This document shows, in pieces, positions 1 through 64,000 of a DNA stretch of 64,000 nt (the first letter of the stretch is position 1; the number at the start of each line of letters is the position of its first letter). Under the pieces are notes generated by a model. That model was not told the DNA's origin. It ran no database searches and was given only the letters and a program-made list of their open reading frames with translations. Source of the stretch: Nitrosopumilaceae archaeon (GTDB lineage: Archaea > Thermoproteota > Nitrososphaeria > Nitrososphaerales > Nitrosopumilaceae). The stretch lies in NCBI GenBank assembly GCA_965214835.1, contig CBDCCK010000002.1, positions 2,336,001 through 2,400,000 of the forward strand, given 5' to 3'. Both the position numbers and the translations under genes were made by a program.

Positions 1-537
1 GGCAGGCAGGATCGACGAGAGCTGCGTGTCAGGCTTTGCCATCAGGAACAGCAAATGCAGGACCTCGTCGTTTAGCCTGGTCATCGTGCCGTCTGCCATG
101 CACGGCAAAAAGGACAAGACTGTAGTGGAGCAGTACGTGGCATTTGCCACCAATCTCCCGTTCTCCAACGCGCTGCACGAGATCGATACTGCCTCGCAGG
201 ACTACCGGAAGAGGTGGGGAATAGAGACAGGATGCGTGCAGATAGAGCAGATACGGGCCAAGACCACGAGCAGGAACTAGGACATCAGGCTGCCTGTGTT
301 CTTTGTGCACCGCCGCCCGCGATTACGTTCTCGGCAGTCATCATCAGGAACTAGGACATCAGGCTGCCTGTGTTCTTTGTGTCTGTATTTGTGTACAACA
401 TGTGGGCCATCGAGCGCAACAGGGATGACATATGGTGTATGAAAAGGGATCTTACACTGTTGCGGATTGCATGTGTGCTTCTCATGGCTGCCAGAAGAAA
501 CCTTGCAGAATACGGGTTTGCCGGCCCGCCGCCGTAG
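1..537 (+). pseudogene. ISH3/IS4-family transposase C-terminal remnant
   Basis: FATN...YRKRWGIET...R.KTTSRN motif, similar to 47916-48224; broken by an in-frame TAG at 278 and a 74-bp duplication-plus-insert. Confidence 0.8.
271..381. repeat. 37-bp direct duplication around a 37-bp unique insert (unit A)
   Basis: caggaactaggacatcaggctgcctgtgttctttgtg at 271-307 and 345-381. Confidence 0.95.
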
Positions 538-620
538 GGCTGCGGTGGCTTTTGGGGGTTACATTTCCGTCTACTGGAATGTAGCAAAGGCAGAAATACA
601 CCCGTTTTTCAAGAAAAACC

Positions 621-998
621 ATGGATAAAGAGCTCCTAGAGCACATGAAGACGCTGTTTGGCCTGAATCCCGACGCGGTGCCGCCAGGATTACAGTTTCC
701 CAGACTGCCTCCCGGACTCATGCATCCGATGACCAGCCAATTTGCCGTCCCTCAAAGAAGGACTGCACAGGATGCTGCGTCCCTGACTCCCAGCTTGGAG
801 GAATTTCAGCAGGCCTATCAGAGACATGCGTCGGGACTGCTCAACTCGCACTATCCTGGGGTCGTACCTCCGGGACATCCGCTATATGAAAAACATGCAT
901 CCGCCAGTATCCTGAGATCTGAAAACGACAAGCTGTTAAAGGAAAACCTCGAGCTTAAAAAACAACTAGACGAGATGGCAAAGCCTGGATCCCACTAG
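621..998 (+). CDS. hypothetical protein with C-terminal coiled coil
   Basis: Clean 125-aa ATG ORF, Pro-rich middle, heptad ENDKLLKENLELKKQLDE. Confidence 0.75.
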   Translation: MDKELLEHMKTLFGLNPDAVPPGLQFPRLPPGLMHPMTSQFAVPQRRTAQDAASLTPSLEEFQQAYQRHASGLLNSHYPGVVPPGHPLYEKHASASILRSENDKLLKENLELKKQLDEMAKPGSH

Positions 999-1196
999 CC
1001 CTCAGTAGTCACTGTGAAATTTCATCTGTATCATCAGATAAATGAAAAGTACCCCAGCCAGGCAGAAAATCAAGGAATTTAGGCCATCTTGGCAACACTG
1101 CAGATGCAAACAGATCAATTGGGGTGGTGAGGATCCCTCTGGAATAGGAACGCTTTTTTTCGCACACTTTTTGAGTTAGGAGGTCGAATCACAGAT

Positions 1197-1487
1197 ATGA
1201 GCAAGAAAACATGGAGTGCGCAGGACAAGATAGAGATAGTCATGGAGCAGTTCAACACCAACATCGAGACGGCAGAGCTGTGCCGCCGTCACAGCCTCTC
1301 CCCTAGGACGTTTTATCAGTGGAGGGAGCGCTTTTTGCAGGCAGGATGCGCCTCGCTGTCGGGTAGAGGCCACAAGTCAACGGAGGAGCAACAGCAAAAG
1401 GAGATCGAGTCGCTCAAGAAAATAGTTGGGGAGTACGCCGTGGCCAATGCGGCATTAAAAAAAACCTTGGAGACAGGCAACAGGTGA
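1197..1487 (+). mobile_element. IS3-family OrfA (HTH), truncated element
   Basis: WSAQDKIEIV...AELCRRHSLSPRTFYQWR HTH plus leucine zipper; A8 slippery run near 1457-1464; no OrfB recognisable after the IS5 insertion. Confidence 0.75.
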
Positions 1488-1496
1488 CGGCCGCAG

Positions 1497-2581
1497 AGAA
1501 GCGATTCTTAATTAGCAGATTTTGACCCACTTGGGCACTAATCTATGCCTGACGGATCAAAATACCTGTAAAACCATGTACAAATCATGTGTTTGATCGA
1601 TAGACTGACAAAAAACCCACGGACGTTCCGGATGTTTGCAGGAATGACCGAGGCAGAGTTTGACCAGCTGTGTACCGAGGTGCAAAAGAAATTTCCAGAT
1701 ACCGAGAAGAAGAGGCTCTCAAGGCCCGACCGTGTGCGGGATATAGGCGCAGGCAGGCCCTTTGCCCTGGATCTGAGGAACCGCGTACTGCTGGTCTTGT
1801 TCTACTACAGGACGTACGTCTCCCAGGACGTGGCTGGCGCCATGTTCGGTATAGGACAGGCGTCGGTCTCGCGCTCCATAAGCCTGACTAAGCCCCTGCT
1901 AAAACAATGCCTGCCGATCCCCGAGAAGATTTACAAGGACTCCAAGAGGATCTCCTCAGTCGAGGAGCTGGCCGAGATCTTCCCGGGGATGGTGTGCCTG
2001 ACTGACGCCTCCGAGCAGCCCACAAACAGGCCCAAGAGAAAGGACATGGAAAAGTCGCACTATTCGGGCAAGGCAGGCACGCACACGGCCAAGGTCCAGT
2101 ATACGGTCAACATACACGGTGCCATAGTGCACAAGACCCCGCACTCGCCGGGGCGCGTAAACGACGTCAAGATATACCAGATGAAGCATCCCACGTTCTG
2201 GAGCGGTGAGGAGGACGGCGAGGAGCTGCGGCACTATATGGATCGCGGATACCAGGGTGCGCAGCACATCGATGCAGGGACGAAGGTTATACTTCCAATC
2301 AAGAAGAGTCCTGGCGGCAAGCTGACCGACGATGAAAAAGAGTACAACAGAACACACTCAAAGATACGGGTGTACGTGGAGAATGGCATACGCAGGGTCA
2401 AGACATTCAAGATAATGAGCTACAAGTACAGAAACAGGCTCAGAAAGTACGATCTGGCCAACAGTATCGTGTGCGGGCTGGTCAACCTGAGGATACTGGA
2501 ACGGATAGCTGCTGTGGCCTGAAAAACACGGCAGAAAACAACTGCAACCTGCCACTCGTAATTTAATTACGGATTGCTTCT
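1497..2581 (+). mobile_element. IS5-family element, copy 1 (transposase 1587-2522, 311 aa)
   Basis: TIRs agaagcgattc/ggattgcttct, 3-bp TSD cag; DDE motifs TDASEQ, MDRGY, RVYVENGI; nearly identical to 52575-53659. Confidence 0.93.
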
Positions 2582-3222
2582 CAGGGCACTGCCCCCCATA
2601 TCAGACGGGCAGAAAAAGCACGCGATAGTGGGGCAAACTCCCTTTATGTGACGGGAAGGGAGCAGAACATGGATTTTGTAGACGACGTAGTCGATGGAAT
2701 CAAAATAAAGAAAATAGGAACGCCGGTGTGGAGCAGAAATTACAAGACCCTGGATAAAAAACGAAAGCGGAAAAATGCCAAAATGGCTCTGTTTAGACTA
2801 TAATTCTGGCATCATCGACTCAGATTGCAAGTCCGCAGTCGGCCAAGCTAGGCTCGGGGAGGGGGCTTTTTGATCTGCGGTTTTGTATACTCTTCTGTGA
2901 TGCGGGCAGGCAGCACCTTGAGCTTGGCCGCCCAGAGATGCAGTGCCGCAATCTTCCCTGGTACTGGCAACAGTTGCCAATAAGCGGGAACTTTTCTTCC
3001 CTGTTACTGGCAACGGTTGCCTACTTGCGGGAATCAGCAGATCCGACCGTGTCTGAAGACGCGGCAAAGCGACACGTTCTGACGATCGCCTGATCCAGAG
3101 CAGTGAACAGGACACAGAGATCCATTAGGAGTCAAACAAGGAGAAAAAAGAGTTGCATGTGTGATCGTCATTTGATCACCGTCCTTGAGAGCGGATCAAG
3201 GCCGGGGTCATCAAAGGGATTG

Positions 3223-3531
3223 TCATGCTTGCCTGTACCGTGCCTTTGAGGACGCGCCGCCCACATCGCCCGTCCTGAGATCCTTTTTTGCAAACCTTGC
3301 CTCCACGTGCTTTGCTATTATCGTGCCGCTTGACTCGCCCAAAGAGAAACCCCCTACCTCAAGCCACAGCCTGTCTGCAAGTCTCTTTGGGACGCTGGAC
3401 ACGGCTGCCCCGCTGCCGTGCCCGTGGATGACTCGCCATGTTTTTTGTGTGGATCCAGTGCATCCGGAACTTGAAATAAACTCAGGGCGCGTTTTTGCAA
3501 GCTTTGCAATACCCACTTGCAAGCTTTGCAA
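3223..3531 (-). pseudogene. possible degenerate AbrB/MazE-like regulator
   Basis: RVIHGHGSGAAVSSVPKRLADRLWLEVG resembles the AbrB pattern of 4228-4494. Confidence 0.35.
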
Positions 3532-3553
3532 AAAAACTTTGCAAGCTTTGCAA
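3495..3553. repeat. three near-palindromic 15-mers at exact 22-bp spacing
   Basis: TTGCAAGCTTTGCAA at 3495, 3517 and 3539. Confidence 0.9.
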
Positions 3554-4227
3554 AGATACTCGTGGCAGATTGACTCGCATTATCTCACGATTTCCAAAAA
3601 ACGAGACCAGGACACAGGGCCCCCGTCGGGGACTCCTGATCCCCACAACCTTCTGGGACGCCGGAGTCTTCCCAGCCCCTTATCTTTACCTGAGTGAAGA
3701 ATTCCCCCGCACCACATTGAATCAGACGACCGTCTTCGGACAGACAAGACAAAATCATGCCCGCGAGCTAGGAATCATTGCAATCAACCCCGTATGATTA
3801 ATTTTAAAATCATAGTATCATATCCGGAGGAATATCAAAAACATGACAGGAATCAAGAACATGAAAAACAGAGTTTATCAATTCTGAGGGTATTGACTAT
3901 TTCCCTTTCTATCCTGCCACGACATATAATACATCTCGGAATCTTTTGAGCCTTTTGATCACCAAAAGTCCATCATTTTTAACCCCTCATCGGATGTCAT
4001 CGGAATCATCTGAGAAGATTATCTTCCCTCGGGCAGGTTCGTGATCCCGCCGCCTGTGGTTGCAGGATGCCCCATAGGCAGAGTCCGCATCCCAGATAAA
4101 GCCATCCCGAGCATCAAGTAAAGCATGAAAGCGGAAAAACTCGGCTTTGAGCAGTGTCACACGTGGTCAAAGAACCCAGATGTCCACGATCCCCGCCGGC
4201 CTTGACGAACAAGAGGGGTGCGGGGCG

Positions 4228-4494
4228 TCATTTGATGTGCAGTTTTTTGAGCTTTTCTGCAGGCAGATCCGCCTCTTCCATCATCTCGTCCAGGACCCTG
4301 TCGTACTTTGTCCTGCCCTTGCCTGGGGCGCCTGCGGGCCGTACGGGGATCAGCTCCAGCCTGTCCGGGTGCGCCACGAACTCGACGATCTGGCCTCCCG
4401 CAATGCCGAGATCTTCTGCCAGCTCCTTTGGAACGGTGATGGCGAGGCTGCCGGCCTGCCTGCGCACCTTTCTATAGTGTTTTTTTTCAGACAT
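4228..4494 (-). CDS. AbrB/MazE/SpoVT-family DNA-binding protein
   Basis: RKVRRQAGSLAITVPKELAEDLGIAGGQIVEF signature. Confidence 0.88.
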   Translation of the reverse strand: MSEKKHYRKVRRQAGSLAITVPKELAEDLGIAGGQIVEFVAHPDRLELIPVRPAGAPGKGRTKYDRVLDEMMEEADLPAEKLKKLHIK

Positions 4495-4533
4495 ACACTG
4501 TAACCGTGTTCCATGTTTAAGGGTCCGGGGTTT

Positions 4534-4599
4534 TTTGTAAAGCACTGCCCCAAAAAGTGCGACAAGTGCAACAGCACCAACATGAAAAAGCCCGAAAAG
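4534..4599 (+). mobile_element. IS66 transposase internal fragment, continued at 9317
   Basis: FVKHCPKKCDKCNSTNMKKPEK matches 41281-41345. Confidence 0.85.
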
Positions 4600-4710
4600 G
4601 TAACAGCTCGGGCTCTGGAAGTTCAGGCACGAATTTTGCCATCAAAGAAGGCCGATCAAACAGAATTTATGCCTGAAATTGTAAATCACTTCCGAAGCCC
4701 GAGCTGTTAC
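4600..4710. mobile_element. MITE derived from the IS66 with GTAACAG ends
   Basis: TIR gtaacagctcgggct...agcccgagctgttac; both halves match the ends of 43796-45633. Confidence 0.9.
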
Positions 4711-4856
4711 AAAATATCTCCGTTTAGTTTGGATCCGGTGGGAAGCGATGCGGTAGCAGGATAGACACTAGGCGGAGTTAAAGTCGCGCCCCCTGCCGGC
4801 CAGGCATGAAAATCATAACTGCAGGCAAGTGTGTGTCTGGTTGCTGCCCGGGCAGC

Positions 4857-5243
4857 ATGATTTCAACACAAAATGACGTGTTTGCACACCAGTTTGACAT
4901 GGCACCACAGCAGTTTGAAACATTGCGACAGAGATTCTCCAGGTTCGGGCTGGCCGTCTCAGAGAGCCACAACGCAGCGTATGGCCCAGTCGACGTACTG
5001 CGCGTGCTAGGCTTCATGTCTGGGAGGAGGATGTTTGCAGAATCTGCCGTGACGCATCTTCGCAGGCACCGGCATGACGGCGGAGCTGCCTCCGAGGCCG
5101 GCGCATGCAATCGTCGTACGCCCAGTCCGGACCGGATCCCAAGGACTATCCGGTGCGTCAGTCCGGACGGCGCGCAAAAGTGGTGCAGCTCCACGGTACA
5201 GCACACGGTGAGAGGCACCCGCAGGTCCGGCATGGCGCGTTGA
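4857..5243 (+). pseudogene. ISH3-family transposase N-terminal remnant
   Basis: TQNDVFAHQFD... closely similar to 46940-47350. Confidence 0.85.
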
Positions 5244-5440
5244 CCACGACGATGCAGTCACCGCCTAGTATGAGATCATGATCCCCCATGATCTCGATTG
5301 TTCTCTGGTAAGGGGATCTTATGTTCTGATGGCCGGCAAACGAGATTTCAAATCGGACTGCTCAAAACGATTCCGTGCGCATATTTTAAAATAGTTCCCG
5401 CGGCAGGTGGGATTTCAAATCGGACTGACCACTCCTCAAA

Positions 5441-5731
5441 TCAGTGTGAGCTGATTTTCGTATAATAGGTGAAAAAAATCAGCAAGCCAACGATTACCCA
5501 AGGAGCAACGCGAAAAAAACCAGATGCCAGAAGTTTGTGCGTTGGGTTGACTGATTCTATTTCACATGGAGTCATTTTTCCAGTATCATCCTCAAACCAA
5601 CACTCATCAGGATTGCCTGCATAGACAGGCTCAGACATGGAATATCTATACTCATATCTAATCATACCAATTGAAATCAGAATAGCTGCTGACAATAAAA
5701 TCACAATGAGAAATTTTGATCTTTTATTCAA
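5441..5731 (-). CDS. small membrane protein (2 TM, Cys pair)
   Basis: AT-rich 96-aa ORF with hydrophobic N- and C-terminal segments. Confidence 0.7.
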   Translation of the reverse strand: MNKRSKFLIVILLSAAILISIGMIRYEYRYSMSEPVYAGNPDECWFEDDTGKMTPCEIESVNPTHKLLASGFFRVAPWVIVGLLIFFTYYTKISSH

Positions 5732-7413
5732 GAAAAAGGGGGGCTAGCATACATTATATGATTTTATGCATGGTCGCAGCCAAGTGAAAAGTACCCCGAA
5801 ATCGGTAACAGCTCGGGCTCGGGAAGCTCAGGCGTGAATCTTGCCACCTTGGAGGCCCCCTTGGGCAGCACCCCAGGCTAGCAGGAAGATCTGAAAAAAT
5901 CACAACACATAAAGATCCCAGGATCTGCCTTCCGGGTATTGGTTGGGGATCCTGACATTACGGACGTGGACTGGAGAATTCCCGACGTGATCCGCCTGTT
6001 TGAACACATGAAGACAGGGGTGGATAATGTTGAAAAATACAACCAGCAGCTGCAAAAAGACAACGAGCAGCTGCAAGGCGAACACCAGCAGCAGTAGAAA
6101 GTGATCCAGCAGCAGCAAGAGGAAATCGAACGGCTAAGGGCACTGCTCGGCCAGTAGATACCGGCGTCCGGATCCGGGCCGGTGTGGGGTTCCGTTCCAA
6201 AGGAGGCCCGCAAAGAGCCGAACTCGCGCGGCTATAACGTGCGCAAGTTCCACGACTTTCCGCATCCTGAAAAGGCGGCCCCAAAAAAGAGGTTGGAGAC
6301 CAAGGCCGTCACCCGTACATGCACTGCAGACGCCGAGTTCTGCCCCGACTGCTGCAACAGGCTCTCTGACTGGTGCGAAAGGTACGCAAGGAAATCTGAG
6401 GATCTGGTCGACGGCAGGTGGACCGAGACGGAATGGGACGTCACCAAACGCTACTGCAAGTCATGCAAGAAAAAGCGCGCTGCCCCCGTGCCAGGCGTGC
6501 TACCAGGCGAGCATTACGGCACGCGCGTCATCGGGATAATCGTGTTTCTCCGCTGCATGTGTCTGTCCTTTGAGAGGATCCAGACCATACTGCACACGCT
6601 TTACGGCGCCCACATACCGGCGTCCACCCTGATCCACCTGTGTGATGTATCGACTACCAGGATGATGCCCGTATATGACGGCATTCTGGAGGAGATACGG
6701 CGCTCAGAGTCCGTCGGGGGTGATGAGACGGGCTGGTTTCTCAACGGGGCCGGCCACTGGGTATGGGTGCTTGTGACAAAATTCTCCGTATTCTACCACA
6801 TAGCGCCGTCCCGCTCGGGCGACGTCATAGATTCCCTGATGGCAACCTTTGACGGCATCGTGACATCCGACTCGTACTCGCCGTGGAACCGCATCGGCTG
6901 CATGCACCAAAAGTGCCTCCTGCACTACCTTCGGGACATGTACCTGACGCTGGAGAAGAACCCCGGCGCCGAGTTTGCCACGATGTTTTGCAGGCTCCGC
7001 GGCACCCTAAAGGACGCAATAGAGCTGGGCAGGGCCACGCCCGGGGAGGTGCAGTGCCTGAAATATCGCGTGCGCAAGCTTGCCTCGGCCGCGTACACGG
7101 ACGGGGACTGCATCCGGTATACAAAGCGCCTCAAAAGGGAGGTCGACGATCTGTTTACGTTCCTAGAGCATGACGTCGAGTACCACAACAACGGCAGCGA
7201 GAGGGCGCTGCGCATGATTGCCGTGATACGGAAGATCCTGTACGAAAACAGTAGTCAATTCATAAAAAAACGAACAATTTTGACAACTGCTTTTGATCCA
7301 AACATTAAGATCAGGCAAACCATCGCACATGCATGGGAAAACAGGCAGAATTTGTGGCATCTAGGGACAAATTCCTGGGCAAGCAAAGCACTCACGCCTT
7401 TGCAAGGCGTACT

Positions 7414-7534
7414 AGACCCGACAGTATGGAACACGACAGTTGTTGCTGCTGCAGTTAATTCGTGCATGTGGAGTTTGACATACTGCCACACAAGACCCGA
7501 CAGTATGGAACACGACAGTTGTTGCTGCTGCAGT
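7414..7534. repeat. 42-bp direct duplication around a 37-bp insert (unit B)
   Basis: agacccgacagtatggaacacgacagttgttgctgctgcagt at 7414-7455 and 7493-7534. Confidence 0.92.
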
Positions 7535-8674
7535 AGTCAGCCCATCAAATATCGGAACATCTTTACCGGTAGGATCTCTCCGCTGGTAAACAGATTCCGC
7601 ACGGACTGCTCCATCTCATCAAGCGTATCAAACACCTTGGCAGACAGCCTCCGCTTTATCTCCCTCCACTGTATCTCTACAGGATTGAGCTCCGGCGTGG
7701 ACGGCGGCAGGTACTCCAGTATTATCTCGCCCTTGTACTTTTCCAGCGTCTTCCTTACGCCGACAGACTTGTGGTATGACGCATTATCCAGGAATATCAA
7801 CACCTTTCCGTACTTTTCGTGCACCTTTTCCAAAAAGTCGCAAAAGCTGTTGGTGTTGGTCTTGTCATAGAACATATAGTAGAATATGTTAACTGCCAGC
7901 ACGCCGAACATGTACCGGCGCTGCCGTGACAGCGTCAAGGGCGCCGTGACGCTCATGCCGCGCCTGATCCACCCGTGTTTGGGGCTGTTTGAGGTCTTTT
8001 GTATGGATGACTCGTCTTCTGCCAGTACCGTATACCCTTGCGCCTCCTTTTCCCGTATCAGCTCCTGGGATGCCTCCTTGAACTCGTTCTGCTTTTGTTT
8101 TGAGACGGCCTTTGGGTTCTTGGGCCTCGGCTTCCTCCATGAGAACCCAAGCTCGCGTGCCAGCAGCCGCGTGCCGCTCTTGCTGTATTCTATGCCGAAC
8201 TTCTTTTTGATGTGCCGTCTCATCAGGCCCGAGTCCCACAGGCTGCTCTCAAAACCGCACTCCTCGGATCCTGACTTGAGATCCGCCGCAAGCTGTTTCA
8301 GCTGCGACTCACTCAGCTTGTGCTTGCGTCCCCTGCCTGGCCGCTCGTGCCTTGCACGTATTCCCTCGTCCTGTGCGCGGATGAGCCACTTGGATATGGT
8401 GGAATGTGCCCGGTCGAGGTTCTTTGCTATCTGTTCCACACCGAGGTCGTCCTTGCGCTGCATGTATGCAAGCAGCCTGTCGCGCTTTCTCTTGTCTGTC
8501 TCCTTTTTGTATGCCTTGTGCAGGTAGGAGCGTGACGTATTTGGCAGGAATTTGCTCCCTGATGCTACGAATTCCTTTCTCTGTCTGTCCATGCATATGC
8601 GCATTCCTTGCCTGATCTTAATGTTTGGATCAAAAATAGTTGTCAAAATTGTTCTTTTTTTTATATATTGACTA
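7534..8674 (-). mobile_element. IS630-family element (transposase 7537-8604)
   Basis: EDES / LDNASYH / STPELNPVE DDE motifs; tagtca...tgacta ends; a diverged second copy of its left end lies inverted at 7252-7413. Confidence 0.92.
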
Positions 8675-8849
8675 AGGTCAGAAAAGGGGATGAAAATGAC
8701 GGAGGCCATGTGTACAGTATACGCCATGTGCGAGCTGCGCGGCGTCAACTTTTGCTCGTTCGTAACGGACTATCTTGACGGCAGGGTCACGGAGATCCCG
8801 ATGCCTGCTCGGTGCGTCGGTGCGGCGGTAGCAGTATAACGGACAATTG

Positions 8850-8967
8850 GTAGTAGGATAGCCCATGCCTAGGCAGCAATCAGGCATGAATCTGCCTGCA
8901 GCTGTGATTTTCATGCCTGACCGGCAAGGGACGTGATTCCAGCTTTAGGCAGGGGCTATCCTGTTAC
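8850..8967. mobile_element. MITE of the IS66 family with gtaataggttagcccctgcctag ends
   Basis: TIR-like ends, near-TSD gacaattg/gacaatgg. Confidence 0.85.
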
Positions 8968-9204
8968 GACAATGGCATTACATGCTCCGCAGGCACGCCC
9001 CAGATCCGGATGCCCAAGACTGCTGCCACGGCATGGTTATGCAATGATGGCAGTGACAGCTGCAGGCGGTGCGCCGTACATTCGGTTCCGGCTTGATGTC
9101 ACCATGTCTAGGAATCCCCGAAAACATGACAGATTGTGCCTAAATCCCGGCTTCCGGAGCCCGATCAGACAGACTCGTGCCCGGAATCAGGAATAGACTT
9201 TATG

Positions 9205-9316
9205 GTAACAGGTCGGGCTTTGGAAGTTCAGGCGTGAGTTTTGCCATCTTGGAGGAATCCTCCTAGGCAGATTTGTGCCTGAAATCAAGAACAGCTTCCA
9301 TAGCACGACCTGTTAC
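9205..9316. mobile_element. MITE with GTAACAG ends
   Basis: gtaacaggtcg...cgacctgttac; same family as 4600-4710. Confidence 0.9.
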
Positions 9317-10371
9317 CCGAAAAGTTGTTCTCAAAGACCGTGACTGAGATCCCCAAGAAGCCCAAACCGGTCACGACAGAGCACACCGCATACAAACGCG
9401 AATGCGCCGACTGCGGCCACGTGTCAATCGAGGACGACAGGGACTGGAACGTGCAGGGAACCGAGTTTGGACCAAACATTACGGGGATGATAACCTCAAT
9501 GCACATGGCACCTGCCTCCATACAGGCCACGGCCACAATGTGCTCAGAAATCCTGGACATGGACGTCTCAGAGGCAGGCGTGCTGCAGTGCCTGAGGGCC
9601 TGCACCAAGGCAATAAAGCCCAGCGTAAAGGGCATCAAACAGGCCATCAAGGATTCTGATTATCTGCATATTGACGAGACTGCCATGCCATACAACGGCA
9701 GGACGGCCCGCATATGGGTAATAGTGGGCAAGAACAAGGACGGCTCCACGACCGGCGTTCATACGCTGGTCGCACCCAGCAGGGCCAGGGTCGTAGTTGA
9801 CACGAACTTTCCGTATTATGATAAACCAGTTACAGTTGATGGGTACGGCGTATATGTCGTATTCAAGATCAGGCAGTGGTGCTGGGCACACATACTCCGG
9901 GAGGCCAAGGACGCCGGCAAGACTTCCCGGCAGGCCCACGAGCTGTATGATGCCCTCAAGAAAAAATTTCTTTTTGCCAAGGGGCTGGGGCCACCACCAC
10001 CGGAGGAGAAGAAGAACGGTGTCAGGCAGCAACAACACGACATGCTGGTAGTCGAGACACGCGCGCTGGCCGTAGCATTCAGGGAGGCAGGTTGCAAAAA
10101 ATTTGCCACAAAGCTTGAGAATGCCTCAGAATACCTGTACACGTTCGTGCTGTATCCGGGCATGGAGCCCACCAACAACCTAGCCGAGCGCATGCTGAGG
10201 CCGTCCGTAATTGCGCGCAAGATATTCCAGGGACTCCGTACCATGGAGGGCATGGAGATGTTTACCGTACTGATGACGTGTACGATGAACTGGCGCGCCC
10301 AGAGTTGCAACGTGAGTGAGATGGTCGCCAAGACCCTGACTGGAAACGTCGCCTGAGGGGTAAACTCTTAC
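9317..10371 (+). mobile_element. IS66 transposase 3' part plus right end
   Basis: HIDET, VDGY, QWCWAH, PTNNLAER; similar to 40785-42359; right TIR ggggtaaactcttac. Confidence 0.9.
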
Positions 10372-10659
10372 CATGCTAAAGAGCACAAAGTTTGTTTATG
10401 GGCGGTATGCGGCTGCCTTGAGAAAATTGTTCAAGTTGTAGTGGTGATCTGGATTGGAAAATGAAAACTAGAATTCAAACCTGTCAGCCAAACTATCATG
10501 TTGGATCCTTTTTGCGTTTCAATAATCTGGTTTGACACGTCTGATTTGGATATTGCATGACAATACGCGTATGAGACCGCCTATCACTGCTGGCCAAGTA
10601 TGAAAATCATGACTGCATGTGGATTCACGCCTATCTGCCAAGTGGAGGTGGTCTCGTAC

Positions 10660-10750
10660 GTACGAGTTTACCCCTCACCTGAGATACGATGTGGCAGGCG
10701 TGATCATGAAGGCTCCAGACACCAGTGACGCCTAAGGGGTAAACTCGTAC
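10660..10750. mobile_element. 91-bp MITE of the IS66 family with gtaagagtttacccc ends
   Basis: TIR gtacgagtttacccct; flanking duplication gtctcgtac. Confidence 0.88.
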
Positions 10751-10859
10751 GTCTCGTACAACCGAATAATCGTAACCGTATGTGTCTCAACAAAATTCAG
10801 ATGGTGCCAAAATAAATGGCAACGCAGACAAACAGACTGCCGCAAAAAAGAGGACACAT

Positions 10860-10987
10860 GTGAAATCAAAGGCGGTGCAACAGCAACAACTGCAGTATGT
10901 CAGCCTGGACGTGAACAAGGAGTTCATCTAGTTGTAGTGATGGACAAGAACGGCAAGGTGCTGAGGAACACAAGAATCAACAACAAG
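10860..10987 (+). pseudogene. IS110 transposase N-terminal remnant
   Basis: QYVSLDVNKEFI*...VMDKNGKVL resembles YVGxDxHK...V.DxxG. Confidence 0.5.
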
Positions 10988-11201
10988 AGACTTTATGCGT
11001 AATCGGTTCAGATCTGGGGTTATTACGAACGAATTGTAACAGGTTAGCCCCTGCCTAGAGTTGGAGTCACGTCCCTTGCCGGCCAGGCATGAAAGCCACC
11101 ACTGCAGGCAGATTCGTGCCTGACTGCTGCCTAGGCAGGGGCTATCCTATTGCAATTTGTTCGTAATAATCCTAGATTTGAACCGATTACGCATAAAGTC
11201 T
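10988..11201. mobile_element. palindromic element with a nested MITE (11036-11153)
   Basis: About 48-bp inverted arms agactttatgcgtaatcggttca.../...tgaaccgattacgcataaagtct. Confidence 0.8.
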
Positions 11202-11297
11202 AATGACGGCAGTGAGTCGGTTCGGGCTTTGCAGACCCTGATCATACGTGAACGAACCTGCATCAGATGGATGCCATGTGAAATCCCATCGGCATCC

Positions 11298-11470
11298 CGG
11301 GAGTTGATCCGGAATTAAAAGCGTGCGAATCATTTCCCGGATTTTTCTACTGTGCATATGCCAGGTAACTCATAGGCAGTTTATCATCTACAGGCATCCT
11401 AATCGATTTGATGCAAGCAGGCTTGTTCATGCATCACGACCCGAGTCTGCTGGTTTCGAATCAACTCTCC
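11298..11470. mobile_element. putative MITE (gagagttgattcg family)
   Basis: gggagttgatccg...cgaatcaactctc; related ends at 33643 and 35167. Confidence 0.55.
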
Positions 11471-11549
11471 GGCAAACGTGGTTTTCATATGACACGGTAA
11501 TGATTGGCCGTAATGGCAAATTTTTATTGAGTGCAATCTACAAGACTGT

Positions 11550-12011
11550 ATGGGGCGCGGACTATTCCTAGATCGTGACGGCGTATTGAATTTTAAGGCC
11601 GAGTCCTACGTGACAGGAGCAGATGAGCTGGTATTGCTTCCGGATGTGGGAAATCACTTGAGGAAATTTCAGGAATGCGGCTTTCAGCTGTTTGTGATTA
11701 CCAACCAGTCTGCAATAAATCGAGGACTGCTAAGCCGTGAGACCCTGAATGAGATCCACCAAAAACTGCTACGCCAGTTATTCGCAGATGGCGTTACTGT
11801 AAAAAAAATCTACTACTGCCCGCACAGACCAGAAGAAAAGTGCGCATGCCGCAAACCGAAAAATGCATTATTTGAAAAGGCCCTAAGGGATAACAGTCTT
11901 GATCCTTCACAGTCTTGGATGTAGGGGATTCAGACTCCGATATCGAAGCTGCAATCGCTTCCGGCATAAATCCATTTAAAATAAAAACCAATTCTTCCCT
12001 GCTGGCCTGTG
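11550..12011 (+). pseudogene. gmhB: D-glycero-manno-heptose 1,7-bisphosphate phosphatase (HAD), frameshifted
   Basis: FLDRDGVLN, ITNQS, CPHRPEEKCACRKP; frameshift at about 11920 before GDSDSDIEAA; 3' end abuts IS481. Confidence 0.85.
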
Positions 12012-12908
12012 CTGTCTATTGTACGAAAAGTCGGTCCGCCTAGGATCAGGAGGACAATAACGGACTATTTTAGGCTGTACCGATCACGAAAAACCATGAA
12101 AAAAATACTGACAGAAGAGTCACGGCAGTACCTAGTAAGACAGTGCAAGAAAGGCGTCGCGCCCTCCAAGATAGCAAAGGATCTGAACATCACGGCAAGG
12201 CATGTAAGGAGGCTGTGGGCCCGGTTCCAGGCAACAGGTACGACGCGCGTGAAAATGGGCAGGCCGCATGTCCCGGTCACGGCCGCCCAGATACGTCTGG
12301 TGACCGGGACGCACGAGGGCGAACCGACAGGCGTACTGCGCACCGCAGGCAGGCTGAGGCACAATCACAATATAAGCTACCGTGCAGTATACCGCATAAT
12401 GAAGAAGAACGGCCTAGTGATTCCGTCTGCGGCAAAATCAAAAAAGAGGGGATACGTCCGCTTTGAGCGCAAATACTCCAACGCGATGTGGCATGTGGAC
12501 TGGCATGAAATGAAGGATCCGCGCCTAAAGGGACTCAACCTAGTCACGTATCTTGACGATGCCTCAAGGTGCATTACGGGGGCCGCACTATTTGAGCATG
12601 CCACCTCTGAGAACGCCGTAATGACACTCAGGCTGGCGATCGAGAGGTTTGGCACGCCTGCATCCATACTGTCTGACAATGGCTCGTGCTTTGTAGGACA
12701 GAACGGCAGAAAAAAGGCGGCCTCCAAAGGCGGCACCGGCATGGGGACGTGGCAGCCCACGCTCTTTGAGGAGGAGCTGCTTACACGGGACATCATCCTG
12801 ATAAACACCAGGCCATATCACCCGCAGACCAACGGCAAGCTGGAGAGGTTCCACGGCAGCAAAGAGGCCGAAATCCGTCACTATGAGAGCCTGGATGCAT
12901 ACATCAAG
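12012..12908 (+). mobile_element. IS481-family element truncated by IS66
   Basis: WHVDW, LDDASR, SDNGSCF, HPQTNGKLER integrase core. Confidence 0.9.
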
Positions 12909-15036
12909 GTACAACTTCAGGTCCTTTTTATACTGACTAGGGAACTTTTTGCCCGGAACTTTTTGATCCTTCCGCATCTGCTGTGACAGACCCGCTACAT
13001 CATCATCACACGTCCCTTGTATATGCAAGACCGGCAGCGCGCAGACAACAGATTATTGGCAGACAACAGATTATTGGCAGACGGCACCTGCAGGAAACCA
13101 GCATTGTCAGATTTGTCAGGCGTTGTTGACTGGCAGACTTGCCTACACGGCCGGATTCTTTGACATGAAGCTACGGGTTACGCCGTCCCGTAGGCGCCAG
13201 ACGGATCATGTTGTTGTAGGAGCTGCTGCTGCTGGTACGACGGCCGTCCGGTTCCGGCGTACCGCTCCTCTGCTGCTGCCTGCGTCATCATCGACTACAG
13301 GCGGCCACGCCGGCGGCGGCCCGGGACACTCAAAGACGCTGTATCTTGTACCGTCCGTATTGACAAGCGAGGACAGCAGGCGCGCATCATTATCATCATC
13401 TCTTGCTTCTGCAAAGATATCCCAGACCGGATTCCGCAGGTATTTCAAGAGTCCGCCGGCAGGATGTATATTCTGCTTGCGACATGTCATCGAAAATGTC
13501 AGCAGCGCAGAAGCCGTCTTTCTTCCCCCGTCAGTTACGATCTTGTGGCGTGCATTGCGTTGTGGTATGATCCCGTCGCGTATGCACCGCTCCGTATCGT
13601 TGTTGTGCAGCGGCATTCCCCGATGCGCTAGACACGTAAACATGTCATGTATGGCGTTTAGCAGGTGTGTACGCACGTGAACGTCCTCATACGGGTTGAT
13701 TATTTTGTATACTTCCCTGGAAAGCTCCATGCATGTAAGCGGCGCAAGCGTCTTGATTTTATCTATCTTCCTGTAAAATTCCAGCAGCAAGTCATACCTT
13801 TTCCCCATCATCGCCTTCGGGCATCTTTACTGCAAGCTTTTCTGCATACGCCAGAAGGTGCCTCCAGCACCTCTGGATTATCTCAAAGAACAGCTTGTAC
13901 TGGGCCAGCCCGTCGACGACTATGGGAACCCTGGGATCCAGCCATCCAAAGTGCGTGTGCAGTACCTCAGAGGACCGGGAATCTGCAAAGACCACAAAGC
14001 ACGCCCCCGCACAGTTGAGCACCCAGACGTACCCCGTGTGTCCGTCGCCGCGCTTAAAGCCGGTCTCGTCCATCTGTATCCACGGCCTGCCCGCAATGAA
14101 TGTCTGTATGCATTGTATCATGTTTTGCCGGAGTGCCTCTGCCACGGCGTGCCGGGCGGCAGTCACGGTATTTGGGGCCATCTTGAATCCAAACATATAC
14201 TGAAAGTACTCTGCAATGTCCTCGTCTATGTTTCCCTTCTCAAAGAACATCATGATTAGAGAGAGTGAGACGGGCCCAAGTGACGTGCCGCCTAGAAACG
14301 GGGTAGCTGCGACATGCACGGTATTGCACTGTGGACACACCGCGTTTTGGATGATGGCATTGGCAGTAATCATGCGCATGGAGCCGTCCAGATCGTTGAC
14401 AAGCTTGTGGATCGGCTTGAGCATCCGTAACTGGATGTTGCACCTTGGGCATATTTTGAAATCAAGATCGTACCTTAATGTCATGGATGGCCGGTTGCCG
14501 TGCGATGTACCATGGTGTCCGCACGGAGGGCCGCGTTTCTTGCCCCGAGCCGCATCGCCGGGACTGCCGCCGGGATCCTCGCCCCTTTTCTCCCTGAACT
14601 TTTTTCTGGCATCATTGTATAATGACGGCGTGGACGTGGGCATGTTGGGACTCTCGTACAGGGCAAGCCTTGCCTGAAGCTCAGCATTCTCCTTCTTGAC
14701 ATCCACATTCTCCTTCTTGACAATAGAGAGTTCTTTTTCCAGCCCGGAGATCTTCTCATCTTGCTCCATGATCATGACAAGTGCCTTTCCAAGATCCGTA
14801 CAGCGTGCAAGCACGGCTTTGGAGTCCATATGTTACATCAGACAGGCAAGATCAAAAAAGATTTCCATCGAAATTCTTTGACCAAGATGCCGATATTATG
14901 TCACTCCCGTAAATTCCAAACCTGCAATGTCTGATCACAAATGTCTGATGTTCAGCCATGTTCGCAGGGGCATCTGATCATAAGATGCTGCCCAAAAATG
15001 TTTGACTGTCAGTATAAAAAGGACCTGAAGTTGTAC
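12909..15036 (-). mobile_element. IS66-family element, transposase frameshifted (14829-13206)
   Basis: 29-bp TIR gtacaacttcaggtcctttttatactgac; QMDETG, QRCWRH, HNNDTER. Confidence 0.9.
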
Positions 15037-15080
15037 GATAAAACAACATCATAAGACTATGTTTTATTTAGTTCGTTTTG

Positions 15081-15188
15081 GTAACAGTTCGGGCTCAAGT
15101 TCAGGCGTGGGTTTTGCCATACTCGATCGGGGTCTTCCGGAATAATCTGTGTCTAAAATCAGGAACGGCTTCCAGAGCGAGCTGTTAC
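15081..15188. mobile_element. MITE with GTAACAG ends
   Basis: gtaacagttcggg...cgagctgttac. Confidence 0.85.
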
Positions 15189-15226
15189 GGCAACAGCCTT
15201 TTTAGCGACATGCCTGTAGTCCTGTC

Positions 15227-16621
15227 ATGATCAGGTGCCTTGCTATAACAGGACTCTTTCTGGTTCTAGCAGCAGGTGCCGTTGCCACCGCGCATGCGGA
15301 GGTGCCGCCCCCGCTAAAGCAGCTTGCAGCCGGCGTCTCTCCTGAAGGAGTCCTGTGCAGGGAGGGACTCGCGCTGGTCGTGCGCGACACCGGCGGCGCC
15401 GTATGCGTGAGTGGGAACACTGCAGAAAGGATGGGGTGGATCGTAACCATACCAGATGCCAGCGCCGCCGAGTCCACGCACCTGCTGCTACAGGCCGGCG
15501 GCCTGGTGCCAGTTGAGATTTCGGACTATTCTGGGATCGTGTCCGCAAACAACGACTTTGCAGTCGACTTTTACTCACATGCAGCCAGGCAGGAGGGCAA
15601 AAACATCGTATTCTCACCGTGGAGCATCTCCGGTGCCTTTGCACTCGTACACGAGGGGGCGGGGGGCGACACGAGGAACGAGCTCACAGATGCGTTCGGG
15701 TTTCCAGAGGAAAAACGCCTGCAGTTTGGCTCTGCAATGGTGGATCTGAACAGGCCCGACACAGAGTACAGGCTGTCGGTTGCAAACGCGCTGTGGCTTG
15801 CAGAGTGGCTCGAGCCGCTAGAGGAGTACGTGCAGACCGCAAGGATATACTATGACAGCGGCGTGGAGATGGTGGACTTTGGATCCAGCGACGCGGTCAA
15901 GACGATTAACCAGTGGGTGTCAGATAACACCGGTAGCAGGATAAACGAGGTCATAGCGCCCGGCTCCGTCAGCACCGCAGCGCCGCTGGTCATAACAAAC
16001 ACAGTATACTTCAAGGGCGACTGGGTGACCACGTTTAGAGGGTCTGCAACTATCGAGGACTACCCGTTCTGGGTGACCCCCGACAAAAAGGTGACGGTTC
16101 CGATGATGTACGCAAAGGCTGTCTACAAGCACGCATATGTGGACACGCACCAGATCCTTGAGATGCCGTACGTGGGCGACCGCATCTCAATGCTCGTACT
16201 GCTGCCAAACGAAAAAGGCGGGATAGGCGAGCTGGAGGGGCTACTGAGCGCCGAGAACCTCGAGGAGTGGAGGGAGGATCTTGCATGGAGAGGACTGAAG
16301 GTCTATTTTCCAAGATTCAACCTTGACGTCTCATACGACCTAAAAAGGGACCTGTCCGCGATGGGCGTGACCTCGATCTTTGATGAGAAGGCAGACCTTT
16401 CTGGCATCGCCGGGGACGGGCAGCTGTATGTGTCAGACGCAGTCCACAAGGCGTTCATAAACGTAAACGAAAAGGGGACGGAGGCCGGGGCCACAACTAT
16501 AATAGCATCTAGTTCATCAGGGCCTCCGACGTTTCTAGCAGACCACCCGTTTGTATTTGTCATACAGGACAGGGAGACGGGCAACATACTGTTCATCGGA
16601 AGGCTGTCCGACCCGTCATAG
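15227..16621 (+). CDS. secreted serpin (serine protease inhibitor, I4)
   Basis: Signal peptide, PPLKQ...CREG N-terminal module, NIVFSPWSI, NTVYFKGDW, EKGTEAGA hinge, FLADHPFVF. Confidence 0.96.
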   Translation: MIRCLAITGLFLVLAAGAVATAHAEVPPPLKQLAAGVSPEGVLCREGLALVVRDTGGAVCVSGNTAERMGWIVTIPDASAAESTHLLLQAGGLVPVEISDYSGIVSANNDFAVDFYSHAARQEGKNIVFSPWSISGAFALVHEGAGGDTRNELTDAFGFPEEKRLQFGSAMVDLNRPDTEYRLSVANALWLAEWLEPLEEYVQTARIYYDSGVEMVDFGSSDAVKTINQWVSDNTGSRINEVIAPGSVSTAAPLVITNTVYFKGDWVTTFRGSATIEDYPFWVTPDKKVTVPMMYAKAVYKHAYVDTHQILEMPYVGDRISMLVLLPNEKGGIGELEGLLSAENLEEWREDLAWRGLKVYFPRFNLDVSYDLKRDLSAMGVTSIFDEKADLSGIAGDGQLYVSDAVHKAFINVNEKGTEAGATTIIASSSSGPPTFLADHPFVFVIQDRETGNILFIGRLSDPS

Positions 16622-16772
16622 GGCGCCCCCGTGAGTCATATCTGAGAAGACTGCACCTGTGAGATGTTAAGGTCGTTGTGACATGCAGGCACGAATCTTG
16701 TTGCAAGATGATTTGGTCATGACTGAAAACCGAGGCGGCCCAGCCGATTACTTGCACCTCATACAAACGTCT

Positions 16773-16780
16773 TTTATAAA
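16773..16780 (+). promoter_or_regulatory. archaeal TATA box
   Basis: tttataaa about 25 bp before ATG 16801, consistent with a leaderless start. Confidence 0.55.
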
Positions 16781-17454
16781 GCATCATGGTAACATCCAGC
16801 ATGAACCAAGCAGTGTGTCTTGCCATATTGCTGCCGGTTTTGCTCTCCGTTCCGGCTTTGTCATTTTCAGAGTCAGGCGAGGTACAGGACAACCTGTACA
16901 AGTTCGATGACGGCTTTTATGAAAAGATCCAGCACCTGCAGAACATGACATCGTATGAAAGGGCAGACAGTTCGGACAACGCTACACTGGCTGCACATTC
17001 CGTAATTATAGTCACAGATGACGGATACGAAGACGAATTGGAGCAAACGCTAAGGGAGATGGGCTCACGGGACATATTCAAGTCAAGGAGCCTGGACTTT
17101 CTCATCGCTGATGTCCCGGTGAACAGGATAACAGATCTGGCAGGCTATGATCATGTCTACAAGCTTGGAGACGGGCATGGGGAGCTGACATCGTCGGCAT
17201 CACCGTCAAGGTTACCTACAGCATTGACACTGGCGCAGGCCAAGGCCGTAGTTGGCGCCACCAACGTAGGCTCCAACGCGTATCCGTATACCGGCCAGGA
17301 GATCACCGTTGGACTGATTGGTCCGGGTACGGATTTTACACACCCTGACCTGCAAAACAAGGATGCCGCCTCGCTCCTATGTACCCAACTCCGATGCAGT
17401 GATTCTTCACTGCTGGCCGGTACCGATCATGCCACCTCGACTTCCGCAGTCATA

Positions 17455-18552
17455 TAGTGAAGAGCATAAATCATCCAAATCAACTTTATCAAACCACAAT
17501 ACATTTTGATCGCCATGGCACACATTATTCATGACTCCAAAAGAAAAGGCCAAGTTCAGGGAGGCGCACAGGAAGGAAAAGGATCCCGCCGTCAAGCTCA
17601 GAATGACTGCAATAAACCTGATCCACATTGAGGAAAAGGACTCAAAGATTGTGGCAAAATATCTGGGACAGACACGCGACTGGGTCTACTTCTGGACGCG
17701 GCGCTTCAGGGAGGGCGGCATTGATGCCCTCCGGAACCGCCCACACACCGGCAGGCCGCCCAAGGTGAGTCCGGAGATCATCACCAAGATCATAGATGCG
17801 GCCGAGGACGGCATACTCACGCCAAAGAAGTTTCGCCTGGACATACACGACGAGACCGGCGTTTGGTACCACCACACCCACGTCAGGAGGTTGATGAGGG
17901 AGCAGAACATGTCGCCCAAGACGCCGGAGCTCGTGCACAGGAACAAGGCAGACGAGCAGACCATACGAAGGTGGCAGTGCAACGCAAAAAGGCAGATTTC
18001 ACGCCTGAAAAAGGAGGGTTTTGCCATCGTAATCCAGGACGAGTCGATCTTCGTCAATGATCCGGTGGTCGGACGCAAATACTGGTCCGCAGTCGGGGTG
18101 CCCATCACGATCCCGTACAACGGGAGCCACCGCAGGATTGTGGCCTACGGCGCGATTGCCACGGACGGACGCCGCTTCTTCCGGACATATGATAAATTTA
18201 ACGGCCCGACATTCCTCAGGTATCTCAAGGAGCTCCGCAATAACTTTGGAAAGGTCCTAGTAATAATGGACGGCGCGTCTGCGCACAAGACCCGGGATGT
18301 AAAAAAATTCGTGGCAGACAATCCGAACACCGTAAGGGTCAGGTACCTTCCGGTGGCCACCCCGGAGATCAGCCTCATAGAGGAGTTCTGGCACCAAGCA
18401 AAGCGGGACGTGCTGGTCTCCGAGTACTATGCAACAATCGAGGAGATGAGACATGCGCTGTCCGAATATCTGAGGACTGCCGGCTTCGACCACAGTGTCA
18501 TGGAGTATCTCGGAAACAAGCCCAAGATTTGAAGAATTTATGCTCTTCACTA
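17455..18552 (+). mobile_element. IS630-family element (transposase 17531-18532)
   Basis: TIR tagtgaagagcataaat, TA TSD, QDES/MDGASAH/PEISLIE. Confidence 0.95.
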
Positions 18553-18840
18553 TAGCATCCAACAGCACCAACCCCGCAATGGCGGGGATGGCACCAGACT
18601 CCATGATACACGACGCTCGCTTAGCTGGCGTGACTCACGTGGGTGAGAGTTCAGCAACAAAAAATACCTTTGCCCGGGCACTTGATGAGATGGTAACCAG
18701 CGATATCACCGTGGCACTTTCAATACTGGCAGATGAAGAAAGTTTTGGATGCAACGACTATTCTGCCCTTACCATTGTCACCGATAGGGCGGTACACGAA
18801 GGCTTGAGCTTTTCCATGGCCATCGGAAACAAACCAAGTA

Positions 18841-19946
18841 TAGCAACGGTCACAAGTAATTGAGGGCTTTGACCGGCGATCTGTAAATGTACTTGTACAT
18901 GCAAAGGTGGGCAAATGACACCGTCCTATAATATTCGGATATGGTGTGCCGCAGCTCGCTGATCCTTCTGTACACTATCCCCCTGAAAACAAAATGTTTG
19001 CCCAGGTTCCAGCATTCTTCCACGATATTGAGGTACGGCGATCCTTTCGGAATCATTATCAGCCTGACGTCGGGATGGCCCGCCAGATATTCTGCGACAT
19101 CAGTAGATCTGTGCACACTCCACCTATCGCAAAAGACTGCAACCTTGCCAAACTTGATGCGCAGCGCCTCCAGACATTCTATGAACTGCACCGACGTAAA
19201 CGATCCCGTAAACGTCCTGAATAGCCTTCTGCCGTCTTCTGCGATGCTTCCAAACACGGCCACCTTTGTGTGGTCCCCCGAATACGATGCCACGCTTCTG
19301 GTGCCGACCGGACCCCACACGTATCTGTCGTATGCGCCCTGCACGAAGAACGCCTCATCAGATGACACCAGCGTAAAACCGTCGTTTTTCAGGCACGGAA
19401 TCCGCACGTTTTCAAGGTATCGCTGCCACGAGTATACCGAGCTTGGGGTGGCATGGTTGACATGTATGTTTTGCACCTTGCGGCGCGACAGGCCGTGCTG
19501 GCACATCAGTCTTCGGACATGCTCTATGCTGTATTCTATCCCGGTGGCATTCCTTATGTCATCGCGTACCGTCATGACATCGGTACTTTTGCATGCAGTG
19601 GACAGATCCATTATGGCTGCAATACTTTCTCTGTCCACCTTTGGTCTGCATCCGGAACGGGGAAGATCCCGGAGACCGTCTATGCCGCCCTCCGAAAACC
19701 TCGCCAGCCAGTTGCGCACGGAATTCTCACTGCACCGGATCTTTCTTGCAGTCTCGGGTACGCCCATGTCGTCTTCTAGCACAAACATCAGCGCCATGAT
19801 CTTCTTGTAGACTTTGACATCCTTTTCTTTGCGCATGGCCTCTGACAGAATGTCTGTTTCTTTTGTCATACATACTGCGCCAGTTACGTGATCATTATAC
19901 CTTTCGAATGACCTTGTTTTGGCTCAAAGACTTATGCTCGTTGCTA
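18841..19946 (-). mobile_element. IS630-family element (transposase 18850-19869)
   Basis: TIR tagcaacg, TA TSD, SDEA/SPYLNIVE. Confidence 0.95.
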
Positions 19947-21309
19947 TAACACGGCGGCGTTCCCTCCACCACACATACAAAAGCTGGCATGCGGCTTTAA
20001 TTACATCAGCGCAGGTGCCGTGGACGAGGACAGAATCCTGTGGAGTGACAGTGTTCTAGGCCCTGCCCAGTTCAACACCCCGGGCGGCGACGCACCCAGA
20101 ATAAAGCCCGAGATAACCGCAATCGGCGTAGATCTTGATCTTGCACGGGCCGCAGATACTAGAAGTATGATAAACCGCGACTATGAAATAGACTCCGGTA
20201 CGAGCTTTGCCACCGCCTTTGTGGCAGGTGCCAGTGCCCTGATCCTAGAAAAGCAGCCGGACTACCGGCATCTGGAGATAAAGTCCGCACTGATGCTTGG
20301 CGCAGACTGGCAGGCAGACACGCCGGCGACGGCAGCAGACTATGATGACCGGAGGGCCGGGATATACGATACCATGAACCGGTACGGCTTTGGCATACTC
20401 AACGCAACGAGATCCCTTGACTATGCCAACGACAACCAGTACCCAAACGTCCTGTACGACCAAAGCTCAAGCGACTTTGAGGTAAATTCGTACAGGATAT
20501 ACGCAGGCGCAGGCGAGCAGGTAAAGGTGCTGCTGTCATGGCTGGTGCATCCGAGAGGCACGGTACTGTCGCCCACCCTTCCAATCGGCAGCCCGCACAT
20601 CCAGCTTCCAAGCCAGTACCACAACTATGACCTCGCGGTGACGCTTCCCAACGGCGTGACAAGGACAAGCGACTCTGACGTCCAGAACAACGAGTTTGTC
20701 GTGTTTGACGCACCAGAGACCGGATTCTACACCATCACCGTGAGCTCCGACGGGACGCTGACGACTGCCGTCGGCGAGCCGTACACCCTGGCAAGCACTC
20801 ACGGGATAGACAAGTTCCCATACGACCTCGTCGTCCCGGTCACGGAGTTCGCAGACGACTTTGAGTCGGACCTCTCAAAGTGGGACATCTCCGGCGACTC
20901 TGACTGGGAGACGGGGGACCCCGACGAGGACGTGCCCGGCGAGAACAGCCGGACAAACCAGGCGCTCATATCAAGCAACTGCGACATTGTCTGCATCGCC
21001 ACGATATCCTCGACGTTTGACACGCAGGACGCGCTGACCATCTCCTTTGACAGGTTCGTCGACTCCAACGTCGATGCCGGGGAGGGCCTGTTTGTAGAGT
21101 ACTCTGCAGACGGAACCAGCTGGACCGGCCTTGCAAGCTATACCCACGACAACCGCGAGGACAGCGACTCGTGGAGCAGTGAGTCCCTGTCCTTGGATAT
21201 AACGGATGACACCGCAATGATCAGGTTCGTGGCAAAGTCCAGCTCCTCAAGCGAGCATGTCGAGATAGACAATGTTGCAATAATGGAAAGTAACGGAGGC
21301 GGACCCTCG

Positions 21310-22700
21310 GACACGACTGACCCCGTAATCACCGTGCCCGCAGACGTCACGGCCGAGGCTACCGGCGTACTGAGTATGATATCCATAGGGCAGGCCACGG
21401 CCACCGACAACCTGGATCCCGACCCGGCAATCACAAACGACGCACCAGAGTCGTTTCCCCTAGGCAGCACGACAGTCACGTGGACTGCCACGGATGATTT
21501 CGGCAACACGGCCACTGACACCCAGACTGTTACGATACGGGACACGACGCCGCCCATGATCACGGTGCCTGCAGACCGTACCGCGGAGGCCGCCGGCGTA
21601 CAGACTGCCGTATCCATAGGGCAGGCCACTGCCACCGACATTGCAGATCCCGACCCGGCAATTACAAACGACGCACCCGCGTCGTTCCCGCTCGGCGATA
21701 CGGTAATCACATGGACTGCCACAGATGATTCGGGCAACGTGGCCACTGACACCCAGACTGTTACGGTTCAAGATACCACGCCGCCGAGCATCACGGTGCC
21801 TGCTGACCATACAGCAGAGGCCACCGGCGTGCTGACCACAATATCAATAGGGCAGGCTACGGCCACCGACAACCTGGATCCCGATCCTGTCATCACGCAC
21901 GACGCACCGGAATCGTTCCCGCTAGGCAGCACGACAGTCACGTGGACTGCCACGGATGACTTTGGCAACACAGCGACTGCCACCCAGACTGTTACGATAC
22001 AGGACACGACACTGCCGAGCATAACCGCACCACCAGATGTCACAACCGAGGCCACCGGCGTGCTGACTGTAACATCCATAGGGCAGGCCACCGCCACCGA
22101 CAACCTGGATCCCGACCCGGCAATCACAAACGACGCACCGGAATCGTTCCCGCTCGGCGACACCATAGTGACATGGACTGCCACTGATTCCTCCGGCAAT
22201 GCTGCCACGGCCACACAGACCGTGACGATACAGGACACCACGCCGCCGAGCATCACAGCACCCGCCGATCATACGGCCGAGGCTGCCGGCATCATGACAA
22301 TCCTGAATGCCGGCGACTATGGGACTCCCGCCGTGTCTGACATTGCCGATCCCAGCCCCACAATCACAAACGACGCACCGGAATCGTTCCCGCTCGGCAA
22401 CACCACGGTAACGTGGACTGCCGCCGACTCTTCGGGCAATGCCGCCACGGCCACACAGACCGTGACGATACAGGACACCACGCCGCCTGCCATATCCGGC
22501 CTGCGCAACATAAACGTGGATGATCCGGCGGGCCGGGGAATGGAAGTCAGCTATGATGCGCCTACAGCTACAGACCTCGTGGACGGGGTCGTGGCAGTAT
22601 CGTGCACGCACGAGTCGGGATCGACGTTTGCGCCCGGATTCACCGAGGTGTCATGTATGGCGACAGACGGCTCTGCAAACTCGCTGCGGGACTGGTTTAT
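21310..22700 (+). repeat. about six HYR-like tandem domain repeats (about 231 bp)
   Basis: Repeated DTTPPxIT.P.D...FPLG.T.VTWTATD.SGN units. Confidence 0.9.
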
Positions 22701-24349
22701 CATACACGTGGACGCATCTGACGCCATCCTGGACGTCTCGCAGACCGTGAGCACGGGCCGGTCCACGTGGAGTGTCACGGGCCCCGACAGGATATTCGCG
22801 GGGCAGACCTTCGAGTATACCGTAACCCTCGAGGACGGGGCGAGGCCCAGGGAGGAGGCCCTTGCCGTGTACAGCGCTGCGCCGGATACGCGGTACCTCG
22901 GATGGCATGATCCCGATGCAGACTGCCAGACTATATTGTGCGCGGGGTTTCCCGAACAAAAGCACAACACGTACAAGATAGCCAGTGACGAGGACTCGCC
23001 GTATACTGCCATGCACAACAAGATGAAAAAGTCCAGATCCAGCCACACCATACTACTGCAGCCGGCAGCCGACGCGCCGGCGGGGGCGCAGGCCACAGTC
23101 GGCATGCTGGACGCCAGCTACAATCCTGTGGGAGGCATACCGGTAACGGTACTGCCGCCGTCCACGAGGACGGTAACGGACGGGGACACCACCTGGAGGA
23201 TCACGGGCCCCGACAGGATATTTCCGGGACAGACATTCGAGTATACCGTGACCCTTGATGGCACAAGGCACCAACACGACGCCCTTGCCATATACAGCGA
23301 CTCGCTTACGGTGGACGACTTTGGGGGACTCGCGGATGACTCTGCATGCGGCACGACCGTATGCACGGACTTTCCGGGGCAGCGGCGCCGCACGATGGAG
23401 CTTGACAACCACGCAGGCTCGGTATACGACGTGAGGTACCACACGATCAACGCGCCCGGCTCCCAGTATACGATACTGCTGAGGACCGCCGACGACGCAG
23501 ACGCGGGAGGCGCGTTCAGGGTAGGCCTGGTGGACGGGGACGGGATCCCCATTGGCGGCATACGGGTCACGATCGCCGATCCCGTGGCTGTAACGGGCCC
23601 CTATGAGGAGCTCGTGGCGGGCCTGTCCTTTGAGGGCAGCTTGGCAGATGCGACGGGGGACAACAACGGCACGGCGGCCACAGGGGATGCCACGTACGTG
23701 CCTGGCAGGATAGGCAGGGGGCTGCAGCTTGACAACTCCTCTCATGTAGTCCTTGCAGAAGAGGCCGACTTTGACTTTGGGCGGAGCGACCCGTTCAGCA
23801 TGGCGTTCTGGCTCAGGCAGGATGTGCCTCAGACTGCCAGGTCCATGATCCTCTCCAAGGCAGAGTCGTTTGGCCGTCCTGGCGCATACGTGTTTGTGTG
23901 GGACGGGGCGCCCAACAGGGTCCTGCTCCTGCTGTATGGAAACTCTTCTTTCATAAACGTGCACACACCGCAACACCTGAACATGTCAGACGGCGCCTGG
24001 CACCACATGGCATTCACGTACGACGGCTCGGGCGCCAAGGAGGGCCTCAACGTATACGTGGACGGCGAACACCGGGACTATGACCACTTCCGCAGGGGCG
24101 CGGGGCTGACAGGCAACATGACAAACGACCATGCGTTTACCATAGGGGCATCCGGCCTGGGGGAGCACGGCATATCCGATGCGGCACTTGACGAGCTGCG
24201 CGTGTACGATACCGAGCTGTTGGCCCGGCAGGTGCGGCTGCTGCATGCGGCAGGCCTAGGCTAGCCTGTGCGATCACGGTGGGCCCAGCCTGCGACAGGA
24301 GTTCGTACCGGCCGGTAAGGATTCTCAAAGTACTTCATGATCAGACACC

Positions 24350-24460
24350 CCTGCAAACGGACGATGACATTGAAGGATTTGTGACAAACTAGGAAGGCGA
24401 CGGGGTACGGCAAAAACGAGTGATCCTGCAAACGGACGATGACATTGAAGGATTTGTGAC
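24350..24460. repeat. 36-bp direct duplication around a 39-bp insert (unit C)
   Basis: cctgcaaacggacgatgacattgaaggatttgtgac at 24350-24385 and 24425-24460. Confidence 0.95.
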
Positions 24461-24785
24461 TGCCGGCATAATGCCCCACAGGCGGCACTGCCTGCCGGGG
24501 CCATACCGCGCGGAATGCGCGGCAGCAATCTTCTGGAGGCGATAGACTCTTGCCTCTTATCGTGTATTGCTGCGCAATACCTAAATCAGGCGTAAGGTTC
24601 AATCATCGGAACGCAAAAAGGATGTATCTTACTATCTAGGAATGAAAATCACAGTCGCATGTAAAACCGTGCCTGATTAGTTAAGGGGGAAAACTTCCAT
24701 ATCAAATTATTCTGGTTCCCGGGGGGTACCGCTCAAATATTGGATCCTTGGTAGCAAAATTCATAACTGAATTACCAGAGCTAGA

Positions 24786-25019
24786 TCAGCTATGATCATG
24801 GGCGGTGGACATTCTATATTTTTTCAATAAAAACAATCCGACGATAAAAGGTATGAAGATAACAGCAAGTGTATAGCTTATAGACACGATGTTTCCAAGT
24901 GTGTCTGTTTGTTCTGTCATAATTACAAATGATGGGACGTACAATATTAATGAGATTGTGCCCATAATTCCATGTGCTATTAATGCATAACAGATTATTT
25001 TTAATTTTTTAGAGGACAT
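24786..25019 (-). CDS. small 2-TM membrane protein
   Basis: 77 aa, two hydrophobic helices, directly downstream of 25034-26092. Confidence 0.7.
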   Translation of the reverse strand: MSSKKLKIICYALIAHGIMGTISLILYVPSFVIMTEQTDTLGNIVSISYTLAVIFIPFIVGLFLLKKYRMSTAHDHS

Positions 25020-25033
25020 AGAAAAAAAGGGAG

Positions 25034-26092
25034 TTAGTTAAGATATATGTTCGATATGGTTGTGGAGAGCGTTGCACTATATGTGGCAGGAATATATGTG
25101 GTTCTTGTATATGTTTCACAGTCACCAGCATCAGAATGTGTGACTTCTTCGTCGTGATTAAAATGATATTGAGTCTGGCCAAAAATGTTTTTGGTGTTTC
25201 CATTAGAATTCACTTCGAAGTCAACACTGTTGTGATGTGTAGGGCTGTCAAGACATGTGATGGGGGTTGTCGCCTAATTCGCTAGAATCCCCGAAAACCG
25301 TTGAGATGCCATATGATCAGGCGTGCAAAAGGGCGGAAATTCAGAAAAACGTGCAGATTGGGTCAAATAAGTGGAATTAGGCGACAACCTCCATGTGATG
25401 GATTCATACGTGACGGTACCTCCACTTTGGCTAGCTATAAACCCCCATGAAGAAGTACTAGTGCCTTGATTCCAGCCATATGTTATCACTGGGAAAGGGA
25501 TTGTTGCAGGACCGTATCCGAAAAGAGGAATAGTCAATATTGATGTTCGCTTCAAAGCTAGATCTGTTTGATGAACATAATGTAAGGTTGAATTCTCATC
25601 ACTCATACTTACGTTCTTTGTTTTAGGCGTCTCCATTGCTGTTTTTGCAGCAAGTGCTCTTTCTTTCCAGTATTCCGGGTTTGCATCAAACCTATCTTTG
25701 GTTGTAACTCCATACTCTTCCAACTCAAAATATAGAGTCGTAAGTTCCATCTCAAGTGCTCGAATTACTTGCTCTGATTTGTTTTGTTCTTTTGCTAGGT
25801 TCACCTGTTTTTCAGCCTCAGCTATATTTACTACTTTATCAAATATGAATGCCTCATAGCCACCAAGTGTACCGATGAAAGATCTTAGTTTTTCAATACT
25901 TTGTACTTTCTGCGTGTCTGAATGTTCTTCTAGAGTCTTTAAAACCCATTCTTCATATGCGGTTAGTTTTCCTATATCGTCCATGTCTTGTTTTGCTTCC
26001 ACTGCTTGTATTCCTGAAAACATCATTATGGTAATCAGAGATGCGAACAGTATCGTTTTTGCGTTTTTTGCAATCATTGCCTGCCCTATCAT
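25034..26092 (-). pseudogene. secreted hypothetical protein interrupted by a MITE
   Basis: Signal peptide; removing 25263-25391 plus one TSD restores the frame to TAA at 25034. Confidence 0.8.
25263..25391. mobile_element. 129-bp IS5-derived MITE
   Basis: TIR ggggttgtcgcctaattc; 9-bp TSD catgtgatg. Confidence 0.92.
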
Positions 26093-26379
26093 TCTTCATT
26101 ATATAGGCAGCTATATCCTGATCTGGAGTGCCTTTTCTGAACGGCCTACGCAATGATGGCAGTGCCAGCATCTCCGGCTTGGCAGCAGCAGTGACAACCA
26201 GACGGGGGCATGTGGGAGCTGCTTTCCGCACGGTTGGATCCTGACAGGTGCGGCCGTTCTTCCTGCCTGCAGGCGTGATAGAAGAAACACATGCGCGACA
26301 GAATTCGCGCTTGCATAATGCCTGAACATCCAAGCGATATCCGGCATTACCGCATAATCACAACTACGATTACAATTCT

Positions 26380-27522
26380 ATAATCCAAAAAGTAGTTCAC
26401 CCCTTCTCCGAGGGTCAAGTCGGTAAGGATCAGATGCACGGGCCTCATGCATGCCACTGGAAACAAGGGTGTGTGGGTCTGGCGCAAAAGGGCTGGTAAA
26501 TACGTCAGTCTTGCACGCCCCAACAACATGAATCTAAACAAGTCAGGCGTACAGTGGATAGTACGCCAAAAGCAAAAGGGAGACATGACAAACGCCCAGA
26601 TAGCCGAATCCATGAACGTCTCGGTCCGCTGGGTACAGAAACTGTGGGCCCGGCACAGGTCAGGCACCATACAGGACATATCGCACCCCGCACGGATGGG
26701 AAGGCCCCAGAACGGCATGCCCGGGCGCAGGGAGCACTCGGCGGTCCTCTCGGTGCGACCCTCCGAGCACCTGGGTGCGGCATCACTGCAGGATCTCATA
26801 AGGGAAAAGACCGGGATTAGTATCCCGCGACATACACTGCACGGCATGCTAAAGGACGAGGGGATGGCCAGAGACGAGCCCAACGGGCGCAGAAAACGCA
26901 GGTGGCTGCGCTGGGAGATGGAGTATTCCAACTCCATGTGGCACACCGACTGGAAGCAGATACACGGCGGAATGCACGACGGCAGGTGGTTTTTGTGCTA
27001 CGAGGACGACGCATCCCGGTTCGTGACCGGATACGGCATATTTGACAACGCGACTACAGAAAACGCCCTCAAGGTGCTTGACGGGGCCATGCAGAAGCAC
27101 GGCAGGCCCGCCTCCATAATGACGGACCACGGAAGCCAGTTCTATGCAAACGAAAAACAAGGCGCAAAGAGGGGGCACAGCGAGTTCGAGGAGAGCCTGG
27201 AGGCCCTAGGCATACGGCAGGTCCTTGCCGGGGTGCGCCACCCGCAGACAAACGGCAAGGTCGAGAGGCTGCACGGCGAGATACAGCGCAAGCTGCACGA
27301 GTTTGAGGATATCATGATGAGAACAAGCGATCCCATGGATCTATTCATGAAATGGTACAACTACGACAGGCCCCACATGTCCCTTGACCGGGAGAACCGG
27401 GAGACGCCGGCGCAGGCATATGAGCGCAAGATGCCTCCTGCGGGCGAAACGGTCATAGATGGGCAGACCAGGGAGGAATATCATGTCAGATAGGGGGGGT
27501 GAACTACTTTTCGGATCCCACA
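26380..27522 (+). mobile_element. IS481-family element (transposase 26447-27493)
   Basis: TIR atccaaaaagtagttcacc / ggtgaactacttttcggat; WHTDW, DDASR, TDHGSQF, HPQTNGKVER. Confidence 0.93.
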
Positions 27523-27557
27523 TCGCCTCCCGGCCAGCTCGTGGTTTATATAGTGAA

Positions 27558-28319
27558 ATGATTTTCGGATACCAGTGGTTCAAGCTAGTGTGCGGTGCGG
27601 CAAGCAGAAATGAGCGATTACAAAAAAAAAAAACAATCCCTGGCAAGCTAAAGTACTATTGCAAAAAGTGCGTCTCTGTTGCCACCACCCCGTGGCCACG
27701 TTCGGCTCAGTCGTTCTTGTATACGAAACTATTACGGTGGTATCTTCCTGCTAACGCAACAGTCGCACAGGTAAAGTCGGCAATACCGGATTTATTCGAA
27801 GGCAAATATTCCAGCGTCCTGTACATAGGTGCGAGTCACCTGAGACAACACTTTCTGGACGACTTTGTACGCATGTATGATCGTGTCGTAGTGCTTGAGA
27901 TCGATAAGAAAAACGCAGAATATGTCAGGCAGAAATTCGACCTGCCAGGAGTTACCGTGGTATGCGGTGACGTACGCAATACAGCGGACTTGACGGAGAG
28001 GGAATGGGGGGGCGGGCGGTTCGATGTATGCTTCTTTTACCACGGTTTGGAGCACCTGCCCAAGGAGGATGTCGCCGGCGTGCTAAACACGCTTGAATCC
28101 ATAACAGATCATATAATTGTGCTTGGAATGCCATACGGACATTATAAGCAGGATTCTGAATACGGGAACGTATACGAAAGACACCTTTGGGACATCTATC
28201 CGGGCGACATGCACCGGCTGGGATATCGAATCGACACGATGGGGGACGTAGACGACACCTTATCAAACATGATTGCTTGGAAGCGCACCGGCAAGAAGAC
28301 CTCTGGACTCAAAAAGTAG
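27558..28319 (+). CDS. class I SAM-dependent methyltransferase
   Basis: VLYIGA, LEID, CGDV, FDVCFFYHGLEH; start uncertain because of an A12 run after ATG 27610. Confidence 0.8.
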   Translation: MIFGYQWFKLVCGAASRNERLQKKKTIPGKLKYYCKKCVSVATTPWPRSAQSFLYTKLLRWYLPANATVAQVKSAIPDLFEGKYSSVLYIGASHLRQHFLDDFVRMYDRVVVLEIDKKNAEYVRQKFDLPGVTVVCGDVRNTADLTEREWGGGRFDVCFFYHGLEHLPKEDVAGVLNTLESITDHIIVLGMPYGHYKQDSEYGNVYERHLWDIYPGDMHRLGYRIDTMGDVDDTLSNMIAWKRTGKKTSGLKK

Positions 28320-28351
28320 CCTGATGACGGTGTGGATCCCGTGCTTTCCTT

Positions 28352-28438
28352 GTAAGAGTTTACCCCTCCCCCAAGATACGACGTGGCAGGCGTGACCATG
28401 AAGGCTCCGGCCAGCAGTACCGCCTGAGGGGTAAACTC
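28352..28438. mobile_element. MITE, same family as 10660-10750
   Basis: gtaagagtttacccct...aggggtaaactc. Confidence 0.85.
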
Positions 28439-28515
28439 CCATATCAAATTATTCTGATTCCCTGCACGGGCCGCTGCGAGTGTGCGTTTCTCAGTCAGAC
28501 GTATTTACTAGACAC

Positions 28516-29713
28516 GGGGTTGTCCAAAAAATTTCCAAGAGGCTGCCATAATCTACCAGTCTGCCCCCGTATGTATGTAAATTCAGATGCAGAACGGGAC
28601 ATTTTCGGCCGGCCATGCGCAAAAGGCAACGTAAATATCCATGCGGGCCATACCTTACGGTAGTGCTGCGGTTCAACAACAGTACGGGTTATGATAAAAA
28701 ATTATACCGTAAGGTTGTAGCACAACACGCGAGCGAACAGCTCGACTGTAATGGTTCCGTCCAGTTTTGAGCGCAGGACGGATCCAGTCCTTTCCTTCAT
28801 TGCCGAGAACAGGGCCTCTACCTAGCTCCTCATGTGATAGGCGCGCCAGAACTCGTCTGGCCTGTCACGCAGCCACTGCAGCATCTTGGCCCGGGCACTG
28901 AACCCGCGGGGCTTTTCGTTTCCCTTTGCCGGCTTTATGGCAGGTCCGCGGCCGCTTTTTGCGATCAGCTCGCAGTTTTTGTACGAATCGTATGCCGAAT
29001 CCAGCGCCACTATGCCGTATCCTCCCTTTGGGATGCGGGAAAACATGCGGGCAAACTCCGGCGAGTCGGCCGATGTGCCAGGCGTGGCCTCAAATGACAG
29101 TATCCTGCCTCCTACTGCGCCTACTATGTGCAGCTTTGCAAAGTCGTGTCCTGTCATCTCCCCGTACTTGGCATGATGCCAGCTCTTGTACTTGCGGAGG
29201 CCAAACCCCGTCGAGTCACCATGCAGGTCCGCTATGCGCTCGCCGTCTGACATGGCCAGCACGACCTCGTCCATAAAGTCCTTGCCCATTTCCCAGAGCA
29301 TCTTCACCCTGTTGTGCAGGGTGGACTTGGAGAGTGTGTGGTCCAGGCCGCACCTCCTAAGATCGTCCGGATTTGTCTCCAGATGCGTGGCCATGATCCT
29401 GTAGGACAGGTGGTTCTCGATCCTGAGGATCGCAATGCGTATGGCAGACCATGCAAGTTTGGCATCGATTCCCGTTTTGTCCGCCATCTTCTTGGCCACC
29501 CTGCGCACGATCTTTCCCAGGTTCTTCCTTGCCCTCTTCTTGCGGGGGCTCTCCTGCCTGCGCTTTTGCTCGTAGAGTCGGTAATAACCTGTGTTCTTTC
29601 TGTCGTTACTCATTGAAATAGCCAGGATCGGCTGATCAAAATTGTTTTCGGCGTATTACGCCCATGATCTATAAGCTTAGCGGTCATTTTGAGGAAATTT
29701 TTTGGACAACCCC
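28516..29713 (-). mobile_element. IS5-family element, transposase with nonsense stop
   Basis: TIR ggggttgtccaaaaaatttcc; 9-bp TSD actagacac; DSTG, LDSAYD, YHMRS*VE; frame continues to 28702. Confidence 0.92.
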
Positions 29714-29722
29714 ACTAGACAC

Positions 29723-29950
29723 TCAATCATTTTATACTTTCTCTCCGTGAGATCTTTGTTCTGTGTGCGGTATTCGGTTTCATCAGCCAGCACGTGCCAG
29801 ATCACCTTTGCCAGCGTTCTGGCCACGACTGCCATCCTTGTTCCGTCGGCTGTGTTGGAAAACTCTGCCTGTTCCAGAATCCCTGCAGCCAGGTCCTTGA
29901 TGGCCGCTACACGCGTCTTCTTATGAACGTCTATTCCTATGTTGATCATT
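29723..29950 (-). pseudogene. IS110 transposase, internally deleted remnant
   Basis: IGIDVHKK N-terminus fused to VARTLAKVIWHVL C-terminus. Confidence 0.7.
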
Positions 29951-30219
29951 TTATCACCTCCTTTTTGATCAAAGTGTGTGTGCCCAACTGAACGGAAAAC
30001 TCCCATTCGCCCTCGATTATGTGGCATTTCGTTGTCCGCCTACTCTGAGCCAGTCTCTTACGCGCCCTCATATGTGGCAAGGTTACTTCGGCTCTTGGGC
30101 CCAACACGGATAATATGGCGTCCGCTACAGATAAGATTTGATATAACGCCTCATACGATTTTTTTACTTTCGTATAGGATATGTGGTAACAGGATAGCCC
30201 CCAGCCAGAGTTGAAGTCA

Positions 30220-30400
30220 TGTCCCCCCTTGCCGAACATCTTCTGCCCGCCGGAAGTCCGCAGTCCGAACCGTATCGTGCGAGCGATCACGCCGGGCCTC
30301 AGCGTGCGCTCGGCCAGGTTGTTGGTGGGATCCATCCCAAGATGCATCAGGAACGTGTAGAGAAACTCCGAGGCGTTCTCAAGCTTTGTGGCATAGCTGT
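30220..30400 (-). pseudogene. IS66 transposase C-terminal remnant
   Basis: MDPTNNLAERTLRPGVIAR as in 37896-39536. Confidence 0.85.
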
Positions 30401-30452
30401 TGGTGAGGACCCCGGGAAATGCCTGCCTGCCTGCCAGTATAAATAGGATCTG

Positions 30453-31569
30453 ATGATGTACAAGCGTATGGTGGTGGATTGGACGGCACTGCGCACGTGG
30501 TACTGGAACATCCGGCCGCACGACCATCGTGTGAAATGTCCCATATGCGGCCGTTCAAGACACGTCCAGAGGACGGATTTTAAAAAGCTCCCAAGGCACC
30601 CGGTGGCACACATGATTCTGCAAGGGAACAGGAAAAGCGCCCTTACATCCTTTCTCCGTGCCCCCCATGCAAGGGCAGGTTATGGCAGCCGAACCGGGAA
30701 CAGGAAAAGCGCCCTTACATCCTTTCTCCGTGTCCTGCCGGACTTTCTCATCATAGGAACAACCAAGTCGGCTACCACGTCGCTGTATGGTCTGATGTGC
30801 TCGCATCCACATGTGCTTCCTGCACGGGCCAAGGAGATAGGATACTTTGCCAGCACGTGGGCATACATGCACGGCCTGCAGTGGTACCGCACCCACTTTC
30901 CGACCGTACTGTACAAGCGCTATCTTGCATGGAGAACAGGTCGCAGGATGCTTACTGGTGAGGCCACCCCACAATACATGTTCTTCCCGGACGTGCCGGG
31001 CAGAGTCAAAGCCGTGCTTCCGGACGTCAGGATGATCGCCATCATGCGCAACCCCGTCGACCGCGCCTATTCGGAGTACAACATGCGGCTCAGAAAGGGG
31101 AAGGAGTCACTGACCTTTGAGGACGCAATATCTGTAGAGGGCAACAGGGTGTCGTATGAGCGGGAAAAGGCGGCATCGGATAGCAGATCCGACGGGTGTG
31201 ATCTTCACTTCTATCTGAGCAAGGGTCGCTATGCAGAGCAGCTGACTCGCTGGTACAAGTACTTTGACAGGAACCAGATCCTAGTCCTGACGACCGAGGA
31301 GCTGGGGGACGACAGGCAGGGCACGCTTGACAGGGTCTTTGGGTTTCTTGGACTGGAGCCGTTTGAGGTGGGGGGGGGAAACGGGCCGCCTGCCGAACCT
31401 GCCTTGGATGGGGAGGTACAAGTCCGAGCCGGGCGATCCCTTCAGGCTCAATGCGGGCAGCTACCCCCCGATGAGGCGCGACACGCGCAGGATGCTGGTT
31501 GACTATTTTCGTCCGCACAACGAGCGACTATATGATCTTTTGGGGCGCGGTCTTGACTGGGATCGGTGA
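30453..31569 (+). CDS. sulfotransferase, frameshifted at a G9 run
   Basis: PDFLIIGTTKSATTSL (5'-PSB) and RNPVDRAYS (3'-PB); C-terminus YFRPHNERLYDLLG in another frame after 31370-31378. Confidence 0.9.
30624..30732. repeat. 37-bp direct duplication around a 35-bp insert (unit D)
   Basis: gggaacaggaaaagcgcccttacatcctttctccgtg at 30624-30660 and 30696-30732. Confidence 0.95.
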
Positions 31570-31572
31570 CTG

Positions 31573-31644
31573 GTGCTGGGTACACAGTGCTGGGTACACA
31601 GTGCTGGGTACACAGTGCTGGGTACACAGTGCTGGGCACAGTGC
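31573..31644. repeat. 14-bp tandem repeat
   Basis: gtgctgggtacaca x4 plus one degenerate copy. Confidence 0.95.
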
Positions 31645-31679
31645 GCACCGTTAAAATCTGAACATTTTTTATCGAAATA

Positions 31680-31948
31680 GGCACGATATGTCAAAATTAC
31701 AGTCCGTTTTTTATGGGTTGACTACAGCATTCCCAAAGTACAGCCAAGTGAAAAGTACCACAGATCTGGCGTCATGGAGTGGGGGTGCGGCCTATCCCAT
31801 GAGACAAACCGTCGCATCTCCCTGAATACCGGCATTGAATACCATCATGGATGCCGTGCTGCAACGCAAGACAGGCGGCCGGATCAAGGGAGGCTTGCTC
31901 TGTAGTGCGCACATCAAAAAACGGATCATAGTTTTGACATATCGTGCC
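31680..31948. mobile_element. putative ISH3-derived MITE
   Basis: TIR ggcacgatatgtcaaaa / ttttgacatatcgtgcc; the same end occurs at 46747. Confidence 0.75.
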
Positions 31949-32065
31949 TGCTTTGGCAAGACATGATCCATTTTCAGCTGTGCGTACTATGGGTGTACGG
32001 GAATGGATGGTTTACTACATGCGTGTCAAAGTGGAGGCTGCAGCAAGCCCGTCATGGTTGAGGCG

Positions 32066-33061
32066 TCAAGAACAATCCAAGGGGGGGCGGCCTAGCACAT
32101 TTTGCCTGCCGCCTTTGACGATTAGTCCAGTCGTTAGCTTGACTCCATTCCAGCTTGAGCGTTCGGGATTCCATCCGATGGATCTTATCTTTTCTGTATC
32201 GAGCATCATGTTTTTCACATCACCACTCCATCCCCTGCCGCCGTCAACTCCGCCCGTATAGTTGATCTTGGTCTTTTTTAGATTCATTTCGTCCAAGACC
32301 AGGCTTGCAATGCTTTTTACCCTGATCCTGTCGTCTGATCCCACATTAAAGACCTCGACCTTTTTTCGGGCTTTCTTCAAAGCAAGATGCATTGCCGAGA
32401 TGCAGTCATCCACATACAGATACGATTTGCTCTGTTCCCCGTCCCCCAGTACATCAAGGGAGGAGGGATCACTTTGTAATTTCCTGACAAAGTCAAATAT
32501 TATCCCGTGCGTGCTGTTCGGCCCAATTATGTTTGCCAACCTGAAGATAACCGCTTTAAAACCAAACATGTGGGCATAGGAGCTTATCAATGCCTCACAG
32601 GCCAATTTCGAGGATCCGTAGGTTGAGATTGGCTCCAGCGGGGAGTAGTTCTCAGGAGTTGGAATCTGGCTGGCTTCGCCGTAAACTGTGGAGGTGGATG
32701 CAAAAGCCAGTATCTTGGGCTTTGCGTTTTTTAGCTTTTCAAGAAGATTAAAAGTTGCTGTAATGTTTTGGTTAAAATGATCTACTGGTCTTGATCTGGA
32801 TGGGTTCACTTCTGGGTGTGCAGCCAAGTGGTAAACTGCATCATACCGTGGCAGCATCCCAAGCGACACTGCATCCAGCAGATCGGCCTTGAAAAATCTA
32901 AATTCTCGGCTCCTGCCCCATACTTTCAAGAGGCCCCTGTCGGCAGTCTTGTCAAGTACATGGGTTTCTTTTCCCTCCGAGATTAATTTGTCAACTAGTG
33001 ACCTCCCAATGAATCCCATGCCGCCTGTAACTAGCACGGTTTTTATTCCATCCTGCATCAT
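32066..33061 (-). CDS. NAD-dependent epimerase/dehydratase (UDP-glucose 4-epimerase-like)
   Basis: VLVTGGMGFIG, STSTVYG, YGSSK; likely start ATG 33061. Confidence 0.93.
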   Translation of the reverse strand: MMQDGIKTVLVTGGMGFIGRSLVDKLISEGKETHVLDKTADRGLLKVWGRSREFRFFKADLLDAVSLGMLPRYDAVYHLAAHPEVNPSRSRPVDHFNQNITATFNLLEKLKNAKPKILAFASTSTVYGEASQIPTPENYSPLEPISTYGSSKLACEALISSYAHMFGFKAVIFRLANIIGPNSTHGIIFDFVRKLQSDPSSLDVLGDGEQSKSYLYVDDCISAMHLALKKARKKVEVFNVGSDDRIRVKSIASLVLDEMNLKKTKINYTGGVDGGRGWSGDVKNMMLDTEKIRSIGWNPERSSWNGVKLTTGLIVKGGRQNVLGRPPLDCS

Positions 33062-33133
33062 AGCCTCTGTCATATTCTGAACGCCCCGGGGGGGTGTGTA
33101 ACTAGCACGGTTTTTATTCCATCCTGCATCATA
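33026..33133. repeat. 37-bp direct duplication around a 34-bp insert (unit E)
   Basis: tgtaactagcacggtttttattccatcctgcatcata at 33026-33062 and 33097-33133. Confidence 0.95.
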
Positions 33134-33184
33134 TGACTGCCTCCGTTTACACTCATTAAGTTTAGGATGCATGCAGTTCTGACT

Positions 33185-33313
33185 GGGGTTGTCGCCTAAT
33201 TCCACTTGTTTGACTCAACCTGCACGTTTTTCTGAATTTCCGCCCTTTTGCACGCCTGATCCACTGGCATCACAGCGGTTTTCAGGAATTCTGGCGAATT
33301 AGGCGACAACCCC
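33185..33313. mobile_element. 129-bp IS5-derived MITE
   Basis: TIR ggggttgtcgcctaattc; 9-bp TSD gttctgact. Confidence 0.92.
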
Positions 33314-34025
33314 GTTCTGACTGTGACCATGCAGCAAGCTTCAACCCGGATCGGAGGCTTTTTGATCCGTGTCATTATGGACTCCCTGTCAACCATAGCT
33401 TGTTGCATAACCGTGTCTGAACGTGCAAAAACACCCAATCTTTTGTACTTAAAATCAGGGTTATGCAGCAAACTAGTCCGTCGGGATTGGTCTCTGCCTT
33501 ACGTGCGTCCTCGATGTCTCGCAGCAATTTACGCACGAATTCTTGGGTTGAACTTGTCTAGTCGCCGTAAGGCACGCAAGATGCGTCTGGTGAACCATCC
33601 TCCGGCGGTTCCTGCCGTCATGTAGGCCCCCTCGGACGTGTTGAGAGTTGATTCGAAATTAGCAAATTCTGACTATTTGAGAACGAGTCTGCATGAAACA
33701 GCTCAAAATATCAGCAGAATAAAGTTACCTGTGAAATCACTTGGGAAATTCGCACGGCTACCAATTTCGGCTCACCTCTCTGGTGCCCGGCTCGTGTACT
33801 ATACCTTGCGGGCCATGTCCGGCTTCATACCTTGGAATCTTGGTTTTATCAATGACTATCATCTGGAATCTGCCTATCAGGACGCACCGAGTCCCTGACG
33901 TTCTACCGGATGTCTTGAAGTCTTTTGAAAGATACCCGGAGTTTGAGGAGATGTCCGTGCTCCCTTGGTGATCTCAGAGGATCTCCTGGTTGGATTTGCA
34001 CTGCGCACGGACACCGCCCCGCGCA

Positions 34026-35140
34026 TCAGTCCGGACGCCCTTTCCTACTGCATACGTCCCTTATGTATCGGCTCAGCTGCCTGCCCGACTGATCAACTGA
34101 CAGCTTTTCAAGATAGTGCCGCCGCCCCTGAATGGCCACGCGCCTCCGGAGGTCGTCGTCGTCCCTCAGCTGCAGGATGCACCGGGCCAGCTCCTCGGGT
34201 GAGTCTGACTGCACCAGCATGCAGTTTTTCTTGTCGACCAGGCCTGCCTCGCGCGTCGTGGGCGTGTCTATGGTGACCAGAGGCTTGGCCGATGACAGGG
34301 TCTGGTTGATCTTGTTGGCCATGGATCCCTTGCACTTGTCGCTTGTGCCAAACAGTCCCAGACACACGTCGCTGTCCTTTATCTGCTGTACGAGTGACAG
34401 AGTAGGAAGCATTCCACGAAATCTTACGTTGGAAAGGCCGGCCTCCTCGGCGTACCGCCTTACTTTGGGCTCGTCCTGGCCGCCGCCGCAGAAGACAAAC
34501 GTTATGTCCTTTTCGCCACGCAGGCGGCCGGCTGCCTCCACTATGACCTTGGTGCCGTACGTGGGAATGAACCCTCCAAAATACAGCACGACGAACTCGT
34601 CCGTCCTCTCCTTGAACGGAATCGGTTTAAAGAGCGGCTCGTATGCGGCAGGCCAGAACCGGCGGAACTTCTCCCTCGGCAGGCCGAACTCCCTGACAAA
34701 GTAGTCGATCTGAAAGGTACTCTCCGTTATTACCAGATCCGAGCACCTGTAGGCGGTTTTTTCTGCAAAGCGGAGGATCCTGGCTTTCAGTGAGTTTTTG
34801 GGAATCTCTTTCCGGACGGTCACAAACGTGTCGTAGATCGAAAAGGGAAAGAAACACACTATTGGCCCTTTGGAAATCAGTCTGGCAAAGGGAGAACTGA
34901 CTAGTCCCCCCCCCACTTCATCGGGATTATCATTACGTCATAATCGATCTTCCTGTGCCTTAGAAACAGCCGGATGTACACCTTGACAATCGAGGAGTTG
35001 AGTGGGACTTCATGGCACTCTACAGTTTCAAAACCCTGTGATTTGAGGATGTACTTTAGCAGATCTCCGGTACTGCCAGATGGAATGCCTCTGGTCGATT
35101 TGACGTAGGAGCCAAAGAGACACACCCTCATGAGTGGCAC
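34026..35140 (-). CDS. GT4 glycosyltransferase, frameshifted at a G9 run
   Basis: ORFs 34901-35140 and 34026-34916 overlap at C9 34906-34914; MRVCLFG, VLYFGGF, SDVCLG. Confidence 0.87.
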
Positions 35141-35263
35141 AACATCAGATCCTATTTAAACCTCCAGAGAGTTGATTCGAAGTTGGCAGATTCTGATTAT
35201 TTGTGAACGAATTTGCATGACAGCCCAAAAACATCAACAAAATACAAGTTATCTATGAAATTA

Positions 35264-36490
35264 TAGCAACGAGCAGAAGTCTTTGAGCCAAAACAGGGTT
35301 CATTCGAAAGGTATGACGATCGCGTAACCGGCAAGCATGGCAAAAGAAACAGACGGCCTGTCAGAGGCCATGCGCAAAGAAAAGGATGTCAAAGTCTACA
35401 AAAAGATCATGGCGCTGGTGTTTGTGCCAGAGGACGACATAGGCGTGCCCGAGACCGCAAAAGGGGTCCGGTGCAGCGAGAATTCCGTGCGCAGCCGGCT
35501 GGCGAGGTTTTCGGAGGACGGCATGGACGGCCTCCGGGATCTTCCCCGTTCCGGATGCAGGCCAAAGGTGGACAGAAAAAGGATTGCCGCCATAATGAAC
35601 CTGTCCATTGAATACAGCAGTACCGACGTCATGACGGTGCGCGATGACACAAGGGATGCCGCCTAGACAGAATACAGCACAGGACATGTCCGAAGACTGA
35701 TGCGCCAGTACGGCCTGTCGCGCCGCAAGGTGCAAAACGTACATGCCAGCCATGCCACCCCAAGCTCGGTATACTCATGGCAGCGGTATCTTGAAAACGT
35801 GCGTATTCCGTGCCTGAAAAACGACGGTTTTACGCTGGTGTCATCTGATGAGGCATTTTTCGTGCAGGGTGCATACGACAGATACGTATGGGGTCCGGTC
35901 GGCACCAGAAGCGTGGCATCGTATTCGGGGGACCACACAAAGGTGGCCGTGTTTGGAAGCATCGCAGAAGACGGCAGAAGGCTGTTCAGGACGTTTACGG
36001 GATCGTTTAGGTCAGTGCAGTTCATACAATGTCTGGAGGCGTTGCGCGCCAAGTTTGGCAAGGTTGCCGTCTTTTGCGACAGGTGGAGTGTGCACAGATC
36101 TATTGACGTCGCAGAATATCTGGCAGGTCATCCCGACATCAGGCTGATAATGATCCCGAAAGGATCGCCGTACCTCAATATCGTGGAAGAATGCTGGAAC
36201 CTGGGCAAGCCTGTCGTTTTCAGGGGGATAGTGTACAGAAGGATCAGCAAGCTGCGGCATGCCATATCCGAATATTACAGGACGGTGTCGTTTGCCCACC
36301 TTTGCATGTCAGTCTTCCCAAAAGTAACCGATTTGTGGCGGTTCAGGAGGTGGCAAGCGGGTATGCAGGCAGTCCGTTTGAATTATTTCGAGCCCGGGAT
36401 AATTTGACGTGGTACTTCTGGGAAGACTGCATGTACAAGTACATTTACAGATCGCCGGTCAAGGCCCTCAATTACTTGTGACCGTTGCTA
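35264..36490 (+). mobile_element. IS630-family element, degenerate relative of 18841-19946
   Basis: TIR tagcaacg, TA flanks, frameshift at about 35663, MITE insertion. Confidence 0.92.
36310..36429. mobile_element. 120-bp MITE
   Basis: TIR cagtcttccca / tgggaagactg; 5-bp TSD catgt; empty site seen in the 18841-19946 copy. Confidence 0.92.
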
Positions 36491-36544
36491 TACGAACAAA
36501 TTCATCTCATTCAGGTGGATTGCGCATAAAGTCTAATGAGCTAA

Positions 36545-39500
36545 CTATGTGCCACCTACGCCCAAGGAGTCCGATAGGCCATCCTCAAACCCAAGGTGCA
36601 CTAGGAGTGCCCCGTCATAGTCTCCCATACAAGTATGTTCGACGGCGGTTTCTGTGTCTTCGTCGGCCAGTACAGCCATCTCCACATGGCACTCGTGAGC
36701 GGCCGACACGTAGCTGGCAGGCAGCAGTGCCGAATATATCATGACATCATCCAGTACGGTGTCCTGCGCAGGCCCGCCGCCGATGCTGTTGGCGTCTATC
36801 TTAAGCAGATACTCGTTTGCAGCGTATTCTGACAGTAACATGACATGCTTGCCCCGCCTGTCGATCTGTCCGTCCACGTACACGTCGAGTCCGCCGCTGC
36901 TCCCGGAGCCGTCATAGGTGAACACGACGTGGTGCCAGCGGCCGTCGGCCACGCTGGAGAACGTACTGGTGCCTATCTGATCCTGCGCGTTGTCAGTCAT
37001 CATGAGTGAGATCCCGCCGCCGGGGCGGTTCCACACGGTGATACCTTGATGCATGTCCGCATCGTCCTTTGATATGATCGACGAGTCCGGGTCTCCCAGA
37101 CCCGTATTTTTGATCCAGAACGCAATGCTGAACGGATCGTCCACGCCAAGATCGAGGACTGGCGCAGTGGCAAGTGTGATATGTGCAGTATCATCAAGAT
37201 CCAGTGCTCGGCCGGCCGGGCCATACGTGGATAAGGAGGCCCACCCGGGAGGGTTCCATTCCCTTACCTCCACACTGCGATCGACATGCGGGATGACTAC
37301 TGATGGTATCAGTATGTCCGGTTTGGGGGCGTTCTCAAACTCGGCCACCCTGTTGCCGCCGTTGTATATCTCCGAATACCGTCGTATCCAATCCGTTTCT
37401 AGAGACGCTGTCGCATTGTCGCCGCCGCGACTGGTCTCCATCTTGTTCATCTGCCTGTGGTTTCTGTCATTATAATCTACTATTACGATCTTTTTGGTTT
37501 TTTGCGGTTGTGCGGTATGTTTGCCAAAGAAGTCATATACAACCATGCCAGAATCGGTAAGATTGTAGGCCTGCGGCAGCCACGATTCGTGAAACTGTAA
37601 CATGATTATTCCCGCCTCAGAGTCCGCATAGTTTTGCAGCGTAAAGGATACTGCTTCAGAGTACACGGATGTCACGTCCCAGTGCACAAGCACGCCCGAC
37701 GTGGACAGGCCGAGTGCCGCGATCACAAGCACAGCAGCCAGCAGCAGTGTGCGCTGCCCGCTTGAACCCAACCGTCCCGCGGATGCCCTTTCGATTCCGC
37801 TGCCGATCAGTGCGGCGGCGGCAATGCACATCGCAGTCCACAGCATTCCTAGGTGGGAGTACGATACGTATCGTAATAGGTTAGCCCCTGCCTAGTTGAT
37901 TTTTTCTGACCACCTGATCTATAAACTATCATTACCCGGGAAATACATGCCTACAGCCTCGGAATTCAAGGAACTATGCAATGAGCTTGCCCGCGAAAAA
38001 GCGGAACTTCAGAAGGAGCAGAAGGAACATCAGAGGACGCAAGGCAAGCTTCAGAAGGAGCAGAAGGAACATCAGAGGACGCAAGGCAAGCTTCAGAAGG
38101 AGCAGAAGGAACATCAGAGGACGCAAGGCAAGCTTCAGAAGGAGCAGAAGGAACATCAGAGGACACGGGAGGAGCTTGCCGCTGAGAAGGCGGGACGCAA
38201 ATCTGACAATGCCGTCTCTGCCGCGCAAATCGCGACGCAGACAGCACAAATCAAGCAGTTCAAACAACGCATCACATATTATGAGAACCCGCACAGCCCC
38301 TCCTCGCAGAACTCGATTCCGACCAGGCAGAAAAAGGCAGCAGCCGCGGCAGGGGCATCTGGAAGGGCACCTACAAGGCCGGGCCGCAGGCCCGGACACG
38401 AGGGCATATCACACAGGAGAACACCGACCCGGGAAATGAACCACGTGCCTGACATGTGCGGCGCGTGCAACGGGCGCGACCTGACAGATCCGGTTCCCGC
38501 CGGAACTAGGATGGCTACTGACATTCCAGAGATCCCAGAGCCGGTCACGACACAGCACTACTTTACCCGCCGCAAGTGCCGCAAGTGCGGCGCCATCACC
38601 ACGACAAACGGGGGCGGGCTGGTCGTTCCGGGCACCGAGTTTGGACCCAACATTGCCTCCTATATCGGCACCCTGTACACCATGCCGGCATCCGTCGGCT
38701 CGATCAGGCGCATCGTAAAGGAGATCTTTAAAATTGATGTAAGCAAGGCGATGATACAGAACTGCCTCAAGACCGTTACAAAGAAGCTTGATCCGTGCGT
38801 GGAGGACATCAAAAAAGACATTGCAGGATGCGACCACGTCCACATGGACGAGACGGGGATGCCATACGACGGCAAGAGCGGCTACATGTGGGTGGCAGTG
38901 GGCGTCAAGGACGGCAATGCCGTCGGCGCGCACATGGTGGCAACTGACAGCAGGAGGGCATCCGTACTGGATGAGCACTTTTCATACGTGCCCAGAGTCG
39001 GGGTGACTGACGGATACCCCGGATACGACAAGTTCTTTGGCAGGAACAGGCAGCGGTGCTGGGCCCACATAATCCGGGAGGCAGACGCCCAAAGCGAGAA
39101 AACGGACTCCCCGGAGGTTCGCGCCGCAGGCGAGCGCCTCAAGTGGCAGATGCATTGCGCCAAGGGGCCGGGGCCGCCGGAGGAGGCTGCCAGGCAGCAC
39201 GACAGTCGGGTGGCAGAAACACGCGAGATTGCCGCCACATACAGGAAGGAAGGATGTGACAGCTGTGCCACAAAGATTGACAACGCCTCGGAGTTTCTCT
39301 ACACGTTTACGACGCGTCCTGGGATGGATCCCACCAACAACCTGGCAGAGCGCACGCTGAGGCCCGGCGTGATCGCGCGCAAGATACGGTTCGGACTGCG
39401 GACAAAAGACGGACAGAAGATGTTCGGTAACATGTTGACGTGCATCGAGACATGGCGCCTCCGGGGGTGCAACGTTACGGACATGATCAGGGACGCGCTG

Positions 39501-40702
39501 GTCAGAAACCCCGGGTACGTGGTCGTCTGCCCCTAGCAATCCTGCACTAATCTGCCTGCAGTTGTGATTTTCATGCCTGAAAAGACGGTGGGTGTGACTT
39601 TAACTCTAGGCAGGGGCTAACCTATTACTACGTATCCTATTGATCCGAAGAACAATGAGACAGGTACAAACCACAGCACAAGAAATCTGTTGCGCACGGC
39701 CAGCGCAAAAGCGAGCCCTGCCGTACCCAGCGACACCATGACAGGATCTGTCGCGAACACCTGCACCACGGCCCACAGCATGATCGCAGGATGTGTCAAT
39801 ATGTCAGGATCCTGGTCTTGGTGCAGGGCCACCTGCGTGTGCATCTGCATCTCGTTCAGCATGCTTTGACCGTCCCTGTCGGCCTGCCACAGGACGCCGT
39901 TTACCCATCCATCAAAGTCACCTGTCAGCGCAGCAGCCGCGGGCCATGCTGCCGCAATAATGATTACAGACGCAAGCCACAACAGCAGCATCCGCCCCGG
40001 CCTCCTACCGATCGACCATACCAAGGCGAGGACTAGTGGGATCATGACAAGCGAGGGGATCTTGACAAGCATGGCACATCCCATGCAGGCGCCAGATAGA
40101 AGAACCATCAAGCGCGTCTTGTCTGGGGTCTGCGGTAGCAGCTCCCCCCCTCCCCTCCTCACTTGGAACGGGCCGCGTGCGTACATTGCAAGCAGAACGG
40201 AAGACAGGACAAACGGAAGGAAAATCGAGTCCAGCAGAACCAGCCTGAGCGTCAGCGATAAGGGCATTGTCGCAAACAGGACAGCTGCGATCGGCGCGGC
40301 CCTGCGCCCGAATCCCCTCTCGGCTATCTTGTATATCAAAAAGGTGTCCAGAACTGCAAGCAGGCCCATGAGGATGCGCGGTGCCCCATATAGCATCCCA
40401 AGCGAGGACGTATCCTCCGGTGTGACAAAGGAGTCTGGGTACCCTGTGGCATGAAAGAATCCTGCCAGTATCGTCCAGCCAAGGAAAGGGTGGTCGTGCT
40501 TGTCTACCAGCATCTTGTGATGATCCAGGACGTCCAGGGCCCGGTCTATGTAGACTCCCTCATCTATTTCCCACTGTGGAAATCCTGCAGGGTTCCACAG
40601 GTGCGTATACGCAGAAAGCGACAGTATGACTGCAAGCAGGAGGAGATGCTCGTGTCCTGACAGACAGCCTGTGCGAAAAATGGCATGTCTGAGGCCAAGC
40701 AT
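36545..40702 (-). pseudogene. ArnT/PMT-like GT-C membrane glycosyltransferase with C-terminal LamG domain, split by IS66
   Basis: IDEGVY, DHPFLG, many TMs; LamG WHHVVFTYDG; halves join in frame across TSD tacgtatc. Confidence 0.88.
37873..39628 (+). mobile_element. IS66-family element, intact single-ORF transposase
   Basis: Perfect TIR gtaataggttagcccctgcctag; 8-bp TSD tacgtatc; HMDETG, TDGY, QRCWAH, PTNNLAER. Confidence 0.96.
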
Positions 40703-40751
40703 GGCTTGTCCTCTGCCATTTGACCAAATAACGGTTTGGTACGAGGTCACC

Positions 40752-42373
40752 GTAAGAGTTTACCCCTCATCCGTATAATTTAGATTGAGCACAAGGCCAA
40801 TTTTTGATCACCATCTGGATCCATATGCATCCAGATCACACCTGTATTCATTGCCTGATTCAGAGACCAAGATACTACGCGACGAGTTGGCCCGCACCAT
40901 AGCCGAATTAGGCAGGAAGGACAGGATCATCGCAGACAAGGATCAGACGATAACCATGCTTGTCGAACAGATGGCCGAGTCCTCGGTGACAATCGTGATG
41001 CAGGCATCACAGATCAGCTGGTACAGGCAAAAGGGACCAGAGGGGGTAGCAGCATCTGAGGCGCAGACTGCCGAACTGAAAGCAGAAAACCAGCAGCTCA
41101 GACAGCACATCAAATATTACGAAAACCCGCACACCCCATCCTCGCAGAACTCGATTCCGACCAAGCAGAAAAAGACTGCTGCTGCAAAGGCATCAGGCAA
41201 CGTACCGGCATCTGCAAAGGCAAAGCCGGGCCGCAGGCAGGGACACGAGGGGATATCACACAAGAGAATGCCGACCGAATTTGTAAAGCACTGCCCCAAA
41301 AAGTGCGGCAAGTGCGGCAGCACCAACATGAAGAAGCCGAAAAAGATCTTCTCCAAACTTGTGACCGATACCCCCAGGAGGCCCGAGCCGGTCACGACAC
41401 AGCACACCGCATACAGGCGCAAATGCGCCGACTGCGGCAACATGTGCATCGAAGACGACAGGTCATGGAACGTGCCGGGAACCGAGTTTGGACCAAACAT
41501 CACGGGGATGATGGCCGCAATACGCGTGGCACCTGCCTCCATACAGGCCACGGCCACACTGTGCTCAGAAATCCTGGGCATGGACGTCTCAGAGGCAGGC
41601 GTGCTGCAGTGCCTGAGGGCCGGTGCCAATGCGATAAAGCCCAGCGTAGAGGGCATCAAGCAGGCCATCAAGGATTCTGATTATCTGCATATTGACGAGA
41701 CTGCCATGCCATACAACGGCAGGACGGCCCGCATATGGGTAATAGTAGGCAGGAACAAGGACGGCACCACAACCGGCGTCCACACGCTGGCCGCACCCAG
41801 TAGAGGCAGGGCCGTAGTTGACATGAACTTTCCGTATTATGACAAACCGGTCACAGTCGACGGGTACGGCGTATACGCCGCATTCAAGACCAGGCAGTGG
41901 TGCTGGGCCCACATACTCCGGGAGGCCAGGGAGGCCTGCAAGGCTTCTAGGCAGGCCCACGCGCTGTATGTGGCCCTTAAGAAAAAGTTCATCCATGCCA
42001 AGGGGCTGGGGCCGCCGGAGGAGGGCGCCGCCCGGCACGACATGCTGGTGGCAGAAACGCGCGGGCTGGCCGAGGCATTCGGCATGGAGGCCGGATGCGA
42101 GAGCTTTGCCACAAAGCTTGGGAACGCCTCGGAATACTTGTACACGTTCACATTGCATCCTGGCATGGAGCCCACCAACAACCTGGCCGAGCGCATGCTG
42201 AGGCCGTCCGTAATTGCGCGCAAGGTATTCCAGGGACTCCGTACCATGGAAGGCATGGAGATGTTCACCGTATTGATGACGTGCGCGATGAACTGGCGCG
42301 CCCGGGGGTGCGGCGTGAGGGAAATGCTCGTCAAGACCATGACAGGAAACGTCGCCTGAGGGCAAACTCTTAC
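40752..42373 (+). mobile_element. IS66-family element (transposase 40785-42359)
   Basis: TIR gtaagagttt / aaactcttac; DDE motifs; no TSD seen. Confidence 0.93.
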
Positions 42374-42398
42374 AGCTGATAACTCGCATACGTTTTTT

Positions 42399-43487
42399 AT
42401 GTGTGATAGCCGCCAAAATGTCGCGTTGAGACTGTTGTGCGTCTGCCAGGAATCAAAATTACTTCCTGAACGGGAGATCATCGAAAACCTAGGGGAATAC
42501 TCGATAGCGTGGAAGATCGTCGGCACGAGTCAGTTCCTTGAAAAGGGCGTCAGAAGACTGCCCATACTAAACAGAACAAAAAAGAAAAAATTCGAAAGGC
42601 TGCTAGATGAGTTCAACCCCGATTTTGTCATGCTGGACAGTCCAAGCGAGCTGGGGCCTATTGCAGCCGGCAAAAAAATACCGGTGCTGGTGTATTTCTG
42701 GGACAACTGGTCGTACCGGGAAATGGAAAGGGACAAGATGGTTTATCGCAGCATGTATCATGCCGTACGGGCCCGCGTGATGAATCCCTGCCTGAAAAGG
42801 GCCTCCGTCATACTTGCCGAGACTGACTCCGTAGCCGATACCATAAGGGAGCACCATCCCCGAAGCAGCGTGACGACGTTCCCCTATTCCAGCATAGATA
42901 CGGACTATTGGAGCGGCGACGGGCGCAATGGCAGGGGCATGGCGCTGAGACATCCGTGCGTGGGCCTGTTGCAGCATGCCAACGAGTGGTTCAAGGCAAA
43001 GGAGATGCTCATCCTGCCCCGGGTCGTCGAGGCGCTCCCACACGTAACATTCTACTGGGCCGGCGACGGGCGGTACCGCGACAGGATACTGGGGCCGCTG
43101 GCCGGATACGACAACTTTGAGTGGCTGGGGGCACTCGAATACCCCGACAGGGTCAGGGACTATCTCTCCTCGATCGACATATACGGCCTTGCCAGCGCCA
43201 TCGAAATGTCGCCGTACTCGCTAAAACAGGCCATGTCCATGGGCGTGCCGGCGATCGTCACAGATAGTGACTACATATCAGCAACGATGCTGGACGGTAA
43301 GACGGGGTTTCTGGTCAGACGGGGGGATCATGAGGGATGGATAGAAAGGATCTTGCTGCTGCTAGGTGACGCAGAGAGGGCGCAGGAGGTGGGGAGGCAG
43401 GGGCGCAGGTTTGTACGGGACAGCTGGGACAGCAGGCTGGCAGCAGAAAAGCTTGTCGCCATCCTCAAAAGCGTCAGGTCAAAATGA
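42399..43487 (+). CDS. GT4 glycosyltransferase
   Basis: FYWAGDG, EMSPYSLKQAMSMGVP, DGKTGFLV. Confidence 0.88.
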   Translation: MCDSRQNVALRLLCVCQESKLLPEREIIENLGEYSIAWKIVGTSQFLEKGVRRLPILNRTKKKKFERLLDEFNPDFVMLDSPSELGPIAAGKKIPVLVYFWDNWSYREMERDKMVYRSMYHAVRARVMNPCLKRASVILAETDSVADTIREHHPRSSVTTFPYSSIDTDYWSGDGRNGRGMALRHPCVGLLQHANEWFKAKEMLILPRVVEALPHVTFYWAGDGRYRDRILGPLAGYDNFEWLGALEYPDRVRDYLSSIDIYGLASAIEMSPYSLKQAMSMGVPAIVTDSDYISATMLDGKTGFLVRRGDHEGWIERILLLLGDAERAQEVGRQGRRFVRDSWDSRLAAEKLVAILKSVRSK

Positions 43488-43550
43488 GCGAATCCGAAGG
43501 GAACCAGATCAGGGTGGCCTTTATCTACAAGCCGTCGTGGAGGTACTATG
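43484..43550 (+). pseudogene. 5' stub of the next gene, cut by IS5
   Basis: ATG overlaps the upstream stop; MSESEGNQIRVAFIY then the IS end. Confidence 0.5.
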
Positions 43551-46486
43551 GGGGTTGTCGCCTAATTCACCTCAGGCCGCCTCCACCGGCACGCCAATCT
43601 TTGCGGCACACTCCATCCTGTTTTGCACCTCGATGTTCCATCCTGTGGCCCTGCACAGGCCGCACCTCCGGCGGGTAGACGCCTTTCTAAACCAGCACGT
43701 CAGCCTGTGGCCCTCTCTCCTCTGCGCCGAAGACGCACTCGATCAGCGAGCGCATCTTGTAGGCCTCGCTATCAAGCATCTTGGCTGCCTTTTTCGTAAC
43801 AGGTCGGGCTCGGGAAGTTCAGGCGTGAATCTTGCCACCTTGGAGGCCCCCTTGAGCAGCACCCCGGGTTAGCAGGAAGATCTGGAGGAATCACAACACA
43901 TAAAGATCCCAGGATCTGCCTTCCGGGTATTGGTTGGGGATCCTGACATTACGGACGTGGACTGGAGAATTCCCGACGTGATCCGCCTGTTTGAACACAT
44001 GAGGTCAAGGGTGGAGAAGGTTGAAAACGAGAACCAGCAGCAGCAAGAGGAAATCGGACAGCTGCAGAAAGTGATCCAGCAGCAGCAAGAGGAAATCGAA
44101 CGGCTAAGGACACTGCTCGGCCAGCAGATACCGGCGTCCGGATCCGGGCCGGCAGACGGCTCGGTCCCAAAGGAGGCCCGCAAAGAGCCGAACTCGCGCG
44201 GCTATAACGTGCGCAAGTTCCACGACTTTCCGCATCCTGAAAAGGCGGCCCCGAAAAAGAAGCCAGAGACCAAGGCAGTCACCCGCACGTGCACGGCAGA
44301 CGCCGAGTTCTGCCCCGGATGCGGCGACAAGCTCTCTGACTGGTGCGAAAGGTACACAAGAAAGTCCAAGGATCTGGTCGACGGCAAGTGGACCGAGACG
44401 GAATGGGACGTCACCAAGCGCTACTGCAAGTCATGCAAGAAAAAGCGCGCCGCCCCCGTGCCCGGCGTGCTGCCGGACGAGCATTACGGCACGCGCATCA
44501 TCGGGATAATCGTGTTTCTTCGCTGCATGTGTATATCCTTTGAAAAGATCCAGATCATACTGCACACGCTTCACGACGCCTACATACCAAAGTCCACCCT
44601 GATCCACCTGTGTGATGTATCGACTACCAGGATGATGCCTGTATATGACGGCATTCTGGAGGGAATACGGCGCTCAGAGTCCGTCGGGGGTGATGAGACG
44701 GGCTGGTTTCTCAACGGGACGGGCCACTGGGTCTGGGTGCTTGTGACCCGGTTCTCGGTGTTCTACCACATAGCGCCGTCCCGCTCAGGCGACGTCATAG
44801 ATTCCCTGATGGCAGCCTTTGACGGCATCGTCTCATCAGACTCGTACTCGGTGTGGAACCGCATCGGCGGCAAGCACCAAAAGTGCCTCCTGCACTACTT
44901 TCGGGACATGTACCTGACGCTGGATAAAAACGGCAGCGCCGAGTACGGCACGCTGTTTTACAGGCTGCGCGGCATCCTAAAGGACGCAATAGAGATGGGC
45001 AAGGCCACGCCCGGGGAGGTGCAGTGCCTCAAGTACCGCATACACAAGCTTGCCTCGGCCGCGTACACGGACACGGACTGCATCCGATATACAAAGCGCC
45101 TCAAAAGGGAGGTCGACGACCTGTTTACGTTCCTGGAGCATGACGTCGAGTATCACAACAACGGCAGCGAGAGGGTACTGCGCATGATTGCCGTGATACG
45201 GAAGATCCTGTACGGAAACAGATCCGAGAAGGGAATGAAGATGACTGAGACCATGTGTACAGTATACGCCACGTGTGAGCTGCGCGGCGTCAACTTTTGC
45301 TCGTTCGTAACGGACTATCTTGACGGCAGGGTCACGGAGATCCCGATGCCTGCCCCGCAAGTCGGCGCGGCGGCAGCATAAACAAAGGCATGACAGGCCC
45401 TGCAGGCACGCCCTGAATCCGGATGCGCATGGCTGCTGCCATGGAATAGCAATACAATGATAGCGGTGGCTGCCGTAAATGGTGTGCGGTACACGAATTC
45501 GGTTCCGCTCATGTGCCACCGCAGTCCGGAGCCCGAAAAACATGGCAGATTGTGCCAAAATCCAGCTTCCGGAGCCCGATCAGACAGATTCGTGCCTGGA
45601 ATCAGGAACAGCTTCCGGAGCCCGACCTGTTACCCTTTTTCCTGTACTTTGTTTTGGTGTTGACCGCGTTTGACCTCTGCTTGATGTTGGGTTTCATTCC
45701 GGCCTCTATGACGAGCCTTACGTTCCTGTCCGAGTCATACCACTTGTCGGCGTTGAAGATGCCGGAGAACCTGATGCCGGTCCTCTTGATCCCCCTGAGA
45801 AGATCTTCCAGGATGGTGGTGTCTGCCATCTTGTCTGACGTGATGCGGCAGGCCACGATAACCTGCAGGCCTGTGACGGCGGCCACGTGCCATTTGATGT
45901 ATTTCTTGTAGGATTTGGATTTTCTGATCCTTTCGGCCTTTTTGGCGGTCTTGGGCTTGAGATCTTTCTTCCTCCTCTTGTCGTTTCTGTCCGTAACGAC
46001 TCTGGTGCTGTTGGCTGCAAGCATGAGCGTCGACGGATCATGCCCGGCAAGGCACATTCGTGCAGTCTCGTCCACAATCGCCTCCAGCCACTTGTGGGGA
46101 ATCTTTTGCATGAGCTTGCCGATGGTGCTGTGGTCAGGTATAGGCTCGTCCCATGGCAGACTCGGGCTCCCAGCAAGGTCCTGCATGTCGCGGTACGTCT
46201 TGTTCCAGCATACCATCAGGATGCACAGGCAGGCAAGCTTGTCTCTGCCGTGGACCGTGGGTCATCCTAGCCCCGAATTGGTCTGGACAGGACACGGGTT
46301 CTCCTTGATCAAAGAAACTATGTTGGATATGAGGAACCCGGATTCTTTGGTGTGGGCAGCGTGGTAGTACATGTAGCACCCCTTGCGCCTTTTGTGCTTC
46401 TTCATTAACTACCCCACACCCGATCTGATCAATATGTGTGGGGATTGAGAAAATTAGGCCAAATTATCTAATTAGGCGACAACCCC
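43551..46486 (-). mobile_element. IS5-family element interrupted by IS66
   Basis: TIR ggggttgtcgcctaatt; PDHSTI, ADKWYD; candidate parent of the 129-bp MITEs. Confidence 0.88.
43796..45633 (+). mobile_element. IS66-family element (transposase 43930-45381)
   Basis: TIR gtaacaggtcgggctc; 8-bp TSD cctttttc; GDETG, HQKCLLH, HNNGSER. Confidence 0.95.
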
Positions 46487-46746
46487 GGCCCAAAGCGCGG
46501 ACTGTACATACACGTTTACTCGCGCCTAGATCTTGACGAGGTGTGCGAGGGTCTTGAGTATGTCGTTGCGCCCTGCGAGCAGGTGACCGGGCGGGACAGC
46601 CCAAATACTGGCACATGGTAACAGTGGGAGGCCGTACTCAGGAAGAGGTGGCATGAGGGTCGTTCCATGCAGAAAACATGTCCGGATTTGTGTGTAGGAA
46701 AAGGCCGTAGCGCGCACAGTTGACAGTGGGATGTTTTTTATCGCAT

Positions 46747-48224
46747 GCACGATATGTCAAAATTATGTTCCAATTTTTGATGTGCGTACTATGCAAGCTT
46801 GCCGCCGAAGCTGTACCCCGTCTTGGTGTACTGAGCAATTATGGTCTTCACGTCAGTAGTTCCTCGATGTACTTTTGCAGGCACGATAATTACGCAATTT
46901 GCCGAGATTTTTTGACCATCATACTATAGATCAGGCGGTGTGCCAACCATCATCATGTCAGTAACACAAAACGACGTGTTTGCACACCAGTTTGACATAA
47001 CATCGAGACAGTTTAAAACATTGCGACGGCGGTTTCCCAAGCTCGGGCTGGCCGTCTCAAAGAGTCGCAACGCAGTGTATGACCACATCGACGCACTGCG
47101 CGTTCTATATTTCATGTCTGAGAGGAGGATGTTTGCAGAATCTGCCGTGACGCACCTTCGCAGGCGGGCCTCAAAATGCAGCAGGCAGCAGCATGACGAC
47201 GGGGCTGCCTCCAAGGGCGGCGCGTATAGTTGCCGTACGCCTAGTTCGGACTGGATCCTAAAGGCGATCCGGGGCGTCAGCCTGGATGATGCGCAAAAGT
47301 GGTGCAGCTCCATGCTGCAGCATACGGTAAGGTGCGCCCGCAGGTCAGGCATGCTGCACAACACGGACGTCGTGGCAGTGGACGTTACCGACGTGGAATA
47401 CTATGGCAAGGGTCTGGAGGATATCACCAGAAAGTCAAAGCCCAAGAACGGCACGTCGACGTTTCTCTCGCACATTACCATGCACGGAATAGGATCAGAT
47501 GACGGGTCTGACCTCGTGCTTTCCTCGCTACAGCTTCCAAAAGAGGCAAAACTGGCCGATTTCGTGCCCAAGATGATCCGCAAGGCGTCCAGATCAGGGA
47601 TGAGGATCAAGACGTTCCTGTATGACCGCGGGTTCTTTAACGTGGACTGCATGAGGGCTGCAGAAACAAGCACGGGCAGCTACATCATGCCTGCCGTCAA
47701 GAACAGGAGGATAGTGGCGGCAATAGAGGAGCATGACCGCGGAGAACGCGGTGCGGTATCAAAATATACAATGACCAACAAGGACGGCAAGAGCGCCACA
47801 TTCAGGCTGATCATTGTGGAAAAGGACGAGGTAGAAAAGGACGGCACGGCAGCAGCAAAGAAGGACAAGGCAGAGGGGACCATAGCCGACAGGTACCAGG
47901 GTCTTTGCCACCAACATGTCTGCTAAAAGTGCAGAGGCAGTCATTGAGCAGATGCCGGAGGAGTACCGCAGTCGGTGGGGAATCGAGACGGGGTTCAGGG
48001 TGATCAAGGGGATGATGGGCAAGACGTGCAGCAACTCCCCGGCAGTCAGGCTGCTGCTGTTCTATATGTCTGTCATACTGTACAACCTGTGGAGGACTGC
48101 CGTGTTCATAGACGTGGAATCCAAGTGGGACGGATTTGCAGGAGGGAAGGGGTTTACCATGATGCTGTTTGTCGCGTGCATTGTCGATGCGGCCGACTCG
48201 TTTGTAAACGATCGCGGAAAGTAG
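46747..48224 (+). mobile_element. ISH3/IS4-family element, transposase frameshifted at about 47900
   Basis: VAVDVT, YDRGFF, YRSRWGIETGFR. Confidence 0.88.
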
Positions 48225-48679
48225 CGGAGGTGCCGTGTCGGGTCTGCAAAAGTACATCTAGGAAGTACTGACGTGCAATACCATCCGGGTGCAGTCGTGG
48301 TTGGGGAGTACATGCTTGGCCTCGTGGAGTACGAGCTGTAGCTGCTTGTATGGTGTGGAGCAAAAGTTCTTCAATACATATGGGCATGAACTACGCAGGG
48401 AGATGCTTTCCGTTGTTGAAGAAGTTATGTTTTTCGCTATACAGTGATTCCTCGGTGCATCCCTTGTGTACATGTGACTCGGCATTGCGCAGCATATGCA
48501 TCCAGTACCTCTGCGGACTCTCGTACCTGCGGTACGGCTTGTTGCTGTGGAGTTGTCGCATAATTCCACCTACCTGACTCAATCTGTATGCTTTTCTGAA
48601 TTTCCAACCACCTCTGCACGCCTCGATCCGGATAACATCGTACGGCCTTTATGGGTTCTGATGAATTAGACGACAACCC
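48225..48679 (-). pseudogene. IS5-like transposase remnant
   Basis: End aattagacgacaaccc resembles the IS5 TIR; degenerate KPYRRY...YSEKH and PNHD...W segments. Confidence 0.45.
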
Positions 48680-51600
48680 AATTTCTACATGAAAGGCATG
48701 GATGTGCCACATGCTGCAAGCTTTAGCAACGCTGATCCATTTATCTTATAAGGATTCAAACAAAGGTTAGAAACATGCGTAGCGCAACAGCACGAAAAAT
48801 AGCCGGTCTTGTGCTAATGGCATCCATGGCTGCATGTGTGGTGTCCATTGGCATCCCCGGCGTAATGCCGGCAGCAGCACAATACCTTGGAAACGTCGGC
48901 GACGTAGATCCACCGGAATACGGCATTGGGGGATTGATGATCGGTGGTGCTGGAGAGGCACCCGTTAACCTGCTTGTCTCCGCAGTAAACTCGCAGTCTA
49001 ACAGCTATGTTGCAGGACCTCAGGTAATAGAGGTAATAGTCGATGATCCGGGCATCTCAGATACAGACGAGGGAGAGGGCGAGCCGGACGTCGAGATAAA
49101 CGGCAGCGACCTGAGAATGGTTCAGGCCACCGACGGCAGGTGGTACGCCTACTTTGCAAGCCTTGAGCATGCGCGTACAGCTGACGGCACAACCCTGACA
49201 CCGGGAAAAGGATTGGACTATGGCTCGTTCTGTAGCTCTGACACTGCAATCCTGGGATCGGGGGTAGCCGGCTCTGACGGCATCGCAATACCGATAGCGG
49301 GGGGTGCCAATGGTGATGATGCCATGAATGACTGCTCCGGTCTTGCTGCTGATGGCAGCTCTGTGAGCATCAACAACGTAGTCAGGCGGGCAAAGGCAGT
49401 AAACGAGAATTCCGGCGCAAACGGAATCGGCCAGATCGGCTTGGCACATGAGAGCCTGTGGCCCTTCATCCAGCTCTACACATTCAGCCCGGCCGATAGC
49501 ATCATTATCGATTATAACCGAGTCCGATCAACGACACTTGTCTTTGATGCCGTTGAGGGATTTGCCGACATGGAGCTTGACAGGGCAGTCTATCCCCCGG
49601 GTTCGCACGTCCACGTAACGGTAACCGATGCGTGGCTAAACATCGACCCGACAGACGAGGACTCGTGGACTTGGGAGACCGCCGGTCCCAATGAGGGGGA
49701 TGCATACTATGACGTCTTTGGGGCAGGCAATGCTGGGGTACCCGACGGCATTGGTGCTGATGGCACCCTGCTTGTCAATCCAATAACCTCTGACGACGAC
49801 CTCATGCAGGGGGCTGCCGTCTTGCTGCTGGATGCTAGCACGCAGGGCAGCACGGTTATGGAACTTCGGGGAAACCGCAACGCCATGATGGCGGTTCCGG
49901 GACTTGAGCGGCCGGTAACCCTTACAGAGCAGGGCCAAAACAGCGGCACGTTCGGGACATATGACGAGTCAGATGACTCACTTCTTGTGGTTGCCGACGA
50001 TGCACGCAGGGGTGACTCTGCCACCATCCGCTACAGCGACGACCCGCGCACGGTTCTTGTAGGGTTTGGGTCTGCAACGCTTGACATCTTGCCAGTAGAC
50101 GGGGGCCGGGGTTCCGGCAGGGAGGTTGAAGTGGTACTGGTCGACGGCGATGCAAACAAGAACAGCAGGGTAGTGGAGAATCTGCTTCTGTCCGATCCGA
50201 GCACTGCACTGATACCAAGCCTTGTGACCGGAGACCCGTTCACACTGGGCGAGGGTGATGACCCCGGGGCATTCCTGATCCGGGATTCTCTTGCAAGCGA
50301 TGCAGGCATGGCCGGTCTTGAGGTTCAGCCGCTCAGCGAGAGGGCAATTGTCTCAATTGTCTCGGCGATGGATGGCTCCATGGTAAATGCCTCTGGACTG
50401 CTAATTGACCTGGATACTACCATGGCAGAGCTACGCGAGACAATCCAGTACTCAGACACAACAGGCTGGAGTACTGACTTTAAGGGATACAACCTGCTCA
50501 ACTATGACGTTGATTCGCTTACTGACTATAATGCTGTAGACAACATTGAGATAAAATTGGTCAAAGTTGGCGACTCTTCACCCGGATACGCCAGTCCTGT
50601 CACGCTGGCCACAGGCAGCCATGGCCTGGTAAACCTGAGTCTTGACTCTGTCAATGACCATCTGTTCAACGCAACATTCGATGACTCTGACAGCATAGGA
50701 ATACTGTACACCTGGAGTCCGACCCAAATAAGCGAGGGAGACTATCCGATAGTCACCGACTTTTTCTCATTTGGATTCAACGATGACGGAGACCGGGCAT
50801 CCGAACGGGTCGCCAACCAGATAATCCGATTCGAGATGCAGGAACATGATCACAACTCTGATGCCTTCGTGGCTGATCTAGGGCATGTAGTGGTCAACCA
50901 GCTCAACATCCTTGACGAATCAACGTACGAGACGTACCCGATCTCCGATGACCCGAGCTTCGTCGTAGTCGAGGATCTCACCGGCGAGGACTCGCCGAGG
51001 ATAGACTATCTTGACCTAGGAGCCGACGGCGTCTCCACGCAAATCGCCGAACGGCGGGCGGTACCATCCCATTCGGGAGTCGTGTCATTTGACTCGGACA
51101 CCTACAAGGTTGCAGACACGGTCACAGTCAGGCTTGACGATGCCGACATGAACGCAGATGGTAGTGTCATCGACATCTTTACGGTGGTCAAAGTAGAGGA
51201 TGATCCGGCATTTGACATGGTAGGCGTACCGGGTCTCCCAGAGCTTGCATTCGGTCCGCTTGGAGGGCTGCTGGAGATCACGTTTGATGACCAGCGGTGG
51301 CTTGACTCCCAAGCTGGTGCTGTCAGATGTAACGACAGCTTTGACGGTGATGACGGCTTGGGCGCAACGGGAATTCGCATGATTGAGACAGGAGCAGACT
51401 CCGGCACCTTCGTCGGCTACTTTCAGATCCCGACCGAATACTGTGCAAGATCAGACAGCACTGCAGAATGGGCATCCGTAGTCGGCACCGACATTGAGGT
51501 CAACTATGTCGACTTTATGGACGCATCTGGCAAAACCATCGAGGTCGGTGATTCGGCAAGCATCAGAGCATACACCGGCACCGTAAGCCTTGACAGGACG

Positions 51601-52574
51601 GTCTATCCGATCCCGTGGGGGCTTCAGTTCGACGACGGCTCGATATTCCCACTGCACGCAACGGCCATCGACGGCAGCGTAGATCGGGAGGATGAGACGC
51701 TGGGTGAAGGCGTTCTTACGATATACGCAAGAGTATCCGACCAGGATTTTAATGTCTCGGCCTCATATGAGGACGTAATCGAAACCGATGTTTCCACTGT
51801 TGGCGGAACCGGTGTCGGTCCTGTAAGGATCACGGTCTCAAGAGGCGGTGAGAGTGCGGTAATCGCATATGCGGGAGGCAAAACGCCTGGCAATGACTTT
51901 GAGCTCAACGGCCGCATGGTCCAAGACCTTGGGCCGATCTCGGAGATCTCACCCGATGCGGGAGTCTTCGAGCTTGACTTTACCATGAGATTTGACGACG
52001 GCCCGGAAGACAGCGACTGTCCGACGACGGCCACCGGCGGATGCATCCTGCGGGGGGATATCCTTACCGTAGAGTATGTCGATCCGACCGATGTGGCAGG
52101 TGATCCGGGTATTGCTGCCGACTCGGCGATATTTGATCTCAGAGACGGCGCGCTCCGGTCAGACAAGCTAGTCTACATCATAGGCAGCAACATGATCCTG
52201 ACTGTCATCGAGCCGGATTGGAACCTTGACGGTGACGCAGCAGAGACATATGATCTGGACGTCCTGGGATGGGACTCTGGTGCGACAACTACTACCATGG
52301 GGGACAGAGGCATTGATGCGGCAGCATTTGATCCTGAGCCGGCCTACCTGTGGGAGACCGGTGATGGCACTGGAATATTCCAGGTCATAGTCAAGATTCC
52401 TGCCATTCTAGCCGGTGACCGTCTAGGAAGGGGCGAGCAGGTTGTCTTGGAATACATCGACTGGGGCCCGTCCAGAGCAGGTTATGTCGGAGAGGATGGC
52501 GAGGCCATTGGCCTAGACTTGTTCACGTCCATCTTTGGCGCCACCGTAGAGCTTGACCAGAAGGTCTATACCTG

Positions 52575-53659
52575 AGAAGCGATTCTTAATTAGCAGATTT
52601 TGACCCACTTGGGCACTAATCTATGCCTGACGGATCAAAATACCTGTAAAACCATGTACAAATCATGTGTTTGATCGATAGACTGACAAAAAACCCACGG
52701 ACGTTCCGGATGCTTGTAGGAATGACCGAGGCAGAGTTTGACCAGCTGTGTACCGAGGTGCAAAAGAAATTTCCAGATACCGAGAAGAAGAGGCTCTCAA
52801 GGCCCGACCGTGTGCGGGATATAGGCGCAGGCAGGCCCTTTGCCCTGGATCTGAGGAACCGCGTACTGCTGGTCTTGTTCTACTACAGGACGTACGTCTC
52901 CCAGGACGTGGCTGGCGCCATGTTCGGTATAGGACAGGCGTCGGTCTCGCGCTCCATAAGCCTGACTGAGCCCCTGCTAAAACAATGCCTGCCGATCCCC
53001 GAGAAGATTTACAAGGACTCCAAGAGGATCTCCTCAGTCGAGGAGCTGGCCGAGATCTTCCCGGGGATGGTGTGCCTGACTGACGCCTCCGAGCAGCCCA
53101 CAAACAGGCCCAAGAGAAAGGACATGGAAAAGTCGCACTATTCGGGCAAGGCAGGCACGCACACGGCCAAGGTCCAGTATACGGTCAACATACACGGTGC
53201 CATAGTGCACAAGACCCCGCACTCGCCGGGGCGCGTAAACGACGTCAAGATATACCAGATGAAGCATCCCACGTTCTGGAGCGGTGAGGAGGACGGCGAG
53301 GAGCTGCGGCACTATATGGATCGCGGATACCAGGGTGCGCAGCACATCGATGCAGGGACGAAGGTTATACTTCCAATCAAGAAGAGTCCTGGCGGCAAGC
53401 TGACCGACGATGAAAAAGAGTACAACAGAACACACTCAAAGATACGGGTGTACGTGGAGAATGGCATACGCAGGGTCAAGACATTCAAGATAATGAGCTA
53501 CAAGTACAGAAACAGGCTCAGAAAGTACGATCTGGCCAACAGTATCGTGTGCGGGCTGGTCAACCTGAGGATACTGGAACGGATAGCCGCTGTGGCCTGA
53601 AAAACACGGCAGAAAACAACTGCAACCTGCCACTCGTAATTTAATTACGGATTGCTTCT
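52575..53659 (+). mobile_element. IS5-family element, copy 2
   Basis: Same 1085-bp element as 1497-2581; TSD ctg. Confidence 0.95.
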
Positions 53660-55094
53660 CTGGACCGACAAGGTTCACATTACCGTATTTGCACCCGAGC
53701 ACAACAGCGACGGCTACCTCATTGATGAGATAGGCAGGGACGCACTCGATCCAGTCAGGGTCGCCACCAGGGGACATGAGCTTGGCCAATACAGGCTGGT
53801 CGAGACCGGCACTGATACCGGCGTATTTTCAGGCGCGGTAACCCTTACCGGGTTCGCATACGATGCAGACAGCAACGAGCAGACCGGAGACGAGAACGGC
53901 CATGACGCCAACCCGAGAACCGGCGACTTTGCAGGAGGCGGAAGGGACGGCCTGGGCCCGACCGACGGATTCCTGCAATCCGGTGATGACGACGTCATTA
54001 CGGTCTCCTTTGAATCGTCAGGGGACAAACCCGTGTTCAGCTCTGCATTGATCCAGTGGAACATCGGCGAGGTAACTTGGCTGGATGCAGGCCATCTGAC
54101 AGGCGGAAAAGGCGTGTTGCAGGTGGTAGACCCGGACATGAACCTGAACCCAGAGTCAGTCGACAGCTTTGGCGTCGACGTCTGGTCGGATTCAGACTCT
54201 GGCGGCATTGACCTGATCGTAACTGAAACCGGCGAGGCAACCGGCATCTTCGAAGGTACGGTATTCTTTACTGCCGTTGACAAGTCATACGGCCACGTAC
54301 TCAGGGTTTCAGAGGGCGATGCGGTCACCGGGGAGTACGAGGACAATACCCTGCCCGGCCCATACACGGCTGCAGATGGGCTAAGCATTTTTGCAACCAT
54401 GACCGGAGCGATCGTGCCATCCCTGGAAGGAGCACGTCTCTTTGAGCCCTTTGACAGCCTTGAGGCGTGGATTGAGGAGGGCGAGGTAGACTGGCGCGTG
54501 GGGCCCCCAAAGGAGGGCGGCCACCCGCCGGGCCACTCTGCGGCAGCAAACACGGTGGCAAAGGCAGACAACTGTGACTCCGAATGCAGGTTGGTCCTCT
54601 CAGACGGGCTGGATCTGACCGGGTACGACTCGGCTGTCATGACGCTCTACAGGTACGTCGATGACGACCTTGACGGCGGGGAGTACCTCAGGGTGGACGT
54701 CTCAGACGATGGTGGGGCAAGCTGGACTAGTGCATACGACTGGCAGGGGGGCCGGGACGACGATGACACGTGGATCCGGCACACGCTGGATCTGGCAGAT
54801 CATCTGGCATCAAGTGACTTTAAGGTGAGGCTGGCAGCAAAGGCGTCCCTATCGTCGGAGGATATGATGATCGATACCCTGATCATAGATGGTGTGGTGT
54901 CGGGCAGAACAGCTGCAGCCAGCGTCGGATTCGGAGAAGGTTCCGGATCATCACAGGCCTGTGCAGAAACAAACGATTGCTTTGTGCCAGAAACTGTCAC
55001 CATTGATGCCGGCAGAAAGGTCGTATGGGTTAACAGTGATACTACACACCATACAGTATATTCGGGCACGTTTAAGGATTTGAGACCTGGCACT

Positions 55095-56809
55095 GTAATA
55101 GGTTAGCCCCTGCCTAGTTGATTTTTTCTGACCACCTGATCTATAAACTATCATTACCCGGGAAATACATGCCTACAGCCTCGGAATTCAAGGAACTATG
55201 CAATGAGCTTGCCCGCGAAAAAGCGGAACTTCAGAAGGAGCAGAAGGAACATCAGAGGACGCAAGGCAAGCTTCAGAAGGAGCAGAAGGAACATCAGAGG
55301 ACGCAAGGCAAGCTTCAGAAGGAGCAGAAGGAACATCAGAGGACACGGGAGGAGCTTGCCGCTGAGAAGGCGGGACGCAAATCTGACAATGCCGTCTCTG
55401 CCGCGCAAATCGCGACGCAGACAGCACAAATCAAGCAGTTCAAACAACGCATCACATATTATGAGAACCCGCACAGCCCCTCCTCGCAGAACTCGATTCC
55501 GACCAGGCAGAAAAAGGCAGCAGCCGCGGCAGGGGCATCTGGAAGGGCACCTACAAGGCCGGGCCGCAGGCCCGGACACGAGGGCATATCACACAGGAGA
55601 ACACCGACCCGGGAAATGAACCACGTGCCTGACATGTGCGGCGCGTGCAACGGGCGCGACCTGACAGATCCGGTTCCCGCCGGAACTAGGATGGCTACTG
55701 ACATTCCAGAGATCCCAGAGCCGGTCACGACACAGCACTACTTTACCCGCCGCAAGTGCCGCAAGTGCGGCGCCATCACCACGACAAACGGGGGGCGGGC
55801 TGGTCGTTCCGGGCACCGAGTTTGGACCCAACATTGCCTCCTATATCGGCACCCTGTACACCATGCCGGCATCCGTCGGCTCGATCAGGCGCATCGTAAA
55901 GGAGATCTTTAAAATTGATGTAAGCAAGGCGATGATACAGAACTGCCTCAAGACCGTTACAAAGAAGCTTGATCCGTGCGTGGAGGACATCAAAAAAGAC
56001 ATTGCAGGATGCGACCACGTCCACATGGACGAGACGGGGATGCCATACGACGGCAAGAGCGGCTACATGTGGGTGGCAGTGGGAGTCAAGGACGGCAATG
56101 CCGTCGGCGCGCACATGGTGGCAACTGACAGCAGGAGGGCATCCGTACTGGATGAGCACTTTTCATACGTGCCCAGAGTCGGGGTGACTGACGGATACCC
56201 CGGATACGACAAGTTCTTTGGCAGGAACAGGCAGCGGTGCTGGGCCCACATAATCCGGGAGGCAGATGCCCAAAGCGAGAAAACGGACTCCCCGGAGGTT
56301 CGCGCCGCAGGCGAGCGCCTCAAGTGGCAGATGCATTGCGCCAAGGGGCCGGGGCCGCCGGAGGAGGCTGCCAGGCAGCACGACAGTCGGGTGGCAGAAA
56401 CACGCGAGATTGCCGCCACATACAGGAAGGAAGGATGTGACAGCTGTGCCACAAAGATTGACAACGCCTCGGAGTTTCTCTACACGTTTACGACGCGTCC
56501 TAGGATGGATCCCACCAACAACCTGGCAGAGCGCACGCTGAGGCCCGGCGTGATCGCGCGCAAGATACGGTTCGGACTGCGGACAAAAGACGGACAGAAG
56601 ATGTTCGGTAACATGTTGACGTGCATCGAGACATGGCGCCTCCGGGGGTGCAACGTTACGGACATGATCAGGGACGCGCTGGTCAGAAACCCCGGGTACG
56701 TGGTCGTCTGCCCCTAGCAATCCTGCACTAATCTGCCTGCAGTTGTGATTTTCATGCCTGAAAAGACGGTGGGTGTGACTTTAACTCTAGGCAGGGGCTA
56801 ACCTATTAC
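55095..56809 (+). mobile_element. IS66-family element, copy of 37873-39628, frameshifted
   Basis: TSD ctggcact; one fewer 42-bp repeat; G6 instead of G5 at 55790-55795. Confidence 0.95.
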
Positions 56810-57022
56810 CTGGCACTTTTGGTACTAGCTGGCCAGATGGTGCAGGTGCTGTTGGAAGCATAGGATTCCAAAGCTCGTTTATGGATACGGGAGATGTGTT
56901 CAGACACACGTTTGATGCTCCCGGAGAATATCCGTATTTCTGCATCCTTCATCCTTGGATGGCAGGCACTGTCATTGTAGAAGGCAAATAAACCCATGAC
57001 GAAGACGGACATGTGGATCTGG

Positions 57023-57137
57023 TGTAATGGGATGGCCCCTGCCTAGGTGGCAATCAGGCATACATTTGCCTGCAGTTGTGATTTTCATGCTTGGTCGGCA
57101 AGGGACATGACACCAACTCTGCCTAGACCCACTGTTA
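57023..57137. mobile_element. MITE, same family as 8850-8967
   Basis: gtaatgggatggcccctgcctagg...cccactgttac. Confidence 0.75.
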
Positions 57138-57331
57138 CATCCTTTACAACTCCCCTCAAATTGGTGCGACCTAATTTTCGTACAATACATTTCATGTGTG
57201 GCTGGCCAAAGACGTCCCGTTCTGCGTCTGAAACTGCCCACATTTAGGGGGCAGACGGGCAGTCTGTGGGAAAAATTGGGCAGCCACACCTTTGGGGCAA
57301 GTCTTATTACTTTCAAGAGGTGGCTGTTGTC

Positions 57332-57718
57332 ATGGTTAAAACCCCTTCTGACAAATGGCAGGCCAACATCGTAAAGCTCAGGAAAGACTGCCAGAGCGTC
57401 TCAAAGCTGTCTAAAAAAATACGCTATGTTGGGGTCATCAACAAGTATGGTAGAACACTGACCGGGATTCTGCGCCCGGGTACAAAGCCACTGCTAAGCT
57501 CCGAGCACACCAAAAACGAGTTCTTTCTGATCTCCAGCCTGCTCCACATGAGAAACGAGTCTGTACGGCCCATTGGAAGGCTTGATCACATCACACTCCA
57601 GCATGAAAAGGTGTACATCGTGCTGTTGCAAAAAAAGAGCCATGTCTATTATATCTCAATTGACGTGGACGTTAGGAACATATCCAAACTGATCCTGAAA
57701 ATAAAAAAGAAGATATGA
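57332..57718 (+). CDS. conserved thaumarchaeal hypothetical protein (roadblock-like)
   Basis: KIRYVGVINKYGR...G..PLL pattern. Confidence 0.75.
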   Translation: MVKTPSDKWQANIVKLRKDCQSVSKLSKKIRYVGVINKYGRTLTGILRPGTKPLLSSEHTKNEFFLISSLLHMRNESVRPIGRLDHITLQHEKVYIVLLQKKSHVYYISIDVDVRNISKLILKIKKKI

Positions 57719-57719
57719 A

Positions 57720-58040
57720 AAGTGTGGATTGGGGGGTCCTGTATGACAAATACAAGGATGCTCAGCTGGGCACCGATAAGATTGAGGGGGAGATACAGAA
57801 ATTGATTCTGGATGATGATGTGACCAAGAAGAGTGGGGTTTGCCCGTATATCCTCACGTGAGATGAAAAACATCTCTCAATCCGTGTATTTACGGAAGAT
57901 ATGAAGCAGAAATCCTACACATTACAGAATGGCAAATGCAGGAATTGTGATGAATGTTTTGACAGATCTGATATGGAGGCAGACCACATCATACCTTGCC
58001 AAAGGCAGAAGAGCAACCGTAGAAAACTGTCAGATGCTTT
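57720..58040 (+). pseudogene. HNH endonuclease C-terminal remnant
   Basis: QNGKCRNC...MEADHIIP...ENCQMLCK across frameshifts. Confidence 0.65.
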
Positions 58041-58348
58041 GTAAAGCATCTTGAACAGGCGCGCAAAAAGTGGGGAGAGGTTCTGATGGTGATGGACAAC
58101 GCAATACAGCACAAGACCGGCAAAGTTTGCAGATACCTAAAGAAAAATCCCAGCGTTGTCTTGCTGTACCTGCAGGTGGCAGACCGGAGCTGAGCGCCAT
58201 AGAGACAGTCTGGAAGGATGCCAAGTACAGGCTGGTCACATCTGTCTTTTACGACACGCTAGAGCACCTCAAAGAGGCCGTTTTGGAATACTTTAGGACG
58301 CGTTCCATCGAGGTTGACATCTACAAATATCTTGAGCGCAGCGTGTGA
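58041..58348 (+). pseudogene. IS630 transposase C-terminal remnant
   Basis: RPELSAIETVWKDAK. Confidence 0.75.
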
Positions 58349-58424
58349 GGAAGGCGAAATTTTCAATGATCATCAGCATAGGCTAATGTGCCTGCTGCTA
58401 GATGAGGAATTAACAAAAAAGTCT

Positions 58425-58531
58425 GTAACAGGCTGGGCTCTGGAAGTTCAGGCATGAATTTTACTGCCAGAGACCCTCGCAGATGTAATTCGTGTCTAAA
58501 ATCGTAAATCACTTCGAGTCCGAGCTGTTAC
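58425..58531. mobile_element. MITE with GTAACAG ends
   Basis: TIRs plus near-TSD aaaagtct/aaaaatct. Confidence 0.85.
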
Positions 58532-58558
58532 AAAAATCTTAACTTCATATGCAGTCTT

Positions 58559-59664
58559 TGTTTCATGTGAAAATTAGTTCCGCCCCTCATTAGTATCCTT
58601 TTCCATCCATTTGGGGTCGCTTTTCCTGATCGCTTCTGTGGCCTCCCGGCTCCGGAACGCCATCCTAGGCGTCTTGGCACGCCCCATATCCGGCGACCAG
58701 TGCGTCCTGCGCTCGTTGTAGAACTCGATGAACTCGTCGATGCTCTAAGTGCGTCAGCTCCCTCTCAAGCGTCCCAAACTACCTCTCCAGCTTGCCGTTG
58801 GTCTGGGGGTGATGCGGACGCGAGTTGAGCAGGACGATGTTGTGCTCCAGTAGTTCGTTCTCAAACAGCGTGGGCGTCCAGCTGCCCCGGGGGGTGCCGC
58901 GCCTGGTAGACGTAAAGCAGCTGTCGTTGTCAGAGAGTATCTGGGCCGTCGTCCCGAATTGCCTGATGGCATTGCGCAGCACTAGGCCCGGTGCAATTTC
59001 CCCGCTGTCCAGTCTGCCGGCGTCCCGAATTGCCTGATGGCATTGCGCAGCACCAGGACTGCGTTCTCCGAGGTCGCGTGCTCAAAGACGCCGAATCCGG
59101 TTATGCACCGCGAGGAGTCGTCAAGATATGCCTGCCAGGTTGAGCTTTTCTAGGCGTGGATCCTTCATTTCGTGTCAGTATGTGTGCCACATTGCGTTTG
59201 AGTACCTGCGCTCGTAGCGCAGCCATTTGAGCTGCCTGGATCTTCCGGGCGAGCTGTCCGTGATTCCCTCGGCCTTCATGATCCTGTATACTGCATGATA
59301 GCTTGTCTGCCTGCCTGCGGCCCTCATGCGCAATGCCAGCCGCTCTGCACCCGACGGCATCTGTGTATATGCATCAAGGACCGCCTTCACATCCCCGGGA
59401 TCCGTGTCCACGCCGGGCCTTCCTGCCCCGCTCCGTGGCAGGATCGTGCCGGAGCTGCGGAACCTGGCCCATATCTTCCTGACGTACCTGTCGCTGATGC
59501 CCAGCTCCCGGGCTATCTGCCTTGCAGACACGCCCTTTTTCCTCTGCCTTTCTATGTACCTGAGCGACTTTTCCTCCAGTCTTTTCCTCGCATTTTTTGA
59601 TCGGTACAGCCTGAAATAATCCCAAGTACGCCTGATTAGGCGGAACTAATTTTCGTATGATAGA
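58559..59664 (-). mobile_element. IS481-family element, pseudogenised
   Basis: TIR gaaaattagttccgcc; 15-bp flanking direct repeat ttcatatgcagtctt; homologous to 12012-12908. Confidence 0.9.
58950..59057. repeat. 37-bp duplication (1 mismatch) around a 34-bp insert (unit F)
   Basis: cgtcccgaattgcctgatggcattgcgcagcacYagg at 58950-58986 and 59021-59057. Confidence 0.93.
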
Positions 59665-59672
59665 TTCATATG

Positions 59673-59794
59673 CAGTCTTCCAAGAAGTAACCAGACTCGT
59701 GGCGATGCAGGTGGTTACATGCGGATCTGTAGGCGATCCATCTTGAGTTGTTTCAAGTTTGGAACCACCCTCTGGGGAACTTCTGGGAAGACTG
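59673..59794. mobile_element. MITE, same family as 36310-36429
   Basis: cagtcttccaagaagt...acttctgggaagactg. Confidence 0.8.
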
Positions 59795-60068
59795 AGGGAC
59801 GAGATATGCCAAAATAGGGGAGTGCAGGGCCAAGACCCGGACTACCGATCTGGCAGCCAAGATGCTGTGCTTTTACTATTCGATGGTGGTGCTGTTTAAT
59901 GAGTGGATGATTGCCAGGACGCTGCCCTGCGATAGTTCCGGGATGCAGAACGTCATGGTAATGCTGGCATTCTAGGAATACATGACGGTTTATCTCAGGG
60001 AGCCCAAACCCCCTCCATGACGCCAGATCTGTTGCACCTTTCATTTGTATGAGATCAGTAAAAAACAA

Positions 60069-60606
60069 TTAAGACTCTGCGGTGCAGCAGCTCCTGTGTA
60101 TGAGGTACAGTCCCGATATGAGAAATGGGAGACTGTACAGGGTCAAAAAAATTACGTTATCATAAAATGCCGGTGGTGGGACTATCAGATCTCCGGAGGG
60201 ATCTCGTATCATGCCGCCGCCAAATATAGTTATGAAGGCCGCTACAGTTCTAGTGTGAAATATCCCCGATGGAAAGATCAGCACTATGCCGACGATTGTT
60301 TTTTTATTCATGAAAAAAGATGTCTCCGTCCTGGATTTCTCCAGCACCCCGTCGCCGACTGCGACACTGAACATGTCGTTGACCAGGCTGCTCTGGGGCT
60401 GCTCACAGATGCCACCTCTGAACTCGTCGCGGTACATGTCGCAGTATTCCACCGGCAGGATCTCCATTCCGAGTGTCAAACTTTGAGAGCATCCTGTCTA
60501 GGTGCTCGGAATGATCATGCCTGTCGCGGACCTCCTGGAATGGGACGACCACCCGGTAATACGATTTTATGCTGCCTACCATGACATGTCTACGCATCAA
60601 CATCAT
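60069..60606 (-). pseudogene. probable membrane protein, frameshifted
   Basis: 60069-60479 has hydrophobic segments; the upstream part is in another frame. Confidence 0.4.
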
Positions 60607-60643
60607 TAATTAATAGCGCGTTAAGTGAAAATAAAAAAGGCGA

Positions 60644-61057
60644 TTAGGCCGGAGTGAATCCCTGGTATCCTCCCGTTTGCTGATCCTTGTCTGAGAAATC
60701 CGGCTCAAACAGCGATACCAGATAGTCGTCCGGATCCAGGATTATTGCGTTTTTTCCCGCATCCCTTTTGACCACGTCCCGGTGAATCCTGACGCCCTTT
60801 TCCTTCAGTTCAGCGACTGCCGAGTCTACGTCTCCCACCAGAAACCCTATCGTGATTCCGTTGTCTATGGAACCCCCCACGTGTTCTGCGGTAAGCGAGG
60901 CGGGATGGAGGCTTAACAGTGCGCCACCGGTTCCCAGGTCAATCCATGAACGTCTTTGGTTTTTTATTGGCAGTCCGATGATCCCGTGATAAAACGCCAG
61001 TGACCGGTCAAGATCCTGCACTGCCAGAATAACGTTGCCAACTTTTTTGATATTCAC
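60644..61057 (-). CDS. VOC/glyoxalase-family protein
   Basis: VILAVQDLDRSLAFY...IGFLVGDVD...DPDDYLVSLFE. Confidence 0.92.
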   Translation of the reverse strand: MNIKKVGNVILAVQDLDRSLAFYHGIIGLPIKNQRRSWIDLGTGGALLSLHPASLTAEHVGGSIDNGITIGFLVGDVDSAVAELKEKGVRIHRDVVKRDAGKNAIILDPDDYLVSLFEPDFSDKDQQTGGYQGFTPA

Positions 61058-61117
61058 TCTATAGTGTATGCGGGAGTAGCATAAAAACAAGATGTTTGTT
61101 TTTTTGGCCTTTGGAGT

Positions 61118-61336
61118 CTATTGAACCTCGACCATGGTCTCGGTCCTGTCCACGCCGCTTATTTTTTGAATTTCGGTTGTAACATCTTTGATCATGGCCA
61201 GCTCATCGACCTCTATGATTGCCACTGCATCAAACTGGCCACTGGTCGGAAAAGAGTCATAGACTGCCTTGACTTTTCTCAGCCTTGCGGCAATCAGTTT
61301 TTTTGGGGATTTTACCAGAACGATTGCCCTTACCAT
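61118..61336 (-). CDS. Lrp/AsnC ligand-binding-domain protein
   Basis: TSGQFDAVA...ISGVDRTET. Confidence 0.88.
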   Translation of the reverse strand: MVRAIVLVKSPKKLIAARLRKVKAVYDSFPTSGQFDAVAIIEVDELAMIKDVTTEIQKISGVDRTETMVEVQ

Positions 61337-61569
61337 CCCATGTTCACCTCCACCTCGATCATGGTCTCAGTAGTCTCTATCTCCTTGACCTTCTTAAACT
61401 CAATTACGATGTTGTTGATCTCATCTATGGAGCCACTCAGCAGGACGCAGATGTCGGCCCTTCCGGTGACCACCATGATTTCCTTGGAGATCTTGCGCTT
61501 CTTTTTTAGAACGCCTACCACCGCATCCACCTTTCCGGGCTTGACGGTAATCATGCAAAGTGCACGCAT
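61330..61569 (-). CDS. Lrp/AsnC ligand-binding-domain protein
   Basis: VKPGKVD...VTGRADI...IETTET. Confidence 0.88.
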   Translation of the reverse strand: MRALCMITVKPGKVDAVVGVLKKKRKISKEIMVVTGRADICVLLSGSIDEINNIVIEFKKVKEIETTETMIEVEVNMGW

Positions 61570-61604
61570 GGTAATACTAGGATATTGACAATGATAAGGG
61601 TTAC

Positions 61605-62249
61605 TTAATCAAATGCTTCCTGAGATCTGGCCTCTTCGAGGTATGCGCGCCTTTCCTCGTTGATCTTGTCCTGATCAATTGCCAGATCATCCTCAACGAT
61701 CACAATCCCCATGTCGCCAATTGGCTCGTCTTTTGCCTTTTTCTTGGATTTGTTAGCCTTGGCCTTTGCCTTGGCAGTTGCAGGCTTTACCTCCTTGGGT
61801 TTTGCTTCCTTGGTTACAGTAGGCTTGGTGGTCTTGGCCTTTGCCTTGGCAGTTGCAGGCTTTACCTCCTTGGGTTTTGCTTCCTTGGTTACAGTAGGCT
61901 TGGTGGTCTTGGCCTTTGCCTTGGCAGTTGCAGGCTTTACCTCCTTGGGTTTTGCTTCCTTGGTTACAGTAGGCTTGGTGGTCTTGGCCTTTGCCTTGGC
62001 AGTTGCAGGCTTTACCTCCTTGGGTTTTGCTTCCTTGGTTACAGTAGGCTTGGTGGTCTTGGCCTTTGCCTTGGCAGTTGCAGGCTTTACCTCCTTGGGT
62101 TTTGCTTCCTTGGTTACAGTAGGCTTGGTGGTCTTGGCCTTTGCCTTGGCAGTTGCAGGCTTTACCTCCTTGGGTTTTGCTTCCTTGGTTACAGTAGGCT
62201 TGGTGGTCTTGGCCTTTGCCTTTGCTTTCTTTGCAGTCTTTTCTGCCAT
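61605..62249 (-). CDS. Lys/Ala-rich (histone H1-like composition) protein with six 25-aa repeats
   Basis: TTKPTVTKEAKPKEVKPATAKAKAK x6 (75-bp repeats), acidic C-terminus. Confidence 0.85.
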   Translation of the reverse strand: MAEKTAKKAKAKAKTTKPTVTKEAKPKEVKPATAKAKAKTTKPTVTKEAKPKEVKPATAKAKAKTTKPTVTKEAKPKEVKPATAKAKAKTTKPTVTKEAKPKEVKPATAKAKAKTTKPTVTKEAKPKEVKPATAKAKAKTTKPTVTKEAKPKEVKPATAKAKAKANKSKKKAKDEPIGDMGIVIVEDDLAIDQDKINEERRAYLEEARSQEAFD

Positions 62250-62336
62250 AAATTGCATGAAAGGATAAACTGCATGTTAATAAAACTTGTGCAGAATTGG
62301 ATTTTTGTTTTGGGATCGTTCGATCAGGAATCAAGG

Positions 62337-62413
62337 TGGTGCCAGGGGCGGGATTTGAACGCGCGACAGCTCGGTCTTCAGCCGAGTGCTCTCCCGGGCT
62401 GAGCTACCCTGGC
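62337..62413 (-). tRNA. tRNA-Phe (GAA)
   Basis: gccagggtagctcag...ctcggct GAA gaccgag...gttcaaat...cctggca-cca cloverleaf with encoded CCA. Confidence 0.95.
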
Positions 62414-62450
62414 ACAACCTAAATCCGCCGTGTGGAAATAAAAACTGTTC

Positions 62451-62993
62451 CTATTTCTGAGACTTCCAGACGGTATCTGGAATACCATTTCTTTGATTTA
62501 CCACCCGTGCAGCTACGAAAAGAAGATCTGACAGCCTGTTCAGATACTGTACGCAGCACGGGTTGATTTTTTCTACCTGCTGCAGCTTTACGGCGTTTAT
62601 CTCTGCCCTGCGCGTAATCGTCCTTGACAGGTGTATTCCAGATGCTAGTCTTGTGCCACCCGGCAGGATGAAGTTTGTCAACGGTTCTAGTTCGCTCTCA
62701 AAGGCATCGATTTCAGACTCTAGTCTAGTTACCATGTCTTCGGTCATTCTGTTGGAGCCGTCCTCAAGATTTGGGTTGGACAGATCCGCCCCAAGCGTGA
62801 ACAGCTCATTTTGTATCCTTGTCAGTGTGGATTTGATGTCTGCGTCTGCCTTTTCTGTCAGCGCAACTCCCACCGATGCGTTAATCTCATCCACAGATCC
62901 ATAGGCGACAATCCTATAGTCTGATTTGGACGTCCTGATGTTTCCCTGAATCCCCGTAGTTCCATCATCACCTGTTTTTGTGTATATCTTCAC
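62451..62993 (-). CDS. pduO: ATP:cob(I)alamin adenosyltransferase, PduO type
   Basis: KIYTKTGDDGTT, AYGSVDEIN, FILPGG, RRAE, YLNRLSDLLF. Confidence 0.95.
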   Translation of the reverse strand: MKIYTKTGDDGTTGIQGNIRTSKSDYRIVAYGSVDEINASVGVALTEKADADIKSTLTRIQNELFTLGADLSNPNLEDGSNRMTEDMVTRLESEIDAFESELEPLTNFILPGGTRLASGIHLSRTITRRAEINAVKLQQVEKINPCCVQYLNRLSDLLFVAARVVNQRNGIPDTVWKSQK

Positions 62994-63146
62994 ATTTTAT
63001 CGTGGCCAGCGAGTCCTATTATTGTGTTCTATCCTGTTGCACAACCCCGGCTTTAGGCACAAAAGATCAGTTGCTTTTACGCTTTCAGGCACGGCTGCAC
63101 AACAAGCTATTGCGTTCGAATTGTTTAATAGTAAAATCCAGGGCCC

Positions 63147-63680
63147 TTGGTTATGATCATTGATTTTTTCAACACTGCAGCTGGGCTCAAATCCGTGTCC
63201 CGGCAAGGCTGGATATCAAAGCTAGGCATGGAAAACCCGGAATCCGTAGCCGATCACAGCTATATGATGAGCCTGATGTCCGCAACCCTCTCAGACCTCG
63301 TTGGGCTTGATACCCTAAAGGTCGTGAAAATGTCGCTGCTTCACGACGTCGCAGAGTCAAGAATCGGGGATTTGATGCATGGTGAGGTTTCCAAGTCCGA
63401 GAAAGAAAGGATGGAGGACTCTGCAATGGATGAAATCCTTCAGGATCTGCCGGACGGCATCAGGAATGATTACAAAGGCATCTGGAGGGAGTTCCAGGAT
63501 TCCTCCACCCCAGAATCTGAGTTCGTCCACGAGGTCGACAAGCTGGAGATGGCCCTTCAGGCAAAAATCTACTCAAAAAACGCATCCGATGAAAAAATCA
63601 GGGCGTTCTTTGAGTCCGCCCAGGAGTCAATACATAACAGGCACCTGCAAAGCATATTAGATGAAATTCTATCAAGGTAG
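63147..63680 (+). CDS. HD-domain hydrolase (YfbR/HDDC2-like)
   Basis: RQGW, ESVADHS, LLHDVAE, DKLE. Confidence 0.93.
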   Translation: MVMIIDFFNTAAGLKSVSRQGWISKLGMENPESVADHSYMMSLMSATLSDLVGLDTLKVVKMSLLHDVAESRIGDLMHGEVSKSEKERMEDSAMDEILQDLPDGIRNDYKGIWREFQDSSTPESEFVHEVDKLEMALQAKIYSKNASDEKIRAFFESAQESIHNRHLQSILDEILSR

Positions 63681-63682
63681 CC

Positions 63683-63913
63683 ATGTCAGAACAACAAAAG
63701 GACGAGCTAATCGAGGCACAGAAGCAGGTAATCGGGATCTTGTTTGAGGCAGTAAAGAGACTGCAGGCCAACAACAACCTTGACTCCGAATATCTTCAGA
63801 TCATCTCCTCGGGAAAATCCGAGGACGGCAAAGCCCGCCTGGGCCAGATTCTGTCTGAAAGGCAGGAAAATGCAAGGATTGTAGGCAGGCTGCTAGAACA
63901 GCTGGAGGTCTAG
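63683..63913 (+). CDS. hypothetical protein
   Basis: 76-aa helical ORF coupled to the HD gene. Confidence 0.75.
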   Translation: MSEQQKDELIEAQKQVIGILFEAVKRLQANNNLDSEYLQIISSGKSEDGKARLGQILSERQENARIVGRLLEQLEV

Positions 63914-64000
63914 TGGCCGCAGCTGCATGACTCATCAGAACACGAATCACGGCCGTCATCTACCACCCTTAGCCGGGATTCCTGCTCGTGCCTGATTTGG

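Follow-up and report, generated by a model that had tools for sequence, protein, structure and literature searches.

Solitary repeat-length duplications around spacer-sized inserts in a Nitrosopumilaceae chromosome point to ectopic integration by a type I-G Cas4/1-Cas2

Units in the window

The window, the whole 64-kb stretch of a Nitrosopumilaceae chromosome contig (C2) that was analysed, holds six loci at which a segment of local DNA is directly duplicated around a short insert. A sequence-only reading had reported these six direct-repeat pairs, and all of them are present where it had placed them. Unit coordinates are window positions, and coordinates preceded by C2 are those of the chromosome contig.

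Unit A: duplication 271-307 / 345-381, 37 nt, 100% identical; insert 308-344, 37 nt; period 74
Unit B: duplication 7411-7455 / 7490-7534, 45 nt, 98% identical, 1 mismatch, 42 nt exact; period 79; in an IS66-family transposase frame, 6182-7870 (PF03050)
Unit C: duplication 24350-24385 / 24425-24460, 36 nt, 100% identical; insert 24386-24424, 39 nt; period 75
Unit D: duplication 30624-30663 / 30696-30735, 40 nt, 98% identical; period 72; exact core 30624-30660 / 30696-30732, 37 nt; insert 30661-30695, 35 nt; in a sulfotransferase gene, 30453-31502, + strand (PF00685, domain at amino acids 96-302)
Unit E: duplication 33026-33062 / 33097-33133, 37 nt, 100% identical; insert 33063-33096, 34 nt; period 71; at the 5' end of an NAD-dependent epimerase gene, 32066-33205, - strand (PF01370)
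Unit F: duplication 58945-58986 / 59016-59057, 42 nt, 95% identical, 33 nt exact; period 71; core about 58950-58986 / 59021-59057, 37 nt, 1 mismatch; insert about 58987-59020, 34 nt; in a decayed rve/IS481-like transposase remnant

The sulfotransferase and epimerase labels proposed earlier for units D and E were borne out by the Pfam matches. Unit D adds 24 amino acids in frame to the N-terminal part of the sulfotransferase, which is 351 amino acids long with the unit and 327 without it. The epimerase domain begins at amino acid 57 of the long frame, within copy 1 of unit E; the duplicated segment, read directly, carries ATG ATG together with the opening codons of the Rossmann N-terminus, and the epimerase gene therefore probably survives. 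At unit A, the period of 74 shifts the reading frame. The label of ISH3 transposase previously given to this unit was not confirmed, as a Pfam search of its flanking frames returned no family; none was found by the same search at unit C. Unit F, labelled IS481 transposase earlier, lies in a remnant with only a weak rve-type PF00665 match (E 0.0087). The frame around unit B is an IS66-family transposase. Several of the earlier gene labels were thus wrong.

Uninterrupted paralogous sites were found for unit A (C2:2597637-2597972, 89% over 336 nt, 0 gaps), unit C (C2:3190918-3191142, 89.5%, 1 gap), unit D (C2:1844814-1845087, 86%, 0 gaps) and unit E (C2:1842503-1842742, 86%), and there are 14 such sites, at about 91%, for unit F. 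The insert of unit F is a copy of C2:904372-904409 (32 of 33 aligned bases identical), where a TTC lies one base off the copied segment and orc1/cdc6 is about 3 kb away. The genome holds no donor for the insert of unit A, to which viral_contigs gave no exact match either, and the insert of unit D had no exact match in metagenome_contigs.

Unit B is atypical. Its 562-amino acid frame is open only when the unit is included. Four identical copies of the IS and 6 diverged paralogues (74-79% identity) have the filled form, and three other paralogues (76-78%) have the empty one. We take unit B to be an older event that transposition has spread, or else an internal feature of the IS, and it was left out of the set of 39 units described below.

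Genome-wide distribution

In the 3.2 Mb chromosome a scan identified 39 unique solo units, whose duplications and inserts both peak sharply at 36-37 bp; a genome-wide peak near this length had been anticipated. Solo two-copy repeats at offsets of 30-160 number 146 chromosome-wide, and 55 of them have a period of 68-80. Among these 55, the commonest duplication lengths are 36 (15 cases) and 37 (11), with 38 and 39 found three times and twice, and the commonest insert lengths are 36 (15) and 37 (10). Duplications of 33-40 nt at the other 118 offsets combined amount to only 9, and the excess at periods of 68-80 is far above chance. By our arithmetic, the duplication lengths fit a fixed 36 nt with chance extension. 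In 37 of the 39 units the two copies are identical, and the inserts, 33-42 nt long, have no similarity to their flanks.

The density over the genome is about one unit per 80 kb, so the rate of one per 10 kb suggested earlier does not extend beyond the window, which is a local cluster. Ten of the 39 units lie within 150 kb upstream of the cas locus, and the targets thus cluster near it. Three loci show the arrangement R-S-R-S-R with identical S, from which it follows that recombination or slippage between copies occurs once a unit exists. No arrangement R-S1-R-S2-R with different spacers was found outside the two native arrays, and no solo unit has three or more copies of one repeat with different spacers, as a CRISPR array would. 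The idea that the units seed new arrays is therefore unsupported, no unit having gained a second, different spacer.

The cas locus and native arrays

The genome has one Cas1 match and one Cas2 match, in a locus about 80 kb outside the window. The Cas1 is a 566-amino acid Cas4g/Cas1g fusion, matching NF049935 over 2-546 of its 546 positions at 754.8 bits. Cas3g, Cas7g (Csb1) and Csb2 (Cas5/6) all score above their model cut-offs, and Cas8g2, at 100.8 bits, falls under its cut-off of 125. On these matches, the locus that would supply the enzyme is a type I-G CRISPR-Cas system with an intact Cas4/Cas1 fusion. Its gene order is unusual: cas4/1, cas2, array, IS630 and then cas3g-cas8g-cas7g-csb2.

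The native array beside cas4/1-cas2 consists of 148 repeats of 36 nt and 147 spacers of 35-40 nt, and a small, degenerate second array lies at C2:135821-136368. The sequence-only reading had suggested looking for cas1, cas2 and cas4 and comparing the native repeat and spacer lengths, and both the single intact Cas4/Cas1-Cas2 and these lengths agree with what it proposed. Periods in the native array (71 in 7 cases, 72 in 45, 73 in 54, 74 in 18, 75 in 16 and 76 in 4) and in 37 core solo units (71 in 1, 72 in 15, 73 in 9, 74 in 4, 75 in 6 and 76 in 2) share the mode of 72-73 and the range of 71-76.

Another integrase, be it a casposase, a solo Cas1 or an enzyme since lost, is improbable as the source of the units, although slightly less so than the other alternatives considered below. 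The acting enzyme is not provable from sequence, and some units, such as the family of unit B, are old. Against this, the only Cas1 homologue present is intact, and the length of the duplication, the length of the insert and the PAM described in the next section all equal those of the resident type I-G system (compare PMC6547450).

Origin of the inserts

Thirteen of the 39 inserts have a counterpart at another place in the genome; in two cases it is a copy of the whole unit, and the other eleven are donors, in which 28-38 nt are matched at 97-100%. The remaining 26 inserts had no match elsewhere in the genome. At the 11 donors, TTC or TTG is exactly adjacent in seven, one base off in two and absent in two. 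The chance rate of an adjacent PAM on either side is 0.12, which gives a binomial p of 7.8e-5 for 7 of 11. These donors and their PAMs bear out the spacer-like origin that had been suspected for the inserts. A target is known for just one spacer of the array; it lies on contig C1 and likewise has TTC on its 5' side.

Chromosome-derived sequence accounts for 11 of the 39 solo inserts, compared with 0 of the 147 spacers in the array (Fisher p 9.8e-9); these spacers gave no match to the chromosome, and no insert matches any of them. Three of the 11 donors fall within 902-906 kb, next to the sole orc1/cdc6 gene and where the cumulative GC skew reaches its maximum, a fourth lies at 917 kb, and one is an IS family with 11 matches at E <= 1e-6. 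The origin region and the IS agree with the oriC and transposase hot spots that are reported for naive adaptation in Pyrococcus furiosus (PMC5737086).

The target-site duplication around an insert is a transposon-like structure, and a family of tiny MITE-like elements making a 36-bp target duplication might be considered. Such a family is very unlikely here. As had been noticed within the window, the inserts are unrelated to one another, the only non-self matches among the 39 being two that span just 11 and 20 nt, at chance level, and terminal inverted repeats do not exceed 2 nt in any of them. A conserved element with terminal inverted repeats, as in a MITE or IS, was not found, neither a conserved end motif nor an insert-binding transposase was seen, and the insert lengths track the distribution of the array spacers.

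Target sites

For 21 of the 39 units an uninterrupted paralogous site exists, in some cases 99% identical over 336 nt with no gap. One further unit has orthologues as comparators: a protease gene reads VAVDEEIIKAG-NETVAKINTTEQ-VAVDEEIIKAG with the unit, and its orthologues in three relatives (G001, G003 and G004) have a single copy and lack the insert. The remaining 17 units are without a comparator. Empty alleles, which had been named earlier as one confirmation to look for, were thus found in paralogues for 21 of 39 units and in orthologues for one.

These empty sites bear on the possibility that the units are decayed tandem duplications, produced by replication slippage that doubled a segment of about 72 nt whose middle then diverged. 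The three R-S-R-S-R loci are in keeping with such a process, but it has very little probability as the origin of the units: the copies are mostly identical while the inserts are unlike their flanks, 11 inserts reproduce distant, PAM-flanked loci exactly or nearly so, and the paralogues and orthologues hold the segment once, with nothing inserted.

The similarity of the targets to the native repeat is at the level of random sites, with a mean of 13.3 identities of 36 compared with 13.1 (p 0.34). Only a weak C-A-G-G|G signal was recovered at the junction, on one flank; the motif proposed earlier from units A, D and E was G(G/T)AAC(T)AG. By our count, the orientation of this junction motif agrees with that defined by the PAM in only 5 of 9 units. 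The small degenerate second array suggests that the units could be former CRISPR arrays with decayed repeats. This is the least probable of the alternatives, and it is contradicted by the duplicated segments, which belong to host genes and IS copies, occur only once in the paralogues or orthologues, and are no nearer the repeat than random DNA.

Assembly and relatives

An artefact of assembly, such as gap closing or graph loops, had to be weighed, since periods of 71-76 come close to the usual lengths of short reads, bridging reads were not seen, and no unit was bridged among the 32 de Bruijn contig pieces listed (2547 further pieces exist); we regard such an artefact as highly improbable. In a second study, contigs of the runs X3, X4 and X5 begin at 30703, which is 29 nt short of the end of copy 2 in unit D, and contigs of these runs end at 33055, the start of copy 1 of unit E plus 29. 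The contigs of three runs thus break exactly 29 nt into the copies, as a real 37-nt repeat would make them do in a 31-mer graph, 31 being what we take to be their graph word size. Furthermore, PAM-flanked donors, duplications of native-repeat length, in-frame additions to proteins and the recurrence of such structures in a second genome would not arise from an artefact.

G003, a congener, shares the native repeat family and has 2 clean units on its 78-kb CRISPR contig, with 2-3 likely or candidate units elsewhere (1.19 Mb). G004, with a Cas4/1 65% identical and a similar array, has at most one candidate unit in the 400 kb around its cas locus, so that an active module alone does not predict many units.

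Discussion

We consider it roughly 90% probable that the resident type I-G Cas4/1-Cas2 made the units through ruler-measured, ectopic integration of spacers. Repeat-length duplications, spacer-length inserts, an intact Cas1-Cas2, PAM-flanked donors and empty sites, which are what off-target products should present, together with the length peak, support the earlier proposal of a Cas1-type integrase writing spacer-sized DNA into non-CRISPR sites. Some observations go against it: the misfit of unit B, with its duplication of 42-45 nt, period of 79 and dependent frame; the two donors without PAM and two with the PAM shifted by one base; the unmatched inserts (26 of 39) and targets no nearer the repeat than random sites; and the junction orientation and the few units of G004 despite its module.

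In the mechanism that we infer, Cas4/1-Cas2 would capture a prespacer of about 36 nt beside a TTN PAM, in many cases from the host chromosome. The usual attack would be on both ends of the leader-proximal repeat, and in the ectopic attack the complex would instead use two phosphodiesters in ordinary DNA, one on each strand and separated by about 36 bp. Gap repair would then leave 36 bp duplicated on both sides of the insert. The stagger would be set by the integrase's own ruler, the targets being unlike the repeat and having a weak C-A-G-G|G preference at one junction. As the flanks are not CRISPR repeats, the inserts should escape crRNA processing and no crRNA would be expected from them, which would explain why self-derived inserts persist as units and none is present in the real array.

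Non-canonical integration by Cas1-Cas2 of Escherichia coli creates 'neo-CRISPR' loci (Nivala, Shipman and Church 2018, via 10.1101/148544, PMC7054753, PMC6698737), in which, as here, a spacer lies outside the array and host DNA of repeat length is duplicated to give repeat-spacer-repeat. Those loci, as described, come from overproduced type I-E proteins in the laboratory, whereas here there are about 40 fixed events in a wild archaeon with a type I-G Cas4/1; moreover, the inserts are often self-derived and PAM-flanked, and no second spacer was added. The natural evidence for off-target integration given in one of these accounts is only circumstantial and concerns two other species (10.1101/148544). 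Cas1 and Cas2 of P. furiosus alone perform full-site integration in vitro, some of it in non-CRISPR DNA, at sites reported to have repeat-like features (PMC6698737), whereas the present targets are unlike the repeat and have only the weak junction motif.

Type I-G Cas4/1 is described as acquiring 36-bp spacers with an upstream TTN PAM (PMC6547450), and the system here shares with those of Geobacter sulfurreducens and Methanosarcina barkeri (I-G, formerly I-U) the Cas4-Cas1 fusion, the predominant 36-bp spacer and this PAM (PMC6547450, PMC10274657). In the published I-G systems the PAM end adjoins the leader-proximal repeat, as in the sole array spacer with a known target here; integration is described in those reports at the leader-repeat junction only, in contrast to the non-CRISPR sites found here (PMC6547450, PMC10274657). 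Ectopic acquisition inside the array, with the spacer placed away from the leader-proximal repeat, is reported for CRISPR3 of Streptococcus thermophilus; those events use a genuine array repeat, and the present units use arbitrary chromosomal DNA (PMC7999890).

The units resemble casposons in the Cas1-family integrase and in the staggered cut with target duplication. Casposons, however, are kilobase-sized, with terminal inverted repeats and their own genes, and duplicate 14-15 bp of target, whereas the present inserts have unrelated sequences and lengths of 33-42 nt; this difference also speaks against a casposase as the integrase.

The mechanism is already known from the laboratory, and its natural scale appears to be new. 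The natural importance of off-target integration has so far been an open question in the accounts cited, where it is demonstrated in vitro and by overproducing the E. coli proteins. Some forty fixed events, with donors, PAMs and empty sites that can be identified, allow three questions to be tested on natural data: the rate at which self DNA is sampled, where at least 11 of 39 units against none of the 147 spacers in the array give a direct view of selection against autoimmunity; the sources of prespacers, such as the origin region and IS copies; and the integrase's requirements in a target. Other genomes could be searched by a simple screen for solo duplications of native-repeat length around spacer-length inserts.

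More tentatively, and at somewhat less than even odds, the units may be an unfiltered natural record of adaptation, showing three things not known from wild genomes before: integration by the I-G Cas4/1-Cas2, by a strict 36-bp ruler, into DNA unlike the repeat; a bias of integration towards the neighbourhood of the cas locus; and an endogenous mutagen that writes in-frame coding sequence (23-25 amino acids) and seeds tandem repeats of 71-74 bp. On the main reading already, the genome shows a cost of CRISPR adaptation, the insertional mutagenesis of its own host, and events such as the in-frame insertion of a peptide or the seeding of a minisatellite may be neutral or creative.

Solo repeat-insert-repeat units across the chromosome

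All six loci at which the sequence-only reading had described a host segment directly duplicated around a spacer-sized insert (hereafter solo units) are present in the window where it placed them:

271-381, unit A
7411-7534, unit B
24350-24460, unit C
30624-30735, unit D
33026-33133, unit E
58945-59057, unit F

The window corresponds to positions 2336001-2400000 of the 3.2 Mb chromosome (contig C2). We scanned this entire chromosome for direct repeats with an offset of 30-160, extended exact 24-nt seeds with mismatches tolerated, and took out both CRISPR arrays and loci with several repeats close by. This left 146 solo two-copy repeats, of which 55 have a period of 68-80. Among these 55, the duplication length modes are 36 (n=15) and 37 (n=11) and the insert length modes are 36 (n=15) and 37 (n=10), so that the genome-wide length distribution has the anticipated peak, at 36-37, for duplications and inserts alike; all remaining 118 offsets combined yield only 9 duplications of 33-40 nt. 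Units defined by a duplication of 33-40 and a period of 69-77 number 40, of which 39 are unique, unit B being left out of the 39. The duplicated copies are identical in 37 of the 39 units. The inserts share no sequence with one another beyond two matches of 11 and 20 nt, no array spacer matches any of them, and their terminal inverted repeats never exceed 2 nt.

A single type I-G Cas4/1-Cas2 module beside the native array

Cas1 and Cas2 each have one match in the genome, and the search for cas1, cas2 and cas4 led to one Cas4g/Cas1g fusion and one Cas2 beside the native array. The Cas locus belongs to type I-G and lies about 80 kb past the window end:

C2:2480012-2481712, Cas4g/Cas1g fusion, 566 aa (NF049935 at full length, 754.8 bits; Pfam Cas4 and Cas1 domains)
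C2:2482178-2492955, main CRISPR array, downstream of Cas4g/Cas1g, 148 repeats, 36-nt repeat
after the array, an IS630 copy (transposase) lying between the array and cas3g, then cas3g, cas8g2 (under the cut-off), cas7g and csb2

Periods of the main array and of the 37 core solo units (number of cases at each period)
Period: 71, 72, 73, 74, 75, 76
Main array: 7, 45, 54, 18, 16, 4
Core solo units: 1, 15, 9, 4, 6, 2

The two period distributions indicate that the duplication has the length of the native repeat and that the inserts track native spacer lengths.

The cas4/1-cas2 module and the array directly follow archaeal ribosomal protein genes on the same strand, 618 bp past L6 (locus L001, 8878-17394 and 18012-19712; C2:2470878-2481712). 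The ribosomal protein genes upstream of cas4/1 are those for L3, L4, L22, S3, L14, L24, S4e, L5 and L6, and read-through from this cluster could raise integrase expression; in the relative's genome G004 the neighbourhood of the module differs from this ribosomal setting. These archaeal ribosomal proteins, with PolD and Orc1/Cdc6, identify the organism as an archaeon. The L24 frame is 402 aa long (L001:13820-15028; C2:2475820-2477028) and has a long tail of 66-75-nt repeats at C2:2476210-2476820. Just past the cas genes lies a 552-aa frame (L003:4760-6418; C2:2506760-2508418) whose TIR-domain matches to anti-phage proteins are weak; it may be a sign of a defence island.

A second small array of 8 variant repeats lies in reverse orientation at C2:135821-136368, and no second Cas1 or Cas2 to accompany it was found anywhere in the genome. 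The region C2:34441-35722 was ruled out as a small CRISPR array, as it consists of a perfect 22-nt palindrome present 13 times at irregular spacing (72-253 nt); it is the sole such cluster in the genome, has no relation to the solo units, and may hold iterons or origin-like binding sites.

Some inserts match chromosomal donors, most of them PAM-flanked

When the 39 inserts were searched against the genome with BLAST, 13 had matches elsewhere, two of these being second copies of a whole unit, and the other 26 had none. Donors, that is, chromosomal segments whose copy forms the insert, were thus found for 11 of the 39, with 28-38 nt matched at 97-100%. The shared PAM that had been sought is present among them: TTC or TTG exactly abuts the copied segment in 7 of the 11 donors, is one base off in two and is absent in two. 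As TTN occurs on either side of a random 36-mer in 12% of cases, 7 of 11 corresponds to p = 7.8e-5. The published type I-G Cas4/1 is described as acquiring 36-bp spacers with an upstream TTN PAM (PMC6547450). Exact-match searches in sets that possibly do not include records of this genome gave no match for the unit A insert in viral_contigs or for the unit D insert in metagenome_contigs.

Chromosome matches were found for 11 of the 39 solo inserts but for none of the 147 array spacers (Fisher p 9.8e-9), as expected if self-targeting spacers kill the cell when they sit in a working array but do no harm where crRNA cannot be made. The sole array spacer with a known target, spacer 41, matches perfectly the resident 13-kb contig C1 (6366-6401, TTC 5'), and the coexistence of spacer and target suggests that interference may currently be inactive.

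Of the donors, three are located at 902-906 kb of the chromosome and one more at 917 kb. The genome's sole orc1/cdc6 gene (900127-901338) has the two PolD subunits as its flanking genes and contains the maximum of the cumulative GC skew, at 900498. For one donor the source is an IS family (11 matches at E <= 1e-6). In Pyrococcus furiosus the chromosome is described as the source of most new spacers, with hot spots at oriC and at active transposase genes (PMC5737086), a pattern that the solo-unit donors reproduce in their origin region and IS.

Empty sites and sequencing contigs

Empty sites, with one copy of the segment and no insert, were also recovered. An uninterrupted paralogous site exists in the same genome for 21 of the 39 units, among them units A, C, D, E and F of the window, and several of these paralogues are 99% identical over 336 nt, gapless. 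Furthermore, the HtrA-like protease (C2:3127396-3128625), a unique gene, reads VAVDEEIIKAG-NETVAKINTTEQ-VAVDEEIIKAG, and its orthologues in three relatives (G001, G003 and G004) have a single VAVDEEIIKAG segment and lack the 23-aa insertion. For the gene at C2:203465-204913, no match for such a comparison was found in 12 relatives.

Together, the length match, the PAM-flanked donors and the empty sites support the proposal that a Cas1-type integrase writes spacer-sized DNA into non-CRISPR sites, and we put the probability that the solo units are Cas4/1-Cas2 products at about nine in ten.

Read-level data were Logan de Bruijn contigs from four runs of two studies that cover the region; the assembly may itself come from one of the two studies. 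Among 32 listed contig pieces, with 2547 more beyond the listing, none spans a solo unit. Contigs of three runs (X3, X4 and X5) end at 33055, the start of unit E copy 1 plus 29, and begin at 30703, the end of unit D copy 2 minus 29. With a graph word size that we take to be 31, a genuine 37-nt repeat would break the graph at exactly these two positions, which gives weak support for real units. One contig of run X1 aligned only from the start of unit D copy 2, its 82 preceding letters being unplaced. In all four runs 24385 is joined to 24471 across 7 letters. This joint was considered as an empty allele of unit C but was not accepted as one, since at the 90% likeness setting it most likely derives from the unit C paralogue.

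Target choice and chromosomal location

Likeness to the native repeat was rejected as a targeting rule: scored in register, as the best of several shifts on both strands, identity of the duplicated segments to the repeat was 13.3, against 13.1 in 4000 random sites (p 0.34). At the junctions, a motif search made without regard to orientation gave 5.03 bits, whereas 40 random sets gave 3.17 +/- 0.19 and never attained 5.03. What it recovers is a weak C-A-G-G|G on one flank; ACGGG forms the end of the native leader, just before the first repeat. The orientation of the junction motif and that defined by the PAM coincide in only 5 of 9 units.

The 150 kb upstream of the cas locus hold ten of the 39 units, against an expectation of 1.8 (Poisson p 2e-5, for an interval picked post hoc). 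Repeat density was rejected as a sufficient cause of this cluster: the multi-copy 25-mer fraction there is 0.24 against 0.18 genome-wide, and windows richer in such 25-mers hold just 0-3 units each. The cumulative GC skew minimum falls at C2:2358514 (window 22514), so the window may lie in the replication terminus region, coinciding with the unit cluster, and closeness to the cas locus and closeness to the terminus are inseparable here.

Effects on genes

Unit D lengthens its host frame by 24 aa, without a frameshift, ahead of the sulfotransferase domain. Unit E duplicates the start-codon region of an epimerase gene that, judging from its sequence, is probably intact, and units A, C and F are in decayed sequence. 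Genome-wide, 14 units lie within frames of at least 200 aa, many near the 5' end, and 9 of these 14 are in frame. Periods divisible by 3 occur in 21 of 37 solo units and in 62 of 147 array periods, a difference that is not significant (Fisher p 0.14) and no more than suggestive of frame selection on the solo units.

Unit B and the later fate of units

Unit B has a duplication of 42-45 nt and a period of 79, and the IS66-family frame around it stays open only when the unit is present. The filled form occurs in 4 identical and 6 diverged paralogues, and 3 other paralogues are empty. Unit B may represent an old integration like the others that transposition has since multiplied, or else a feature belonging to the IS itself.

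The suggestion that such units seed new arrays was not borne out, no locus having a second, different spacer. A search for a third repeat copy at offsets of 138-156 returned only protein-coding 156-nt repeats and three same-spacer triplets. The latter, R-S-R-S-R loci with an identical spacer, point to unequal recombination or slippage between copies.

Other tandem repeats occur in the window. A perfect 75-nt repeat (61758-62222, 6.2 copies) lies in a 217-aa minus-strand frame (61605-62258); its period is in the solo-unit range but its length misfits n x 75 + 36, and no link is shown. Two copies of a gene-sized element (37896-39536 and 55118-56717) each contain a perfect 42-nt tandem repeat:

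38007-38164, 42-nt tandem repeat, 3.8 copies
55229-55344, 42-nt tandem repeat, 2.8 copies

A 231-nt repeat (21352-22487, 4.9 copies, 77% identity) lies in a 1414-aa frame (20020-24264).

Comparison with known off-target integration

Off-target spacer integration by Cas1-Cas2 is reportedly an established laboratory phenomenon (Nivala et al. 2018), and the units described here correspond to the same mechanism. A citing preprint describes natural evidence of such integration as circumstantial and from two other species (10.1101/148544). In vitro, P. furiosus Cas1-Cas2 is described as making off-target integrations at repeat-like sites (PMC6698737), whereas the targets in the present genome have no likeness to the repeat. 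The literature covered, mostly outside subscription journals and supplements, yielded no report of large-scale natural off-target integration or of a wild genome with dozens of events. Apparently new for off-target integration are the system type (I-G Cas4/1), the domain and the natural scale, and also targets unlike the repeat.

Solo units in relatives

About 1.26 of 2.3 Mb in G003 and 0.4 of 4.3 Mb in G004 were covered. G004 has a Cas4/1 65% identical to that studied here and a closely similar 36-nt repeat; the 400 kb surrounding its cas locus contain one candidate unit at most. In G003, Cas4/1 is 58% identical and has one in-frame stop; two clean units, of 37/35 and 39/33 nt, lie on its 78-kb CRISPR contig, their inserts having no further copies within G003, and 1.19 Mb elsewhere carries two likely units and one doubtful candidate. 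These scans indicate that the process recurs in the lineage, the present genome being the extreme case. A candidate unit of 41/33 nt with a period of 74 (G003:C1:421176-421290, locus L078) lies some 80-200 nt upstream of the unit-bearing protease gene's orthologue in G003, a proximity that may reflect chance or a shared hot spot.
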